Of a DNA stretch of 64,000 nucleotides, positions 1-64,000 are shown one piece after another. A program made the position numbers and the translations under genes. Each line of letters starts with the position of its first letter. The first letter of the stretch is position 1. Source of the stretch: a virus; IMG/VR virus record IMGVR_UViG_3300025941_000018, positions 1-64,000 of that record; one strand, written 5' to 3'. A model generated the notes under the pieces. The model was given only the letters and a program-made list of their open reading frames with translations. It was not told the origin of the DNA and made no database searches.

Positions 1-94
1 GACATTTTTGTTGGTGCCCAAGGTGCGGCTGGGACATGAACCTTCCCGAGAAATATAACACGCCCCGTCATCGCGGGGTTGAACTGATGAAACC

Positions 95-289
95 ATGATC
101 AAAATCGAAATCATCATAGAGGAGCACGCTGATAGAGCCGTCAGGATGACCCTTAAAGCCGAGCAAAGTGACGGCGCAACGATATTTGAGCAGCGAATTG
201 CTGACGGAATAATTGATGCCATAACCAAGCGTGATGAAGTTGATGTCACGATGGTTTCTATGACGGACATAAAATACGACAAGCCATGA
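95..289 (+). CDS. hypothetical phage protein (64 aa)
   Basis: ATG start; ATGA overlap with next ORF. Confidence 0.6.
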   Translation: MIKIEIIIEEHADRAVRMTLKAEQSDGATIFEQRIADGIIDAITKRDEVDVTMVSMTDIKYDKP

Positions 290-624
290 CACCCTCAAAT
301 CTCGACCCCGAACTCCTGCGCCAGGCATTGGCCAAAATCAAGCCGCAGCCTGTGGCCAAGTCTCGCGCCCGCGTGCTGCCGACCAAGTACCAGCACGTAA
401 TATGCTGCGATTGGTTCAGGGTTTTTACATGGCCTGAGCGATTCAAAATCCTGTTCGGCTACAAGTTGAATGTCCTTATCCGCCTGCGCGCGCCTCACAA
501 TCCAGGAAATTGTGACCCTGTAGTCGCCGGTGAAGTCACGCCCTACACGACGCCATCCGAACTCCTGCGCTCGCGCATCGAGAAAGACCTGGCCAAACTC
601 AACACGGCGCCAACCATCGAATGA
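286..624 (+). CDS. hypothetical phage protein (112 aa)
   Basis: ATGA-coupled on both sides. Confidence 0.7.
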   Translation: MTPSNLDPELLRQALAKIKPQPVAKSRARVLPTKYQHVICCDWFRVFTWPERFKILFGYKLNVLIRLRAPHNPGNCDPVVAGEVTPYTTPSELLRSRIEKDLAKLNTAPTIE

Positions 625-1142
625 CGCTAGAGTTTATGGCCATGTCCTGGTTGAGATTTGAGAAGCGATGTCCAGTCGCGCTGTTCGGACGGTCGCCGCG
701 TCATTCAAACGGCTTGCCGGATGTCATGGGCATCACGCGGGACCGCTACCTTTACGAGATCGAAATCAAGCGCTCGGTATCGGACTTCAAAGCCAATGCC
801 AAAAAGCCGTTTCACATGTCCCGCAACATCGCTGGCGACACTAAACGGCACCCGGCTCTCTTTTGGTTCCTCACGCCGGCAGAACTCACGGAGAAAGTTT
901 TACCGTTAGTTCCTGGGTGGGCTGGCTTGCTTCGCGGTCCATTGCCGAACGATGTTCAAGGGGTATTCATGGTCAAGAAAGCGCCGCGCAACAAACTCTC
1001 GCAGCGCCTCTGCACCCGTGAGTGCGTCCAACTCGCGCATTGCATGGCTAACCAGATTTACTCGTTTGCCAGAATCGTTTCAGGCCGCGAGGAATGGGAT
1101 CGTCACAACGCCAAATTTCTCACCCAGGATTACGAGATATGA
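621..1142 (+). CDS. PD-(D/E)XK nuclease, MmcB-like
   Basis: Motifs PDVMGI and YEIEIKRSVSDFKA. Confidence 0.75.
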   Translation: MTLEFMAMSWLRFEKRCPVALFGRSPRHSNGLPDVMGITRDRYLYEIEIKRSVSDFKANAKKPFHMSRNIAGDTKRHPALFWFLTPAELTEKVLPLVPGWAGLLRGPLPNDVQGVFMVKKAPRNKLSQRLCTRECVQLAHCMANQIYSFARIVSGREEWDRHNAKFLTQDYEI

Positions 1143-1308
1143 GCGAGCCCAAACACTTCTGGGATCTTCGCGTCCCTTTGGAAACCCACCCGTTCAAACA
1201 GGACGCCAAAAACGATTTCGTCTGCGAGGTTTGCAAGAAGCCGCGGGCGATGCACGGCGAGGCTGTCGTGCTGCTGGAACCTAAACCTGAACCACCGAGA
1301 AAGACGCC

Positions 1309-1551
1309 ATGAATAAAAAAATATCCGCTGAAATTCAATCGGCTCAAAATCACGGCAGGCAAAAATACGGCAAAGGGCCGAACGACTTTGCGCACGACGA
1401 CGCGAACCGAAATCACGTTTGGCACGACTGCATTGAAGATCATCTTCGCCGTGCGAGGTTCGCGACGCCAATGGACAGGCGCGAGCATCTCGTAAAACTC
1501 GCTGGGCTTGCCGTTTCGGCGATTGAATCTTTCGACCGCAAAAACTCATGA
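1309..1551 (+). CDS. small helical protein, possibly MazG-like
   Basis: C-terminal REHLVKLAGLAVSAIESFD resembles MazG-like phage proteins. Confidence 0.4.
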   Translation: MNKKISAEIQSAQNHGRQKYGKGPNDFAHDDANRNHVWHDCIEDHLRRARFATPMDRREHLVKLAGLAVSAIESFDRKNS

Positions 1552-1702
1552 ACGCCATCGAATGGTTCGTCTTAGCCAACCCGGAGATTGCGGTGATGGA
1601 TCTCCTTCAGGACGCGGCAATCATCAGCGACAACTGCGTGCTGCCATCTGACATCGCGGCTGCTGACCATGACCGCGCGCTGGATTATCTCCAAAAGAAA
1701 AT

Positions 1703-1728
1703 CAGCCCGGCGGCAAAACCGGGCTGAC
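1703..1728 (+). terminator. GC-rich hairpin, possible terminator
   Basis: cagcccgg-cggcaaaa-ccgggctg inverted repeat; A-rich on the left side. Confidence 0.4.
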
Positions 1729-1805
1729 AAGAATGGAAACCATTGATTTATGACTAAGACGCTTCACACTCTCTCGAAACCTCAACCGAGTCAACAACCA
1801 AAATT

Positions 1806-2105
1806 ATGCTACGACCAACCCAACTAAATCCAGTCTGCGGAAATGCCGCAGTTGAGAAAACTCCGTCTGCCATCGAGCAGGAACTGCAACAGCTTGCATC
1901 CCTGGCCCACGAGTTGTCAGATGCGCTCGCCGGATTGGAGGAACGCATCGCGCCCATCATCCGCCGCTGCGATCCATTACCCGTGCCGCCCGATAAAGAG
2001 CCTGAGATTAGCCCACCACTCGCCAATAGGCTGCGCGTGATGAATCGCAACCTGGGTGAGCGAATCGAAAATCTGCGCGGTCTGGTGCGCCTCATCGACC
2101 TATGA
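1806..2105 (+). CDS. hypothetical coiled-coil protein
   Basis: ORF coupled to next gene; helical heptad pattern. Confidence 0.6.
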   Translation: MLRPTQLNPVCGNAAVEKTPSAIEQELQQLASLAHELSDALAGLEERIAPIIRRCDPLPVPPDKEPEISPPLANRLRVMNRNLGERIENLRGLVRLIDL

Positions 2106-2356
2106 CCTCCTTCGAAGTCGTGCGCCAGGGCCTGCGCGAACTCGGCCTGGATGAACAGCGCATCGACGACATGTTCGCCATGGAATTGAAGATGAACCCG
2201 CACAGCGAGCTCGATCGGCGATGCCAGATCCCCGATGACCAAATCCCTCACATTATCGCACTGGTAAAACGCATGTGGCATGTGCCGCCGTCCGTCCAAA
2301 ATCAAATGCGCGAAGAAGCCGAGCGCAACATCGCCAGGTTCGCGGAGAAGAATTGA
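2102..2356 (+). CDS. hypothetical protein (84 aa)
   Basis: ATGA overlap, operon context. Confidence 0.6.
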   Translation: MTSFEVVRQGLRELGLDEQRIDDMFAMELKMNPHSELDRRCQIPDDQIPHIIALVKRMWHVPPSVQNQMREEAERNIARFAEKN

Positions 2357-2359
2357 CCT

Positions 2360-2611
2360 ATGCTCGCACGCGATATTCTCAAAAAGGCCCTCATCAGACA
2401 CGGCTACAGCAAACGCAAAGCGCATCAAACCGTGACCACGATGTCCAAGCTGCCCCAATTCGCGCTGTTCCTCGCCAAGAACTTCCCGCCTGGCCAGGTG
2501 CCAAAGCAGACCATGATTTTGGAAACTGTTTTTCACCTTCCGATTACGGCCGTAGAAGCGCTGTCCAGAGCAGGCGACATGGTGGAGGCCGCAAACGCAA
2601 AGAAGAATTGA
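2360..2611 (+). CDS. hypothetical protein (83 aa)
   Basis: Operon context. Confidence 0.6.
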   Translation: MLARDILKKALIRHGYSKRKAHQTVTTMSKLPQFALFLAKNFPPGQVPKQTMILETVFHLPITAVEALSRAGDMVEAANAKKN

Positions 2612-2613
2612 AA

Positions 2614-2940
2614 ATGAAAACTATCCACAAATACCCGCTGGCGATCGAGGCCGAGCTTGTTGTCATGCTGCCCGTCGAAGCACAGATACTTGACGTCCAA
2701 TTTCAGCGCAACGACCTCTGCCTCTGGGCGCTGGTTGACCGCGAGGCCGCCAAAGAACCCATCACCCTTCGCATGTTAGGCACCGGCCACCACGTCGAAC
2801 TCAAGCCTGACGCGCAATACCTGGCCACCGTCCAGCAATACGGCGGCACCTTCGTCTGGCACATTTTCAAGGATGGGAAATCGCAGGAAGAAATAACGCA
2901 GGATGACATTCACGCAATGGACCCGCGCACATGGCCATGA
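2614..2940 (+). CDS. conserved phage protein (MKTIHKY...LWALVD...FVWHIF type)
   Basis: Recognisable widespread phage family; ATG at 2614 preferred over the track start at 2275. Confidence 0.75.
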   Translation: MKTIHKYPLAIEAELVVMLPVEAQILDVQFQRNDLCLWALVDREAAKEPITLRMLGTGHHVELKPDAQYLATVQQYGGTFVWHIFKDGKSQEEITQDDIHAMDPRTWP

Positions 2941-2983
2941 CCCTCCCTCAATCCATCGCCCTGCTGTTTGAATCCTAAAACCT

Positions 2984-3214
2984 ATGAGCAAACCAATCTT
3001 GCATCACTTCGTAATTGAGACCTCAGAAGGGTTGTGCTTCACATGGATTGGCGGCCGCCTGATCCCAGACGGCAAGGATCACGTCTGGCTGACCACGCCA
3101 GGAGGAAGAAAGGTGTTTCGTGCGCTACGGAAGGAAGTGTCCCCGTCCTCTCCCGAGGACTTCATAAAGCGAGTCAAAAACGACCAGCTAATGAATCGGG
3201 CCCCGAACAACTAG
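2984..3214 (+). CDS. hypothetical protein (76 aa)
   Basis: ATG ORF in operon. Confidence 0.6.
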   Translation: MSKPILHHFVIETSEGLCFTWIGGRLIPDGKDHVWLTTPGGRKVFRALRKEVSPSSPEDFIKRVKNDQLMNRAPNN

Positions 3215-3261
3215 CGATTCGAAGTTTTTCCCCTCCACCCAAAACCTGGCATGAAAGCAGC

Positions 3262-3513
3262 ATGACCATCTCCGGACGAATCCTTCGCGCCGTCAAGCGC
3301 GCGCCAGCCACCGCGCCGGAACTCGGCGCCATGCTCTGGCCGAAGATGTCGCTCTACGACAGCAGGCGAAAAGCGTCCTCGCATCTCTGCAACCTCAGGA
3401 CCCGCGGCAAGCTCGTGGTCATCGGCAAAGTCGCCCGTGACGGCTACAAGGACGGGGTAAAATCAAGCAGGGTCATGGCCAACCTTTACACGGCTCGCAA
3501 ATATTCCCTTTAA
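3262..3513 (+). CDS. winged-HTH-like DNA-binding protein
   Basis: ILRAVKRAPATAPELGAML...ASSHLCNLRTRGKL pattern; ATG at 3262. Confidence 0.55.
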   Translation: MTISGRILRAVKRAPATAPELGAMLWPKMSLYDSRRKASSHLCNLRTRGKLVVIGKVARDGYKDGVKSSRVMANLYTARKYSL

Positions 3514-3528
3514 CAGATTCGCCGCGGG

Positions 3529-3732
3529 CTACTTCCAAAACCACGCGGCCTTCATAGCAGTCAACCTCTGCCTGGCCGAGCCCGGGCACATGCCGACCAT
3601 CCAGCCCAGCGGATCATCTGCGCGGCCGCATTTCCAAACCTTGTTCTCTTTCACCCACTCAGCCCACAGCGTCAGGTTGCCAATGTGGATTCGAAGATGC
3701 AGGATTTTAGTGTTCTGGTTGCGGGTCGCCAT
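3529..3732 (-). CDS. hypothetical protein (67 aa)
   Basis: Follows the rep-like gene on the same strand. Confidence 0.5.
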   Translation of the reverse strand: MATRNQNTKILHLRIHIGNLTLWAEWVKENKVWKCGRADDPLGWMVGMCPGSARQRLTAMKAAWFWK

Positions 3733-4225
3733 CCAGCACCTGCTCCGATCTTATCCATTCCTCTGTCGCTTCGTGCGCGGCCTTGTTGGCGTCAGTGACC
3801 TTAGAGAACTTATCGGCTATCACGGAAGCTTCCTCCGCAGTTGGCGGGCGGCGCGGATTTTTTTTGGATCGATACTCAGATTGCTTTACTCGCTGATACT
3901 CATTGCGATTGGCTTTCCTCATCAAATTTTGATAGTGCTCGGCGTTGAGTATCAGCCATCCGCCTTCCACTTTTTTCAACCTCCTGCCCTCGTTAAGTTG
4001 CGGCTCCATCCTCTTGGTGTCCGGAGACTCCAGCACGCGAATCGCTTGCAGCGCCTCCGCCTCGGTTTTGCGCGACCACTTCCCCACGTTATATGCCGTT
4101 GCCCTGACCACGTTGTCGGGGTCCTTTTTCGCCAGCATCGTCAGGTAAACTTTCACCACCAAATCCGACTCGTCCCACAATGACGAATCCACTATCTTCG
4201 AAAAAATCGGCACGTAAAAATTCAT
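3707..4225 (-). CDS. phage replication initiator-like HTH protein
   Basis: N-terminal YVPIFSKIVDSSLW..., ESPD...EGRRLKKVEGGWLILNAEHY and basic coiled coil, typical of phage replisome organisers. Confidence 0.65.
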   Translation of the reverse strand: MNFYVPIFSKIVDSSLWDESDLVVKVYLTMLAKKDPDNVVRATAYNVGKWSRKTEAEALQAIRVLESPDTKRMEPQLNEGRRLKKVEGGWLILNAEHYQNLMRKANRNEYQRVKQSEYRSKKNPRRPPTAEEASVIADKFSKVTDANKAAHEATEEWIRSEQVLDGDPQPEH

Positions 4226-4683
4226 GCGAACATTCCTTTCTCAAATTTTGACTGCGTTAACCAGACTTGACCAACGTGGAATTTAACAGCGGTGTCTTTG
4301 GGTTCTGGGGGATACCACTTCATCGCCCATTCCAGGAATGATTTGTCCCGCTCCCTCAACCCGCGCCCGCTGTATATCATCAGCTTCAAGCAGTGCAGCC
4401 GGTGCATCATAGCGCTGAAAAAATAGTCCTCCCGGTAGAGCATAAATGGCGCGCTTCGGACCTCCACAATTCCATGAACTTTGGCGTGACACCCGCGACA
4501 CAGAACTTTCAAGTCGGCCTCCGTCGTCGCGTACCAATCCTCTGGATACCTCCAATGATGACTCTGCAAGTTCCGCCGGCTTCCGCAACCTTCACACCTC
4601 CCAGCAGACCGCCTCTTCCTGGTCGATAGTTCCTTCCAGAAATCACTCTTCAAAAACTTCCGATATGCCTGCTTGCTGCTCAC
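4222..4683 (-). CDS. HNH endonuclease
   Basis: CEGCG...LQSHH...DLKVLCRGCHAKVH. Confidence 0.8.
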   Translation of the reverse strand: MSSKQAYRKFLKSDFWKELSTRKRRSAGRCEGCGSRRNLQSHHWRYPEDWYATTEADLKVLCRGCHAKVHGIVEVRSAPFMLYREDYFFSAMMHRLHCLKLMIYSGRGLRERDKSFLEWAMKWYPPEPKDTAVKFHVGQVWLTQSKFEKGMFA

Positions 4684-5720
4684 TCAAAAAGACTATCAAC
4701 CCCACACAAAACATCAATGTAAATGTTTACAAAGTTTAGCTTTCGTTTACACCCCATTTACACCATAATACTGAACGCAGTAAGACAGTACTAGCGCGAA
4801 GCCGCACCCCCAATTTCGTTATCCAAATAGTCCGCCCGCCCCGAAAACCGTGCTTTGCTGAATTCCCTACGGTTTTGGATCGTTATCCTTAACGAACCGT
4901 CCGAAATCCCAGCCTTGAAAAAAAAATCGAGTTCCATCAGAGGGGCATCCCCCCGTTTTCGGGCACCCCCGGCCATACCCCCGCTAACCCCCCACCCCGA
5001 TTTCGTCCAGGCCCGAACCTGCCTGGCGTGGTCTGTCCGTCATAATCCAGCCATTCCGACGGCAAACCATGCGGAAACCTTAGCAAAACAGCGAAAACGT
5101 ACAAAATAGCCCATTTTGAACGGTGGTCTCGGACCGAGGTCCAGCCGAACCAGGTCGCCGCCGGCCAGACCAGACCGCGGGCTGCAGGTCGTGATGCGCG
5201 CAGAACTGAAAACGGCCTTTTCGCAAGGTTGAGAAAAGACGGATGCTCCCTCCCGTCAATCGGTCAGTCTGAAAGTCGAGCGGTCGAGTAGAGATTGGGC
5301 AACTCCTCGTTCCTATATCCTGTATAGCTCGTATTGGTATGTCCTATACAGCGTATAGGTATGGAAAGCACTACTGGCCGGGAAATGAGCGGAATTGCCG
5401 TTTTCCCGCGTTTTTGGTGTCGTTGGCATAGATTGGACGTTCGGAAGCGTCTGGTGGGCGGTGGTTTGGCTGGGATTGCGGGCTGGGAGGCCTGGTCGAG
5501 GTGGGAAAGGAGGGTTGCTCGATGGCTGGCGGGGTTCGGTTGGGGCCGTGGGCAAGTATCGGCCGCTGGAGCGAGCTGGCCGGCAAGTCGGTACTCGAGC
5601 CCAGACGCAGCAAACCCCGGGCAAGCGAGGTTTACGGCGCCGGCCCGGGGTGAAAAACACGCTGTGTAGGTTATTTCATTCGGTTGCTCCTGGGGTTGAG
5701 GGTTAAGCCGGGGGTCTGGA

Positions 5721-6104
5721 TCAATCCAGGTCCGGCGTTGCTTCTGCCGCGCGTTCCGGGCTATCCGTCGGCGAGGGCAGAAAAGGGTTGAGGCTTTCAA
5801 ACATGGCCCGCGCGCCTTTGGATTTGGCGTCCTGCTGGCATTCGCGGAACGTCATCCAGGGCGCGATCTCGTGACCGTCGGCGGTGGTCTCGCTGTAGCC
5901 ATTGCGCCAGTCATAACCGGGCTTGCCGTTCCCGCGTTCGATGCGGCCTCGGAACGTGTAAACGATAGTCGGAACAGGTTCGGCGAAGTCGGCGCCGCAG
6001 TTCGGGCATTGGACGGCGTTGCTCTGGGTCGTGACTTCCGGCCTCACGTTGCATTCGTCAGTGGGGAAGGAAGCTTTGCAGTCGGGGCAAGTGTAGGTTT
6101 TCAT
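5721..6104 (-). CDS. Zn-ribbon protein
   Basis: CPDC...CPNC; ATG at 6104. Confidence 0.6.
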   Translation of the reverse strand: MKTYTCPDCKASFPTDECNVRPEVTTQSNAVQCPNCGADFAEPVPTIVYTFRGRIERGNGKPGYDWRNGYSETTADGHEIAPWMTFRECQQDAKSKGARAMFESLNPFLPSPTDSPERAAEATPDLD

Positions 6105-6106
6105 GA

Positions 6107-6457
6107 TCAATCCCAGGATCCAACCGCACAACGGTTGTGCAAGTCAACTGTGTGGCTGAAGCCCAGCCAGCAACAAGAGCACTTCGGATGATAACGGATA
6201 TTGCCCTCGCCGTGGGGATAATCGCGCGCCACCGAGGACACGTCATCTTTGCCGGCGGCGAAGCGCCTTTCATTCACCGGCCTTTTCTCCGTGAAGCTGG
6301 TGTAGGTGTCAACTCGGAACCATCCGCCGCCATCGCGGTCACGGTACGGGGTCCCGATTTGGTTTGTCCCGTACTTCAGTGTTTCAATCGTGCCGATCAT
6401 AGCATTGCCTCCCGTGCAATCTCGCGTGTGGCCTTTGTGTTCAAGTGTTTCGCGCAT
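6107..6457 (-). CDS. hypothetical protein with C-terminal Cys/His cluster
   Basis: HPKCSCCWLGFSHTVDLH; start may be the internal Met (MIGTIET). Confidence 0.55.
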   Translation of the reverse strand: MRETLEHKGHTRDCTGGNAMIGTIETLKYGTNQIGTPYRDRDGGGWFRVDTYTSFTEKRPVNERRFAAGKDDVSSVARDYPHGEGNIRYHPKCSCCWLGFSHTVDLHNRCAVGSWD

Positions 6458-6471
6458 AGTCTTATCCTCGA

Positions 6472-6651
6472 TTAGCGTTTTATATACGCGTTTACTCCCA
6501 CGACAACCGGCTTGCCGTCAATCAGGACGGAGGTTGTCAAATTGCCGTGCGAGCTGGCGACGACAAGAGTTTTCCCGGAAGCACTAGGCGCCGGCGTGGG
6601 GTTAATGGGCAGGGTTAGCACCAAGTTACCGTCTTTTATTTCAGCTTTCAT
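6472..6651 (-). CDS. conserved small phage protein (59 aa), absent from ORF track
   Basis: Manual translation MKAEIKDGNLVLTLPINPTPAPSASGKTLVVASSHGNLTTSVLIDGKPVVVGVNAYIKR; the SASGKTLVVAS-GN...NAY motif is a recurrent phage family; upstream TATATT box. Confidence 0.75.
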   Translation of the reverse strand: MKAEIKDGNLVLTLPINPTPAPSASGKTLVVASSHGNLTTSVLIDGKPVVVGVNAYIKR

Positions 6652-7015
6652 TTTGTTTCTCTGTTCTCTGTTGGGTCAGACGTGATTGCCTGACTGAGTG
6701 GAATATAGCAGAGGGGATGCCAAGAGATTTTGAGCGTGAGCCGAAAGGGGTCAGTGTAATATTTTGCTGTACTCGAGCCTGGAACAGCTCGCAATGGCCT
6801 ATTTAGGCAGCCACTTTGAGCCGATTAACATTGAACGAAAAGGACTTCTGTAAAAACCGCCGACTTTTGCCTTTGCGACAAATAACCCACTTTCACCCAA
6901 TTACAGCCGAATCAAAGTCGCGATCATGCTGTAAAGACTTCTTACACTAATTTTGGCCTAGTGAGCTATTCACGCTCAAAATCCATTGGCACGGTGGTTG
7001 CTTAGGTTGGCGTGA

Positions 7016-7429
7016 ATGAATGCGATTACAACAAGACCTTTGGCCGATTTCATTCGTGAAGTCGGATTGACGATGACGAGCGAACAGACGGACTCTAACC
7101 CACACATGGAGGACTCCGGCAATATGGATCACTGGAAGTGTCTGCTCCGTTGCGGGCGATCCAGGATGACGATCCATTTTTCAAAAGGCGTGGGGCACCA
7201 CGGAAGCGAGCCGGAGGTTGACGAAGTGATTGATTGCCTGGCGTCTGATTCGGCTGGCGTGGAGAATGCCAGCACGTTTGAAAACTGGTGCGACGAGTAC
7301 GGGTACGATCACGACAGCCGCAAAGCGGAAAAGACTTACAAGGTATGTCTGGACCAAGCGGCGAAGCTCAAAAAGTTTTTGGGCGAATCCGCATTTGAAA
7401 CCCTGCTTTGGAATATTGATAGGCTTTAA
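7016..7429 (+). CDS. conserved phage early protein
   Basis: MDHWKC...FENWCDEYGYDHDSRKAEKTY family motif; TAGGTT box 7 nt before ATG. Confidence 0.75.
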   Translation: MNAITTRPLADFIREVGLTMTSEQTDSNPHMEDSGNMDHWKCLLRCGRSRMTIHFSKGVGHHGSEPEVDEVIDCLASDSAGVENASTFENWCDEYGYDHDSRKAEKTYKVCLDQAAKLKKFLGESAFETLLWNIDRL

Positions 7430-7488
7430 TTCCAGCCAACTTTCCCCCGTTCTGGTCCCACTTGGGGCCAGACCGGAAGAAAGACAAA

Positions 7489-7698
7489 ATGAAAACCTAC
7501 GTTGAAATTAAGCGGTCAGAAGTGCCCGGTGGGGTGCGATTCGACGTGCCGCGCCGCAACCAGGGGCAGATTGTTGAGATTGCTTACGGCGGTTTTGCTC
7601 GCAGCGAACACGACGAAGGAGACCCGTACAAGCGAGAGACAGACCGCAGCTTGCCGGCGGAGCAACGAACAAAATTCTACAAACTCCGCACCGCCTAA
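7489..7698 (+). CDS. hypothetical protein
   Basis: ATG at 7489, TAATG coupling to next ORF. Confidence 0.6.
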   Translation: MKTYVEIKRSEVPGGVRFDVPRRNQGQIVEIAYGGFARSEHDEGDPYKRETDRSLPAEQRTKFYKLRTA

Positions 7699-8045
7699 TG
7701 ACCCCCCAAACACAAATCCCCCTTTACGAGGACGATCTAGTCGCCGTGTTTCCAGACTACGAGTTGCGCGGCGGCCGCAGCGTCATCGTGATTCACCGCG
7801 GCAGCCGGGCCATGAGCATGGAATCAACCGCAACCTGGGGTAAACGCATCCGCAAGTATTGGCTGGATCTGATGGCGAGGAAGTGCGTTGTGCATCCCGA
7901 CCGCCAGGCGGCCCGTTACTCGTGGAAACCCAAAATGCCCGGCGAGATGATCCCCGTCTGTGCCGAGTGTGGGGACGGAAGCCCGCAGTCAATCAATGCA
8001 ATTTTTCAAACCCGGGCGGCGATGGTGCGCGCGGGGAAACTGTGA
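7698..8045 (+). CDS. hypothetical protein with CxxH/CxxC Zn-binding motifs
   Basis: CVVHPDR...VCAEC. Confidence 0.6.
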   Translation: MTPQTQIPLYEDDLVAVFPDYELRGGRSVIVIHRGSRAMSMESTATWGKRIRKYWLDLMARKCVVHPDRQAARYSWKPKMPGEMIPVCAECGDGSPQSINAIFQTRAAMVRAGKL

Positions 8046-8049
8046 TCGT

Positions 8050-8283
8050 ATGAATAAAAATCAAACTGCACGCGCCGAGCATCTTGCTTGGTGCAAGACC
8101 CGGGCGCTCGGGTACGTGGACCTTGGCGACATGGCTTCAGCCCTCGCCAGTATGGGCAGCGATCTGGACAAGCACCCGCAGACAAAAGGCCACCCCGGGA
8201 CCGAACTGGGCACAATGCTACTCATTAACGGGAACCTGGGGACAGCCGCAGAAATGCGCAAATTCATCGAGGGATTCAACTAA
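8050..8283 (+). CDS. conserved phage protein
   Basis: RAEHLAWCKTRAL...SDLDKHP...RKFIEGFN; ATG at 8050. Confidence 0.7.
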   Translation: MNKNQTARAEHLAWCKTRALGYVDLGDMASALASMGSDLDKHPQTKGHPGTELGTMLLINGNLGTAAEMRKFIEGFN

Positions 8284-8422
8284 TGACCGACCCCGAACTA
8301 TTCTTCGGCGCCCTGTTCATCCTGGGCGCGGTGATTTCCGCCTTCTCCATTGGCCGCGCGTGGGGCAAGTGCGAGCAGGAGATCCAAACGTTCAAAACCG
8401 TATTTCACATCCGCAGAAACTA

Positions 8423-8821
8423 ATGGGCCAGTTCAAAATCAATCCCGAGCCGTGCTCCTCCTGCCCGTATCGCCGCGACACGCCACCCGGCATTTGGGAT
8501 CGCGAGGAGTACGACAAGCTTCCGGCCTGGGACGATGAAAAAAACATGGCCGCTGGCGCGTTCCTGTGCCACCAAGGACAACGGCAATTCCTGTGCCGTG
8601 GCTGGTCTGAGGTCCATCATCGCAACTGGGCGGTGAGAATTGCCCTGTTGCAGTGCGCGCCGCCGCCAGGAGGCTGGAAGCCGTGCGCGGCGCCGCTTTA
8701 CGAGACCGGTGCAAAAGCGCGGCTTGCTGGTCTGCGTGGCATCAAGAAGCCCGGCAAAGCGGCGCGGCAGACGATTGCCAAGCTGATTAAGGCGCGGGCT
8801 GAAAAAGGAGTTGACTCGTGA
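8423..8821 (+). CDS. Cys-rich phage protein (DUF6283-like)
   Basis: PCSSCPYRRD.PPGIW...FLCHQ...LCRGW; ATG at 8423. Confidence 0.7.
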   Translation: MGQFKINPEPCSSCPYRRDTPPGIWDREEYDKLPAWDDEKNMAAGAFLCHQGQRQFLCRGWSEVHHRNWAVRIALLQCAPPPGGWKPCAAPLYETGAKARLAGLRGIKKPGKAARQTIAKLIKARAEKGVDS

Positions 8822-9010
8822 GGCACAACGTGCCATTGTTTCATCGTTCGGGCCGTAGTGGGCCTGCAAGCGATGAAAAAGAACAATTTAGATTCCTGTT
8901 CTACTCACTTACGACTGCCGCCAGGTGGTCGCGGGTGCTCCGCGCTTGTGGAGTCCACTACAGAACAGGTTTCGTACCCAAGTTGAGCAATCAGCTTGGG
9001 GATTTTTCCT
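8811..9010 (+). promoter_or_regulatory. promoter plus alternative-pairing leader plus terminator-like hairpin
   Basis: TTGACT-N17-CATTGT; 8855-8872 pairs with 8943-8961; 8895-8902 pairs with 8962-8969; cccaag-ttga-gcaa-tcag-cttggg followed by a T-run. Confidence 0.55.
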
Positions 9011-9018
9011 GTCGGCTT

Positions 9019-9311
9019 GAACCATTGCCGTTCAGCGGTGAGAAATGGACGCGAGGGTCGGCAATGGATTGCGGTACTCGGGAACTGATTACTACCGCAC
9101 ACGTGGGCGCGAATGGGCCAGAGCGTGATTCAGCAGCCTTATACCCAAGGTTGAATAGTCTAGCCCCACCGCTCAAGGTCAAATTTTCGAGCGGAGCCAA
9201 AAGCGAAGCGAAGCGACCGACGGGCTTTCGTCAGAGCAGAGGCAGTAGCGCGTCCCTTAGGGGGCGCTCTGCCTTTTGCTCGCTCTCTCCCTCTAAGCTT
9301 TCATCAGTACA
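9019..9311 (+). repeat. 293-bp structured repeat, copy 1 (candidate ncRNA or origin)
   Basis: Direct repeat of 29501-29793 with 5 mismatches; many hairpins. Confidence 0.95.
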
Positions 9312-9350
9312 GGGCAGGATCGGAGAAGATCCCAGTACAGGAGCAACCCT

Positions 9351-9824
9351 ATGATCCAACCCGAATTGCTAAACCCTCCTCAAAAGTCCAATCCGCCCAA
9401 ATGGACCATCCGAATTTGGTTCGATGGTGGTTGCTCGCCCAACCCAGGCAACAAGTACGGCAGTTACGAAGTTGAGGCTTACGAGGAACTCGTACTTTCA
9501 AAGGTTCGATTCGGACTCGGACACGGGACAAATAACGAAGCAGAGTTCGAGGCGTTAGAGGCTGCTTTGATGGCGACTATCGCTTATCTCTCGGTGATTC
9601 ACACCCCGACGCCGGAAAACCGCGTGGTGATCTTCACCGACTCAATGATTTTACGAAACCGCCTGATGGGCAAGAACAGGATTTTCAAGAAGGCGAAGCA
9701 CGCGGAGAGCAGTGGTCGAATGTACCGCAAGGCCGCTCGCATTTTGGAATTGCTTGCAGTCTTCCACTCCTTCGAGGTCATATGGAGAAACCGCGAAACC
9801 AACGTCGCCAGGTTCGGACACTGA
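9351..9824 (+). CDS. rnhA: ribonuclease H (RNase HI family)
   Basis: WFDGGCSPNPG, GTNNEAEFEAL, IFTDS, WRNRETN motifs. Confidence 0.9.
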   Translation: MIQPELLNPPQKSNPPKWTIRIWFDGGCSPNPGNKYGSYEVEAYEELVLSKVRFGLGHGTNNEAEFEALEAALMATIAYLSVIHTPTPENRVVIFTDSMILRNRLMGKNRIFKKAKHAESSGRMYRKAARILELLAVFHSFEVIWRNRETNVARFGH

Positions 9825-9848
9825 ATTTATGAAAACGAAAGGCATTTC

Positions 9849-10661
9849 CTGAAAATCGCAAACGTTACGTACCTGCCGCCTCCCCGCTACGGTTGCGCGA
9901 AAGTCTTCGTGGATAACCTGCGCCGTTACCCGAGCAAATACCCGATGGTCGCTTACTCTGAGCATGACTGGGACTGGCCGGGACTCATAAAGCTGAAGGC
10001 TGACCCAGAGGAAGTGAAAAGCAGAGCGCCGAAATTGCAAAACGGAGAGCCAAATCAATTTGCAATTAACAACGTTCTTTGGCTGGTCGGTTTGCGTTTC
10101 GCGCGCGAGATGGGTTACACGCATGTCCTTTATCTGGAAAGCGACTGTCGCGTCGGTGTTAAGCATTGGGATGAGAAGGTCTTTGACGAATACTTCTCGA
10201 TTGGCCGGCCGCTCATCGCTGGCGGAAATATCGCCTGCTATAACCCGTGCAACTCGACCGCCCTTGGTTCAAAACGATGGGAAGAACTTGTGACACAAAA
10301 CAACAAACGGCGAAATGTGCCAATACCCACGTATGGCTGGCTTCCGGCAGCGACCAAAGCGCCGTCCTGCGTGTTCGTGAATGGCGCTCTGGCTATATAT
10401 AGCATCGCGTGGATGGAACAGCTTTTTGAGCATCTTGAAGACTGTACACGTCAGGCGTATGCGCCTAGCCCATTTGATATGGGGTTAGGCGTCAAGCTAT
10501 GGGATATTTTTCAGGAGGATTCATATGAAGTGCTAGGCCACTTAACTAGCGTGTTCAGTGGATTCGGAGACATAATGACGACCGAGGAGGAGCGCTTAGA
10601 CATGGTCCGCTCGGGCGAATGTGTAGGTTGCCACCAGGTCAAATCAGACGCGACCGTATGA
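9849..10661 (+). CDS. glycosyltransferase-like protein (GT-A fold)
   Basis: HVLYLESDC acidic motif, NGALAIY, FDM, terminal HQVK; start uncertain (CTG 9849 or GTG 9909). Confidence 0.6.
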   Translation: MKIANVTYLPPPRYGCAKVFVDNLRRYPSKYPMVAYSEHDWDWPGLIKLKADPEEVKSRAPKLQNGEPNQFAINNVLWLVGLRFAREMGYTHVLYLESDCRVGVKHWDEKVFDEYFSIGRPLIAGGNIACYNPCNSTALGSKRWEELVTQNNKRRNVPIPTYGWLPAATKAPSCVFVNGALAIYSIAWMEQLFEHLEDCTRQAYAPSPFDMGLGVKLWDIFQEDSYEVLGHLTSVFSGFGDIMTTEEERLDMVRSGECVGCHQVKSDATV

Positions 10662-10752
10662 CCTTCTCCGACACAATGCAGATCACGAGCATCGTGGTTG
10701 CCTTCGCCGCCTCCGTGCGGCTGTTCTGGCGATGGTATTGGAGGCGCTAACT

Positions 10753-11034
10753 ATGCCCGATTATCACATGACTAGAAAAGCTGAGCTTGCGATGGAAGCC
10801 AGCTTTCGGAACGACCGTGAGTCGCATGAACTTTTGGATTTGATAGACCGAGAATTTCGCACCGACCCAACCAGTGTCCAATGTTTCGACCGTCGTATCG
10901 TTGAGCGGGTGGCGCTGTGCGTGGCGCGAAGGAAGGCGTATCTAAAAGCGGTCGCGCACTTGGTCCTCGACGCGATGCGCAAAGACATGGCCAAGATGAG
11001 GACGGCAACTTTGAACACACCTACTGAACAATGA
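10753..11034 (+). CDS. hypothetical protein
   Basis: ORF in operon; EFRTDPTSVQCFDRRIVER. Confidence 0.55.
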   Translation: MPDYHMTRKAELAMEASFRNDRESHELLDLIDREFRTDPTSVQCFDRRIVERVALCVARRKAYLKAVAHLVLDAMRKDMAKMRTATLNTPTEQ

Positions 11035-11300
11035 GCGTAAAATATATCGAACCGAACCCTGATAACTTCAGCACACGCACCAAGCGGCATTTCTGGGCCA
11101 TCACCGAGCAGTGGACAGTCGTAGAAGTGGCTGGCTACTCTACTCAGCAGCCGACAATGTGGTGGGTGCCAAGCCTGGGATTCACTATGAGCATCGGTCA
11201 CCATCTATTTGACGGGGAACAGGACGCACGCCGACGGGCGCGCGCGGACCTTACGGCAAGGATTAGCGAGCTGCAACTTGCCCTCCTGAATCTCAAGTGA
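11031..11300 (+). CDS. hypothetical protein (89 aa)
   Basis: ATGA coupling. Confidence 0.6.
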   Translation: MSVKYIEPNPDNFSTRTKRHFWAITEQWTVVEVAGYSTQQPTMWWVPSLGFTMSIGHHLFDGEQDARRRARADLTARISELQLALLNLK

Positions 11301-11342
11301 ATGCTGCCCACCGCGAAGCAACCATTAACACTATCCAATAAC

Positions 11343-11699
11343 ATGAAGACGAAAAGAAAGAAACGCAGATGGACAAAAGCCGACGAAATGAAGGCGGAGA
11401 TAGACACGCTCAAAGCCGAATTGACAATCGTGCGTAGGCGCTACAAAGAGACCTGCGAGCAAGAGTCGGCAGAGCGCAGCAGAGTCTATAGCCTTACTGA
11501 GAAGTACAGTCTGATCAAGCGGGTCATGGGAGATTTACTTCTACAATCTCATCGGTGCGCGACTTACAAACCTTTAGAAAAGTTGGCTGAGACACCCCGG
11601 ATGCGAATCGCCGTTATCGGCACGTCTGGATTGGTTTGCGTCTGGATTGACGACCGGCCAGTGTCAGAAATGAAAGCCGACGACGCCCAGGAACTGTGA
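11343..11699 (+). CDS. hypothetical coiled-coil protein
   Basis: ORF overlapping the recombinase start (GTGA). Confidence 0.55.
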   Translation: MKTKRKKRRWTKADEMKAEIDTLKAELTIVRRRYKETCEQESAERSRVYSLTEKYSLIKRVMGDLLLQSHRCATYKPLEKLAETPRMRIAVIGTSGLVCVWIDDRPVSEMKADDAQEL

Positions 11700-12619
11700 A
11701 ATTCGACGCCGCATTCGACAAGTGGCTTGCCGCCAACGACGCCGGGATGTCGGAGGGCTCGCGCTCTGCCTACACGTTCGCTGTCCGCAGGTTCGCCGCG
11801 TTCTGCAAAGCGCATCGCCTGCAGGTCGAAGACGTTCACAAACGGCACATCGCGGCTTACATGGCTGAGGCGACTGACGAGATCAAGGGCTGGACCGTTA
11901 TGGGCCAGGTGAAGCTTTTGAAACGGGTTTTCGAGTGGGCAGTGGCTGAAGGTCTGGCAGAGACAAACCCCGTCCAATTGAAGTCGCTGCCCAAGCTAGT
12001 CCGCCATCGAGCCGATCGCACGGCCTTCACCGCCGATGATTACGCGGCCATCATGGAGCACGTCGGCGCGGCTAAGCCCTACTGGCGGCTTGCCTGTGCG
12101 CTTGCCTGGCACACCGGGCTACGCATGGTGGACGTGGCAAATTTGCAGTGGGAGCATGTGGACTTTTCGGTGCGCGTGCTGAGCGTCAAGCCAATTAAAC
12201 TTCAGCGCTTCGGACAGCAGCTCGAAATTCCAATGGCCGACGAACTGTATGAGGCGCTCATCCAACGGCACACTGAGAGCACGACCGAGGAACCGGGCGA
12301 GTACGTCCAGCCCGACATGATGATGGCCTACAAATACGGCCGCACTCGGTTAGTTGAGCAGTTCGAACAACTGCGGAAGCGCGCGGGTTTGAGCGGCGGC
12401 AGCTTTCACTCGTTCCGGCACGCAGTGGCCACGAGGCTAATAAATGCAGGCGCTGATTCCTTGGTTGTCGCCTCAATTACAGGGCATAGCCTGAAGCAAC
12501 TGAAGGAATACACTCACGTTTCAATGGAAGCCAAAAGGAACGCCTTCAGCATAGCGCAAAAAGTATTGACCCCGCCTTTCAGAAATGAGAATCTTCGCAC
12601 GGCCCTAGAACGGCTGTAA
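11696..12619 (+). CDS. tyrosine recombinase/integrase (XerC/D-like)
   Basis: HTGLR, FHSFRH, ITGH and EYTH catalytic motifs; N-terminal core-binding domain. Confidence 0.92.
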   Translation: MKFDAAFDKWLAANDAGMSEGSRSAYTFAVRRFAAFCKAHRLQVEDVHKRHIAAYMAEATDEIKGWTVMGQVKLLKRVFEWAVAEGLAETNPVQLKSLPKLVRHRADRTAFTADDYAAIMEHVGAAKPYWRLACALAWHTGLRMVDVANLQWEHVDFSVRVLSVKPIKLQRFGQQLEIPMADELYEALIQRHTESTTEEPGEYVQPDMMMAYKYGRTRLVEQFEQLRKRAGLSGGSFHSFRHAVATRLINAGADSLVVASITGHSLKQLKEYTHVSMEAKRNAFSIAQKVLTPPFRNENLRTALERL

Positions 12620-12712
12620 AAACAGATGCGAATAAGATTCTCCATCTCCCTTCACGGTTGCCGCCAAGTCTGTGCGGGTTCTACTTCACGGTCGGGGGAT
12701 GGCTTTTCTGTT

Positions 12713-13450
12713 ATGTCAAACGCAAAACACGCACGGAAGTACTATTGGAGCCATCGGGAGGAGGTCCTGAGGCGGGCTGTAGAGTATCGCAAGAATAACT
12801 TGGAGAAATTTCGCCTCCGACATGCAGCAAACCACCTGAAGCACAAAGCTAAAAATAACGCCTATTCCGCGAGGTACTTAGCTGAGCATCGCGAAGCGAT
12901 TAACGCCCGTAAACGCAGGTATTACGCGTCGAACAAAGAGAGAATATTACGAGCGAGAGCAGAGGAGAGGATTAATAACTTGGATGCTTTTCGCGCACAC
13001 GGCAGGGCGAAATACTGGAAAAACCCGGAAAAAGGCAGGATAGCGTGTGCCGCCTACGCCAAGAAGTATCCAGAAAAATGTGTCGCTAGGGTTGCAAAAC
13101 GTCGGGCTCGCATGGCCGCCGTAAGAACGTCAGAGGACGCGGCAACACTAATCTTTCGCTTAAAAAATCAGGCAAAAAAGATCCGATGCCACTGGTGTGG
13201 ACGCCGATTAACTTCCTCCACTCTGGAAATCGACCATATCATTCCAATTTCCAAAGGCGGGGCTCACGAGGCTGACAACTTGTGCGCAAGTTGCAAATCG
13301 TGCAACACTAGCAAGGGAGACAGGGCTTTGAAGGACTGGCACAAAAAAGGCCAGCAAATACTCCCATTAGAGCCCTCTGGTTCAACCGCCATGGGCAACA
13401 CAATTTCGCCAGTTCCAGTTGGAAACGCACAAGGCAACCAATGTTTCTAA
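12713..13450 (+). CDS. HNH homing endonuclease
   Basis: Basic repeats then CHWC...EIDHIIPISKGG...NLCASCKSCNTSKG; ATG at 12713 after a structured leader. Confidence 0.9.
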   Translation: MSNAKHARKYYWSHREEVLRRAVEYRKNNLEKFRLRHAANHLKHKAKNNAYSARYLAEHREAINARKRRYYASNKERILRARAEERINNLDAFRAHGRAKYWKNPEKGRIACAAYAKKYPEKCVARVAKRRARMAAVRTSEDAATLIFRLKNQAKKIRCHWCGRRLTSSTLEIDHIIPISKGGAHEADNLCASCKSCNTSKGDRALKDWHKKGQQILPLEPSGSTAMGNTISPVPVGNAQGNQCF

Positions 13451-13508
13451 TTTCACGGGCTGCTTTGTCGCTGCTCGCCGGTTGGCGGGCGCTGGCGATT
13501 CCGAATTT

Positions 13509-13817
13509 ATGAGTTTGAAATATCACGGCAGATTTGGCGACGGATTGCTCTATACGCTTGGGGAGACTCGAATAATTCTATCCGGCCCAAAGGAACGTGA
13601 AGCGATTGGCTGGCATTTCAGCATTTCATGCCCCGACAGGAACCCAACTTGGGAGGAACAGAAAAAAGCCAGATACGAACTTTGCCCGGACGACCTCTAC
13701 ATGGTCCAGATCATGCCGCCCAAGAAAGAGTACGTGGCCGTTCACGAATTCACATTTCATTGGCATGAGGCTGGACCTAAGTTTTTCGACGTTAAAACCG
13801 GAAGGCCATTAGGGTGA
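13509..13817 (+). CDS. conserved phage protein
   Basis: WHFSISCPDRNPTWEE...HEFTFHWHE family motif; ATG at 13509. Confidence 0.7.
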   Translation: MSLKYHGRFGDGLLYTLGETRIILSGPKEREAIGWHFSISCPDRNPTWEEQKKARYELCPDDLYMVQIMPPKKEYVAVHEFTFHWHEAGPKFFDVKTGRPLG

Positions 13818-13845
13818 AACCACCACACCACCCAGAAGCAGGATT

Positions 13846-14718
13846 ATGAAAATGCTTCTTGACCTTTCGGCACTCCCTTGGCAGCATCGTCTCGCTTTGC
13901 AGGACTCCGAGACATCTAAGGATTTGTCGCCCTCTCCGGGGGAATCTTCGCTTGTCGAGGCGTCCGCAAAGCACCCGGAGGGCGGCGATATTAAGCGTCA
14001 AATCCATTTGCGGAAGAAAGCGGCGCGGATGCGGGCCTGGAGGTTGAGAAACCCTGAAGTAATGAAGGCAAGAAACCGCAAGTGGTACGCTGAAAATAAG
14101 GAGTGCATTTCAAACAAGGCGCGACTGAGATATGCGGCAAACCCATCTGTTAAAATATCGAACAACAGGGACTACTATCGACGCAATCGAGAAAAAGTTA
14201 ACGCTTACAACAAAAGGCTTGTCGAAAGAATCAAGCGAGAGCAGCCCGAGCGCTACGCCGCGTGGCTGCGCAAGACATACGAAAACGCCAAGCCAGGCTT
14301 AGTGGAGTATAGACGCCGTCCAGAAATTAAGGCACGCCACCGCGTTGAGAGCAGGCGGTGGGAAGCGGCAAATCCAGAAAAGCGGAGAGCAATGAATCGC
14401 TCTTGGGTTGAAAGAAACAAAGAAAAAGTAGCCGCAGATCGCAAAGCTCGAAAGGCGCTACCAGAGGACAGGCCAGGGGTTGATGAATTTCTTCGAAAAG
14501 TTTTTAGCAGGCGATTTATAAAATGCTACTATTGCCAACGAAGGACCAGCACGAAGGCGGTTCACGTTGACCATATTGTGCCGAGAAGCAAGGGAGGAAA
14601 AACAAAAGCCGATAACCTTTGTGCCGCCTGTCCAGACTGTAACCTTTCCAAGCACGCAGCGCTAATTCCAGATTGGCAGAAACGCCGCGACCACTCGCAG
14701 CAAATCTTGCACTTATGA
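13846..14718 (+). CDS. HNH homing endonuclease (paralogue of 12713)
   Basis: CYYC...HVDHIVPRSKGG...NLCAACPDCNLSK; true start probably downstream of the 13859-13990 leader. Confidence 0.9.
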   Translation: MKMLLDLSALPWQHRLALQDSETSKDLSPSPGESSLVEASAKHPEGGDIKRQIHLRKKAARMRAWRLRNPEVMKARNRKWYAENKECISNKARLRYAANPSVKISNNRDYYRRNREKVNAYNKRLVERIKREQPERYAAWLRKTYENAKPGLVEYRRRPEIKARHRVESRRWEAANPEKRRAMNRSWVERNKEKVAADRKARKALPEDRPGVDEFLRKVFSRRFIKCYYCQRRTSTKAVHVDHIVPRSKGGKTKADNLCAACPDCNLSKHAALIPDWQKRRDHSQQILHL

Positions 14719-15365
14719 AAATATTTTCCTTCTATGGCGATGTCCCGGAACTGCCACGCGGAGACGAATTACGTTTAACTATCTTATGGCGCGAGAAATG
14801 GAAATCTGCCGGCTGGGAGCCGGTCATTTTGTCTGAGTGGCAAGCCCGACAGCATCCACACTTTGAAGAATACGATGCGGCAATTTCAAAGTTGCCGTCG
14901 TGCAATCCGCCAATTTATGAAAAATTCTGCTTCTATAGATGGATCGCTCTCGCCCAAGTTGGCGGTGGCTGGCTTGCCGATTATGATCTTTTTGCGACAC
15001 CCAACGGAAACCCACTTTGGCACCGACTAACCGGTGCAGAGATGAACAAAGTCATCATCATGCAGCAACCATGCTGCCCATGCCTTGTGTGGTGTAGCGC
15101 CGACAACGCGATTCGTCTCTGTCGTGAGTTTGCGAAAGGCATCGGCAATAATCCCCAGGACGCACGCGCTCATTTTTCTGATCAGTATTCCCTTGAACGT
15201 CTGGTGCTCGACGGTGCCGACTGGATCGAAGTGCGCAACGTGGTGAAGCAGTATCCAGATGAAGGCTGCAAGGATGCTCCTTTAATCCACTACCCTAATG
15301 CCGCCCTTGGACCTCGAAACCTCACCCCGAAATGGCGCCACATTCCGAAGCTCCTACCACTATGA
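14715..15365 (+). CDS. glycosyltransferase (DxD sugar-binding type)
   Basis: CFYRWIALAQVGGGWLADYD, FSDQY, LIHY motifs. Confidence 0.75.
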   Translation: MKIFSFYGDVPELPRGDELRLTILWREKWKSAGWEPVILSEWQARQHPHFEEYDAAISKLPSCNPPIYEKFCFYRWIALAQVGGGWLADYDLFATPNGNPLWHRLTGAEMNKVIIMQQPCCPCLVWCSADNAIRLCREFAKGIGNNPQDARAHFSDQYSLERLVLDGADWIEVRNVVKQYPDEGCKDAPLIHYPNAALGPRNLTPKWRHIPKLLPL

Positions 15366-15607
15366 AGTTCAACAAACACGACAACGTCAGCCCGGCGGCC
15401 CGAGCGCATCAGGCAAAGCGCAAAGCCGAATTTCACGCCGTCCACAAACACATCGGCACCAAGAACGCGCTTTACTGGAACATGCGCGTGCGCGGCTGGT
15501 GGACCAAAGCTGTCCTGAAGGCGCGAGGTCCTGCTGTCCCGACATCGCTTCGAGAGGCGGCTGAGTTTGCCCTGGCGCAGGCGCTTGAACAGCGGAGGGC
15601 GCGATGA
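15362..15607 (+). CDS. hypothetical basic protein
   Basis: ATGA-coupled on both sides. Confidence 0.5.
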   Translation: MKFNKHDNVSPAARAHQAKRKAEFHAVHKHIGTKNALYWNMRVRGWWTKAVLKARGPAVPTSLREAAEFALAQALEQRRAR

Positions 15608-16290
15608 GCGCGATGAGCGACGATCTTCTCGTTGTGCTGGCGCACTCGAAGGCCAGCGACGCGCTGGCAAGGCACTGGCCATGGCTCCTGAAAGGTGAGT
15701 GCGACATCCTTGGGGTTGGCCGCGAGGACACGACCACCATTTGGCCGGCTGAAAAGGGGCAGGACAATTTCATCGGCGAGATAAGGGTGGGTGCGGAATC
15801 CTACGCCAGCGGCCAAAATCACATAACACGCTACCTAGATGTGCTGCGGTGGTGCACGGATCACGTCGCGCATCAGCGATTTTGTGTCATTGAATATGAC
15901 TGCCTGATTTTCAAACCACTTTCCTTAGTTGCGTTCAAACCAGGATTGCTTACAACCTGCGCCGGCGGTCGCAGTGAAGGCTTTCGCGGCTCGCTGTTCT
16001 TCCATACGCCATGGTGGTGCGACCGAACGACAGCTTGCGACATAATGCGTTACGGCGGACGAATGCTTCGTGCGGGTCTCGACGAGCGGGGCTTTCTGGA
16101 TCGCTGGCTGGGACTTCTCGCCGACCTTTACGATCTTCGGGTGCAAGACTTCGTGGATTTCTGGTACACGCAAAACACCATCGACACGCCAGAGAAAATT
16201 GCCGAGGCCCGCAGAGCCATCATCGCTGGGGCATGGGGTTTGCATGGCTGTAAGACCGCCGCGCAATTGGAGGCCATCACCCGTGGTTGA
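15604..16290 (+). CDS. glycosyltransferase-like protein
   Basis: FCVIEYDC motif, FLDRW, terminal HGCKT; resembles the 9849 ORF. Confidence 0.6.
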   Translation: MSAMSDDLLVVLAHSKASDALARHWPWLLKGECDILGVGREDTTTIWPAEKGQDNFIGEIRVGAESYASGQNHITRYLDVLRWCTDHVAHQRFCVIEYDCLIFKPLSLVAFKPGLLTTCAGGRSEGFRGSLFFHTPWWCDRTTACDIMRYGGRMLRAGLDERGFLDRWLGLLADLYDLRVQDFVDFWYTQNTIDTPEKIAEARRAIIAGAWGLHGCKTAAQLEAITRG

Positions 16291-16480
16291 ACCTTTGCCA
16301 TGCCCAATCTGCGGAAAGCCGCCGCGCACACGCAACCCATTCGGCACCCATTTGTTCGAGGTCCTGTGCGACGACGGGCATAAAGAATGGTGCTGCTTCT
16401 CCATCCTCACGATGGAAGACGCGATTGAGCTTTGGAATAGTGAGTGCGAAATTGCTACTCAGGAAAGAAAGCTATTATGA
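16283..16480 (+). CDS. Lar-like restriction-alleviation Zn-finger protein
   Basis: PLPCPICG...EVLC...EDAIELWN; GTG at 16283. Confidence 0.6.
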   Translation: MVEPLPCPICGKPPRTRNPFGTHLFEVLCDDGHKEWCCFSILTMEDAIELWNSECEIATQERKLL

Positions 16481-17112
16481 ACTTAGACGAAATGAGCTTG
16501 GATCAGATCGGCCTTGTCCATGGCACAGATCAGGCTTCTAGCCACCATGGATTTTTGTCCCACATGGAATCTTTCCTTGAACCTATGCGCGAGACTGCTT
16601 CGAAGGTAGTCGAAATAGGTGTGGCGGGAGCGGCTGGGACGCGCACGCTTCGAGACTATTTTTCTAACGCTCATATTTTCGGCATCGATCACAATCCAGA
16701 GAGCTGCAAATTCGACTTAGGACCACGGGTTACACTCATCCATGGCGATGCGAGCCACGAGGAATTCTGGAAGCAATTTGAGAATGAAAACGGAGGCAAC
16801 CTAGATTTGATAAGCGACGACGCGAGCCATAATGTCTGGGCAACCTGGGTGGCATTTCACCAAGGCTGGAAGTTGTTGAAGCCCTCGGGCCTCTTTCTGA
16901 TCCAAGATATTCACGCGGGCTGGGACCCGGCTTATCGCCGCGACAATGAGCCAAATGGCCTACCTAAATACATGACCGTTCACGATTGGATCTGCGATCT
17001 AGCCATCACGCGCTTGCACGAAGGCGGAGCGAACCAATGTGGCAAACCCACAACGGCAGACTTCGAGTCCATTTACCTATCCAAAAGCCTGGCCGTCATA
17101 AAGAAACGCTGA
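16477..17112 (+). CDS. class I SAM-dependent methyltransferase (sugar O-methyltransferase-like)
   Basis: HGTD, VVEIGV, IFGIDH, LDLISDDASH, LKPSGLFLIQD. Confidence 0.85.
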   Translation: MNLDEMSLDQIGLVHGTDQASSHHGFLSHMESFLEPMRETASKVVEIGVAGAAGTRTLRDYFSNAHIFGIDHNPESCKFDLGPRVTLIHGDASHEEFWKQFENENGGNLDLISDDASHNVWATWVAFHQGWKLLKPSGLFLIQDIHAGWDPAYRRDNEPNGLPKYMTVHDWICDLAITRLHEGGANQCGKPTTADFESIYLSKSLAVIKKR

Positions 17113-17115
17113 CCT

Positions 17116-17364
17116 ATGATAGACGCCGATGACGAATTTCGATACGCGCAACTCGATATCCTTGAGGTCGTGCAGCGCAAACTAGCAATCATCAATGCCC
17201 AGCGGAACGAAATCATGGAAGCCTTTATAGCCAAGCATGGCTTCGACGCGGACGAGGCAGTCCAAGTCGTTCAGCGGATGCGTGATGGAAGCGAGAAGTT
17301 CTTTATTCGCAAGCGCACGCCAGAGGAAATGGAAATGCTCAATAGGCTTAGTTCAGAATTATGA
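17116..17364 (+). CDS. hypothetical protein (82 aa)
   Basis: Operon context. Confidence 0.6.
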   Translation: MIDADDEFRYAQLDILEVVQRKLAIINAQRNEIMEAFIAKHGFDADEAVQVVQRMRDGSEKFFIRKRTPEEMEMLNRLSSEL

Positions 17365-18146
17365 AGAAACTTTTGGTCAGCTATTCAAACTGTCAAGGGT
17401 CGGGTGCCCTGTTCTTCCTCAAGCGCACGCACCTTGCCGAGGAATACGAGATGCGGCAATGGAACAACTGGCAGTGCATGCTCGATGAGGTAGATCCGCA
17501 GGCGATGCTAAAGGACGCCACCCAGGCGGATGTGTTTCTCTATCAGCCAACCGACCGCTTCGAGAGTCGGGCGGGCTTCAACGTGCCGAGTACGGACGAA
17601 ATAAAGAGCCTGCTAGTTCCAGACGGATGCCAGTGCATTTCGTTTGCCTACGCATACAACGATGGCTTCTTCCCCCTCCTCAAGCACGGCGACTGGAAAA
17701 CCGGCAATCGCGCTAAAGAACTCGCCGCCATCAGCCCCTACCGTCTCTTCGCTGCCTACAACGCTGATCTGACCTACGACTGCGCGCGTCGGTTCGTGGA
17801 ATGTTTGAGCGAGATGTCCAAGCGCGAACAACTCTGCGACATCAAAATGGTCCCGTTCATCCTGAACACCTACCGCGATACTCGGCTCTTCCTAAACGAG
17901 AACCATCCATCATCATTCATGTTCTGCCACCTGGCGCAGCAAATTTACATTCAGATCAAATCCGAGAGTCCCGACGTGACGAAGATGCTGACTGCCGACG
18001 AGAACGAAGTGAACCTGCCGATGGGCATTAACCCAACGCATCAGTCAGTGGTCAACGAACTGGGCCTGCGCTATCTCGCCGACGAACGCGCCCACGAGTT
18101 TTACCGCAACTGGTTTGAACAGTATTTGAAGGAGATGAAGCCATGA
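17361..18146 (+). CDS. WcbI-like polysaccharide biosynthesis (putative acetyltransferase) protein
   Basis: N-terminal YSNCQG, DVFLYQP and RLFLNENHPS motifs. Confidence 0.75.
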   Translation: MKKLLVSYSNCQGSGALFFLKRTHLAEEYEMRQWNNWQCMLDEVDPQAMLKDATQADVFLYQPTDRFESRAGFNVPSTDEIKSLLVPDGCQCISFAYAYNDGFFPLLKHGDWKTGNRAKELAAISPYRLFAAYNADLTYDCARRFVECLSEMSKREQLCDIKMVPFILNTYRDTRLFLNENHPSSFMFCHLAQQIYIQIKSESPDVTKMLTADENEVNLPMGINPTHQSVVNELGLRYLADERAHEFYRNWFEQYLKEMKP

Positions 18147-18346
18147 CACCAGAACAAGAAATCATAATTATCAAAGAACGGTTTGAAGCCCTCGAAAAAC
18201 TTGTGCTCAATTTAACGCTCATGCACCTTCGCCCTAACGAGCACATCCCCCAAGCAGACCGAACAGCACTGGACCACCTGCTTGGCAACCTGCAATACGC
18301 AGGTGTTAAGAATTACGAAGAATTCAACTATAAAGGGGAACGATGA
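18143..18346 (+). CDS. hypothetical protein (67 aa)
   Basis: ATGA coupling. Confidence 0.55.
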   Translation: MTPEQEIIIIKERFEALEKLVLNLTLMHLRPNEHIPQADRTALDHLLGNLQYAGVKNYEEFNYKGER

Positions 18347-18497
18347 GCGACACCGAAACCAAAAAACCGGACTGCGCCTGCGCTACGGATGATCCAAGGG
18401 AATGCGCCAGGATGAGAGACAGCCGAACCCAAGAAGGGGATTATGGCCGTCTGTGTGAATGCCCCTGCCACGATGAGTTTGAATACGAGGATGAAAT

Positions 18498-19337
18498 ATG
18501 AGCATGTGCATCAAATGCGGTATCGCCTTCATTAATCGACCTGAGTGTCCCGCGCCAGAGAATCAGCTTTGCCTTTGGTGTGAGCGCGATGGGTTGAAGG
18601 AATTGAACGCGACCTTGTGTGCCGCCATCAAGCGTTTGGAAATCACGCACGTTGAGCTAATGAAAACGAACGGGATTCTTATGCAATTCGTGCCTTGCGG
18701 AGATTGTGATCCGTGTCTGGTTGGCAAACCGGCACAGTGCGCAATGATTCCGCTAGATGAGTTTGTAAAGCAAAAGGAAAAGCAAGTGTCCGATCTTCAA
18801 CAGCAACTCGAATCCGCATTCAAAGGCGTACTGTCCATCCGCTGCACCAAGCACTACACCGTGCCACAACAGAACAAAAACGAGCACGGCGGCGGACAGT
18901 GCGGCGGGTGCATCGCGGGCGAGCGGGACAAGTTCGCTCGTATCGCAGACCGAGAAATCCAATTGCGGGTGCAACTGGCCAATATGCTTTTCGAGTGCCA
19001 AGAGGCTCTGAAAGTCGCCATCAACACCGTTGAGTGCGCGAGTATCGACACAAGGACAGGCGAGGAATTGCCGTGGTATAAAATGGCCAAGAAAGCATTG
19101 CTCCCAAGAAAGCTCACCGAGGCCGAGGAGAAACTGTGCGCCGATTCCTTTCACAAGTCCAAAATTGCCCAATTAGAGCGCCATGTGAGAAACTTGGAAA
19201 TCGCCTTGGCTGAGTCGGTAAAATTACAGAGCTTCTATGGGCAACTGCTTAACACCTACGATGGCGGGAGCAGGCTCAAATTTGATGACTCCCAAGGCTG
19301 GATTATGCGACTGCAACAAACTGGAACCCTGCCATGA
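18498..19337 (+). CDS. Cys-rich/coiled-coil phage protein
   Basis: Several CxxC clusters; LAESVKLQSFYGQLLNTYDGG. Confidence 0.65.
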   Translation: MSMCIKCGIAFINRPECPAPENQLCLWCERDGLKELNATLCAAIKRLEITHVELMKTNGILMQFVPCGDCDPCLVGKPAQCAMIPLDEFVKQKEKQVSDLQQQLESAFKGVLSIRCTKHYTVPQQNKNEHGGGQCGGCIAGERDKFARIADREIQLRVQLANMLFECQEALKVAINTVECASIDTRTGEELPWYKMAKKALLPRKLTEAEEKLCADSFHKSKIAQLERHVRNLEIALAESVKLQSFYGQLLNTYDGGSRLKFDDSQGWIMRLQQTGTLP

Positions 19338-19648
19338 TACAACTCCAAAACGACACCAAGATCCGCTTCGTAAACGCCGTCGATGCGCTGCTTACCCATG
19401 CCCGCGAGTGTGAAGCTTGCACCGAATACATGCAGACCGGAGAGGGCGACCTTTGCGACTGGGCCAAAATCAGCCTTGCTCACGAGATGGCTTTCGCCGA
19501 CATGAAGCCGATCATCGACGAGAACTTCGTCTTACTCCCCGACGCGGCGACAGGCCCCTGCCCGCCCGCATCGTTGTCAGAGAGCGTCCTACCATCCGCG
19601 GTGACAACCCTCGCCGAGAACCCACACGGGCACCTCGACTACGAGTAA
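19334..19648 (+). CDS. hypothetical protein; 3' end overlaps the giant gene antisense
   Basis: ATGA coupling; HARECEAC motif. Confidence 0.5.
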   Translation: MIQLQNDTKIRFVNAVDALLTHARECEACTEYMQTGEGDLCDWAKISLAHEMAFADMKPIIDENFVLLPDAATGPCPPASLSESVLPSAVTTLAENPHGHLDYE

Positions 19649-22600
19649 GGCCGCCGCCTAGTCCGCCGCCCAAGGTTGTCCCGCGTGATGCTGTGGCCAG
19701 CCTGGGAGTGCCTGAAGCCCCGCCAGGCCCACCCACAGCCGGTGCCACAGCCGCACGGCTTGCCGCAGGCGCTCCGCCGCCGCCTATAGATGCCACACTA
19801 ACCCCAACCGACTCCAAAGCGTCTTGATTCGCCCGCTGGAACGCTTTAGCGACGGCGACCTTGTCACTGCCATCCAATCCTTGAAGTTCCTGCTTGAAAT
19901 TCACCCCTCGCTGCACCGTGTAATCTTGTAACTCCTGATTCGTCATCGGCCTGAAATCGTTGCCGATGGCGTAGCCCTTATTTGGATTGATGGACGGTGG
20001 TCGATAGCCGCTTTCAAACACTGCCACGTAGGGTGCCTCTTCCAGTTGCGCTTTCACCGGCAGGGGATACGTGCCTGACAGCATCGTCTGGACGTAGTTC
20101 TGAACGGCATCAGGAGTGCCCACAGGGTCGCCCATGAAGTTGACTGCCTTGTGCCCGCTGGTTGGAAGCGCGACCAGGAAGTCCATGAATGTCGCCTGTC
20201 GAGGATCGAGATGCACGCCGACCGCCCGCATCTGTTCTTGCCAGCCAGGGAGCCCGGGGACCACGGGGCTGATATACGACGCCGCGAGCTTGGTCGGACT
20301 GAAGCTGCCTGCCTCCGTGAACGACTGCGCGGCACCGGTCAGGGTCTTGCCGGACATCAGCAGAGCCAGCGCCGATTCGGCCGCAACTTGGAAGCGCTCC
20401 ATGGTAGTAGGAGGCGGGATTTTGCCAGGGGTAAGACCCTTCTTCTCTGCCTCTTGGTTCATGGCGGTCTGCTGCTGTGTGCGCCGCTCAATCAAATCCT
20501 TTGCTGCCTGCGCGCCGCCGGCATAGGGAGCCAGGAAAGTGCCGACGCCAACCGTCGTGCTCAGTCGGTAAACATGGTTGTCGCCCAGGTTGATCTCGAT
20601 GGTTCCCCATTTGTGGCCTGCCTTCTCAGCCAAGTCACGTTCAGCACGATCCATCGGTGGCCGGCCAAAATATTTCATCAGGTTGTTGAACACGGCCCAA
20701 ACTGCGATTGCGCCAAAAGCGGTGCCAAGCAAGGCTTGAAAACGGCGCTGCCAAACGTCCTCCTCGGTGGTGAAATAAGGCGACGGTTCAGCCCCGCGTG
20801 GCCGCATGTTAGCCATCGCGTACAGCGGCGTGTTCATAAACGCCCAGTTGATGCCGGTGCCGATGGCATTCGAGAACTGGGTAAAGAACCCCGGCAGCCC
20901 GGCGCCGCGCAACATGCTTTGCGCGTACTTCAGCGGCACGGTAACCAGCGCGCCCGGGCCAGTCTTCACCGGTTCCTGCCATGCGGACAGCCGTTTGAGC
21001 AGGTCGGCGCGCTTCTGGAACTCATCGGCGGGCAAATGGGCCATCCGAATCTCGTCATACATGCGGCTGAGAACGAGCGCCGATGCCCGCTCGACCAGTT
21101 CAGCCTCAGTCAGCGTCTCGCCAGCGGCTGCCGCTATCCTGCGAGCATCGGCCAGGGCGGCATCTCGCTTCGCCGGCAGTCCCTTGAACACCCTGTCGCG
21201 AATCACTAATCGGTCAGCCAGCAGAAAGCCCTTCTGGATGAGGCTCGAATCGACAAGGTTGGACATTTCAGTCATCTCGACCGCCGTACCCTGCCAGGCA
21301 TCCATGGCGCGGATGAAGTGCAAAGACCACTTCACGAGTCCCAGGAAGCGCAGTGCCCCGGCCTGAGCAGTCTTGCCTTGGGCATCCAATTCCTTAGCCT
21401 TGAGTTCCATCCGCTCGAAAGCCTGAACTCCGGACATCAAACGCTCGACGTTTCGGGTCTCGCCGCGATTGAGCAATCCTGCCCTGAACGCCAGCAGCCC
21501 TGGCTTAATGGCATCCACGGTCTCTTTGAACCCTTGGACCATCGTGCGCCCGAGGTCTCCCCATGCCTGCCCGATGGACTCTTCGCCGCGCTCCACCCTT
21601 GCTGCCACGAATCCCGCAGCCCGACTCGGAACGTGCATCAAGAACTGTGTTGCCATGTGGAGTGGTAGCCGGAAGCCGAACCCGGTCTTGAGCAGCAGAT
21701 TGGCAATCTCGAACTCGTTGGTCGCCGCAGCGATGTTCTGCCGTGTAGCCCAGAACTTCGACCATTTGATGGGCTGCGTGAGCCGTGCCCAGCGTGCCGC
21801 TAATTCCCGGTTGGCTGCCCCGATCTTCCCTTCCATGGTCACCATGCGCTCACGGCGGGCCTTCTCGACGTCGCCACCAGCGTCTTTGATTTCTTCCGGG
21901 GTAGGTTCGGCCAGCCGCTGGGCTCGCTCGCTCAACTCCCGCATGATGCGGATCTCCGCTGGGCTGGGTGGCGTGTAGCCGTTGGCCTTCGCAATCTCGG
22001 CGATGATGGTCGTCGGATCGGCACCACCAGCATTGAACATTCGATGCAGTTTCTCGACCACATTGCGCCTGCGCATCTGTTTGCGCTCCTGTGGCGTCAG
22101 AGCGTCGATAGCCTGCTTTCCAGCCGCTGCCAGCGCTTTGGTCATCGGGAGCTTAAACGCCGCCTGGAACATCGCCTTGACCTTGTCCACCTGCGCTGGG
22201 TCGATGCTCAGATCGCGGACCATGTGGTCGGCAAACCTCTCAGCCAGCTCGTCCTGGCGGTAAAACGGGGTTTCCAGCACTTGCTTGGTCAAACTGCTGA
22301 CATTTGGCACCAACCGCTGAACCACGCCCTTAGCCGCCACATTGTCAATCATGGGCGTGTCGATGCCACCGGCGCGGATGATGCCTTCCAGCTTGCCTTT
22401 GGCCTCATCAAGCCGCTTGGCGCGCGCCTCCGGGGTGATCGGCGCCACGTCGAAGGTGCGATCTGCACCCTTCAGGAAGCTTCGGGTAATCCGTTCTTCC
22501 GCTGCCTGCAGCCGTTCGGCCAGGTAGGTCCAGGTCACGGCTTCCAGATACGTGCGGGTTGGCTCATCTAAGGCGTTGAACTTCTCGGCCGTAGCGATTT

Positions 22601-25600
22601 CCTCACTCTTGCGCTCAATCCATTGCTGCTTTTCAGCCCTTGTCGAGGTTGCCAGGCTTTCCAATTCCTTAGCCGACACGTATTTCGAATCGACGCTGCG
22701 AATCAGACGGCGCGTTCGGTCGGTCTGGAAGCGTGGGTCTCGCGACACCCCGGCGTTAATCAGCCCGCGCAGACGCTCGGATGCCGTCTTAGGCACGTTC
22801 GCCTTCGGGTCGAAGAAATTATCCACGACTCGCTGCTGGGCTTTCTTCAATTGGGCGAGCATCTGCTGCTCGATGGCGTTGTAAACCCGAAGCTTGGTCT
22901 CCGGAGATGCAGCGGACATATCCACCACAGCCTCGATATTATCCATGAAAGCACCCATCACGCGGGCTTTCTCTTCATCCTCGGACTTCGCCAGCTTCAC
23001 CAAGTCAATGCGGGTGTCAGCGGGCTTGACCTTGGGGTCCTCGAACTTCGTGCCTTTGAAATGTTCACTAAGCACCTGCCGCACGAGCCGCATGGTTGTC
23101 GGGTTGTAGCCAAGGTCTTCGCCAATCTTCTCCCAGTGCGCGTACTTCGGCAGCTTCATACCTTCGTCGATGAACTGCTGTGGCGGCATCACACGCTCAT
23201 TGCCTGGTCCTGCCAGGTCGATTTCCGTCAGCATGTCCTCAAGGGCGGCCTTGCGCTCCGGGTCTTTCTCGCTGGTCGCGTACTTCTTCAGGATGACACG
23301 GCCCGCATTCCACTGCGCTTCTTCCAACGCCCATTCGAGGGATTGCCCAATCGCATCAGCGGTCTTCGGATCGAGCATCAAATGGAGTTCTTCCATCGCC
23401 GTCAACTTGGTCTTGCCTGGACGCGGCTTTGGCTCAATGCCGTATTTGGCTTTCAGCCGCTCGAGTACCTTGTCGTAAGCCTCATTCTCTTTGCTCTTGA
23501 GCGCGAGTTGTTCTGGGGTCAATGGTTGCTTGGGTGCCAATGCTCGCTGCAAGCGTCGGTACAACCTGCCGCCTTGGTCCTGAGCACTCAGCCGAATCAG
23601 TGTATTGATGAATGTCCTCGCGTCGGGATGGCCATTAAGCGCGTCCTCGATCTCTTTGGGCGTGAACAGATCGCGGAAATGGGTCAGCGCCCGCTCAATC
23701 ACTTTGCGGATGCCGTCGCCATTGAATGCCTGCGAAAACTCTTTGTGCAGATACACGTCCACGTTGCGGCCAATCACGTCCAGCCCGGGCTTGAGGCGGG
23801 AGAGGGCCGACAGCGCGGCGCCCACGCTGCTAATCTCGCCCTGAGCCACGGCAAATAAATCATCGCGCAGTCCGGTCGGTAGTGTTGCCATCGCTGAGCC
23901 CGGCACGTTGCTGTAGTTTAGGCGCACGGAATTGAGCAGGTGCATCAGCAACCCATTAGCCTTCCCGGGTTCATTCTGCGCTCGAATCTCAGCCTTCATC
24001 CGTTCCAGCAGCTTCTCGAATTGCTCCCGTTGATCCTCGCCACTGGCGTCAAACCGATAGACTTCCTTCTCCATCTTGCCCGTCTCGGGGTCCATGACGG
24101 CAGTATCGGTGAACGGGATCTTAAGCGAGTCCAGCACGGTCTTGCTGAAATCCTTCATTGTGGCGATCTGCGCAGCGGTCTGTCGGCTGAGCACGCCGAA
24201 GTCCGTGCCCATGACCTTCGTCTCCGTGTATGGGCTTGGCGGCTCTTCTTCGCTCGGGCCGAGAGACGCCATCAATCGCTCGTGCTCAAACTGATTGCCG
24301 CTCTCCGGTGTGGTATCAAATCGCCCAGCCATCACCGCATCGAGCACATCGTTCTGCCGCGGCCGCATTCGCAGGGCTTTGCGAAGTGCCGACAGGAATT
24401 GCTGCCAAATCGCTTTGACCCTGGCCCAGAAGCCCTCGACGACAGAGCCAGCCTTTTGCTCAAACCTGTCGCTGAACGAGTGCGCGAAATATTCTTCGTC
24501 GTTCGAATGGTGATATAGCAGCTTCTCGTAACGCTTCGGATAGTTGCGGGACAAGAAGTCCTTGGTGTCCACCGTCGGATTGTCGCGCAGGTCAGTTAGC
24601 GCAGCGGTCAGTTCGGCGTTGCCCTCATTCTCTTTCAGTAAGACCTCAATGCTCGCCAACTTGAGCCTGTTTATCTCTGCCCGAATGTCTTCTGGAAGGA
24701 CGTTCTGGTAAAGCCAGTGCGCAAATTCATGTGGCAGAGTCTTCGGGTCGGCGGTTCGACCGAACTGAATCAGATTTTGAAGTGTACTTCCAGCGTATCC
24801 GTTCTCCACTGCGTCAGTGATGACAACTCGAACACCTTCGAAATCTTTCGCAACGGGCAAATCCAGCAGCGCATTCGCCAGCCTGACAACTTGCGGAGAT
24901 AACCCCGCGTCCTTGGCGTTGATCGCCGTGCGCAACTCTTCGACGGTGCGGGCTTCGACGGGCTGACGCTCGCGCAACGGCGAAGTCAACTCTTCCGTCG
25001 GAGTGCTGGCCATTGCGCCAGGTTCGCGCATCGCAGGCGTGATGGCGATAGCGTGAACCGGAGTCGTTATCGGCACTCCGATTTGCTGCATGGCTTTTTC
25101 AGCATCAGCCCTGCTCGAAAACTGCGAGGACAGTTGCTCTCGCACCCCGTCGGGGGTTCTTCCGTAAACAACCCAAAATCCTTGGAACGAACCCGGCTCA
25201 ACTTTGAGGTCGGTCATCCCTTCTCCTTCGCGCTCGCCAACCGAAATGCCCTGCGTTCCAACCTTCACCCCCGCCTTCTTCACCGGAGCCAGATTGTTGA
25301 CGACGTTGGGTAGGTCTTGGTCGTAGAGTTTTTTGAGGCCAGCGCCACCGACTCTAAGATCCAGACCGGTGAAGTCCTGTTGCTCTCTGCCGTCTCTGGC
25401 AGCGGCAGCGGCCTTCTCGCCAAGTTCTTTGCCGATGTAATCGGACAGTTTGTCTGCGGAAATTCCAGAGGCAATCTCATACCAGTTGCCCTCGGTTTCG
25501 TGACCCACGCGCCTGACGGAAACGTCCACTTTCTTTCCGTCGCCTGAAATATTCTCGACGCGGATAGCCGACACATGCTTGCTGAGATCATATCGTTCCG

Positions 25601-28600
25601 CTTGTTGAGTCCCCGTCGTCCAACCAACTGCTTCAAACCCATTCTCTGCCGCATGACGTAAAGCCCAACGCATCGCAATCTCGCGCCAGTGCTTTTGAAA
25701 CAGGGCGGGCATCTTCTCGAACTCGCCTTTTTGAGGGGGTTGGACCTCCTCAAGAAAAAGCATTCGCTTGCCGTCTGCCGCGGCACGTTCGTTATAGCGG
25801 AGGCGAACGATGGGATTTGGAATGGCGGCGTACTGCGAGTGGCCGTCGCGCCAGCCGGGCTTTCCCGTGATGGATTGAATTGCATCCTGCTCCGTCGCTC
25901 CGCTGCCTCTATTTAGACCGCTTTGACCCCTGACGATCCATAATCCCCTGCCGTCTGCCGTCTCGACCTTTTCAAGCGTGAATCCTTTCGGAAGGGCTTG
26001 CGGTGTTTTTACTTCCGGCACGGTCAACAGTACTTCGCGATAGCTGCCCTCCTTTGCGCCAGGGAGTGTGTATTGGGAGAAGTGGGTGTCGGTTGTCACT
26101 GGCCCCATCTCGACCTCGGCGCGATCAGCGTCTATGTTCTGTAAAGCTTCGGTTTCATCGTAATGCCCCGGAGCTGATCCGACGTAATTCCCATCAACGA
26201 AACCAACCCAGTCCTCTGGCTTGTGCCAGTCGTGTCCGGGTATCTGCGACTGCTCGTCCGGAGTGAGTGAACCGAATCGACGCAGTTGCGCGGCAAACTT
26301 TTTCTGTCCCAACGTCACATCCTTCACTTGAATCTCATTCGCCTTGAGATAATCCAGCACGTCGGTCTTGGTGTAGGTCTTACCGTCCTCCAAACCATCG
26401 ACGCGCATCAATGCCCATTCGTCTTTGAGCACACCAGGACGATTGCGCAGTTCAGCTTTCCACTGTGCGCCGGTTGCTTTGCCTGTGCGACTGGCCATCG
26501 CCTGCTTGAGAATGTCGCCCAGCGCGGCTTTCTCGCCTTCTGTCGGTGGTTCTTCGGCGGCTGGTGTCGGCGCTTCCGGCTCTGGCTTGGTTGGTTCAAT
26601 CTTTGGTTTCAGGTCGGGGTAGTCCGCGAGAACTTCTGCGGGCACGTCCTTACCTTCGCTTAGGGCTTGTTGAACGGCGAGCTTGTGGCTCTGCGCTTCG
26701 CCCGCCATTGTGAGTTCTTCGTTTTTCACAATGCCAGCCCGCATCCCGGCTCGATTCACACGATCAAAAGCTCTGGCGTTCGCGGCCTTTATCCAGTCGC
26801 GGCCTTTCTGCGTTTTGGCTTTTAGGTTCGATCCGCCCTTTACCTTCTTGGCCTCAAGGTCTCCCGATTTAATAAGGGCTTCTGACTCAGATCGCAGGGT
26901 TTCTCGAAGTTCTGATTCAGTCTCAACTTGCGGGCCTGCGTCCGTTCGCGGAAAACGTGCTTGGTAATCTGATTTCGTCATCTGCCATGGCTCTTTGGAC
27001 GGTTCGACGTTGGGCGTGACAGGCGCACTCACAACCTCCTTTCCAATGTCCGAAAGGTCGGCTGCTGCTGGTGGCATCGGCTTCTGCGCGGGTGGAGGCG
27101 GCACTTGGCTGACAATCGTTTCGCCAGGATAAAGGCTCGCTGTTGACCATGCTCCATCTTTCACACGGCTAATCATCGGCGGCACACCGGGCACCTGCTC
27201 CCAGTAGCCACCGAATGCGGCTTGGTAGGTCGAACCGTCGGGCCGTTGGATGGTGACTGCGGTGTGGTTTGGTGGCAGTGGCGGGATGCTGGCCGCGCCT
27301 GAAATCTCTGTTATTTGTGCTTTTGGAATTACGTCCGAGTAATTGATTCTCGCAAGCCTTTGTTGAACGATCTTACCGTCATCGAGGAACACATCCAATT
27401 GGGCGGGGTGATTAAACATCGCCCTGCCACCGGCGTTATGTTTTTCTGGGCGCAGTCTCGCTATGTAGTTCTTTCCGCCGGAGGAAAACTTCATTGCGTG
27501 TGTGTATTGACCCTCGTCGCCCACTTCGGTCGAAAGCACGTATGGGTCGGATTCAATTGTCCGCTTAATGTCGGCTCTAAACACCGGATTGTCCGACATT
27601 GAAGCCAGAGCTTTCTGCCGATTTGACAGAGGCTTTGGTGGTGCGGGAACTACCGTCGGCTGGGTCGGCGCTTGGGTGACTGGCGAGATTTCTGGCGTGG
27701 CTTCGGGCGCGACGACAGGCGGCGTCCCTTGACCACCTTGCCCACTTTCTCTGGCAGGCTGCGGTACGACACTGGGGCTTCCTTCTGCCACTTGTGCAGC
27801 AGGTCCGGGCGGTTGACCGCCGCCCACTTCCACTGGTGCTTGCTCTTGATTGGCATTTGGTCCTTGATTTAAGAGGCGCGTGGCCTCGGGTTGAACTGTC
27901 GGCACTGCTGACGGTTGGGCTACTGCCGTGGCCTGACCTTCTGGCGTCACTTCGACCGTGCGTTTACGGCCGCCTTTGATGCCCAGCATCTGCGCAAGTT
28001 TCTCAGGCCAGCCTTGCTCGACAATGTTGACGCCTTTTGTGCGGGCCTCTTTGATATTGCCAGGACCGCCGCCAACCTGTCGGCCAAGTTGGTCGTTGAT
28101 CATCTGGACAAGATCCTTCTCTGACTGTGTGGCCGATTCATCACCGCGTTGGACTCGCGTGTAAATGTCTCGTAGTTCTTCGGGCGAATAACTCTCGATC
28201 ACCTTGCGAGTTGCTAGCGTGTCGGCATTGCGTTCGACCCACGCGCGAGTCTTGCTCGGCACTTTCTTGCTGAATCTGCCGATGCCAAGCAGGGAGAAAC
28301 CCAAGTTTGTGCCGATGATCTCAGCCAAGTGCAAAGCCGCGCCCTGCGGGTCGGACTTCATCTGCGCCAGCAGTTCCGGAGTCTGGGTTGCTGTCATGTA
28401 GCCATCGAGCGCTACCTGTTCGCCGATTGTTTCCAGCACCTTCTGCGCCGTCGCATTGATCGGTGCGGCCCCGCCTTTCGCCAGCGTCTTGCCAATCGCC
28501 GCGGCGACCGCCGTCTTTCCGACCAGCCCAACGCCTGGCAGCAGGGACGCGATCAGCGCCTCCTTTGGATGGAAATTCCCCTCGTCGTCTATGCCGAACA

Positions 28601-29243
28601 ATCCGCCAGCGGCAATTGACTGCGCGATCAACCCCTCGGGAGCCACGGCGAGCAACGCGAAGTTTGGCGCGGCCTTGGCCAAACTGAGGGCTGTGGCGCC
28701 CATCGCCGTTGCAACTGGAAATTCGCCACGGTCTTTTTGCTCCTGGGCTGAGGCTTGTACGGCCTGCTCGACTGGCAGCGGTTCTTCTAACGGTGCCGCG
28801 ATATTCGCCTTCGTCAGATTCGGTGCCGTCGCGGTGCTTGGCCGCATGACATTGGCGATGTCGCCGAGTCCACCCATGACCGCTTTACCAGCCAGCCGCC
28901 GCGTCTCCGTGAAACTCAATGGCCGCGCATTCGGGGCTTCCGTCCCGCGTATGTCCGATTTATCCGGTGGCTCTGGTGGCGGCGGGTTCGACTCCCAACT
29001 GCTGCTAACGGGCGGGATGAAGGCTGTCGGGGTTGGGGATGGCCGCGATGAAACCCTTGCTTTGACTGGCGCTGGCGTCTCAACCGGGGTGCCGATGTCG
29101 CTAAGGTCGAACGGGTCTGGCGCTTTGGCTGTTGGCACCGGCGTCCCAATATCGCTCAAATCCGTGGGCTGCATCTCGCGCCTGGGAGCAGGCAAAACCT
29201 CAGTGCCAATGTCGCTCAGGTCCGTTTCGTCCATTACTGCCAT
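19512..29243 (-). CDS. giant internal/ejected virion protein (3243 aa, polyvalent-protein-like)
   Basis: Last gene of the structural operon; HEFAH zincin motif; LFLEEVQ/YREVLL domain; PWQMT...VPAEVLADYPDL module; DLSDIG repeats. Confidence 0.85.
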   Translation of the reverse strand: MAVMDETDLSDIGTEVLPAPRREMQPTDLSDIGTPVPTAKAPDPFDLSDIGTPVETPAPVKARVSSRPSPTPTAFIPPVSSSWESNPPPPEPPDKSDIRGTEAPNARPLSFTETRRLAGKAVMGGLGDIANVMRPSTATAPNLTKANIAAPLEEPLPVEQAVQASAQEQKDRGEFPVATAMGATALSLAKAAPNFALLAVAPEGLIAQSIAAGGLFGIDDEGNFHPKEALIASLLPGVGLVGKTAVAAAIGKTLAKGGAAPINATAQKVLETIGEQVALDGYMTATQTPELLAQMKSDPQGAALHLAEIIGTNLGFSLLGIGRFSKKVPSKTRAWVERNADTLATRKVIESYSPEELRDIYTRVQRGDESATQSEKDLVQMINDQLGRQVGGGPGNIKEARTKGVNIVEQGWPEKLAQMLGIKGGRKRTVEVTPEGQATAVAQPSAVPTVQPEATRLLNQGPNANQEQAPVEVGGGQPPGPAAQVAEGSPSVVPQPARESGQGGQGTPPVVAPEATPEISPVTQAPTQPTVVPAPPKPLSNRQKALASMSDNPVFRADIKRTIESDPYVLSTEVGDEGQYTHAMKFSSGGKNYIARLRPEKHNAGGRAMFNHPAQLDVFLDDGKIVQQRLARINYSDVIPKAQITEISGAASIPPLPPNHTAVTIQRPDGSTYQAAFGGYWEQVPGVPPMISRVKDGAWSTASLYPGETIVSQVPPPPAQKPMPPAAADLSDIGKEVVSAPVTPNVEPSKEPWQMTKSDYQARFPRTDAGPQVETESELRETLRSESEALIKSGDLEAKKVKGGSNLKAKTQKGRDWIKAANARAFDRVNRAGMRAGIVKNEELTMAGEAQSHKLAVQQALSEGKDVPAEVLADYPDLKPKIEPTKPEPEAPTPAAEEPPTEGEKAALGDILKQAMASRTGKATGAQWKAELRNRPGVLKDEWALMRVDGLEDGKTYTKTDVLDYLKANEIQVKDVTLGQKKFAAQLRRFGSLTPDEQSQIPGHDWHKPEDWVGFVDGNYVGSAPGHYDETEALQNIDADRAEVEMGPVTTDTHFSQYTLPGAKEGSYREVLLTVPEVKTPQALPKGFTLEKVETADGRGLWIVRGQSGLNRGSGATEQDAIQSITGKPGWRDGHSQYAAIPNPIVRLRYNERAAADGKRMLFLEEVQPPQKGEFEKMPALFQKHWREIAMRWALRHAAENGFEAVGWTTGTQQAERYDLSKHVSAIRVENISGDGKKVDVSVRRVGHETEGNWYEIASGISADKLSDYIGKELGEKAAAAARDGREQQDFTGLDLRVGGAGLKKLYDQDLPNVVNNLAPVKKAGVKVGTQGISVGEREGEGMTDLKVEPGSFQGFWVVYGRTPDGVREQLSSQFSSRADAEKAMQQIGVPITTPVHAIAITPAMREPGAMASTPTEELTSPLRERQPVEARTVEELRTAINAKDAGLSPQVVRLANALLDLPVAKDFEGVRVVITDAVENGYAGSTLQNLIQFGRTADPKTLPHEFAHWLYQNVLPEDIRAEINRLKLASIEVLLKENEGNAELTAALTDLRDNPTVDTKDFLSRNYPKRYEKLLYHHSNDEEYFAHSFSDRFEQKAGSVVEGFWARVKAIWQQFLSALRKALRMRPRQNDVLDAVMAGRFDTTPESGNQFEHERLMASLGPSEEEPPSPYTETKVMGTDFGVLSRQTAAQIATMKDFSKTVLDSLKIPFTDTAVMDPETGKMEKEVYRFDASGEDQREQFEKLLERMKAEIRAQNEPGKANGLLMHLLNSVRLNYSNVPGSAMATLPTGLRDDLFAVAQGEISSVGAALSALSRLKPGLDVIGRNVDVYLHKEFSQAFNGDGIRKVIERALTHFRDLFTPKEIEDALNGHPDARTFINTLIRLSAQDQGGRLYRRLQRALAPKQPLTPEQLALKSKENEAYDKVLERLKAKYGIEPKPRPGKTKLTAMEELHLMLDPKTADAIGQSLEWALEEAQWNAGRVILKKYATSEKDPERKAALEDMLTEIDLAGPGNERVMPPQQFIDEGMKLPKYAHWEKIGEDLGYNPTTMRLVRQVLSEHFKGTKFEDPKVKPADTRIDLVKLAKSEDEEKARVMGAFMDNIEAVVDMSAASPETKLRVYNAIEQQMLAQLKKAQQRVVDNFFDPKANVPKTASERLRGLINAGVSRDPRFQTDRTRRLIRSVDSKYVSAKELESLATSTRAEKQQWIERKSEEIATAEKFNALDEPTRTYLEAVTWTYLAERLQAAEERITRSFLKGADRTFDVAPITPEARAKRLDEAKGKLEGIIRAGGIDTPMIDNVAAKGVVQRLVPNVSSLTKQVLETPFYRQDELAERFADHMVRDLSIDPAQVDKVKAMFQAAFKLPMTKALAAAGKQAIDALTPQERKQMRRRNVVEKLHRMFNAGGADPTTIIAEIAKANGYTPPSPAEIRIMRELSERAQRLAEPTPEEIKDAGGDVEKARRERMVTMEGKIGAANRELAARWARLTQPIKWSKFWATRQNIAAATNEFEIANLLLKTGFGFRLPLHMATQFLMHVPSRAAGFVAARVERGEESIGQAWGDLGRTMVQGFKETVDAIKPGLLAFRAGLLNRGETRNVERLMSGVQAFERMELKAKELDAQGKTAQAGALRFLGLVKWSLHFIRAMDAWQGTAVEMTEMSNLVDSSLIQKGFLLADRLVIRDRVFKGLPAKRDAALADARRIAAAAGETLTEAELVERASALVLSRMYDEIRMAHLPADEFQKRADLLKRLSAWQEPVKTGPGALVTVPLKYAQSMLRGAGLPGFFTQFSNAIGTGINWAFMNTPLYAMANMRPRGAEPSPYFTTEEDVWQRRFQALLGTAFGAIAVWAVFNNLMKYFGRPPMDRAERDLAEKAGHKWGTIEINLGDNHVYRLSTTVGVGTFLAPYAGGAQAAKDLIERRTQQQTAMNQEAEKKGLTPGKIPPPTTMERFQVAAESALALLMSGKTLTGAAQSFTEAGSFSPTKLAASYISPVVPGLPGWQEQMRAVGVHLDPRQATFMDFLVALPTSGHKAVNFMGDPVGTPDAVQNYVQTMLSGTYPLPVKAQLEEAPYVAVFESGYRPPSINPNKGYAIGNDFRPMTNQELQDYTVQRGVNFKQELQGLDGSDKVAVAKAFQRANQDALESVGVSVASIGGGGAPAASRAAVAPAVGGPGGASGTPRLATASRGTTLGGGLGGGLTRSRGARVGSRRGLSPRMVGRSLTTMRAGRGLSPRRGVRRSSRR

Positions 29244-29290
29244 TCCCGCTTATAGCACCCAATGACGAATGTTCCAAAGAAAGAAATTCT

Positions 29291-29495
29291 TTGACAGTAG
29301 GCGCGAGACGTGGAAAAGTCGAAATGTTCAGGCGACTGACGCCAATACAAATGCAAACCAAAGCTCAATTTAGACTCCACTGGCCATCCGGTCCAAGGTC
29401 GTCTGAACAATGCCCTACCATGCGTTTGTGTGGGGGCCGGACCCATCGGATCTAACCGAGGCGGATTAAACCCCGTCCTCGGTCATTTTCTTTTT
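29291..29495 (+). promoter_or_regulatory. promoter plus alternative-pairing leader plus terminator-like hairpin
   Basis: TTGACA-N17-AAAAGT; 29325-29336 pairs with 29398-29409; 29387-29394 pairs with 29434-29441; hairpin 29455-29483 followed by a T-rich run. Confidence 0.55.
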
Positions 29496-29500
29496 CGCCC

Positions 29501-29793
29501 GAACCGTTGCCGTTCAGCGGTGAGAAATGGACGCGAGGGTCGGCAATGGATTGCGGTACTCGGGAACTGATTACTACCGCACACGTGGGCGCGAATGGGC
29601 CAGAGCGTGATTCAGCAGCCTTATACCCAAGGCTGAATAGTCTAGCCCCACCGCTCAAGGTCAAATTTTCGAGCGGAGCCAAAAGCGAAGCGAAGCGACC
29701 GACGGGCTTTCGTAAGAGCAGAGGCAGTAGCGCGTCCCTTAGGGGGCGCTCTGCCTTTTGCTCGCTCTCTCCCTCAAGGCTTTCATCAGTACA
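29501..29793 (+). repeat. 293-bp structured repeat, copy 2
   Basis: Direct repeat of 9019-9311; intergenic and antisense to the late operon. Confidence 0.95.
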
Positions 29794-29833
29794 AGGCGGG
29801 GATCAGGGAAGTACAGGGGATCTTAACCCGTCC

Positions 29834-31138
29834 TTACTGAATAATCTTCGCCCCTCTCCGCAAAGCAATCGGCACATTGACGCCCAACACGTCGTACACC
29901 CGGCCATCAGCCGAGAGCATTCGAACGGTGGCATTTGTGCCAGCGGCTTTCGGAGACTGGACGGACATGATGTTGGGTGCCTGAGCGGTGACCGTCGTTG
30001 TCGGCATTGAGGCTTGCTGAGTGTTGTCGATCATCGGAGCCATCGCGGGATCCTGAACGAGACCGCGTGATGCAACGTCAGGCAATCGGCCAAAGCGAGA
30101 TTCGCCGTACATCTTGGCAACCTGGGCGCGAGGAAGTCGAACCAGACCAGCGCTCGTCGGCCCATAGGCCGCAGCCTCATAATCGGCAGGCTGAACATTT
30201 GCCTGCACGTCAATTGGAGGCTGCATCATCCTAGACACTGTATCAGCGATATTGGTGCCCGATTGCATTCCTCGCCGATCCGCCGGGTGCGTCATTTGAT
30301 ACGTGACTCTGTCAGCCTGGGACATGGCCTCATCTCCGCGTGCAGGACGTTCCCACACGCCGCCCGTCGTCGGAGTCCAGCCATTGGGCGCAATCACATC
30401 GGGAGTTGGGGCACTGCTTGTGCCGGAGTTGCCCGACGGATTTAAGTTTTGGGATTGTGATACGTTTCGATGTGAGATTTGCATTTGCCGTTTATCCGGA
30501 TGCATGGTGGGCGGAGGGTTTAAGGCGCTCATCCAAACCCCAGTTTTCGGGTCCTGATAAACTGTTGCGTGAATCTCTTTGTAAGTCTGATCTTCCGGGT
30601 GAGGAGAGGGTAGAGCGTCTAGTTCAGTTTTGTACTGTTTTTTGCTCTCGACCGCGATGGATAACGGGTCGTTCTCGGCACCGTTTATAAGCTTGCTAAG
30701 CGCGTGACCAATTCCACCATTTTCTTTTATAAATTTATCAATCTCCGCAATATTTGACGTTAGTTCATTTCTTCGGTTCAACACATTGGCGTGCGCGGTA
30801 GAAACGTGGAAATCGCGCTCAAGATTCGCGACTGCATCGGAGTTTATGGCATTTAGACTGCGATCAATTTGCGGGTGCAATCCCGGATATGCACTGGAAG
30901 CGTAGCGCCCGGCTTTTGCGTCCATCAATGCCGAGCGCTCAATCGCCGGAGAATTGCCGGCGCCTTGCATGATTCCCAAAACTTGAAGTGCTCGCCCGCT
31001 AGCTACTCCCATTCCGCGCCCCATCGACTCAAGAGCCTGTTGGTCCATTTGCGCGTATTGAAGTTCACGCTGCTGTCGAAGGGCGGCTTCTCGGTCTGCT
31101 GCTGTTTGCGCAGCGCTGAATGTGTCGCCATAGGCCAT
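29834..31138 (-). CDS. putative internal (ejected) virion protein
   Basis: Ala/Gln-rich, located before the giant gene; C-terminal VRMLSADGRVYDV...ALRRGAKI module. Confidence 0.6.
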   Translation of the reverse strand: MAYGDTFSAAQTAADREAALRQQRELQYAQMDQQALESMGRGMGVASGRALQVLGIMQGAGNSPAIERSALMDAKAGRYASSAYPGLHPQIDRSLNAINSDAVANLERDFHVSTAHANVLNRRNELTSNIAEIDKFIKENGGIGHALSKLINGAENDPLSIAVESKKQYKTELDALPSPHPEDQTYKEIHATVYQDPKTGVWMSALNPPPTMHPDKRQMQISHRNVSQSQNLNPSGNSGTSSAPTPDVIAPNGWTPTTGGVWERPARGDEAMSQADRVTYQMTHPADRRGMQSGTNIADTVSRMMQPPIDVQANVQPADYEAAAYGPTSAGLVRLPRAQVAKMYGESRFGRLPDVASRGLVQDPAMAPMIDNTQQASMPTTTVTAQAPNIMSVQSPKAAGTNATVRMLSADGRVYDVLGVNVPIALRRGAKIIQ

Positions 31139-31146
31139 GGTTGCTT

Positions 31147-31593
31147 TTAATCCTTCTTCATGATGTTTGCAAGTGTGGATTCGTGTTGCACCGTCCAGTT
31201 GATCTCGCGCAAAAGAGGGCTGAGTTCGCGCACAAGCTCAAACCCGCCGCAAATCGACGCCACCGCCAGCACCATCTCCGAACCAGCGAAGCGCAGGGTA
31301 TCTGACCATTGCCGCTTCCAATCACACTTCTCTCCCTCCCACTTAACGCTATCGGCGTAGGCACTGGTGATCGTGGCAACCACCAGTTCTAATTCTCGGG
31401 CGTGTCGATTATAGAAGTTTGCTGAGTATAAAACATTGGCATGAATCAGAAGCTTGATCCAAATCTCAGTCGATTGGACTCGATTGTCGATAAGATCATC
31501 AATCTCGTGGCAATAGTCACCCCACAATCCCAGCCAGTCGCGTGCTTCTGGATTTCCTGCCGCGGCTCGTTCGTGAAGTTCAGGCAAGGTCAC
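31147..31593 (-). CDS. small alpha-helical DDxxD protein (isoprenoid-synthase-like)
   Basis: YCHEIDDLID; NFYNRH; paralogue of the adjacent gene. Confidence 0.65.
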   Translation of the reverse strand: MTLPELHERAAAGNPEARDWLGLWGDYCHEIDDLIDNRVQSTEIWIKLLIHANVLYSANFYNRHARELELVVATITSAYADSVKWEGEKCDWKRQWSDTLRFAGSEMVLAVASICGGFELVRELSPLLREINWTVQHESTLANIMKKD

Positions 31594-32063
31594 GAAACGA
31601 GTTTCCTTTCCGGGGTTCCTGGCACGCCATGTTTATCAGCGTGGTAAACGTAACACATTGCCATCAACGGAGCGCTAATCCGGCGCATGCCCTCCCATCC
31701 GCCACAAATCATAGCCACTGCCAATATCACCTCGTTTCCAGAGTGCCGCAGCACATCGGCCCATTGCCGCTTCCAGGGTTCTGGCTCCTTTTCCCAACGA
31801 ACGCTATCGGTCCACAAGTTCGTTGCGATCAAAACCGGCATTTGTAACTTGGCTACGTGCCGCACGTAAAACGGGTGCGAATAGAATTGGCACGCCATCA
31901 TTAACACACGCAAAATATTTTCAGGTTCCCATTTCTGCTCATCACAAACATCATCCACTGCCCGAAGGTAGCACCCCCAGAGCCGCAAGAAATCTTCCGC
32001 GCCAGCCACGCCATTGGCAATTATTCCGTTCAGTTCCTGAATCGCGCTTGGCTCTTTCATGCC
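31590..32063 (-). CDS. small alpha-helical DDxxD protein (isoprenoid-synthase-like)
   Basis: YLRAVDDVCD; HPFYVRH; WKRQWADVLR; start probably near MKEPS (about 32060) rather than the track start at 32099. Confidence 0.65.
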   Translation of the reverse strand, partial: GMKEPSAIQELNGIIANGVAGAEDFLRLWGCYLRAVDDVCDEQKWEPENILRVLMMACQFYSHPFYVRHVAKLQMPVLIATNLWTDSVRWEKEPEPWKRQWADVLRHSGNEVILAVAMICGGWEGMRRISAPLMAMCYVYHADKHGVPGTPERKLVS

Positions 32064-32833
32064 GCGTTGGCCCGATAAAATTGCTCCTGCACCTTCCATG
32101 CGCCTTTGAGTAGTTGTGGATTTTCAAACACCGCGAAATGATTCTCGCGCCAGTGGGTTTCGGGATAATGCGGACACACTAGGTCGGAGATGGTCCCGAA
32201 ATTCAGATGGTCGTAAGCATCCAGGATGTCAGTCGTGAAAGGTTCTCCTCCAATCGCGTGGTACAGCAGCGAACATGTGTCGTAGAAATAATTGGTTTGC
32301 GGCATGGCCTTGCCGAATAGTTCCGGTGGGCCAACTGGATGAAACATTGGATAAAATAGGTTCGGCCTGGGATTGAATTGTGTTTCGGGAAACTGGCTGA
32401 AATATTTGGCTGTTTCCTCTTTAATCCGCTGCGGGTTCAGCCATAGTAGCGAAGTGTGCAGGCGGGGTCGCGTAATGCATTTGGTGAAGCTATCTCGAAA
32501 CTGAGGAATGTAGCGTCCTGCCATAGGCACGGCGTCAAATTTGCAGTGCTCCACCTTATCCCAGAATACTACATCTGTATCGCATATCCAAAATGGAGCG
32601 TGCTCAATGTGCAGCAGATGCTCAATCCATTCATGGTGGATCGTCACGCCTTTTGGCAGTGGATTAAGTTCCGCCCCCGCTAGAAGTTTCGAGTCTCCCA
32701 CGGCGAACTTTTGAATGTTGTCCCATGGAACAATCTCCGCTGATGGAAAACCGATGCGGATTGTGTCAAAAACCATCGTGCTAGCGCGGACTAACTCCAG
32801 GTTGCGCAGGGTAACTAGAACATGAACATTCAT
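32057..32833 (-). CDS. glycosyltransferase-like protein (GT-A, DxD)
   Basis: FWICDTDVVF, RLHTSLLWLN, YDT, DHL. Confidence 0.65.
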   Translation of the reverse strand: MNVHVLVTLRNLELVRASTMVFDTIRIGFPSAEIVPWDNIQKFAVGDSKLLAGAELNPLPKGVTIHHEWIEHLLHIEHAPFWICDTDVVFWDKVEHCKFDAVPMAGRYIPQFRDSFTKCITRPRLHTSLLWLNPQRIKEETAKYFSQFPETQFNPRPNLFYPMFHPVGPPELFGKAMPQTNYFYDTCSLLYHAIGGEPFTTDILDAYDHLNFGTISDLVCPHYPETHWRENHFAVFENPQLLKGAWKVQEQFYRANAA

Positions 32834-33180
32834 TGCTCAATATCGTCTGTCGCGCTGGCTGGCTTGCCATCGCCCGTCCACCATTCGAAATTAAGGAACC
32901 AGCCGTCCCCGCGGTCGGCATGAGCGCCATGCGCTTGCGCAGCGGTAACCGTATAGAACCGCACCCACGGCAAGGGGCGGTGTTTATTGGAGCCATCGCG
33001 CGCAACGGATAGGTTTCGGTTTAGGAATACGAAACGGCTGATGATATTGGGGTGCCGGTGCGCTGGGATGGAGTGACCGAATGGACATGTCCAAAGTTCA
33101 ATGCGGAGTCGGCCAATTGCCAAAAACAGCCAACCACTGCATTGTGGAGCTATGCTCGGTGCTGGAAGACGGGGAAACAT
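32830..33180 (-). CDS. cupin-fold protein
   Basis: IPAHRHPN...FYTVTAAQAHGA...FLNFE. Confidence 0.6.
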   Translation of the reverse strand: MFPRLPAPSIAPQCSGWLFLAIGRLRIELWTCPFGHSIPAHRHPNIISRFVFLNRNLSVARDGSNKHRPLPWVRFYTVTAAQAHGAHADRGDGWFLNFEWWTGDGKPASATDDIEQ

Positions 33181-33953
33181 CAGTAGGATTGCGCTGCGCT
33201 GCTCATAGTGGAAGCCATTTTGGCTTCGTCCTTATCCTGATAGCTCTGCAAATCGTTCAGGAATTTGCCCCAGCGCTGCATCCCTGTGGTTTTCTGCTGT
33301 ACCCCGTAAATGTTGTTGGCCTCATCTATGGCGGTGAGGCTTCCGAGATTTCCAGCGTTCGCTCCGAACATTTGTTGGCGTGCGGTGGCAGGGACGAGGC
33401 TGCGCTGCGCTAGAGTGTCAGCCATTCCCTGACGAGTACCAGCCATGCCGGTTTGCAGGCCCAACCGGCGATAATAATCCTGGCTTGCCTGATCTGCATC
33501 CTGCACCTGGGCTTGTAGTTGATATGGCAGCACCACCCCGGCGAGCAATCGGTCTCGGTAGGTGCCCCCGCTCCCATCTGATCCGACCATTGAGCGGTTG
33601 GCGGTAGCTTGCGCAAATCCCGACCGCCATTTGTTCATGTCCGTTGCAGCGCTCAATCTCCGCGCTCGAAGCCCCGCTTGGTCAGTTTCAAAACCACCGT
33701 CATATAGTCGATTGAGCGGGGCCATCTCCTCTTCGGTGCGCTTTCCGGCATCGGCGCTGCCTGCCAGGTATTTGGAGATATAATCTCCCAGAGCCGCCTG
33801 TCCTGCCGTGCGGTTCGAGTCAAAATCCCCCAGCAGCGCATTCTCGCGGGAGGCAATGCCAGGGCTCTTGGTATTCCTCAATGTGCGAAACTTCGGGTCT
33901 CCCGAAAAATCGTTAAACGCGCTGCCGCCGATTCCGAAAAGACTTCCAGTCAT
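33180..33953 (-). CDS. putative internal virion/DNA pilot protein
   Basis: Gly/Ala/Gln-rich, follows the GNAT-like gene as in P22/T7-like layouts. Confidence 0.55.
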   Translation of the reverse strand: MTGSLFGIGGSAFNDFSGDPKFRTLRNTKSPGIASRENALLGDFDSNRTAGQAALGDYISKYLAGSADAGKRTEEEMAPLNRLYDGGFETDQAGLRARRLSAATDMNKWRSGFAQATANRSMVGSDGSGGTYRDRLLAGVVLPYQLQAQVQDADQASQDYYRRLGLQTGMAGTRQGMADTLAQRSLVPATARQQMFGANAGNLGSLTAIDEANNIYGVQQKTTGMQRWGKFLNDLQSYQDKDEAKMASTMSSAAQSY

Positions 33954-34018
33954 AGATTAGCCTTTGACGCTCTGAATCATGTGCTCATTTAGCCCGATAA
34001 TGACTGCTTGGCAATAAA

Positions 34019-34435
34019 TTAAACGTCAAAGCACCAACTGCCTTCAAATTCCCGGCCAGCTAATTTACGGTAATACTTGCCGATCCTGTGGTTGGGCGGA
34101 TGACTAGCGGCAATAACGCGCACGGCCCCGCCACGCTCGCATTCATCCATCAACGCCTCGAAAATCATTATCTCCCGTGCTCGTTCAAAACACCAAAATT
34201 GAACATACGCAAACTTTACCGACTTGTTAAATGGAAACTGGTGTGCAAAAGCGCCAGCGCAGGAACGCGGACCGACCAGGCAGATACCCCGCAATACTGT
34301 ATCCTTTACCGTCTCGACCGCCGATGGGTAATCGAACGGAACCTGGTAAGCCGCAATCCCAATTTTGGCGTAGAATCGGCCAAGCATCTGCGCCACTCGC
34401 TCAACGTCGCCGAGTTGTGCGCGGCGAAACGTCAT
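34019..34435 (-). CDS. GNAT-fold acetyltransferase-like protein
   Basis: [14 protein letters not shown]...FW...RIGKYYRKL; position after the tail gene. Confidence 0.65.
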
Positions 34436-34695
34436 TCGGCAGGTTCGTAGGTTGCCGCGAAGATGTCAGGCTTGCAAGGATACAGCTCGCCTTTCACCCC
34501 CCTGATTATCCAGTCGCCGACGTTGGCAGTCATGGTTCCTTCCATCGTTTTAATGGAAAGAGTGTCACCACTAAGTTGAATCACATCGCGTTCTTCCGCT
34601 TCAGCAAACCACATTGGCCCAGGAGGGCAGACTATCTTTTTGTTGAGCCATTGGACGGCTTCGATGACGACGGGTTTCTTGCGATATTTTGCCAT
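34432..34695 (-). CDS. conserved phage protein
   Basis: [14 protein letters not shown]...[20 protein letters not shown]. Confidence 0.85.
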
Positions 34696-34701
34696 ATAAA
34701 A

Positions 34702-34911
34702 TTAAGGCTTACTGACTGCCGCCTGTCCCGGCACTCGCTCGACGAGTTGGCGCTCGAAGTTTTGTCGCCAAACTTCCATTTCGGTGTTGAACTTCGCGAC
34801 ATCGTCGGAAGTTAAAACCTTTCCGTTGGCAACCGACAGCTTCGGCATAGCCGGCACGCGCAGGGCGTTGGTGGCGAGCGGAGACGAGAATTTGGCGAGC
34901 GGGTTAGCCAT
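34702..34911 (-). CDS. hypothetical protein (69 aa)
   Basis: Operon context. Confidence 0.55.
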   Translation of the reverse strand: MANPLAKFSSPLATNALRVPAMPKLSVANGKVLTSDDVAKFNTEMEVWRQNFERQLVERVPGQAAVSKP

Positions 34912-35263
34912 TGCAGACGGGCCTTCCGGTGTTTGGAATTACTTGAACACAGCGGTCGTCCCAGAGTTCGACCATCCCAAAATCCTTGACGTTTGTAATC
35001 TCCAATACCTGACCAACGTGCTTTGCGCACCAGTTCTGAATAGGAGTTATCGCATCCTCAACGCCTCCACCGACCAGCGGCGCTCCATGACCATGAACGC
35101 GGGCTGTGAAGATTTTTACGGTCTTACCTTCCGACAACCACCCCTTTACACGATCGAGCATTGCGGGAATGGGTTCTCCTATGTCCGTTACGCCCTTCCA
35201 CCCGCCGTAGAAGGCGAGAGTGCCATCGAGATCCACGCCTATCCACCCTTGATTCATAGTCAT
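34904..35263 (-). CDS. HAD-superfamily phosphatase (PNKP-phosphatase-like)
   Basis: WIGVDLDGTLA, IFTAR, TNVK, LWDDR. Confidence 0.85.
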   Translation of the reverse strand: MTMNQGWIGVDLDGTLAFYGGWKGVTDIGEPIPAMLDRVKGWLSEGKTVKIFTARVHGHGAPLVGGGVEDAITPIQNWCAKHVGQVLEITNVKDFGMVELWDDRCVQVIPNTGRPVCNG

Positions 35264-37536
35264 CCCCATTTGTTGCCGATTTCAATTCTTCCCACCGAAC
35301 CGATGACCTTCGAAAGCAAGGCGTTGCCGCCCGTTCCGGCAATCTTCAATTCGAAATGTAGAATCGGTCCTTTGCGGAAGAATCTCCAGGTCAGGTTCTC
35401 CGCCGGGATGGTGTTCGCCGTAAGATGCTGCGCTGGCGTGCGTGCGGTCAGAATCCGCAAAGGCTGCAGGCTGTGCTGAAACCAGACTATTCGCGCCGTG
35501 TCGAAATTGGCATCCGCAGGCTGGCCTGAAATGCCGATGCGCAGCCCGATGTTAGTAGGGGTCGCCTGAACTTCCGCGACGTAATCCAACTGGAATTGGT
35601 TCGCTTCCACCCAGGCGCCGTCCACGAAGACCTGCGCCAATCTCAAAATCGAATCATACCCGGCCAGGATGTAACTGCCCACCGAGGATGTATAGCCATC
35701 GGTGCCGACATCACCGGTCGCCGTCGGGTTAGCGCAGTTCTCGCGGTAAAACACCGTCGCGCCAGCCATTTGCTTCAAACACCAGTCCACTGAATCAGCC
35801 ATGACTAACAAGCTGGGGCCTTCGCACTTCGGGCATTGGTCATCCAGCTTGCGATCTCCCAGCAGGGCGCAAAGCGAATGTTCACTCGGGTTCGCCTGGT
35901 TCCAGTCCTCCACTGTTATCGCCGGGTCCAATGACTGATCGACGTCCGAATAAAACCGGTCAGGCACAAATGCCGCTGTGGTCGGCGGAAACACGCGGGG
36001 GAGACCTTCTGACACGTAATCGTAGCCCAATGCTCGAAGGCCTGCCAGATCGCAAATCTGGTTCTCCAGGATGAAATCGCGAATGGTCGGCACGGCGGCC
36101 GGGCGATGGTTGCACAGCGCCGTAAACCCGTGGTCGATGACATCCGCCACTTCATACTTCAGATTTAGCCTTATTCCGCGATTCGGGCAGTTATTGGCCA
36201 CGCCTTCGTCTGCGCTGAAAATCAGAATTTCATCCCCTAACTGTCCTGCGATATGAACCTGGCAGTTGGTCGAGTCGATGACGTATCCGCTGTCATCCGG
36301 CCCGTACAGCCATTTGCCGGCGCGATCCATCCATTCCACCCGCTCAGGTGCCGACATGAACTGGCTGAAGGAATAGATGCCATCTTCGGCCATGTAAATG
36401 TGCCCGTGCGAAATCGTGTTGCTGAGCGTGTTCGGATACTTCAGCAGGCCTTTGCCCTTATTGTCTTCGCCGTTGTAACAGCGCCGGAAGGCAAAGCTTT
36501 CTTCACCGCCGACCGCCGTCATCTCCCAGATGCCGTGGGTCGTGTAGATCAGGAAACCGTTCACCGACGGTGCGCCGCCTAGTATCCGCTCGTGGGTCTG
36601 AAGGTCGAACGAACCAGTGATGCTGTCGGCCTGCGCCGGGTCAAATCCCAGCGGGTTTAAGTAGTCGCTCCACAATAGCCGATACCCGTAACGCTGGTTG
36701 TCCATCGTGACATCGGCAAAGAACAAACAGTTTTTCCACACCCAGACCACCGCAGCGCGCGTCAGGTTAATAAGGTCCAGGTCGGGGAAAGTCTGCAGCC
36801 CGGGGATGACCTTGGGCATGATATGGCCACCACCGTCATAGACAAACGTGCCCGCCGGGACCGTCGCGCCGCCCGCTCCAACCGAAAACCGATTCAATGT
36901 CACCGGGTTTACTCCTGGGCCAAACGTGTCGTAGGTAATCCCATTGATCGTAAATGCCGTGGTGATTGGAATAGCCTCGGGATAATTGAAGTTCACTGCC
37001 ACGGTCCCGCCACCAGCCGGCTCAACGAAGTTCTCCGTCACCATGACATCGAGACTCGGGGGCTGCTCGAGGATGTGATACATCGGCTTGTCGTAGTCAT
37101 TGGTGAAAATCAAGTAATCGCCGAGCTGAGCAGCCTTGAACCGTGGCGCCGCAGCACTGGTCACCAGGTCGCCACCGTAGCCGCTGCCAATCATCTTCCA
37201 ATTGCCGCTATACCCGTTCAGCTTGAACACTGCCCCTTGTTTGGCCGCCCATAATGACCGGACCTTTTGTGTCGATTCAGCTTCGAAGAGCAGCGTCAAT
37301 GGTTGGCGGATCGAGTTGCTATCGAACGCCAGCAGTTGGTCGTGGAAATCTTCGTTGTTGTAGTCGCTGGTGCGGTTCAGGAACTTGTCCCAGCCGACCC
37401 CTCGGCGAAGCTTGCCCTGGCCGACGCATTGCAGGTTCTGCCGCATCCGTAGCCCATTGGGTGGAATTGCGTCAGGGCTGGACTTAACATCCAGCGGACC
37501 AGTCAGTGGGGCCAGTGGGATGCCGCGGACGCTCAT
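35260..37536 (-). CDS. tail tubular/nozzle protein (P22 gp10/T7 gp12-like)
   Basis: 758 aa beta-rich; N-terminal GPLD...QN...GKLRRG.G; RLLWSD; position. Confidence 0.65.
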   Translation of the reverse strand: MSVRGIPLAPLTGPLDVKSSPDAIPPNGLRMRQNLQCVGQGKLRRGVGWDKFLNRTSDYNNEDFHDQLLAFDSNSIRQPLTLLFEAESTQKVRSLWAAKQGAVFKLNGYSGNWKMIGSGYGGDLVTSAAAPRFKAAQLGDYLIFTNDYDKPMYHILEQPPSLDVMVTENFVEPAGGGTVAVNFNYPEAIPITTAFTINGITYDTFGPGVNPVTLNRFSVGAGGATVPAGTFVYDGGGHIMPKVIPGLQTFPDLDLINLTRAAVVWVWKNCLFFADVTMDNQRYGYRLLWSDYLNPLGFDPAQADSITGSFDLQTHERILGGAPSVNGFLIYTTHGIWEMTAVGGEESFAFRRCYNGEDNKGKGLLKYPNTLSNTISHGHIYMAEDGIYSFSQFMSAPERVEWMDRAGKWLYGPDDSGYVIDSTNCQVHIAGQLGDEILIFSADEGVANNCPNRGIRLNLKYEVADVIDHGFTALCNHRPAAVPTIRDFILENQICDLAGLRALGYDYVSEGLPRVFPPTTAAFVPDRFYSDVDQSLDPAITVEDWNQANPSEHSLCALLGDRKLDDQCPKCEGPSLLVMADSVDWCLKQMAGATVFYRENCANPTATGDVGTDGYTSSVGSYILAGYDSILRLAQVFVDGAWVEANQFQLDYVAEVQATPTNIGLRIGISGQPADANFDTARIVWFQHSLQPLRILTARTPAQHLTANTIPAENLTWRFFRKGPILHFELKIAGTGGNALLSKVIGSVGRIEIGNKWG

Positions 37537-37537
37537 A

Positions 37538-38278
37538 CTATGTTTTAATATAGTGGTATGCGCCTATCAGTGGCGGAAGGTTATTGTGCCCAGAAACAGG
37601 CGGCACCGGGGAAGGCTGGTTCATGGTCGCCGTGCGAGCGTAATTGCCCAAGGTGTGACCGAGCAAACTGTCAAGCGTGCTGACCGCTGGAGAATCTCCC
37701 GCGCCCGTGCGTTCGCAGGTTCCGGTTGGGGGGACCGCTCCCGGGCTTCCGGTCAGCAACCATGCCGCAGTGTTACCGCCAGACAGATCGAACCGGCCAA
37801 CGATATGCACGTGGTCCGGAGTGACCGATTCCTCCGCCGGCAGAAGCACATGCAATTCTTCCCCCTTCTCTTCGCCAATTCCGATTGAGTCACCACTGTC
37901 GTAAGTGCCCACCCCGGCCAGGGACCGAGTGCGGCAGTCCGGAAGCACGAATTCCAACGGGTCGCTCGATGTTCCGAAGCTGTCGCCGATCGCGGCATAC
38001 AATAGCGGGTAAGTTGCTTTGACCACTTGCCGCCCATCGCACAGCAGCCAGTTGTCGTCGTCTCCGAGCAGCACGAAGCTGCTCATAATCATTCCGGTCG
38101 CGAAGATCTCGCGCTTTGCGGCTGGGGAAATTTTTCCCGTCTCAGTAGTGAACCAAGACATCCACTGAAAAATTCGCACGGGGAGTTGGAGTAAAGTCTT
38201 AACGAAGTTCGAACACATCGTTGCCGACGGATCGCTAATCATCGATTTCCAAACGGAATTTACAACAGGTGCAGCCAT
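37538..38278 (-). CDS. tail collar domain protein
   Basis: WLLCDG...TYPLLYAAIG..FG...FVLPDCR...HNNLPP...YIKT. Confidence 0.85.
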   Translation of the reverse strand: MAAPVVNSVWKSMISDPSATMCSNFVKTLLQLPVRIFQWMSWFTTETGKISPAAKREIFATGMIMSSFVLLGDDDNWLLCDGRQVVKATYPLLYAAIGDSFGTSSDPLEFVLPDCRTRSLAGVGTYDSGDSIGIGEEKGEELHVLLPAEESVTPDHVHIVGRFDLSGGNTAAWLLTGSPGAVPPTGTCERTGAGDSPAVSTLDSLLGHTLGNYARTATMNQPSPVPPVSGHNNLPPLIGAYHYIKT

Positions 38279-38362
38279 GTCCGCTTATACGCCCTTGCGC
38301 CAAATCGCGCAACTGATTTTACCACATCATCTCATCGCCAGCCTTGGGGATTTGGTCATTGT

Positions 38363-38827
38363 TTAGGGATAGACGAGGATTTCGATACCATCACCAATCA
38401 CTGCATTAAGATGACCATCGGCGGCATCTCCGTTTTCATCGGATGTAAAAATCTCCACAACATCATCGTTTTCTAAATTTACAGTCTGATTTCCGCCGTT
38501 GAAGCTCATTCTAGTCGAAGCCAAAACCATGAATACTTTTCGGCTAGCAAATACTCCAGCGAGCGTTCCGTCATAAGTCCCTGCGGACGCTCTGGTCCAG
38601 ACTAATGTTCCACCCAGAGAATTCTCCAACACCGTTGCCACCGGAGCATCTGTCCCTGATTGAGAGAGCAAAGCTCGGTAAACTTTGACGCCACCGTTGA
38701 GCAGGGATTTGAGTTCGTCAATCGTCATGTTATCGACTGCTGGCGCTCCGTCTGGATTGGTTACTTTGGTGATGAGATCGGTGAGCGCAAAGGTCGTCGC
38801 GCGCGGCAATAGTCGCATCTTCGGCAT
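38363..38827 (-). CDS. putative tail appendage protein
   Basis: N-terminal LPRATT...D anchor motif; KVYRALLSQSGTDAP...IEILVYP. Confidence 0.6.
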   Translation of the reverse strand: MPKMRLLPRATTFALTDLITKVTNPDGAPAVDNMTIDELKSLLNGGVKVYRALLSQSGTDAPVATVLENSLGGTLVWTRASAGTYDGTLAGVFASRKVFMVLASTRMSFNGGNQTVNLENDDVVEIFTSDENGDAADGHLNAVIGDGIEILVYP

Positions 38828-38831
38828 AAAA

Positions 38832-39059
38832 TTATTCGATTAAAATGGGTTCTCCATCCTCGGTCAGAATTTCCTCACCGTCTTCGGTAAGAATCGCGTC
38901 GGGATCGACATCGCCTTCATCAGACCCGCCGCCAGCCGCGCCGGTCCATCCAGTTGGAGGACTTTGCGACTCTCCGCCCGAATGACGAGCACACTCATGG
39001 GCGGGGTCTGGATGCCGCAAAGAGGGCACATAGTTGATCCCATTACCGTCGCCGTTCAT
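38832..39059 (-). CDS. HPDPAHEC-module adaptor peptide
   Basis: N-terminus shared with the 62005 and 61586 ORFs; C-terminal ILTEDGEEILTEDG repeat. Confidence 0.75.
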   Translation of the reverse strand: MNGDGNGINYVPSLRHPDPAHECARHSGGESQSPPTGWTGAAGGGSDEGDVDPDAILTEDGEEILTEDGEPILIE

Positions 39060-39083
39060 GGCGGCACATTACGCCGCTCGCGG

Positions 39084-40583
39084 TCAAGCGGCAACAGTTA
39101 TCTCGGCGCGCGCATAAAGCCCGTGCCAGGTCACGCTGATCGTCGCCGTCCCAACTCCAATCGCGGTTACCAACCCCCCATGCGCGGTCACGGTCACAAT
39201 GTCCGAATCGCTGCTGCAATATTCCAAACCGTTGGCTGGCTGAAAGTTATTCTGCCCCTGCTTTACGGTGGTGGTCATCTGCAATGAGTCGTCCACGGCA
39301 AGAACGCGGCCATTGGGCGTCAACACCAGGGCGAGTGCGGGTCCCGCAGCATCGCAGGGATCGCAGACCTCTGGCGCAGTGGCGAACACTGGCAAGTCAT
39401 CGCCGCCCAACGTCGGTAGCGCCAATCGGTCAGGCTCGCCAGCGTTTGGAAATTCAATCGGCGTCGGGCATGGGACGATTTCGGTTGGCGGGCAGTCGGG
39501 GTTGGTATCAGCTCCGGTCACGGTTTGCGGAAAGCCTCCAACTTGGTAGCCGTGTGAATCGTCCCCAACGGTATAGCCCTCACGGTCTGAGGCATGCAGC
39601 AAGCCTGTGGCTGGATAGTTTCCAGAGTAGTACGCGTGAATCAAATGGTCGCCAACCGACAATGTAGAAATGTCGAACTCAGCCCAAGCATAAGGCATCG
39701 TTCCAGTCGGAGCATTTAGAGTCACGGTTCCAAGCACGGTCGCGCCTTCGCGAAACTCGACGGTGCCAGTCGCATCCACCACTGGACCACCAACAAGGTG
39801 TCTCGCCCAAACCAAAATTCTGACCTGCTGGCCAAACACTGACGGATTGTAAATTCCCCAACTCTCAATGTCCGTTCCCGGATATATCGGCCCGAGCGTA
39901 ATCGGCGTGGCGATGAGCTCCACAAAACTATTCGTGATGATAGGAAAGTCCAGAGTCGCGGTGGACGGTCCAAAATTAGAGTCCCCAGCGTAATCCGCTT
40001 GGACGGTATGCGTTCCAACTTCGAGTATTGCGAAATATGATTCTGCCGAGTCCCAAGTGAAAGTCGCCTGTCCGGAGGAAAGTGTGCCGGTGAAATAAAA
40101 AACTCCGTCAATCGAAAAGTCCACCGTTCCTGAAGGTGTGCCGCCGCCTGTTAGCGGAGAAACTGTAGCCGTGAACGTAATTGATCCGTGCGCCGTTGGA
40201 GGAACATCCCAAACGTAATATGCCGCATCGGGGGCAAGATTAAGGTTTGTGCCCGGCTTATCAACGACCTGCGCGACGGTGTTCGACGTGCTTGGATCGT
40301 AAACCGTGCTGCCGCCATCACCTGTGTCGTCGTAGCCCTGATATTCCGCTGTGATGTTGTGAGTCCCTGCGGTAAGGGATGAGGTATTGAAGGTGGCAAC
40401 ACCAGAACCATTTACCACGCGGGTTCCTAATGTTGTGACGCCATCCTTAAAGGTGACAACCGATGAGAATGTGCCGCCATCTATCGGCACGCCGCCGACA
40501 GTGACGGTTGCGGTGAAGCTTACGAGTTGTCCAAACGTCGAAGGGTTTACCGAACTAAGAAGGGTCGTGACGCTTGCGCTCAT
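39084..40583 (-). CDS. Ig-like domain virion protein (three group-3 Ig repeats plus C-terminal group-2 Ig)
   Basis: NPSTFGQLVSFTATV...FKDG...GTHNITAEY repeats; SSDSDIVTV...GLVTAIGVGTATISVT. Confidence 0.85.
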   Translation of the reverse strand: MSASVTTLLSSVNPSTFGQLVSFTATVTVGGVPIDGGTFSSVVTFKDGVTTLGTRVVNGSGVATFNTSSLTAGTHNITAEYQGYDDTGDGGSTVYDPSTSNTVAQVVDKPGTNLNLAPDAAYYVWDVPPTAHGSITFTATVSPLTGGGTPSGTVDFSIDGVFYFTGTLSSGQATFTWDSAESYFAILEVGTHTVQADYAGDSNFGPSTATLDFPIITNSFVELIATPITLGPIYPGTDIESWGIYNPSVFGQQVRILVWARHLVGGPVVDATGTVEFREGATVLGTVTLNAPTGTMPYAWAEFDISTLSVGDHLIHAYYSGNYPATGLLHASDREGYTVGDDSHGYQVGGFPQTVTGADTNPDCPPTEIVPCPTPIEFPNAGEPDRLALPTLGGDDLPVFATAPEVCDPCDAAGPALALVLTPNGRVLAVDDSLQMTTTVKQGQNNFQPANGLEYCSSDSDIVTVTAHGGLVTAIGVGTATISVTWHGLYARAEITVAA

Positions 40584-40586
40584 TCA

Positions 40587-42356
40587 TCAGTGCCAGCCAT
40601 TCGAAGACGAAATTCCGTCGTTTTTCTGCCAAATAACCCCATTCGTCGTGTCGATTGTGATAGCAGGCGAAACGCTGTAAACATGCCCATTCGGGTCCCC
40701 AGCCCAGCTATGCACCTGACGAATCGTCGGGTCGCTGCTGTAAAGCGGCAGCACGGCAGCCGCAGGGCCAACCACAGTGTCGGTCGTCGTGGTTTCCGAG
40801 CAATCAGCTTTGTTGATCTGGATGCTGTCCACGATCTCGCCAGCCAGATTGACCAGCTCGTACCGCAGTGAACAGGTCGTCGCGATGATGCGGCCAGCAC
40901 CGAATCCGTCGGCGTTTCGAAACTCGCTGTGGCTGTCAGCACCGCCGCTCACCGGTAGAATGGTTCGGCCTCCGAGGCCGTTCAAAATGTAGGGGATGGC
41001 ATCGACCGTCAGGCGCTCATACTGCCCAAGGTCGCCGCTGAGCACCATTGACGCGCCCCAGGTTGCGAATGGCCATTGCAGACCGACAACGCCGCCTTGA
41101 GAAGCGAACGGGCTGCGATTCAGCACGACTATTTTCCACGCCGCGGCAGACAATGCGAGCTTTGCCTGTAGCCAGTTGCCTTGAACCGAGGACGACGTGT
41201 TGCCGTCGGGCTCCAAATCATCATCACTCAGGAAGAAGAAATGCACCTTGCCAATTACCACGTCGTAGTAGCGCTCGTTCCCGGGCAGGGTGAAGAAGTC
41301 CTGGTAAGGCACCAGAGCCGCATCAGCCCAATCCACGGACCCAGGAGACGGCCAAAAGTAGTTGGTGTCTGAGCCAGAGCCGAAGGCCCCAGCGTATCCT
41401 TTCAGGAAGTCGTGATAGAACTGGCCGACATCGAGATCGTAGTCGCCACTGCCGCTGTTATTGCCGCTGGTGATGATGGCTGAAGGCGGAAACCCACGTA
41501 ACAAGGCTGCCACTTGCTGGGCATTGGTATCACCGCTGCCATAATTGCCGATATGAGCAATTGTGAGCATGGTGGCCGGCACGTCGTCAGCAATCTCGCT
41601 GAACCATCGGTTGCGCTCAATGCCGCTCTCGTGAGTCGGCCGTAGTTTGGTTTCCTCGTTGCACTGCCACATGAGGTCCGCGAGTGCCTGGTCAAAGCCA
41701 CCAGTCCCCGGAGGGTCGCCCATCTTGTAGCGCCTGGCATCCGCAGCGTCTCCGTAATCGCGCTCGTGCCCATGCTGATAATACATCTTCAACGCCTTCT
41801 TGTAGTCCTGGGCGTCGTTTACTGGGTCGTCGTCAGTCCACTCGGCCTTGATGCCTTCCCACTCGATGACCACGACCTCGTTGCTCTGAATCCAGGGCGC
41901 GATGTAAATGTTGCCGTCGTGAACGCACCACACACCGGCCCGCGCGCGACCGCATAGACTGTCGTTGGTGGCGTCCGCGTAGGCGAAACCGAATGGCAAG
42001 CGTTGGGGCAGTCCGGATGCCGCTGGGCTGACGAAAAGGTTGCGTGCCCAATCCTCGGGGACGGGCCAAAGAGTTTGGCGCAGGAACACAGGATCACACC
42101 ACTGCTTGTTCGCCAGCGTGTAAACCCTCTTGATAATCCCACGCGGCGCCCGCACAACCGTCATCCCGCACTTGTAGTTCGTCTTACAGAACTCGACCAC
42201 GTTGACGTTGCGGTCCTGCTCGCACTTGACCCACTTGGCGATCTCCGCGGCGCCCTCTTGAAAAATCTGGTTGTGGGCATCGACAAGATTCTCCGCTTGG
42301 CCTGATGGGAAGCACTGAGCAATGATCTCGGCGCGAAGTTCGGAGTAGGTTTTCAC
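40587..42356 (-). CDS. head-tail adaptor-like protein fused to an inactive calcineurin-like phosphoesterase domain
   Basis: N-terminal MKTYSELRAEI adaptor-type start; degenerate phosphoesterase motifs; C-terminal GDPNG...IWQK...GW module. Confidence 0.7.
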   Translation of the reverse strand: MKTYSELRAEIIAQCFPSGQAENLVDAHNQIFQEGAAEIAKWVKCEQDRNVNVVEFCKTNYKCGMTVVRAPRGIIKRVYTLANKQWCDPVFLRQTLWPVPEDWARNLFVSPAASGLPQRLPFGFAYADATNDSLCGRARAGVWCVHDGNIYIAPWIQSNEVVVIEWEGIKAEWTDDDPVNDAQDYKKALKMYYQHGHERDYGDAADARRYKMGDPPGTGGFDQALADLMWQCNEETKLRPTHESGIERNRWFSEIADDVPATMLTIAHIGNYGSGDTNAQQVAALLRGFPPSAIITSGNNSGSGDYDLDVGQFYHDFLKGYAGAFGSGSDTNYFWPSPGSVDWADAALVPYQDFFTLPGNERYYDVVIGKVHFFFLSDDDLEPDGNTSSSVQGNWLQAKLALSAAAWKIVVLNRSPFASQGGVVGLQWPFATWGASMVLSGDLGQYERLTVDAIPYILNGLGGRTILPVSGGADSHSEFRNADGFGAGRIIATTCSLRYELVNLAGEIVDSIQINKADCSETTTTDTVVGPAAAVLPLYSSDPTIRQVHSWAGDPNGHVYSVSPAITIDTTNGVIWQKNDGISSSNGWH

Positions 42357-42556
42357 TTCGGAAATGCAGCGATGCGCTCGCCGAGGATGTCTGAGTAAGT
42401 GCCCATTGCCTCAAGTTGCCGCTCAAGCCGATCCCGCTCAGAAGCGTCGAGCGAGTGGTAAACCGCTCCGCCGGTAAAACTCCGAAGCTTCTGGCATCTG
42501 TCGTCCAGTTGCTCCTTCTCGGCTATAACTCGTTCCTGGTATGCAAACATAATCAT
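42353..42556 (-). CDS. conserved small phage protein
   Basis: YQERVIAEKEQL...QLEAMGTYSDILGERIAAF family motif. Confidence 0.75.
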   Translation of the reverse strand: MIMFAYQERVIAEKEQLDDRCQKLRSFTGGAVYHSLDASERDRLERQLEAMGTYSDILGERIAAFPK

Positions 42557-43059
42557 TCTCCTGCCGGTGGAACCGCCAACCCATCCTTCGTGAAACTTGC
42601 CAGCTTCGACTTACGCTTGCCGACCGTCGGTTTGAACTCGGCTTTCTCACCAGTGGCAGGCGGCGGGTCGTTCACCCGAACCTGTTGCGAGACTGGCGCG
42701 GGCGTATCAGGACCACTAACCCCCACCACAGCAGCGACTCTTTCGCTTCCCAGCGCCTGGACTGGCGACAGTGACTTTAACGCTCCCTTGCCCATCTCCT
42801 CTCTCCAAAGCGGCTTTGATGCTCCCGACGGATTCTCTTTTTTTTTGTCAATCCATTCGGTCTTGAACTCTTCGGCGCTGACTTCAGTCACACCTGAGCG
42901 GCCCTCTCTAATGCACGCCTCTAGTTCAGCTTGAACTTGCGGATTATCGTGCGCAAACCAGCCGACCAGATTGTCCAGCGTCGGAAACTTGATTCTTCCA
43001 ACCGTCGGGCAAAGGACATCATTCGAGGGACCCAGCTTTTTGAAATAGCGCATTGCCAT
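42553..43059 (-). CDS. hypothetical protein (capsid-associated region)
   Basis: Long ORF in the late operon with upstream TTGACG box; several possible starts near 43053-43065. Confidence 0.6.
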   Translation of the reverse strand: MAMRYFKKLGPSNDVLCPTVGRIKFPTLDNLVGWFAHDNPQVQAELEACIREGRSGVTEVSAEEFKTEWIDKKKENPSGASKPLWREEMGKGALKSLSPVQALGSERVAAVVGVSGPDTPAPVSQQVRVNDPPPATGEKAEFKPTVGKRKSKLASFTKDGLAVPPAGE

Positions 43060-43096
43060 GGGCAACCTTTAGACCTTCCTCTATCCACCGTCAAAT

Positions 43097-43131
43097 GAAA
43101 AACCGGCGCCCCTTTATGCGAGAGGCGCCGG
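43097..43131 (-). terminator. intrinsic terminator
   Basis: ccggcgcc-N-ggcgccgg followed by TTTTT on the - strand. Confidence 0.75.
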
Positions 43132-43167
43132 AACCGACCTCAGTTCACCCCAACCATTCAGTTTTGG

Positions 43168-43980
43168 TTACGCGATCTGGGGAGGGTTGGCAAGGGGGAT
43201 TGTGGCGCCTTTTGACAGATTATCAAATTCCCAAAGGGGCTGGATATTAGAGAAATGAAAGCAAATTTTCTGCTGCTCTGGGTCCGTCAGATCAAAAGAA
43301 CTACATGGTCGCTTATGATCCAGATGGATTTTCCCGCTCATTATTCCCTCCATGCTCATGCCCTCGGTAAATTGCGATTCAAGGTGGGCGATGAGTTCTG
43401 GAATGGTACAGCCAATCAGTTCCATGGTTTTCTTTGCTTTCTTGGCCCGACCTCGGAGCGCGTGCCAGAGACGCGAACGAAGTCGGTTGCCGATATTGTA
43501 CTGCGGATCGGTTTGCCTTTTGTGGCGTTGCCAGAGCTTGATGTATTCACGGTCGCGATCAGCGGTGATGTGCTTCCGTGCTTTTATCCGATCGTACTGC
43601 TTCTGTTTGTTGCGCATGAAATAGTCCATGCCTCGCTTTTTGCACTCGGCGTTGTAGAAAAGGTCTCCGTAGTACTTGTCGTTGCGCTGCTTTATTCTCC
43701 TCTCCCTAATTTTCGGCTGCATGTTTTCAGCCCTCATCTTGGCGAGCACGTCTGGGTCGCTCATCCTGCGGTGGATGTACTGAATGTTCCAAAATTTCTC
43801 CCGATTGAGCAGGAGTATCCAGACGTATAACCGGGAGTTTTTATTACATAGAATTGCGGGCCAAAGCGGCGACACGTCTATAAAATCCACGGCGTCTGCG
43901 CGTTTGTTTTTCCTCCATGCTCGAACGATGGGCGACCAATCAACGGGTTCCGAATTTGGCTTTCTTAATGGGTGCGACAT
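43168..43980 (-). CDS. HNH-type homing endonuclease
   Basis: IGCTIPEL..HLESQFTEGM...IHLDHKRPCSSFDL...FHFSNIQPLW..DNLSKG; ATG at 43980. Confidence 0.85.
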   Translation of the reverse strand: MSHPLRKPNSEPVDWSPIVRAWRKNKRADAVDFIDVSPLWPAILCNKNSRLYVWILLLNREKFWNIQYIHRRMSDPDVLAKMRAENMQPKIRERRIKQRNDKYYGDLFYNAECKKRGMDYFMRNKQKQYDRIKARKHITADRDREYIKLWQRHKRQTDPQYNIGNRLRSRLWHALRGRAKKAKKTMELIGCTIPELIAHLESQFTEGMSMEGIMSGKIHLDHKRPCSSFDLTDPEQQKICFHFSNIQPLWEFDNLSKGATIPLANPPQIA

Positions 43981-44126
43981 AAGTTTTTGAAGCGCCCCGT
44001 GATGCGTGTCGCACCTTGCAGCAGGGAGCCGCAAGCACGTAACACGGAGCGAAGTTGTTCGGTGACGAATTCATTCGGGTGCGAACCGAGGGAAAAATAA
44101 TGGCCGCCATCTCGAACAAACGCAAC

Positions 44127-44155
44127 AAAAAACCCTCGCCAATTACGGCGAGGGT
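44127..44155 (-). terminator. intrinsic terminator after the capsid gene
   Basis: accctcgcc-gtaatt-ggcgagggt followed by a T-run. Confidence 0.8.
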
Positions 44156-44175
44156 GTGAATAGTTTGGTTTGAAC

Positions 44176-46128
44176 TTAGACCAAAGAACTCAGCGCAGTG
44201 AATGCAACCGAGAGTCCGATTAGTAGCCAGCCTAATCCGGCGTAAAGGTTACTATAAGATGGGTTCAAACTGCGCCCTGAAGTTGAAGGCACCACGTCTG
44301 CGATCCCCAGAATCGCCAGCGAATTTGCGGGGCATTCCACAATGGCCGTTTTTGTGACGCTAGTAAGCGTGATCTCCTGCGTCACATTCTCCATCGTGCA
44401 AGCAAATGTCGGGTCGAGCCTTGCGAGGTTTTCGAGTTCGCCGAGCGTGCGATTCTTCCGGTTGCTGTCGATCATGCCGGGATAGATCGTGCCGCCTTTA
44501 GGTCCAGGCTGGCCGATGTCGAGCACCAGCATCATACGACCTTGCGAACTGATATTCTCCGTCGAGAACGCGTTGAACCAGTCGTCGAAGTATTCGTGCG
44601 TGATGATGTTGATCGTCACACCCTGCGGGAACTTCGGCTGGAAGCTGGTCCAGTGGAAGCCGAGTTCGTTCTTGCCGGTCTCGATGTTGAGCCGAACGAT
44701 GTCGCCGTATTCGAGCTTCATGTAGTTCACAAAAGCGGTTTCGAACAGCGCGGCCATGCGCGAGTCCGTGTAAACGTCGATGGAGTCCGAGTTGCGGCCC
44801 TGGCTCTTGCGAGCACGCATGATGTTGTAAATCTCGTCGAAGAACTCGTAGAGATTGAGCGCGTTGTTTTGCAGGTCGCGAACACGGTCGCAGGCTCGTA
44901 ACTGCTCGATGACGCCGATTTGATACGCCTCGTAGGCGACCAGCTTGCCGCCGGTGCCGGGGTCGATCTGCGAGCCGGTAACGGTCAGGATCTGGCGCAG
45001 GGATTGCCAGAGCGCCATCGTCTGGTTCGAGGACACAGCCTTACCCCAGAAGAACGCATTGACCTGCTCATTCTGGAACTGCATTTCATCCTGGCGATTG
45101 CGTTCGGCCATCGGGAGGTCCCCGAGTTGACGCCAGGCTTCGTTGGACTCCATCAGGCGGGCGAACACTTTCTTATATTCCGAATCCACGCAGCGGGAGC
45201 GGCGGACGGTTTCGATCCAGAACGGAATGCGTTTGCGAGGGTCGAGCGTTGGCCGGTTATGGCACCAGCTTTCGAAGTCGTTCGCAAATGCGCCGGTCTT
45301 GATCAGCACGCCCGAAGTAGGCGCGGTGTCGAAGGGAGTCGCGCTGCCAGAGTTTTGGCTGGTGATCAGCACGTCAACGTAGGACGAGTCAGCGGCGGCC
45401 GCCGATGCCAATACTTTCCACTGGCCTTGAGTGCCGACACCACTGCCGGCGCGGCCAAAGATTTGCACGCGATCGCGGTCAACGAACCAGTTGGCATCGA
45501 GGTCAACTCCGTAGCGGCTGACAACTCGGACGACGCGGTCGCCAGCGGCGCCCAATGCCTTCTGTGCGGTCGTTAGCGGCCCGGTAACCAAGGCGGTGTA
45601 CGCGGAATTCGCCTGACCTTGAGTGATGGCCCAGAAATCGACGTTGATGACGCTGTCCTGCCGAGCGAGCACGAATGGCTGCAACAGCGAAGGCCCGCGG
45701 TCGAGCTTGGTCGTGTTGATGAGCGACTTCATGTTGCGCGCACTGGACATGATCCAGTCATACACGCCATTGGTCTTCACGCCGCACGCCTGCATTTCAA
45801 ACGCGGTTCTCCACCAGGCATCCATATCGGCGTATAAGCCACCGGGACGGAATAGGGTGTCGAGGTCAGCGGGCGTCAGGTGGGCGACCGTAGCGCGAGT
45901 CACGGTGCCGCAGGTATCGTAGTTGTTTCCAACCACGACTTGGCACGGGGTACTCTTGAAGCGCGTGGCGAGTGCGGTAACAGCCATCGTGACGCCTTTG
46001 ACGGGCGTCAGCAGCTTGGCGAGGAATAAGCCGGCAACTCCCCAAGCGGGATTGTCGAGCGTGAAAGCGGCTGCGGCGAGAACCAGCAGCGCGCTGAGGA
46101 TAAGTAGCGGTCGTAATGTTCGTTTCAT
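44176..46128 (-). CDS. probable major capsid protein (650 aa)
   Basis: Follows portal and scaffold and precedes a strong terminator; VNAFFWG motif typical of HK97-fold proteins; mainly a positional call. Confidence 0.7.
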   Translation of the reverse strand: MKRTLRPLLILSALLVLAAAAFTLDNPAWGVAGLFLAKLLTPVKGVTMAVTALATRFKSTPCQVVVGNNYDTCGTVTRATVAHLTPADLDTLFRPGGLYADMDAWWRTAFEMQACGVKTNGVYDWIMSSARNMKSLINTTKLDRGPSLLQPFVLARQDSVINVDFWAITQGQANSAYTALVTGPLTTAQKALGAAGDRVVRVVSRYGVDLDANWFVDRDRVQIFGRAGSGVGTQGQWKVLASAAAADSSYVDVLITSQNSGSATPFDTAPTSGVLIKTGAFANDFESWCHNRPTLDPRKRIPFWIETVRRSRCVDSEYKKVFARLMESNEAWRQLGDLPMAERNRQDEMQFQNEQVNAFFWGKAVSSNQTMALWQSLRQILTVTGSQIDPGTGGKLVAYEAYQIGVIEQLRACDRVRDLQNNALNLYEFFDEIYNIMRARKSQGRNSDSIDVYTDSRMAALFETAFVNYMKLEYGDIVRLNIETGKNELGFHWTSFQPKFPQGVTINIITHEYFDDWFNAFSTENISSQGRMMLVLDIGQPGPKGGTIYPGMIDSNRKNRTLGELENLARLDPTFACTMENVTQEITLTSVTKTAIVECPANSLAILGIADVVPSTSGRSLNPSYSNLYAGLGWLLIGLSVAFTALSSLV

Positions 46129-46177
46129 CTTGTTGCGTTTTGCCGGCGCGACATGCGCTCGACTTACGCAACAAGAA

Positions 46178-47668
46178 TCACTTAAACATCACGTCAATGA
46201 TCTGCTGCTGCGTGGTTTTCGCCGGGGTAGGACCATTATTTGCCGTAGTCACGATGTCGGACGCTGAGGCAACTGAGGGCGAACGCGGTTTTCCCGCTGG
46301 CGTTGGGGCAATTGGCGCGGCTGGACGCGCAACTTGCGTGCCCGGTCGGACGCCATTTGTGGGTGGGGCCTCGGGTTTATACTTCCTTTTAGCCAGCGCA
46401 TCGGTTTGTTGGATGAGATTTCGTGCCTTTTTCCCGTAATCGTCGGTAATAAGGTCCACCACATTGTCGATTGTCAGCGTCCAGTGGCGGGCATCGTATT
46501 CCTGAAGCTTGCGTTGCTGCTCCTGGCCGGTCGAGGTATCGCGGATCTGTTTGAAGTCTTTGGCCTTCTGCTCAAGGCTCACCCATTGCCGCCCATTGAC
46601 GTTCTGCACTTCTGCCGGGGCCTGCCGCAACTGATTCTCAGCCTCCCACCGATAGCCGTCGATGATTGCGTGGATCTGATTCTTGTCCGGTTGAAGCTTG
46701 AACGGGTAATTGCCATTGGCATCGCGCACTGTGGATTTTTCCAACTCGCGAAGGATAGGGTCAATCTCGGCCGCAGTCGCGTCGAGGACGGTTGCGGCGA
46801 TAGCGTCGGCCTCGTGAACCTTCTCGACTGCTTCGGTGCTCAGGTTGGGATTCTTGCCGTCTGCCGCGGTGACCAGCGCTACCAGTTCGGGCGCGGCCAC
46901 AGCCACAAGCTTGAGAATTCCCCTGGCAACGTTCATTTCGATGCTCGGGCGCGCCGATTCTAAGGCTTTTTCGGCATCCATCATGTCAATGCGGGGCTTC
47001 ACCTTCTCGGCAAACCGCTGCTCGACGCGCTGCTCGACCTTCATGTCAATCAGCCCGTTTTCGATGGTCTCCTTGTCCACCGGGATCGGATTCGAAGCAA
47101 ACCAGTCCGCGTGCTCGTCAGCTGATGGGTCCCATGTCTTGTCGGGATTTTCCTTCTCCCATTTGTCCTGGTAATCGTAAACAGACTTCACGTAATCGAG
47201 GAAAGCTTTAGCCTTGCCGCTGAACTTCGCGGGGTCCTGCTTCTCCAAAAATTGCAGCACTGCGTATTCCTGGGCATCGGAAGCGCTCATTTCGAACGTC
47301 ACCATGGTTGGCTCTGGCGTGGCAGGGGCGGCGGCAGGTTCCGGTCTCCGCATGGCCTCCGCAGTCTCGCGCGCCGTGCGCGTAATCAGGTCCTGGGCGT
47401 CGAACGGGCGTGCCTGCGGCTCAGGCTCTGGTTCTGGCTCAGGTTCGGCTTGCGGCTGCGGCTCAGGGGCGGCAGCGGGCTCTACGGGCGCAATGGCGGC
47501 GGGTTCCGGCTGCGGCTCAGGCTCTGGCGCGGGGTCGCCGAATAACGAATCAACGGCCACTTTGGCCGCTGCCTTTAGTTCCTCGGCATTAGGCACGTCT
47601 TTTGGGTCGGGTTCGGCAGGGGGAGCAGGCTTCACAATCGGCGCTGCTTTAACGAAGTTTATCGGCAT
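46178..47668 (-). CDS. probable scaffolding protein
   Basis: Pro/Glu-rich N-terminus, helical body, directly upstream of the capsid gene. Confidence 0.6.
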   Translation of the reverse strand: MPINFVKAAPIVKPAPPAEPDPKDVPNAEELKAAAKVAVDSLFGDPAPEPEPQPEPAAIAPVEPAAAPEPQPQAEPEPEPEPEPQARPFDAQDLITRTARETAEAMRRPEPAAAPATPEPTMVTFEMSASDAQEYAVLQFLEKQDPAKFSGKAKAFLDYVKSVYDYQDKWEKENPDKTWDPSADEHADWFASNPIPVDKETIENGLIDMKVEQRVEQRFAEKVKPRIDMMDAEKALESARPSIEMNVARGILKLVAVAAPELVALVTAADGKNPNLSTEAVEKVHEADAIAATVLDATAAEIDPILRELEKSTVRDANGNYPFKLQPDKNQIHAIIDGYRWEAENQLRQAPAEVQNVNGRQWVSLEQKAKDFKQIRDTSTGQEQQRKLQEYDARHWTLTIDNVVDLITDDYGKKARNLIQQTDALAKRKYKPEAPPTNGVRPGTQVARPAAPIAPTPAGKPRSPSVASASDIVTTANNGPTPAKTTQQQIIDVMFK

Positions 47669-47685
47669 AAAAGTTCGGCGTTCAA

Positions 47686-48015
47686 TCAATCGGTCTTGGC
47701 TACTTCTAGCACTGGCATGGGCTGCAAGTCAACCCCTTGGAAAGAAAACGGGCCTTCGTCTGGCTGACGGTTGCCCTGTGTCGTCTGGATGAACTTGATC
47801 ATGAACTGAATCTGGCGGGCAAGTTCGCCAGCGGCTTCGGCGTCCTCTTTGTCCCCCTGCTCGTTCTTCACCAGAAGGTTTCCAGCGTCGGCGGTGAGTT
47901 GCGCTGACTGCTCGGAAAGGTATCGGAGGAAGAGGGCACAGGCTGGCAATCGTAGCCAATCCTGAAGCTGTTTAGCGCGGTCGTCCGGGTAGGCTGTGGT
48001 CTCGACTTGGATCAT
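47686..48015 (-). CDS. hypothetical helical protein
   Basis: Between portal and scaffold. Confidence 0.6.
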   Translation of the reverse strand: MIQVETTAYPDDRAKQLQDWLRLPACALFLRYLSEQSAQLTADAGNLLVKNEQGDKEDAEAAGELARQIQFMIKFIQTTQGNRQPDEGPFSFQGVDLQPMPVLEVAKTD

Positions 48016-48263
48016 GCGCTTGTTTTAGCAACTAAGTCAGCCAGCTTTTTCTCAGCCTCGACGGGGTCCATTCTAGCCCACGGTCGGTCTTCAATTACGG
48101 CAAGGGCCTCGCAGGGGCTAAGCCCGTGGCGTTCCTCTAATCGGCGCAGTGTTTGGCTGTGGTTAAGCTGGGCTTGACGCTCATGTCCTGCTATCAGCGA
48201 CCACGGAATAGAACGCAGGACTTGCTTGTCGTGACCTTTCTGGATTGGAAAGTCGCCGATCAT
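48012..48263 (-). CDS. conserved phage protein
   Basis: IPWSLI..HERQAQLNHSQTL.RL.ER.GLSPCE. Confidence 0.7.
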   Translation of the reverse strand: MIGDFPIQKGHDKQVLRSIPWSLIAGHERQAQLNHSQTLRRLEERHGLSPCEALAVIEDRPWARMDPVEAEKKLADLVAKTSA

Positions 48264-50776
48264 GCGCCGTTAGCCATCATCGGCTGATTCACGGGCGGAA
48301 GTTGCGGCGTTAGCGGTGGCCCTGGCTCTCGTCCTGGCGGCATCATCGGCGGCGTCCCAGGCATCGGCGGCCCGCTCGGCGGCATCATCGGCGCAACAAT
48401 CATTCCGACCATCTGCTGCAACACCTTCAGGTCATCCGAGTTTTTCTTAGTCGCCTCAAGCAACGGTTGCAACTCAGGTTGAAGCTGCTGCATCACTTGG
48501 TCCACGACCTGTTTTAGCTGCTGCTCAGCCTGTGCCTTCTGTTCCTCGGGCGTCGTGTTTGGCCCGACGTTCCGGAGTTTGAAGTCCCGATCCACGCCAG
48601 CCTTTTGCGCGATCTGGTTGGCGATGTCAATGAGCTGGTCGGCACCCAATGCCTGAACCATGCCCGGGATTTGAAGCAACGGTTGCATAAGTTGGCTCAT
48701 GGCAATTGCGACCTGGGCGTCGTTCGTGCGGTCTTCGCCGTCGCGGGTCGAAGCAAAGAGCCACATGTCGATAGCGGTGGCCTGCTTCTTCACGCGCGCC
48801 GTGTGGTATTTGTCCCGCACGTTGAGATCCTTGTCCACGAAAGTAAAGCCCATGGCGTTCAGTTGCTCCTTGGTCAGTGGGGTCTCAGCGGGGATATGCG
48901 CGTACATGTCGTCGTCGCCGTAGGCCATCAGGCCGCAGTAGATTTGCCGCTTCCAAGCCTCGCAGAGAATATCGACTGGCGTAGCGGTGAACGTCTGCCG
49001 GCTGGAAGTGCTCTGCGCGATGTTCCGGACCTCTTCGCGCGTCTGCTCATGGCTGGCGGCCTGAGCGACTTCGTGGCTGCTCATTACCAATAGCCGTTCG
49101 AGTACGTCGAGGATGGTCTTTAGGACGTTGATCAACTCGGCGGTGTTGCCCTTGGGCAGCGCGAAAGTCTGGACGGCTTCACTGACCTTGTTCTGGCCAC
49201 GGCTGGCTTTCTTGCCTGAGTAGCCGAACACGTTCAGAAAACGGTAAAGCCCCTCGCCGATGCCTGCGATGCGCTTCTTCGTGTCCTCCGGTATCTGGTC
49301 CTCATCGACCATCGTGATGTTGGCGAGGTTCTGCTTCGCCGTCAGGATGATCTGGTTGAGGACATTCGTGAACTGGTCTTGGAACGGCAGGATTTCCAGA
49401 CTCATTGAGGCATTGCGGCTGCGGCTTTCGTCGGCGTCATACCCGGCGTAGAGCACCGGGCAGTAGGGCAGGGGTGCCGCGTAGATGATCGTGCAACCGT
49501 CGCCGGCAAGGACAAACCTGAACCAGACGGGATGGTCGTAGTCGCCAAGCCCGTTCTCACTCGGCACCAACTTTTCGAAATATTCGGTCACCAGAACGCC
49601 TTGGTCCAAGTGGTCGGTGCCGTAGTATTGATTAGCCAAATCCTTCTCACGGTCGAGTTGGCCGGTGCCGACTCCAGCCGTGTAAACCGGGGCTGCGCCG
49701 TCGATTGCTGGCGCCGGGGCTGGTGGAACAGCCACGCCCATTTTCATCGTGCAAGCGGAATAGACAGAGGTGAAGAACAGGCGATTGTTGACCAGCAGAT
49801 CCGCGGTGCCCAGGCTCACCTTGTCCGTGTTCCAGAAGCCGCTGGTGAGAATGTCGCGGTAACGCGCCACGCGCCAGGCACCGAAAAACTGGCAGCCGCT
49901 GTCCGAGTTGTAGGTATAAGCGCCGTGGGCGAGGTCTTTGAAATATCGGGTGGGATGCCAGTGCTGGTAGCGCAATCCCTCGCGGGTGGTCACCTTGATT
50001 TCATCCCCGGCATTGACCGGTGTGCCATCCTCCTTCTTCTTTTCCATCAGGACATCTTCCTGATCGGCAATCTTCACCTGCGTCTCCGAGTGCCACTCCT
50101 CTTTCGGAGTCATAAAGCACTCGCCGTAATGGAGCATTTTGAAAACGCCCTGCTTCAGCACGTCGAAGTAACTGTATTGCGTCGAGATGCCCTGGACGCG
50201 ATCGGTCAGCGCCTCGCACTTTACCCGCAACTGCGTCGTGGCTTTCACCGGCTCGTACTTGAGGAACGGTATCAGCCGACGGTCGTTCATCAGCTTCGCC
50301 CAGCGGATCGTCAGGTAGGCGCGGACCAGTGGAACGAAAACATTGAAGAAAATCGGCAGGTTGAAAACCTTCTTCCCGGTGTCGGCGCCGGTTCTCGGGT
50401 CCTTCTGCTGCTCGATTAGCGACGTCAGTCCCCAGTCCTGAAGCTGTTTGTAAACCGTGTCCTCATCGGGGTTGCTGTCGATCAGGGAAGCGATCAAGGT
50501 CGGGCTTATTTGCCGAAACGGGGTGTCCCATGCCTGGTCGAGCGCGTAGTAGGTTTTCCAGTCACGAAAGTTTCGGTCCATGCCCTCCTGAACACGCGAC
50601 CTGATTCGGTTCCACAGCGCCCAGCGTTTGTCCTGCTGTGTTGCGGTCAGCGGGTCGTAGCCAGGATCGCCGAGTTTTGCGCTGCCGTGCTGCAGGTCCT
50701 TCGGGTCGCCCTGCAAATTCTGGCGCAGGGTTTCGGCGGTGATGCCCCGCTTGGTAAGGATTGTAAGATCGATCAT
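48260..50776 (-). CDS. probable portal protein (838 aa)
   Basis: Size, position at the head of the structural operon, ILPFQDQF..VLNQII helix, Gln/Pro-rich C-terminus as in P22-like portals. Confidence 0.7.
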   Translation of the reverse strand: MIDLTILTKRGITAETLRQNLQGDPKDLQHGSAKLGDPGYDPLTATQQDKRWALWNRIRSRVQEGMDRNFRDWKTYYALDQAWDTPFRQISPTLIASLIDSNPDEDTVYKQLQDWGLTSLIEQQKDPRTGADTGKKVFNLPIFFNVFVPLVRAYLTIRWAKLMNDRRLIPFLKYEPVKATTQLRVKCEALTDRVQGISTQYSYFDVLKQGVFKMLHYGECFMTPKEEWHSETQVKIADQEDVLMEKKKEDGTPVNAGDEIKVTTREGLRYQHWHPTRYFKDLAHGAYTYNSDSGCQFFGAWRVARYRDILTSGFWNTDKVSLGTADLLVNNRLFFTSVYSACTMKMGVAVPPAPAPAIDGAAPVYTAGVGTGQLDREKDLANQYYGTDHLDQGVLVTEYFEKLVPSENGLGDYDHPVWFRFVLAGDGCTIIYAAPLPYCPVLYAGYDADESRSRNASMSLEILPFQDQFTNVLNQIILTAKQNLANITMVDEDQIPEDTKKRIAGIGEGLYRFLNVFGYSGKKASRGQNKVSEAVQTFALPKGNTAELINVLKTILDVLERLLVMSSHEVAQAASHEQTREEVRNIAQSTSSRQTFTATPVDILCEAWKRQIYCGLMAYGDDDMYAHIPAETPLTKEQLNAMGFTFVDKDLNVRDKYHTARVKKQATAIDMWLFASTRDGEDRTNDAQVAIAMSQLMQPLLQIPGMVQALGADQLIDIANQIAQKAGVDRDFKLRNVGPNTTPEEQKAQAEQQLKQVVDQVMQQLQPELQPLLEATKKNSDDLKVLQQMVGMIVAPMMPPSGPPMPGTPPMMPPGREPGPPLTPQLPPVNQPMMANGA

Positions 50777-50780
50777 GAAA

Positions 50781-51062
50781 TCAGTAGGCTTCGGCCTTCT
50801 TGCCCGTCTGCTTCGACTTCAGGTAGTCCATCGGCTTAATCGGCGCGGCTTTTGGTTTGGCGGGCACAGCTTTGACCTTGGTAATGCTCTGCACGTCGGC
50901 CATGATCTGCGCCTCGCCTTCTGGCTCTGCCTCGGAGTCCGCTTCTTCCCCCTCTTCACCAGGGAGGGTTTTGACTTTTACCATGAGCACATCGCCGGGC
51001 AGACAACCTTTGAGTGCGGGATGGTCACTTGGCAGCGCAATCTGAATTGGCGGCTTCATCAT
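50781..51062 (-). CDS. hypothetical protein (93 aa)
   Basis: First gene of the structural operon. Confidence 0.6.
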   Translation of the reverse strand: MMKPPIQIALPSDHPALKGCLPGDVLMVKVKTLPGEEGEEADSEAEPEGEAQIMADVQSITKVKAVPAKPKAAPIKPMDYLKSKQTGKKAEAY

Positions 51063-51113
51063 GGGCTACTCCTACGCTTGCAACTGGCCACGCGCAAGCT
51101 TAATGTTTCCGCC
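51063..51113. promoter_or_regulatory. overlapping divergent promoters
   Basis: + strand TTGCAA-N17-TAATGT-N7-ATG(51114); - strand TTGCGC-N17-TAGGAG-N6-ATG(51062). Confidence 0.55.
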
Positions 51114-51320
51114 ATGACCGACGAATGGCAAGATAACACGCAAGAAAATCCGTTCTTCAAATCCCGTCAGCCAGTTGAAGTTGAATACACAGACGGAAAA
51201 ACCCGCGTGATTGGCTGCCCTCGTTGCGCCACCGGCAGCTTTCTTTTAGTCAAACGCTGGCGCGTCAAACCTCAAACCACCCAACCAAATGAAACTACTC
51301 GGCAACCGAATCCTCATTGA
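51114..51320 (+). CDS. small protein with CxxC
   Basis: MTDEWQ...GCPRCA; ATG at 51114. Confidence 0.5.
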   Translation: MTDEWQDNTQENPFFKSRQPVEVEYTDGKTRVIGCPRCATGSFLLVKRWRVKPQTTQPNETTRQPNPH

Positions 51321-51552
51321 ACCCATCGAAGAAGCCTCTGGCCCTATCGAAGCCCCGCAACTTTCCAAGCGCGTCACGCCTTTTGGCCGGGTCGCGATGC
51401 TCGGTGATGGGCCTCACATGCCACCCGAACTCGCCATCGGCCAGCGGGTCCATGTCGATGTTGACCGTGGCCACGTCGCCGTCGCTCACGAAGGCCGCCC
51501 GCATCGCATCGTCTCCGTGCTCGACGTGCAACTGATCTTCGCCGATGCCTAA
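51289..51552 (+). CDS. groES: GroES-like co-chaperonin
   Basis: MKLLGNRILIEP...GRVAMLGDG...LAIGQRV...HRIVSVLDVQLI. Confidence 0.8.
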   Translation: MKLLGNRILIEPIEEASGPIEAPQLSKRVTPFGRVAMLGDGPHMPPELAIGQRVHVDVDRGHVAVAHEGRPHRIVSVLDVQLIFADA

Positions 51553-53104
51553 CGACGCCGATGGTAATTGGTATCCCGACTTGTTCGATAAGCAGTTGGA
51601 AGTTCTAAATTCCCAGGCGCGCGCCCTTCTTGTTAGCGGCCCACGCCTGAGTGGCAAAACTCGAGGTACCCTTCACCGTATCGTTCGCCATCTCTGGGAA
51701 ACTCCAGATGCCCGTGTGGCGATGTTCTCGCGCACGGTCAAAAACTCCAAAGAAGGCGGCACTTGGTCCCTGCTGCACGATGTCGTTCTAAAGGAGTGGA
51801 TCGACGCAAAAATCGGCTTGCGATACACGACCCTGAGTGCCGAGAAGCGGCCCGGTTTCAAGCTCGACAGCCTCAGCCGCACCCTTTACTTCCGCATCCG
51901 CAATGTCCATGGCGGCGAGTCCACCTGCATGTTGTTCTCACTCGACCATGACCCGGACATCGAGGACAAGCTGAAGGAGATGGAGTTTTCCATGATTTAT
52001 TTCTCCGAGCTTTCTAAATTCCACGACCGAAAGATCCTCGGGGTGTCGCTGCTTTCGCTTCGCATGTCCCATATTCCTTACGAAAGCCACATGTGGATTG
52101 CTGATACCAACCCAGCCGACGAAGGCGAGTTGTCGTGGATCTATCGAGTGTTCTACGTGGAACGTGTCCAAGATTACGCTGAGTATGTTGTCTGCCAAAA
52201 GAAACTCGGCTTACCGGTACTTGAAGAACGGTTGTTCCTGGCACAGCAACGCGATCTCGCGCTCATTGAGATTAAGCCCGGCGAAAACCCCAGGTTGGAC
52301 CCGAGGCAACTCGACGAACTCAAGTCCCAGAACGCCTACGATGCCGGGTTGTGGGCTAAGTACGTCGAAGGCAAGTGGATTTACGGCGAGGGCGATGCCT
52401 CAATGCACTTCAGGGCTTATTTCAAGCGCAACCTGCACATCGTCGGGGACTGCACGTCGCCTAATGAAGAAGACTGGACCTACGCGAACCCATCACCCGG
52501 AGCCTTCGAATTAGTGCTCGGCCTGGACATCGGCGATGTAAACCATGCGGGCGTTATCCTTAACCGGGATGTCATTAACGGTCGCTCACACTTCACCCTT
52601 ATTGACGAACTGGTTTACCTCAAAAAGGAAATCGCGGTCACCACTTTCACCGAGGATTTCATGGAGTTAATTGAGGCCCACGAGAAAGCGGCCGGGCGGC
52701 AGTATAATCTCGACCGGGCCTGGTCGGACAGCAACTCCATCGAAAAGTACAGCGCGGTGGCCGCTACGTTTCCCTACCTGCAAGTCTATGCAGCGTCGGG
52801 CAATCGCATATTTCTCCGCGCGCTGCCCAAAGCCCAGTCCAAGGGCGGAGTGCGGCAGCGAGTGTCATTGGTGAAAATGCTGCTGCACACTGGCCGGCTA
52901 AAAGTCTCCGCTCATTGCCATTTCGCCATCGCCATGTTTGAGGGTCTTAAAAAGGGGAAGGTGGATTATATCCCGACAGAGGACCCGATGAAGCACATTT
53001 TTGACGCGCTCAGTTATGCGCTCTTTATGGAATGTGCCGAAGAACTCGAAGAGATGCCAGAATCCGGCGGGAGATCAACCGGGATGATTGTGCATGTCCG
53101 TTAG
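51545..53104 (+). CDS. terL: terminase large subunit
   Basis: Walker A GPRLSGKT, Walker B IYFSEL, DTNP coupling motif, LGLDIG and HIFDALSY nuclease motifs. Confidence 0.9.
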   Translation: MPNDADGNWYPDLFDKQLEVLNSQARALLVSGPRLSGKTRGTLHRIVRHLWETPDARVAMFSRTVKNSKEGGTWSLLHDVVLKEWIDAKIGLRYTTLSAEKRPGFKLDSLSRTLYFRIRNVHGGESTCMLFSLDHDPDIEDKLKEMEFSMIYFSELSKFHDRKILGVSLLSLRMSHIPYESHMWIADTNPADEGELSWIYRVFYVERVQDYAEYVVCQKKLGLPVLEERLFLAQQRDLALIEIKPGENPRLDPRQLDELKSQNAYDAGLWAKYVEGKWIYGEGDASMHFRAYFKRNLHIVGDCTSPNEEDWTYANPSPGAFELVLGLDIGDVNHAGVILNRDVINGRSHFTLIDELVYLKKEIAVTTFTEDFMELIEAHEKAAGRQYNLDRAWSDSNSIEKYSAVAATFPYLQVYAASGNRIFLRALPKAQSKGGVRQRVSLVKMLLHTGRLKVSAHCHFAIAMFEGLKKGKVDYIPTEDPMKHIFDALSYALFMECAEELEEMPESGGRSTGMIVHVR

Positions 53105-53422
53105 CAGGCGGGCGAACATCCTGCGCTGCTGCGGTGTCGCCCGGTCGAGATAGGCCAGCTTTTTCTTCCTCCAAAACCTGAGTTGCCGGCCAGGTGCCAG
53201 CAGGTTCACGCCACAACCCTCACTGAACGCAGCCACCACACGCAAAGTCATGCCGTCCCACCGTTCGCACGTCGAGATTTTGCAGATGGTGGATAGCGCC
53301 AGTCCCGAACGCCGCGCGATCTCGTCGTTGGTCATCGGGGACAAACCGTGGCTTTTGCGGGCCAGAAAGCGGCACATTTTCGGCGTGAGCAGATTCAGGT
53401 CTGAGAGGGTGCGGACTTTCAT
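53075..53422 (-). CDS. HTH DNA-binding protein
   Basis: MTNDEIARRSGLALSTICKIS. Confidence 0.65.
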   Translation of the reverse strand: MKVRTLSDLNLLTPKMCRFLARKSHGLSPMTNDEIARRSGLALSTICKISTCERWDGMTLRVVAAFSEGCGVNLLAPGRQLRFWRKKKLAYLDRATPQQRRMFARLLTDMHNHPG

Positions 53423-53468
53423 GGCACGAGGCTAAGGCGTTCTGGCATGGAAAGAGTTTGGCTCGCAC

Positions 53469-53774
53469 TTAGGCGGCGAGAGCTTTAGGCAATGGCTTCC
53501 TGCGGGTCAGATGATGAAGGCGGCACTGCAATCCAGTTGTTATCACCCCACAGTTTGGATGAGAGCAGCGATTGTAACGACTTGGGGTCTTAAAGAATTG
53601 CTTCACCTGACTAAGCTCGGCGGCTAGTCGGTCATCGCCTGCGCGTCTGGCCGCGATGATTTTGTATTTGACCAAGCGAGCTAAACCCGCTCGGTTTGCT
53701 TCTCCCGAAAAGCTGACTCGTTGTTTATGGGGAAGGCCAAGCAGAGACTTGACCCGCATATAGCTGATTTTCAT
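53469..53774 (-). CDS. hypothetical basic protein with Cys/His cluster
   Basis: CSHPNCG...CRLH. Confidence 0.55.
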   Translation of the reverse strand: MKISYMRVKSLLGLPHKQRVSFSGEANRAGLARLVKYKIIAARRAGDDRLAAELSQVKQFFKTPSRYNRCSHPNCGVITTGLQCRLHHLTRRKPLPKALAA

Positions 53775-54475
53775 TCCCGAATCTGATAGGGGTCCACGTT
53801 GTTGGTACGAACAAAGCCAACCCGATAGTAGCCCTGACTCCCCGGAGCATTGGTCACTACCACACTTGCCGCCGGCAACTTAGCCCAGTTGGTCGTGTCG
53901 TGGGTGATTTCCACTGTTACTGGGTCGTAAGTAATGATCGGCTGCGGCCATTGGAACGGCATTGAAAGGTCGCTGTTGGTGCCCGGTGCCAGTGTCTCGG
54001 CTTGAATCCAGTATTTTGAGCCATACAGCAAGTGTGGAATGGCATTGAAATTGGTTGGTGTGAAAAAGTTGGTGCTCACGTCCACTGCTCGGCCTTGGGC
54101 TATTGGCGTGACGAAGATTTGATAGCCACTCGCGCCGGGCACCGGGTCGAACTTTAGATACTTCAACGAATACGTCGCTGGATTGGTCGCGCCAACAACC
54201 ACCACATCGGGCGGCATTGGTGGAAGTTCTATCGCGGCAAGCCTTGCCGCCTGTGGGTCGGGTAGGTGATGCGCAGTTTCTTCCTGAGTGTAGATCGGCG
54301 GATTCCACTGCACCGGCTCAGAGGTCACGGAATGAAACTGCGCTGGTGGCGTGAACGGCTGCCCCATCGCAACCACTTGGAGCATGACAGGTGCCGCGAT
54401 GAAGGCTGGGTTAAATGGAACGATGCGCGGGATAGCCCTTATGCTCTCCCACAAGATGGCTGCAAGCGTAATCAT
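53771..54475 (-). CDS. FN3-like domain protein with hydrophobic N-terminus
   Basis: FDPVPGASGYQI...YGSKYWI...NSDLS; TN-rich. Confidence 0.6.
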   Translation of the reverse strand: MITLAAILWESIRAIPRIVPFNPAFIAAPVMLQVVAMGQPFTPPAQFHSVTSEPVQWNPPIYTQEETAHHLPDPQAARLAAIELPPMPPDVVVVGATNPATYSLKYLKFDPVPGASGYQIFVTPIAQGRAVDVSTNFFTPTNFNAIPHLLYGSKYWIQAETLAPGTNSDLSMPFQWPQPIITYDPVTVEITHDTTNWAKLPAASVVVTNAPGSQGYYRVGFVRTNNVDPYQIRE

Positions 54476-54786
54476 TTGGCCCCTTTCACCGCCCCAGCGA
54501 CCGCTCCTTGCACGATGAGGCCAATCAGTTGATCCAAATTTGAACTTGTCACAGAGGCATCATAAGCGCCGATGGTTGATCCACTCGGGTAAGCCCAGAC
54601 ATTGCTTCCGGTCCCCGCTTGACCCGTGGTGTTCCTGAATTTCGTCAGCGACGATGTGCTGTCAAAGAAAGTGCAAACCCTTACAATGGTGTTTTCAGAA
54701 CCGTCCGGCTTCTTGGTGGTGCTTGAGCGGAGATAAGCGCAGCCGCACAGCAGGGCCAGTGGTAGGATTAGGGCGAGTCTTTTCAT
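54472..54786 (-). CDS. lipoprotein
   Basis: Signal peptide with lipobox LLCGC. Confidence 0.75.
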   Translation of the reverse strand: MKRLALILPLALLCGCAYLRSSTTKKPDGSENTIVRVCTFFDSTSSLTKFRNTTGQAGTGSNVWAYPSGSTIGAYDASVTSSNLDQLIGLIVQGAVAGAVKGAK

Positions 54787-55061
54787 AATCAGTAGTCGTC
54801 TGCGGTGTAAGGGTAGGATTGTCGTTTCGTATTTGCCTGGTTCAGCCCAAGGCGTCGAATTAAGCTGGATTCCGTGCGCTTGACTTGCTTGACGGTGGTT
54901 CGAAGCTCGCGGGCGGTTTGCTCCGGGGGTGCGCCGACAAACATTGCTTGCAGAATTCTCGCCTGTCGCTCATCGGAAGTTAGATGTTTTCGGGCGCTCA
55001 ATCTGTACAAGCAATACGCCCGTCCGAAGACGGGCGCAAGCTTTGAATTGAACCGATTGGC

Positions 55062-55388
55062 TTACGGCTTGGCGGTTGGCGCGCCGAGCGTCAATCCCAA
55101 GTTTGCAGCATTAGCTCCGGTCGTGTGGACCAGGATCGTGTCCTGAACATCCACAACTCCAGATCCGAGATCGGCATCGCCATCGACCAAATAGGTCGTA
55201 TCGTCCGGGGAGTCGGGCGTTACCAGAGTCGCGGACATGCCATCAGCGGCGGGTGTTACGGTGCCAGCGCCGGATACCACAGACCAGACGGGAATGCCGT
55301 CGAGTTTTGCAGGCTTTCCGGTGGCAGTTACGGGCTTTAGTGTGGCAACAACTTGCTGCTCATTTGTCAGTGTGATTTCTGCGGGCAT
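55062..55388 (-). CDS. Ig-like beta protein
   Basis: MPAEITLTNEQQVVATLKP...LDGIPVWSV...DADLGSGV; the ORF extends upstream to 55544. Confidence 0.6.
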   Translation of the reverse strand: MPAEITLTNEQQVVATLKPVTATGKPAKLDGIPVWSVVSGAGTVTPAADGMSATLVTPDSPDDTTYLVDGDADLGSGVVDVQDTILVHTTGANAANLGLTLGAPTAKP

Positions 55389-55567
55389 ATGATTTTGACC
55401 TTTCTTATTGAAGGGAAGCCCGAAACCGAAATTGAGCCGGGCGGCCCGTCGTTTTTTGTTCTTCTTACACTTCGCCTCAAGTTGTGAGGCAAATTCTTTA
55501 ATCGCTTTACGCATGGCCTTTTTCATTCGTTCAATCCAGTCCATTCGGAGAGAGCCAGAATCTAGCC

Positions 55568-55810
55568 CTAATCATGGCGCTTGTCACGCGGGGGATTGTC
55601 CTTACCTTTCTTGCCGTTGGGTGTTACCTCCCCGCGCATAAGTTCACCAGCCGGAAAGATTGCCAGCGGACGATATTCCCGCCCCGCCTCGCCCGCCCAA
55701 TGGATTACCGCGACGGCGACCTGTCCATCGCGCTCACTTTCCCAAACGACGCCAGCCCCACATTGCGATGCGCCCTTGAGTCGGAATATGATTTTTTCAC
55801 CGCGAATCAT
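55568..55810 (-). CDS. hypothetical protein
   Basis: ATG overlapping the stop of the upstream membrane peptide (TAATG). Confidence 0.5.
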   Translation of the reverse strand: MIRGEKIIFRLKGASQCGAGVVWESERDGQVAVAVIHWAGEAGREYRPLAIFPAGELMRGEVTPNGKKGKDNPPRDKRHD

Positions 55811-55983
55811 TACGAGTGAACTGGCTGGCCGAACACTTTCCAACCCAGCAATAAAAGCAGGATGAAAAGCAGCAGTGTGCCGCCGAGTGGTTTGAACGGG
55901 CTTCCGGTCGCTGGCCAGTTTGACCAGAGGCCGAACACCAGCCATAGAAGCATTAAAACCCAATAGATTAATTGAAAACTCAT
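55810..55983 (-). CDS. small two-TM membrane protein (57 aa), absent from ORF track
   Basis: Manual translation MSFQLIYWVLMLLWLVFGLWSNWPATGSPFKPLGGTLLLFILLLLLGWKVFGQPVHS. Confidence 0.75.
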   Translation of the reverse strand: MSFQLIYWVLMLLWLVFGLWSNWPATGSPFKPLGGTLLLFILLLLLGWKVFGQPVHS

Positions 55984-56047
55984 AATTTGCCTTTCGTTGT
56001 TGTGTGCAAGCCTAAGCCCTAATCGCCTTTTGGCAATGGGGCCATTT

Positions 56048-56395
56048 TCATATCAGCTTACTCTTGATCTCAGCAACCATGCGCTTAGTTTCCTGGGCGG
56101 CTGCTTCCATTCGGACAACCGCGTCCAGCGTCTCCTCTGCCTTTCGGATGCGGGTATGATAATTGTCTAGCCGATCCTCAATGCGGGTTAGCGTGACGGC
56201 ATTTTCCTGCCTGACTATCACCGCAGACTTGTCGTTCTCCTTCATTTCCCGTTCCAACTCGGCGAGTTGTTTGCTCATGGATTCTTGGTTGAATTGAGAG
56301 CGAAACCAGGTAGCCGCTCCAGCGAGCAGGATGCCGATCCAAGTAACCACGTTCCCAATCGTGATTTCCAAAAAGTTCTTCGGGTCTTGTGCCAT
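56048..56395 (-). CDS. single-TM coiled-coil protein (holin/lysis-associated)
   Basis: N-terminal TM ITIGNVVTWIGILLAGAATWF plus coiled coil. Confidence 0.6.
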   Translation of the reverse strand: MAQDPKNFLEITIGNVVTWIGILLAGAATWFRSQFNQESMSKQLAELEREMKENDKSAVIVRQENAVTLTRIEDRLDNYHTRIRKAEETLDAVVRMEAAAQETKRMVAEIKSKLI

Positions 56396-56430
56396 GCGAG
56401 CGTCATGTTAATCACCGTGTTTGATTTGGG

Positions 56431-56748
56431 CTAAGGCTTTTTCTTAGAGAGAGCTTCATCGAGTTTATTCTGTGATGCGAGATGCGCCTTATATTCTTTC
56501 TCTGCTTGTACGGCTCGTTCCTGATAGGACTGATTCTCCGGGCTGCTGTCGGCAAGCTGCCGAAGCGCAACCGCGCCCACCCCAAGGGCAGCGCCCATTG
56601 CTTTGTTGCTCAGGGCGTGAATCGCAACTGTGTCGGTCTTCACGTCCTTAATGTCGTCGCCGTTTCGCCAGGATTTGATGAAGCTTCCCAACGCCAGAAT
56701 GGTCGGCGCTATGGCAACGATTAGAGCGGTTTGAACGGCGTCGGTCAT
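56431..56748 (-). CDS. holin-like membrane protein
   Basis: VQTALIVAIAPTILALGSFI...IHALSN. Confidence 0.6.
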   Translation of the reverse strand: MTDAVQTALIVAIAPTILALGSFIKSWRNGDDIKDVKTDTVAIHALSNKAMGAALGVGAVALRQLADSSPENQSYQERAVQAEKEYKAHLASQNKLDEALSKKKP

Positions 56749-58682
56749 TACCGCACCCTCCTTGCGCGAATCGATCCGTAGGCGGAAACGGTGCCTGCGC
56801 TGAAGGTCGCCTTGCCAATTAAATACACCGTAGTGGTCGCGCTCACATTGATTTGCTTAGCTGGAACCGTCAGTCCATCAGTAACAGATACGGCGGTGAA
56901 CTGAGCGCCGGAATTGACTTCCGTTCCGTCGGTCGCAAGCGTGGCTGACGTGGTGCCAATTGACCCCGCCGAACCTGTGTAGGTCGCCGTGCCGCCTGCG
57001 AAGCTGATGTTGCCCGATACGTCCCAATCGCCTGCGGTGAGTGAGATGCTGGTGACGTTTGCTGCGGTCGCCGTCGTTAAGGAAACCGCACTTCCCGAGG
57101 CTACCAGCGATGAAATCACTTCGCCCACTATCCCCGAGGCGGCGCTGCTACCGGCGACGTAGCCGATGATGCCGTTGGAGAAACTTCCCGTGTTGGTGGC
57201 GATGACATTGCGAGCCAGCAAGTCTCGGTAATTGGCAGTTGTACCGTTATTAACTTCTACAATTCCAGAGTTTGCCGCATAAAGCCCCGCTTGAACTGTC
57301 GAGAAAGAAGTGTCGTTGTAGAAAAGTACTTTTGTGTTCGGTAATCCTATACCGCCCGCAGTAAAACGGCCAGCAACACCACTTCCGGCTGCGAACCAAA
57401 GTTGGCTCCCAAACGGGTTATACATACCCGTTCCGGGGTCAGCCCCAAATGCGAACCCAGGCCGTGACGTGCTTCCAATTTGAGCTAAGAAAATGCCGTT
57501 TGTGATCCTGGCTTCCAACCCCAAAGATCCATTGCTGATACTCAGGCTATCGTTCGTTGCAAAAATAAACCCCTTAGTCGCCGCATTCGTAACCGAAAAC
57601 CCATTAGTAACCGTTGTTGATCCGAGTGTTACTGGCGCCCCAAAGCTAGTAGCCACGCTCTCTCCATTGGTAAGAATATTGCCTGGTGCCAGGATATTCG
57701 CAATGTTCGTCGCCGTGCTGCTCAGCTTGAGCGTGTTCGCGCTGAAGGTAAAGTCCGAGGACAAGTTGATGTTGCTCACCGTGTTGTCGCCTTCGAGTGC
57801 GAGGAGAGAGTTGACCACTGCGTTACTCAAGCTCAACTGATGCGCCGCATCGAGTGTGAAATTGTTGGACCCGCGCACAACGAAGGTGAAGGTCTGGGTG
57901 ACGATGGTTCCGGGGCTCGCAATCGATGCTATGGTCAACACCCCGCCACTACTCGCGCCGGTATGCGTATGTTGCGCGCTCGTAAAATCCGAAATGGCAG
58001 GCTGGTTCAATAACGGATTCGCCGCGAATACCGCCGCTCCGCTCCCTGTCTCATCCGTTAACGCCGTCGCCAATTGCCCCGAACTCAATGATAACCTTGC
58101 CGGCGGCAATATCCCACTCGTCAGCTGCGAAGCATTCAGCGCTGTCAATCCAACTCCGATTCCTGCGATCTCCCCCAAGGAACTGATAGTGGCTAATCCT
58201 CCAGCAAAACTGGCCAGCCCCGTCCCATTTCCATCTCCAAGGACAATGGCGCTGTTGTCCACCGACATGCTGCGCTTGTTGGTGGTGTAATTATCAAACA
58301 CCGTTCCGGTAATGTGAAGGTCGTTGCCAGCGTTACCGTTGGTTACACCTCCAGAGAGCGCGTTGGTCTGGAAAAACGGGTAGGAAGATGTGATCCCGTT
58401 AGTTGCCGCCTGGGCTGCGGCCGCGGCTACATTTGTTACCAGTAATTTCGAAACATCGGCCGACACCGTGACAAGATGGCCGTTTGTAATCAGGATCACG
58501 TTTGTTCCTGAACGAACAAAATAACCAGCCGATCCGACCAGCGCTACTCGATTGGTATTCACTAGAATGAATCCCCCATTCGTCCAAACGAAGTCATTGG
58601 TCGAAAAAGACTGATAAGACGGGTTTGCCGCACGTCCACAAAGGCAGGACAGCAACAGTAGGACCGACAATAATTTCTTCAT
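56748..58682 (-). CDS. fibre-like protein with Sec signal peptide
   Basis: MKKLLSVLLLLSCLC; ALTDETGSGAAVFA..P fibre repeat; C-terminal VTSISLTAGDWDV...ARRVR module. Confidence 0.75.
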   Translation of the reverse strand: MKKLLSVLLLLSCLCGRAANPSYQSFSTNDFVWTNGGFILVNTNRVALVGSAGYFVRSGTNVILITNGHLVTVSADVSKLLVTNVAAAAAQAATNGITSSYPFFQTNALSGGVTNGNAGNDLHITGTVFDNYTTNKRSMSVDNSAIVLGDGNGTGLASFAGGLATISSLGEIAGIGVGLTALNASQLTSGILPPARLSLSSGQLATALTDETGSGAAVFAANPLLNQPAISDFTSAQHTHTGASSGGVLTIASIASPGTIVTQTFTFVVRGSNNFTLDAAHQLSLSNAVVNSLLALEGDNTVSNINLSSDFTFSANTLKLSSTATNIANILAPGNILTNGESVATSFGAPVTLGSTTVTNGFSVTNAATKGFIFATNDSLSISNGSLGLEARITNGIFLAQIGSTSRPGFAFGADPGTGMYNPFGSQLWFAAGSGVAGRFTAGGIGLPNTKVLFYNDTSFSTVQAGLYAANSGIVEVNNGTTANYRDLLARNVIATNTGSFSNGIIGYVAGSSAASGIVGEVISSLVASGSAVSLTTATAANVTSISLTAGDWDVSGNISFAGGTATYTGSAGSIGTTSATLATDGTEVNSGAQFTAVSVTDGLTVPAKQINVSATTTVYLIGKATFSAGTVSAYGSIRARRVR

Positions 58683-59638
58683 AGGTAACCTCCACCAAGA
58701 GCCACGCGCAAAGCCTGTACTCGGTCGGCGTGCTTTTGCACCTGCGCCGCGCTCATCCCCTGGGTCACGCCCAGGTAAGAATTGCGGCCGTCAATCCAGC
58801 CGCTGATACTTCCAAGACTGTTTAGCGCAAAGGCTACGATCGGGTAAGTGGCAATCGTCGTTCCGGTCTGTGCCGAACTTCCAGAGATCACGCTTTTAAT
58901 AGGTGTAATACTGCTGTTTTGCCGATAAAGAGTTAAGGCCCCGGAGCCCGAAGCCGCAGTCCGCATTCCTGCCGAATAACCTCGATACCCAAAGCTACCC
59001 ACTGCTGAGTCAGAGTCCTGGACAAAATCAGTGTTCGCGTTCTGGAACCTCCAGCAATAAATCCCTTCGATGTTGCTGGCGTAGTAAAGGGCAAAATGCG
59101 AACTGTCATTAACCCCGCCGACGCCAAAACTATAGCCATGCCCGGTGGTGTCCAACGTGTGGATGTAAGCCGCCAGTCCCGCATTGGTCGCGGTCATCGG
59201 CGATGCGCTGCTGGTGATGATGCCCGTGTCGAGATACTTGCTGGTGCCATCACCCTTGAGCCCGTTAATCGTCAAGTCGCCGCCGACAAAGCTATGGTTG
59301 GTCCACGGGTCGCTTCCGACCGAATGGAAAAATGGCGTAGTCGCCCCAATCAAACTGCTCGAGACTACGAGTATGTCGCTCAGTATCATTGAGTCGATGC
59401 CGTCCGTGACACAGCCACGGTAGTAGGCATCTGCCGCCAGCAGCTCGCCGGCAGTCGGGTAGGTTCCACCGTTGGCCACCACCCGCGCCGCCCAGGCCAG
59501 CGTAAATGAGGCCAATGGTCGCACATTACCCATCCACGGCTGGTCTCGAAACGTGTAGGCCTGCGCGCGCAGCAACTTCGGGATGAAGAGTGTGGGCACA
59601 AACAAAGCGCCGCGTTTTATAAAGGATCGGCGGTTCAT
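58679..59638 (-). CDS. beta-rich appendage-like protein with Tat signal
   Basis: MNRRSFIKRG twin-arginine motif; WAARVVANGG...GLKGDGTSKYLDTG. Confidence 0.7.
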   Translation of the reverse strand: MNRRSFIKRGALFVPTLFIPKLLRAQAYTFRDQPWMGNVRPLASFTLAWAARVVANGGTYPTAGELLAADAYYRGCVTDGIDSMILSDILVVSSSLIGATTPFFHSVGSDPWTNHSFVGGDLTINGLKGDGTSKYLDTGIITSSASPMTATNAGLAAYIHTLDTTGHGYSFGVGGVNDSSHFALYYASNIEGIYCWRFQNANTDFVQDSDSAVGSFGYRGYSAGMRTAASGSGALTLYRQNSSITPIKSVISGSSAQTGTTIATYPIVAFALNSLGSISGWIDGRNSYLGVTQGMSAAQVQKHADRVQALRVALGGGYL

Positions 59639-59718
59639 GGTTGCATCACGAGAGCGACAGGGTTAAAGTGAAAACGCTCGCCCGGGCCTGTAACCCAAGC
59701 GAGCATCAAACTAACACG

Positions 59719-60294
59719 ATGCAAAAGATTACCGCTGAGTATCTTGCTGAGCAAGGACTTTCCGCAAACTTCCCCTCTTACTTTTTTGAACGAGTTGAAA
59801 TTACTGGAAGTTGTTGGTTTTGGACCGGCTCCCACAGGAAGAAGGGAGTGGCTTATGGAAACGTTTATCGAGGTCTTGGCCGATCTGGCAACAGTGGCAC
59901 AATTCTCGCGCATCGAGCGTCCTGGCTCTTGCATTTTGGTCCGGTGCCGAATGGGCTTCAGGTCTGCCATGATTGTCCTGACGGCGATTGCCCCTATTGC
60001 GTTAATCCAGGTCATCTTTGGCTTGGCACCATTACCGAGAACCTTCAGGACATGGCCAGAAAAGGAAGGCACTGGAGTCCTGTCGGTCGCTACACTGGGC
60101 AGAAGAGCGCCAATGCGGCGTTCACCGATGCGCAAGCCGATAAGATCCGAACGGAGTATAAGCCGCGTCGAGTGACACTGGATTTCTTGGCGACCAGATA
60201 CCAAGTTTCCAAGCAGGTAATCTACCGTATCGTTCATGCCAAGACTTACAACAACACTGGCGCTGCCGATGTGGGATCGTTCAAGCATAAGTGA
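59719..60294 (+). CDS. HNH homing endonuclease with C-terminal HTH
   Basis: CWFWTG...AHRASW...VCHDC...CVNPGHLWLGT..ENLQDM. Confidence 0.9.
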   Translation: MQKITAEYLAEQGLSANFPSYFFERVEITGSCWFWTGSHRKKGVAYGNVYRGLGRSGNSGTILAHRASWLLHFGPVPNGLQVCHDCPDGDCPYCVNPGHLWLGTITENLQDMARKGRHWSPVGRYTGQKSANAAFTDAQADKIRTEYKPRRVTLDFLATRYQVSKQVIYRIVHAKTYNNTGAADVGSFKHK

Positions 60295-61326
60295 TCACCA
60301 AATGGGAAGCGCGATGGCATTCGTCCACTTTTGGGCATGTTGGCTGAAGGTAATAGCGGTCAGGTTAGTACAAAACCAAGTGCCAACCTGATGCACATTT
60401 GCTGGAGCGGTGATCGCGATTGCGACCGCTGTGCTGTTAGTTACGTAAAAAACTGTCGTTTGGTCCAAGGTCTTTGTCGTATCCACGCCGACTGGGGCCA
60501 GAACCGTAAACGCCGCATTGGTCGAGACCAGCGTGTAGCCTTTGGTGAAGTCTGGGGCGGTCGCCGTGGCACTCACGTTGGTTGTGTAATGCGCCTGCGT
60601 GGTCACCAATGGAACGCTCAGCGTGAGTGAATTGGTGGACAACAAAGCCATCCGCGTTTCTTCCGTCCCGTTGTCATCGCTGCTCTGCGTGAATTCCAGA
60701 AAGCGCTCTGCGTTGTTGGTGGTCCCTGGAACGATGCCGCGCAGCGATAGCATAAAGTCCTGCGCACCAGACCCGTTCCAAACACTGGTGTTGAAGTTGA
60801 ACCGCTTGGTTGGTCGATTTGATCCATTGCTCGCGCTTCCATCTTTCTGAATTTTTACCGTGCCGCCGTTCGCGCCAGCAAACCCGAGCTGGATGATACT
60901 GTTGTTTCCCTCTGACGTGAGCGAAATCGATTGAGCATCGAAAATCAACTTGCCCGCTGAGTCGCTCACAAACACTTTCGCCAAGCAGTTCACGCCATCC
61001 AGTGTGAACATAATTCCGCGGTTATTTTGGTCGGTCCAAAACAGCAGGTTCTCGCCACGAAAAACTTCAGTCATTACCCCCAGCGTAGCCGTGAGCCCTG
61101 AATCGAAGGCGCGACCGTTTCCAATAACAGTCGTTCCCAGAAACGTCGCGTTGGTTCCGAAGCCCGACTCCTTCGCGATGGCGTTTCCGCTAACGACGTT
61201 GGTTGCCAGCGATTTGTTGATGTTGGTGAGCACTGTCCCACTGTTGGTTGTGCCAAACTGCAACCTAACCGGCTGAGCCGAGAGCAGCAGCGGCCATAAA
61301 GCGATGAGTGCAAAAAGTTTCTTCAT
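60295..61326 (-). CDS. fibre-like protein with Sec signal peptide
   Basis: MKKLFALIALWPLLLSA-QP; TN-rich beta sequence. Confidence 0.7.
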   Translation of the reverse strand: MKKLFALIALWPLLLSAQPVRLQFGTTNSGTVLTNINKSLATNVVSGNAIAKESGFGTNATFLGTTVIGNGRAFDSGLTATLGVMTEVFRGENLLFWTDQNNRGIMFTLDGVNCLAKVFVSDSAGKLIFDAQSISLTSEGNNSIIQLGFAGANGGTVKIQKDGSASNGSNRPTKRFNFNTSVWNGSGAQDFMLSLRGIVPGTTNNAERFLEFTQSSDDNGTEETRMALLSTNSLTLSVPLVTTQAHYTTNVSATATAPDFTKGYTLVSTNAAFTVLAPVGVDTTKTLDQTTVFYVTNSTAVAIAITAPANVHQVGTWFCTNLTAITFSQHAQKWTNAIALPIW

Positions 61327-61330
61327 AAAA

Positions 61331-61579
61331 TTAAGGTCCGATGATTTGATCCCAGGCCGTGTTGGTCAGTCCCGTCGATTGCCAGACGCTGTGGGGCACG
61401 TTCTGGTCGGTGTAAAGTTGGCCGATTGACGTCGGGGTCACTACGCCTACCGGAGAACCCGTTCCGCTGAGATTTCCAGTGCCGGTGCCATCGCTGCCGC
61501 CGTTGTCTTCGCAGCAGGTGGTCATATTCGCAGGGTCGGGATGATGTATTCCGGTCGTTGGGTCGTAAGAATCACTCAT
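61331..61579 (-). CDS. HPDPA adaptor peptide with GSP.G.V...GQLYTD...W module
   Basis: GIHHPDPA plus a module similar to the C-terminus of the 40587 ORF. Confidence 0.7.
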   Translation of the reverse strand: MSDSYDPTTGIHHPDPANMTTCCEDNGGSDGTGTGNLSGTGSPVGVVTPTSIGQLYTDQNVPHSVWQSTGLTNTAWDQIIGP

Positions 61580-61585
61580 AGGTTT

Positions 61586-62002
61586 TTATATCAGTGTGAT
61601 GGTGAACTCGCTGGAATAGTCGCTGACCCGAGAACCCCCGAGGGTCCATGCGGCTTCAGCTGCAAATTGGTCTCCCAGCCCTGCGTCGGAAATTAACGTA
61701 ATTGCCCCAGGTGACCCCGGAACATCAGGCACTGAAAAATCGCCACTGGGAAAAGGTCTCCAGCGAAAACTTATCCCGTCCGCGCCGGCGGGAGCGCTGG
61801 TAAGCCAATTGGCAAGCACGTCTGCCCCAAATTGTTGCAGTGTCCAGTCAGTTCCGTGGACCGGCGCAGGTAGTAGCACTGAATCCGATTCCGGTGTGAT
61901 GCCAGCCCATCCCGTCGGCGGACTCTGAACTTCTCCGCCGCTGTGAGATTGGCACTCATGCGCGGGGTCTGGATGGCGTAACGATGGAACATATCCGCTC
62001 AT
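61586..62002 (-). CDS. HPDPAHEC-module protein with FN3-like C-terminus
   Basis: YVPSLRHPDPAHECQSHSGGEVQSPPTGW; ATG at 62002. Confidence 0.75.
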   Translation of the reverse strand: MSGYVPSLRHPDPAHECQSHSGGEVQSPPTGWAGITPESDSVLLPAPVHGTDWTLQQFGADVLANWLTSAPAGADGISFRWRPFPSGDFSVPDVPGSPGAITLISDAGLGDQFAAEAAWTLGGSRVSDYSSEFTITLI

Positions 62003-62004
62003 AA

Positions 62005-62163
62005 TCAATCAGGAGGATTGTCATTAATCGGCGCTTCTGGATCGCCATTCCAGTCCGATGGATGAGACTGCGGTTCGCCTCCACTATGGGACGTACATTC
62101 ATGCGCTGGGTCTGGATGCTTCAACCCGGGCACGTAAAGGAAGCCATTGCCGTCGCCGTTCAT
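62005..62163 (-). CDS. stand-alone HPDPAHEC peptide (52 aa), absent from ORF track
   Basis: Manual translation MNGDGNGFLYVPGLKHPDPAHECTSHSGGEPQSHPSDWNGDPEAPINDNPPD. Confidence 0.8.
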   Translation of the reverse strand: MNGDGNGFLYVPGLKHPDPAHECTSHSGGEPQSHPSDWNGDPEAPINDNPPD

Positions 62164-62243
62164 GGGCGCACCCTATGCCGCGAACGGCACGGGGTCAAAG
62201 GCTATTTTTGGAACTGGGCGCCTTGGCACGCCCGTAAAGAAGA

Positions 62244-62600
62244 CTACTTTGAACCGTTTTTCTCGCCTTCGGCAGGCTCTGCAGGCGCGGGATCTCCTTT
62301 GCGGCCACCCCGTCCGGTGTTCTGCATGATGCTGAATGTGCCCTGAGCGTTGTCCACCGTGGACGTCCGCTCGTCGGTGTAGGTCTCGCAGAACCGGATC
62401 TTGGTATTGACCACCGGCTCGCTCTCGGAGCAGTCAATTTCATTGCTGAAATTGACGTTGATGGACTTCTTTTGAGCCCGATTGCGGATGTTCTGAATCT
62501 GCTCAATGTGCTCGTCATAGAGCGCTTCGATCTGCGCCATGATCGCCTCTTTGATGCCTTCTTCGCTGATGTTTTTAACTGGGTTTTCTGTAGTCGCCAT
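62244..62600 (-). CDS. hypothetical acidic protein (118 aa)
   Basis: ATG ORF downstream of the exonuclease operon. Confidence 0.65.
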   Translation of the reverse strand: MATTENPVKNISEEGIKEAIMAQIEALYDEHIEQIQNIRNRAQKKSINVNFSNEIDCSESEPVVNTKIRFCETYTDERTSTVDNAQGTFSIMQNTGRGGRKGDPAPAEPAEGEKNGSK

Positions 62601-62618
62601 GGGTTTTGTGTTGATGGT

Positions 62619-62858
62619 TTACTGGTCTAAGAAATCGACTTCTTCGTGCTCCAATATCCCGATAACCGGGTTCGCTGGTGAAAACGAGTGCGTCCAGAAG
62701 GGGTGCTTTACGAGCATCACAATTTCAGGAGCGGCTGGATCCGGATGCAGTCCAGTAACGATGGCAGCGCCTCCTGGGTATCCACCGATTGCTTCGGTCA
62801 TTATCACGCGGCCAATCGCCGAACGTCCGTAGATGTTTACGAACGATCCGGCGTTCAC
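62619..62858 (-). CDS. hypothetical protein
   Basis: GTGA overlap with the exonuclease stop; ...EAIGGYPGG...LHPDPAAPEIV. Confidence 0.55.
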   Translation of the reverse strand: MNAGSFVNIYGRSAIGRVIMTEAIGGYPGGAAIVTGLHPDPAAPEIVMLVKHPFWTHSFSPANPVIGILEHEEVDFLDQ

Positions 62859-64000
62859 GGCGTCACCCCAATATCCTCGTAGCTTTCTCGGGATCGGCCT
62901 GCTGCGATGTCGTCGGCAAAAGCCATCTTCACTCGCGGCGGAGGCGGGCCACCGTTCAATTCGATCAGCCGAGCCATCGCACGGTCGAACTTGCCGAGGA
63001 AGATTTCGAGGGCTTCGGCGAGTTTTTCCTGAAAGATTTCGTCGCGTGGAACGGTGATCACCAGCGCAGGGAAATGCCTTCTGTAACTTATGAACTGCCA
63101 TTCCTTGCGGCCCGTGACGAACATCGCTCCCTGAATTTGGCTGATGTGTTCTTTTGGGACCTCGTTCTTGAGCAGATATTTGACGTGTGTTTCGGCGGCG
63201 GGGCACTTTATCTCCACGCCCGAGTAGTCGCCGATAAGGCCGTCGGGCGAGCAGTTGCCAACCCAGGTAAACCGACCACCTCTTCGAACCAAAACAATCC
63301 CCGTATGGGTAGTTACGCAAAACACATCATCGTCGTGCTGGATTACATTGAACCCAAGCGCTCTGTTTGGGTCTTTGGAAATCACATGATAAGCCTTTCC
63401 AGTTTTCCGTATGTTAATGTGGTATTGGATCTTAGACCATCCGGTTCTGCCGCGAATATTCCAACGCCGCGGCGAACGGATGTGTAATGATGGCCACCAG
63501 CCGGCCCGGATTACCAACTCGCACAAATCATCGGCGAGCGCTTTATTTGATGTGAATAAAGACCTCTGACCGTTACGACCGGTCCATCCGTCGCCTATCA
63601 TAAATCCGCCCAAGAAGGCTCGAATGGCCTTTCGCGATCCGAAACGAATGTAACTCGGGACTCGCTTTCCAAACGTCCCGCTTCCGCAAGATAATACGAG
63701 CGCCTCGGCGAGTGCCCGGCGTTCGGTTGTCCAGCCATTCTTTTTTTGGCACCATCTAACCGGAATTGCTTTTATGATCTCTTTTGCAGCATCAAGTTTT
63801 CCTGCTGCAGTTTGAGCTATTCCAACTTTTCCTAGGTTGGTGCCTTGGCGGTTTTTCTCTGTCCACCCTTCCGCTATCCATAGACCTACAAATCGAGCCC
63901 AGTCAATAAACGGAACTCTGAATCCCAGTGGCCCTTTGGGGTGATTTTTTACGGGTGTAAGTTCTTGGACTTCATATTCCTTAGGGTCAACCTGCTCCTG
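62855..64000 (-). CDS. YqaJ/lambda-exonuclease-family protein with intein (5' truncated by the window edge)
   Basis: Frame open to 64000; C-extein CSPDGL...GVEIKCP...QIQGAMFVTGRKEWQFISY. Confidence 0.88.
   Translation of the reverse strand, partial: QEQVDPKEYEVQELTPVKNHPKGPLGFRVPFIDWARFVGLWIAEGWTEKNRQGTNLGKVGIAQTAAGKLDAAKEIIKAIPVRWCQKKNGWTTERRALAEALVLSCGSGTFGKRVPSYIRFGSRKAIRAFLGGFMIGDGWTGRNGQRSLFTSNKALADDLCELVIRAGWWPSLHIRSPRRWNIRGRTGWSKIQYHINIRKTGKAYHVISKDPNRALGFNVIQHDDDVFCVTTHTGIVLVRRGGRFTWVGNCSPDGLIGDYSGVEIKCPAAETHVKYLLKNEVPKEHISQIQGAMFVTGRKEWQFISYRRHFPALVITVPRDEIFQEKLAEALEIFLGKFDRAMARLIELNGGPPPPRVKMAFADDIAAGRSRESYEDIGVTP
63254..64000 (-). mobile_element. intein with LAGLIDADG homing endonuclease (C-terminal part)
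   Basis: FVGLWIAEG and FLGGFMIGDG helices; block F VFCVTTHTG; terminal WVGN followed by +1 Cys. Confidence 0.88.

Follow-up and report, generated by a model that had tools for sequence, protein, structure and literature searches.

The DNA analysed here (the window) comprises the first 64,000 nucleotides of the 75,295-bp virus record IMGVR_UViG_3300025941_000018 and contains a single direct repeat, recovered by alignment and by a repeat finder, whose two plus-strand copies occupy positions 9019-9311 (copy 1) and 29501-29793 (copy 2). The original prediction of two direct copies 20,482 bp apart with five differences was borne out: the copies (copy 1/copy 2) read A/G at 9024, T/C at 9151, C/A at 9232, T/A at 9294 and A/G at 9296, giving 98.3% identity over what we call the core, and BLASTN together with six-frame TBLASTN found no third copy in the record.

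Copy 1 lies, as had been proposed, directly before an RNase H gene (9351-9824; Pfam RNase_H, E 1.9e-6; PHROG 531), and copy 2 is indeed antisense to its neighbours, sitting between the minus-strand ORFs 29834-31138 (434 aa) and 19512-29243 (a giant ORF of 3243 aa). Reading the giant ORF as an N4-like vRNAP was rejected, as it has no Pfam or PHROG match. Between the copies also lie a tyrosine integrase gene (11696-12619), the only integrase in the genome and 2.4 kb from the nearer repeat, whose presence makes the phage temperate-like, and two of the free-standing HNH genes in which this genome is rich. A DnaB helicase gene (69766-71154) belongs to a module at 68.8-71.2 kb. Cumulative GC skew has no turning point at either copy, and composition shows no break at the repeats.

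An assembly artefact, which had been raised as a possible source of the repeat, is unlikely. ORFs at both copies have been recorded in JGI and ENA assemblies, an ORF joining leader 1, core and tail 1 (described below) was recorded identically from two sources, and contigs from an unrelated 2025 soil run join copy 2 to its own two flanks. Contigs of that run also stop within the repeat, and none spans it entirely. These contig ends, which leave the repeat unbridged in an independent run, and the bracketing of the integrase, two HNH genes and the giant ORF by direct repeats would also fit repeats at the junctions of a block of 20.5 kb (9.3-29.5 kb), perhaps brought in by recombination, or a contig merging two circles that share the repeat. 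We consider such an origin very unlikely, since the ORF running from leader 1 to tail 1 is known from two sources, each copy has its own full in-register leader, which is unexpected for a displaced att fragment, and both the even composition and the distance of the integrase speak against it.

Features shared beyond the repeat

The flanks of the two copies had been described as unrelated, and this proved incorrect. Shared outside the core, all at the same 20,482-bp offset, are a TTGACW hexamer, a 13-nt box (CAATTTAGAYTCC), the fold shape of a leader, a hairpin with a T-run just before the core, and a tail. Because these common parts extend beyond the 293-bp core, we take the actual unit to be a mosaic of conservation of about 450-530 bp, arranged in each copy as TTGACW, box, leader of about 90 nt, first terminator (T1), core body of about 215 nt, second terminator (T2) and tail.

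The four nucleotides preceding the core are GCTT in one copy and GCCC in the other, with no common target sequence, its right border is fuzzy, with identity falling off gradually before homology resumes outside, and its ends carry no terminal inverted repeats. Neither TnpA nor TnpB was found in the genome (PF07282 gave no match), and the one PF01385 match, at another place in the genome, scored 15 bits and is broken up by stop codons. The homology outside the repeat, the fuzzy border and the lack of inverted repeats, target and transposase weaken the earlier suggestion of a non-autonomous mobile element. A look-up in a language-model protein atlas, in which OrfB_IS605 fragments came nearest with a score of 0.78, was discarded as being at chance level.

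The promoter-like sites are at 8811-8839 in copy 1 (TTGACT, 17 nt, CATTGT), where the site overlaps the end of a DUF6283 gene, and at 29291-29319 in copy 2 (TTGACA, 17 nt, AAAAGT), 2 nt off the repeat register. No site in either copy passed a sigma-70 consensus scanner. The sites have a -35-like hexamer only and a weak -10; the terminators are clear. Each copy had been thought to follow its own promoter, leader and terminator, and of these the leader and terminator are predicted here too, the promoter being no more than a candidate. The conserved box lies at 8884-8896 in copy 1 (CAATTTAGATTCC), 135 nt 5' of the core, and its counterpart at 29366-29378 in copy 2 (CAATTTAGACTCC), the two matching at 12 of 13 positions at the exact repeat offset (P 0.0002 in shuffles). 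Searching viral contigs with the box pattern gave a single chance match, in an AT-rich phage.

The leaders (leader 1, 8890-8973; leader 2, 29372-29453) are unrelated in sequence, with identity in this region (29%) at the random level, and share a predicted shape in which a closing stem surrounds two hairpins. In the second of these, hairpin B (8938-8953 and 29418-29433), six pairs are kept across two double changes and one wobble change. Both leaders are assigned the level-5 shape [[][]][], which has a frequency of 7% in shuffles and genomic windows. For leader 1 with T1 the predicted folding energy is -55.3 kcal/mol (z -4.85 to -5.0), below all 404 genomic windows tested, and leader 2 reaches z -2.6 to -3.0, a value of -3 being attained in just 1.5% of genomic windows; on the minus strand both leaders fold with z of about -1.8 to -2.0. 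The strict in-register consensus fold of the two leaders is poor and improves only with a 2-nt shift, and a long-range helix was also seen as an alternative to the shared three-way shape.

T1 occupies 8977-9008 in copy 1 (a 10-bp stem followed by ATTTTTCC; -16.5 kcal/mol, z -4.1) and 29455-29494 in copy 2 (where the 10-bp stem is bulged and CATTTTCTTTT comes after it; -17.2 kcal/mol, z -4.4), and its stem ends fall within 1 nt of register between the copies although identity there is only 33%. T2, inside the core, is a long 3' hairpin at 9234-9281 (29716-29763 in copy 2) with a U4 run in or after its 3' arm (-34 kcal/mol, z -5.0). Both rank among the strongest plus-strand terminator-like sites across 1-40 kb, and their T-runs are present on the plus strand only. 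The tail of copy 1 (9305-9341) contains two repeats of CAGTACAGG, the second carrying the Shine-Dalgarno sequence AGGAG of RNase H, and that of copy 2 (29787-29817), containing CAGTACAAG and AAGTACAGG, is 6 nt shorter and has no start codon after it; ungapped, the tails are 33% identical.

The position of T1 bears on the proposal of an RNA-primed, R-loop-type replication origin of the ColE1 kind, with a primer processed by the adjacent RNase H. The RNase H gene directly 3' of copy 1, the purine-rich GCGAA tract at 9203-9216 and the roughly 450 nt that separate T2 from the promoter-like site, a length reminiscent of ColE1 RNA II, would suit such an origin. In both copies, however, T1 stands between the promoter-like site and the core and would stop most transcripts, RNase H is not adjacent to copy 2, the DnaB module is far off and GC skew does not turn at either copy. 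The proposal is poorly supported, and we regard it as exceedingly unlikely.

Within the core the stems originally named do exist, with helices at 9022-9067, 9070-9099, 9115-9166 (enclosing 9134-9153) and 9169-9194 in copy 1. The claim that the core is almost continuous stems was overstated: the whole core (286 nt) folds marginally better than shuffled sequence (z -1.89 on the plus strand, -1.73 on the minus strand), and significance is reached only by the first helix (z -3.4) and by the 3' hairpin (z -5.0). A9024 pairs with U9065 in a 9-bp helix (9022-9030/9059-9067) and G9136 with U/C9151 in a 7-bp helix (9134-9140/9147-9153), so the changes at 9024 and 9151 do exchange a Watson-Crick pair for G-U on the plus strand, as predicted, and both core substitutions located in stems preserve pairing in this way. 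Since homologues were not found, evidence of covariation is limited to two sequences and three to six substitutions.

Could the unit simply be a selfish or recombination-prone regulatory cassette, a promoter-terminator block that has been copied, has no RNA function of its own and, through its 293 bp of homology, allows modules to be shuffled or deleted? The contrast between nearly identical cores and leaders and tails at 29% and 33% suggests recent copying or conversion, the unit is composed of terminator-like and promoter-like parts, and free-standing HNH genes are abundant in the genome. Such a role has been proposed for the PeSLs of T4-type phages, described as small intergenic composites of terminator stem-loops and promoters that mediate exchange (PMC4122927, PMC2839356). 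Against this, the unit occurs just twice and is about ten times larger than a PeSL; inverted repeats are missing and the target differs; and nothing similar was found in the viral, metagenome and genome collections searched. Moreover, leader shape, box and T1 are kept in register despite sequence divergence, which argues for functional selection. Neither leader scored above shuffles in Smith-Waterman comparisons with regions upstream of HNH genes or with the rest of the genome, and on these scores the idea that the same cassette precedes HNH genes was rejected. A cassette of this kind is in our view unlikely; if the unit were only that, it would mark a 20.5-kb block, with the integrase and the giant gene, as prone to deletion or exchange.

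Coding potential and homologues

A stop-free frame of 178 codons (8818-9354, plus strand) crosses the whole gap between the upstream stop and the RNase H start (gap 1), overlapping its upstream neighbour through GTGA and RNase H through ATGA, and the chance of such openness in any plus-strand frame is low (P 0.0076, dinucleotide shuffles). Neither copy had been credited with a good start, which was mistaken: a plausible GAGGG stands 6 nt ahead of an ATG in both (9064 and 29546), buried in the first core helix, and copy 1 has in addition the GTG that overlaps the upstream stop. Gene callers predicted ORFs at both copies, and in frame three of the five differences between the copies are synonymous and two conservative. 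The unit might therefore be an orphan gene, its copy 1 product of 178 aa (or 96 aa from the ATG at 9064) translationally coupled and copy 2 a partial paralogue of 154 aa.

The original prediction had conceded a coding role as a caveat, fairly so, and the openness of the frame is stronger than it stated, but the other coding tests that gave a result failed. The codon score of the frame is -0.08 to -0.19, compared with an in-frame mean of 0.255 and a first percentile of 0.00 for real genes, and GC by codon position (0.54/0.58/0.53) does not follow the order GC1>GC2<GC3 that is usual in this genome (giant gene 0.64/0.46/0.66, RNase H 0.51/0.41/0.65). The frame peptide has no Pfam or PHROG family even at E 10, comparisons with 5.8 billion and 1.84 billion proteins gave self-matches alone, and searches with six of its peptide windows in metagenome, viral and genome contigs gave pattern matches of which none was confirmed. 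AlphaFold2 gave a mean pLDDT of 38.5, weak evidence against a gene that, coming from a single-sequence run, is uninformative either way. Two terminator hairpins with T-runs sit inside the copy 1 frame, leader 2 carries a stop in frame, the leader peptides are unrelated except for QFR, the products would differ at their C-termini, and 177 nt of the copy 2 frame would lie antisense over the 434-aa gene. Another sample shows a sixth variant, 9101 A>G, which would turn His into Arg, and with it three of six changes are synonymous, a ratio that is not significant (about 0.17 by our own binomial estimate). Taken together, we judge a coding gene improbable. Minus-strand ORFs fared no better: one in the core was rejected, being open in copy 2 and stopped in copy 1, as were two in the gap around copy 2 (gap 2; 70 and 76 aa), whose codon scores are poor.

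The checks for homologues that the original prediction had suggested, BLASTn and cmsearch, found none in the collections searched. None of 4227 Rfam models matched the window at gathering score, the best sub-threshold scores on either unit being 17-23 bits against cut-offs of 60-80, and ARAGORN found no tRNA or tmRNA genes in the window. BLASTN (word 11) of the unit against 50,697 phage records gave no match, exact 20-mers of the unit were absent from the viral contigs searched, and the genome has no match to a reverse transcriptase (PF00078) such as a retron or DGR would have. The phage itself appears to be without a close relative in these collections. Relatives of its RNase H (43-46% identity) come from AT-rich phages without synteny; the best match to the DUF6283 neighbour is 56% over half of the protein; the terminase has a best match of 61% on a 13-kb contig and the next of 39% in a MAG, and the unit is absent from five terminase-related records. 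No relative was found for the N-terminus of the giant ORF, and the 434-aa ORF has no phage match and is itself alone among 5.8 billion proteins. The runs listed as holding the phage are DNA metagenomes of soil, root and rhizosphere, with no RNA runs among those listed, and in runs where the share is small the matches are to the same phage (X3) or are short and unrelated.

A candidate transcription and termination module

Of the three candidates originally put forward, an undescribed phage ncRNA fares best, on the strength of predictions: strand-specific terminators, stable leaders of the same shape, wobble-preserving changes and failed coding tests make it the best supported. Judged by its sequence, the unit is apparently non-coding and most likely makes or controls a regulatory RNA. 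More specifically, we tentatively favour a reading that makes the 293-bp repeat the core, homogenised by gene conversion, of a non-coding plus-strand transcription/termination module of about 450-530 bp that has been duplicated. The parts of this module, their common register, the stability of leaders, T1 and T2, and the strand asymmetry are all plain in the DNA. Counting against it are the whole core, which is not significantly structured (z -1.9/-1.7), the promoters, none of which passes a consensus scan, the poor strict consensus of the leaders, and the stop-free frame with its overlaps like those of coupled genes (P 0.0076).

Under the favoured module reading, the two units would be old paralogues whose leaders diverged under structural constraint, core identity being held by assumed gene conversion or by recent re-copying. 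The module would be transcribed on the plus strand and either release a structured RNA or serve as a regulated double terminator. Copy 1 might then gate read-through from the genes at 7016-8821 into the RNase H-to-integrase block, and RNA from copy 2 would be antisense to the untranslated spacer preceding the 3243-aa gene. Complementarity to that spacer would extend to copy 1 transcripts, since both loci share one core. With copy 1 oriented along its plus-strand operon and copy 2 opposed to the virion operon, RNA from copy 1 could act in trans as an antisense of about 290 nt to the giant-gene spacer: a 260-nt core RNA would be made from two loci under two different 'sensor' leaders, a timing switch arising by duplication. 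The concerted evolution of the core would then be accounted for by the need to stay complementary, yet we consider this extension of the module reading rather doubtful.

If transcribed as predicted, the unit would be a new phage regulatory RNA of unusual layout, in which leaders of variable sequence and constant shape are joined to an invariant core, in two copies with opposite transcriptional contexts, in a phage lineage without close relatives in the collections searched. Cases in which phage gene timing is set by RNA, not protein, are few, and the unit would be a further one and offer a natural example of paralogous RNA loci held identical through gene conversion.

The unit resembles several known systems in part. 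As in IS200/IS605 miniature elements and the omega-RNA of TnpB, hairpins lie near both ends, terminal inverted repeats are absent and the copies have the same orientation; unlike in these, there is no TnpA or TnpB, no shared left-end target and no sharp right border, and homology extends beyond the repeat. Its terminator-like and promoter-like parts recall the PeSLs, which recur within one genome and can drive homologous exchange; PeSLs are small, numerous and flank variable ORFs, and the present unit measures about 0.5 kb, occurs twice and has a long invariant core. Among phage RNAs, the N4-like phage LUZ7 has putative sRNAs, and LUZ7 and LIT1 are reported to have transcripts antisense to late genes, for which a delay of late expression was proposed (PMC9163698). 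The small terminated transcript predicted here, opposing or modulating an operon, is similar to the LUZ7 sRNAs, lambda OOP, P22 sar, P1/P7 C4 and P4 CI; these RNAs, however, are single-locus, much shorter and without a second, sense copy in another operon.

In pyrBI/pyrE attenuation a frame stays open across an intrinsic terminator, which allows a ribosome following closely to suppress termination. The copy 1 frame, coupled to the upstream gene, likewise crosses T1 and T2; in contrast to pyrBI/pyrE, copy 2 has an in-frame stop and no upstream gene, and a nucleotide-sensing pause tract was not identified. In the lambda pR'-tR' 6S RNA with qut, and in putL and putR of HK022, a promoter is followed by a short structured leader and then by an intrinsic terminator. 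The same order, a structured leader 3' of a promoter-like site and then an intrinsic terminator, is seen here in a temperate-like phage. Unlike those units, the present one has no sequence or model match to them, a near-identical core of 293 nt and a further terminator come after its leaders, and one copy is oriented opposite to the operon around it; a Q-like or N-like gene was not identified in this phage. Put-type antiterminator RNA forms two promoter-downstream stem-loops that make RNA polymerase terminator-resistant, and HK022 carries two put copies per genome in which the stem-loops are kept. Both leaders described here have two predicted hairpins, which lie inside a closing stem.

A duplicated core within a larger mosaic unit

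Both MAFFT and a repeat finder recovered a single direct repeat, a 293-bp core at 9019-9311 (copy 1) and 29501-29793 (copy 2) with an offset of 20,482 bp, and the alignment placed the five mismatches at 9024, 9151, 9232, 9294 and 9296, exactly as the original prediction had described. Neither BLASTN with 7-nt words nor six-frame TBLASTN recovered a third copy in the 75,295-bp IMG/VR record, whose first 64 kb make up the window. A simple assembly artefact, an explanation that the prediction had itself raised, is unlikely as the source of the repeat, since gene-caller ORFs on both copies are recorded in the JGI and ENA assemblies and copy 2 is attached on each side to its own flank in contigs of an unrelated 2025 soil run, all of them short and none bridging the whole repeat. 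These contigs also carry an extra core variant, 9101 A>G.

The flanks had been called unrelated, which is only partly right because features upstream and downstream are common to both copies near the fixed offset. Upstream identity at this offset is at random level (23% over 8800-8877, 29% over 8897-8976), but a box, CAATTTAGAYTCC, matches at 12 of 13 positions in exact register 135 nt upstream of the core (P 0.0002 by shuffling), and a promoter-like TTGACT (copy 1) or TTGACA (copy 2) lies 2 nt off register, with a weak -10-like hexamer 17 nt after each. Immediately upstream of the core, both copies have a hairpin followed by a T-run (terminator T1), whose stems are 33% identical between the copies, yet end no more than 1 nt apart in register. 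Downstream, identity is lost gradually (mismatches at 9294, 9296, 9312 and 9316), and each tail contains CAGTACAGG twice (the 64 kb hold eight near-matches, of which these are four); the tails differ by 6 nt in length. Judged from this comparison, the homologous unit extends over approximately 8811-9341 and 29291-29817, with mosaic conservation.

Searches against known families gave no assignment: Rfam returned zero matches, whether the gathering score was applied or E was relaxed to 10, ARAGORN found no tRNA or tmRNA, the genome encodes no reverse transcriptase or TnpB, and a protein language-model look-up placed OrfB_IS605 fragments nearest, with a score at chance level. The absence of terminal inverted repeats and of a shared target sequence at the two copies weakens the proposal of a non-autonomous mobile element. 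A recombination cassette like the PeSLs, the small promoter-terminator composite cassettes of T4-type phages (PMC2839356, PMC4122927), is a possible but unlikely alternative. Sequence comparison gave no support to the idea that a matching cassette stands in front of the HNH genes.

Predicted structure of the leaders and the core

The core had been proposed to be highly structured throughout, and this held for parts of it: folding of the 286-nt core is unremarkable overall (z -1.89 on the plus strand, -1.73 on the minus), although helix 1 (9022-9067; z -3.4) and the 3' hairpin, T2 (9234-9281; -34 kcal/mol, z -5.0), are significant. The leaders, the stretches upstream of each copy, are predicted to be more striking structurally than the core. 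Leader 1 with T1 (8890-9012) folds at -55.3 kcal/mol with a z of -4.85 to -5.0, below all 404 of 404 same-length genomic windows (mean -0.07, sd 1.09), and leader 2 has a z of -2.6 to -3.0, -3 being reached by just 1.5% of genomic windows; on the minus strand both leaders give only about -1.8 to -2.0. Their minimum-energy folds have in common the abstract shape [[][]][], a closing stem with two hairpins and then the terminator, a shape found in 7% of shuffles and of genomic windows. Six pairs of hairpin B persist in both leaders, although two have undergone double changes and one a wobble change (CUCCGC/GUGGAG versus CCAUGC/GUGUGG). The modelled similarity of the leaders is architectural rather than column by column, because a consensus fold held strictly in register scores poorly (-5.5), reaching -27 only after a 2-nt shift. 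Folding the leaders together with the 45 nt that follow the promoter-like site yields, for both copies, an alternative long-range helix onto the hairpin-B region (18 bp long for copy 1, 11 bp for copy 2), which hints at alternative leader folds.

As terminator-like sites on the plus strand, T1 and T2 rank near the top in 1-40 kb; the parts of the unit, their register and their stability are observations. That T1 separates the promoter-like site from the core also weakens the proposed RNA-primed, ColE1-like R-loop origin, as do a flat skew and the distance to the replication module, marked by a DnaB-type helicase gene outside the window (genome 69766-71154, +; E 1.6e-57), making this the least probable reading we considered.

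Coding tests of the open frame

The gap that holds copy 1 measures 529 bp and separates two plus-strand genes, DUF6283 (8084-8821) and RNase H (9351-9824). One plus-strand frame stays open all the way from the DUF6283 stop codon until RNase H begins, with a GTGA overlap upstream and an ATGA overlap downstream. Any open plus-strand frame arises in 0.76% of dinucleotide shuffles of this gap, and GAGGG stands 6 nt ahead of an ATG (9064/29546) in both copies, as an orphan protein gene would have it. The original caveat about coding was therefore fair, but the other tests argue against a functional protein product. The codon score (-0.08 to -0.19) is below the first percentile of real-gene windows (0.00), and GC by codon position is flat (0.54/0.58/0.53), whereas genuine genes here dip clearly at position 2. 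The product has no Pfam or PHROG family, even at E 10, and in searches of 5.8 billion clustered proteins and of 1.84 billion representatives it matched only itself, apart from four weak matches (E 1e-5 to 7e-4, in 4-9 short stretches) that we read as low-complexity noise. Copy 2 has a leader stop in the corresponding frame, the leader peptides are unrelated save for QFR, which corresponds to the box, the frame runs through two terminators, and the copies end in different C-termini. AlphaFold2 gave a mean pLDDT of 38.5, weak evidence from a single-sequence run, and three of the six known core substitutions are synonymous, which is not significant. Taken together, an orphan gene is doubtful; by analogy with pyrBI/pyrE attenuation, translation through the terminators could possibly account for the open frame.

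Genomic setting and the favoured reading

The phage comes from rhizosphere or soil metagenomes and is without a close relative, its top terminase match being 61% identical and its DUF6283 neighbour 56% across half its length. It encodes no fewer than three HNH endonucleases (genome 73391-73954 holds an HNH_3 gene), a terminase, a DnaB helicase and a tyrosine integrase (11696-12619, +; Phage_integrase, E 1.5e-23). The integrase gene is located within the 20.5-kb block bracketed by the repeats, is directly followed by two HNH genes (12626-13450 and 13846-14718), and has no identified attP. That the copies are junction repeats of this integrase-bearing block, or that two circular molecules were merged in assembly, is improbable.

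The longest DUF6283 ORF (8084-8821) probably starts well upstream of the real gene, since the domain spans no more than residues 120-228, homologues measure 134-170 aa and GC by codon position is flat across the entire ORF. Further upstream, a 364-bp gap (6652-7015) separates minus-strand ORFs on the left from the plus-strand operon leading toward copy 1, and is likely a divergent control region, although a repressor gene was not recognised. Elsewhere, 41-nt direct repeats form a family of three (38992-39032, 61953-61993 and 62096-62136; 78-100% identity), and a strong terminator, CCCTCGCC...GGCGAGGG then T6, lies within 44035-44175 (-) after a 650-aa ORF (44176-46128) and before a 288-aa ORF (43168-44034) with no Pfam match.

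Copy 2 occupies a 590-bp gap between a 434-aa ORF (29834-31138) and a 3243-aa ORF (19512-29243), both on the minus strand. The former matched itself alone among 5.8 billion clustered proteins and nothing in GenBank phages. The giant ORF has zero Pfam or PHROG matches, so we did not call the phage N4-like; its codon usage is typical (score 0.278), and DLSDIGT occurs three times in its first 60 residues.

The reading we tentatively prefer, with a little less than even confidence, is a duplicated plus-strand non-coding module that would release a structured RNA or serve as a regulated double terminator. Gene conversion would hold the cores near-identical, while the leaders would diverge in sequence under constraint on structure. 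Copy 1 would gate the RNase H-to-integrase block and copy 2 would give an antisense RNA to the spacer that precedes the giant gene, to which copy 1 transcripts would likewise be complementary. The module's transcription, gene conversion and regulatory logic are what we infer. An undescribed phage ncRNA is the best of the three original candidates, though still unproven, and the module, known from one lineage, should be regarded as a well-delimited candidate, not as a discovery. For the N4-like phages LUZ7 and LIT1, published work describes intergenic sRNAs as well as transcripts running antisense to late genes (PMC9163698), an analogy that is not evidence for the present case but makes such a scheme plausible here.
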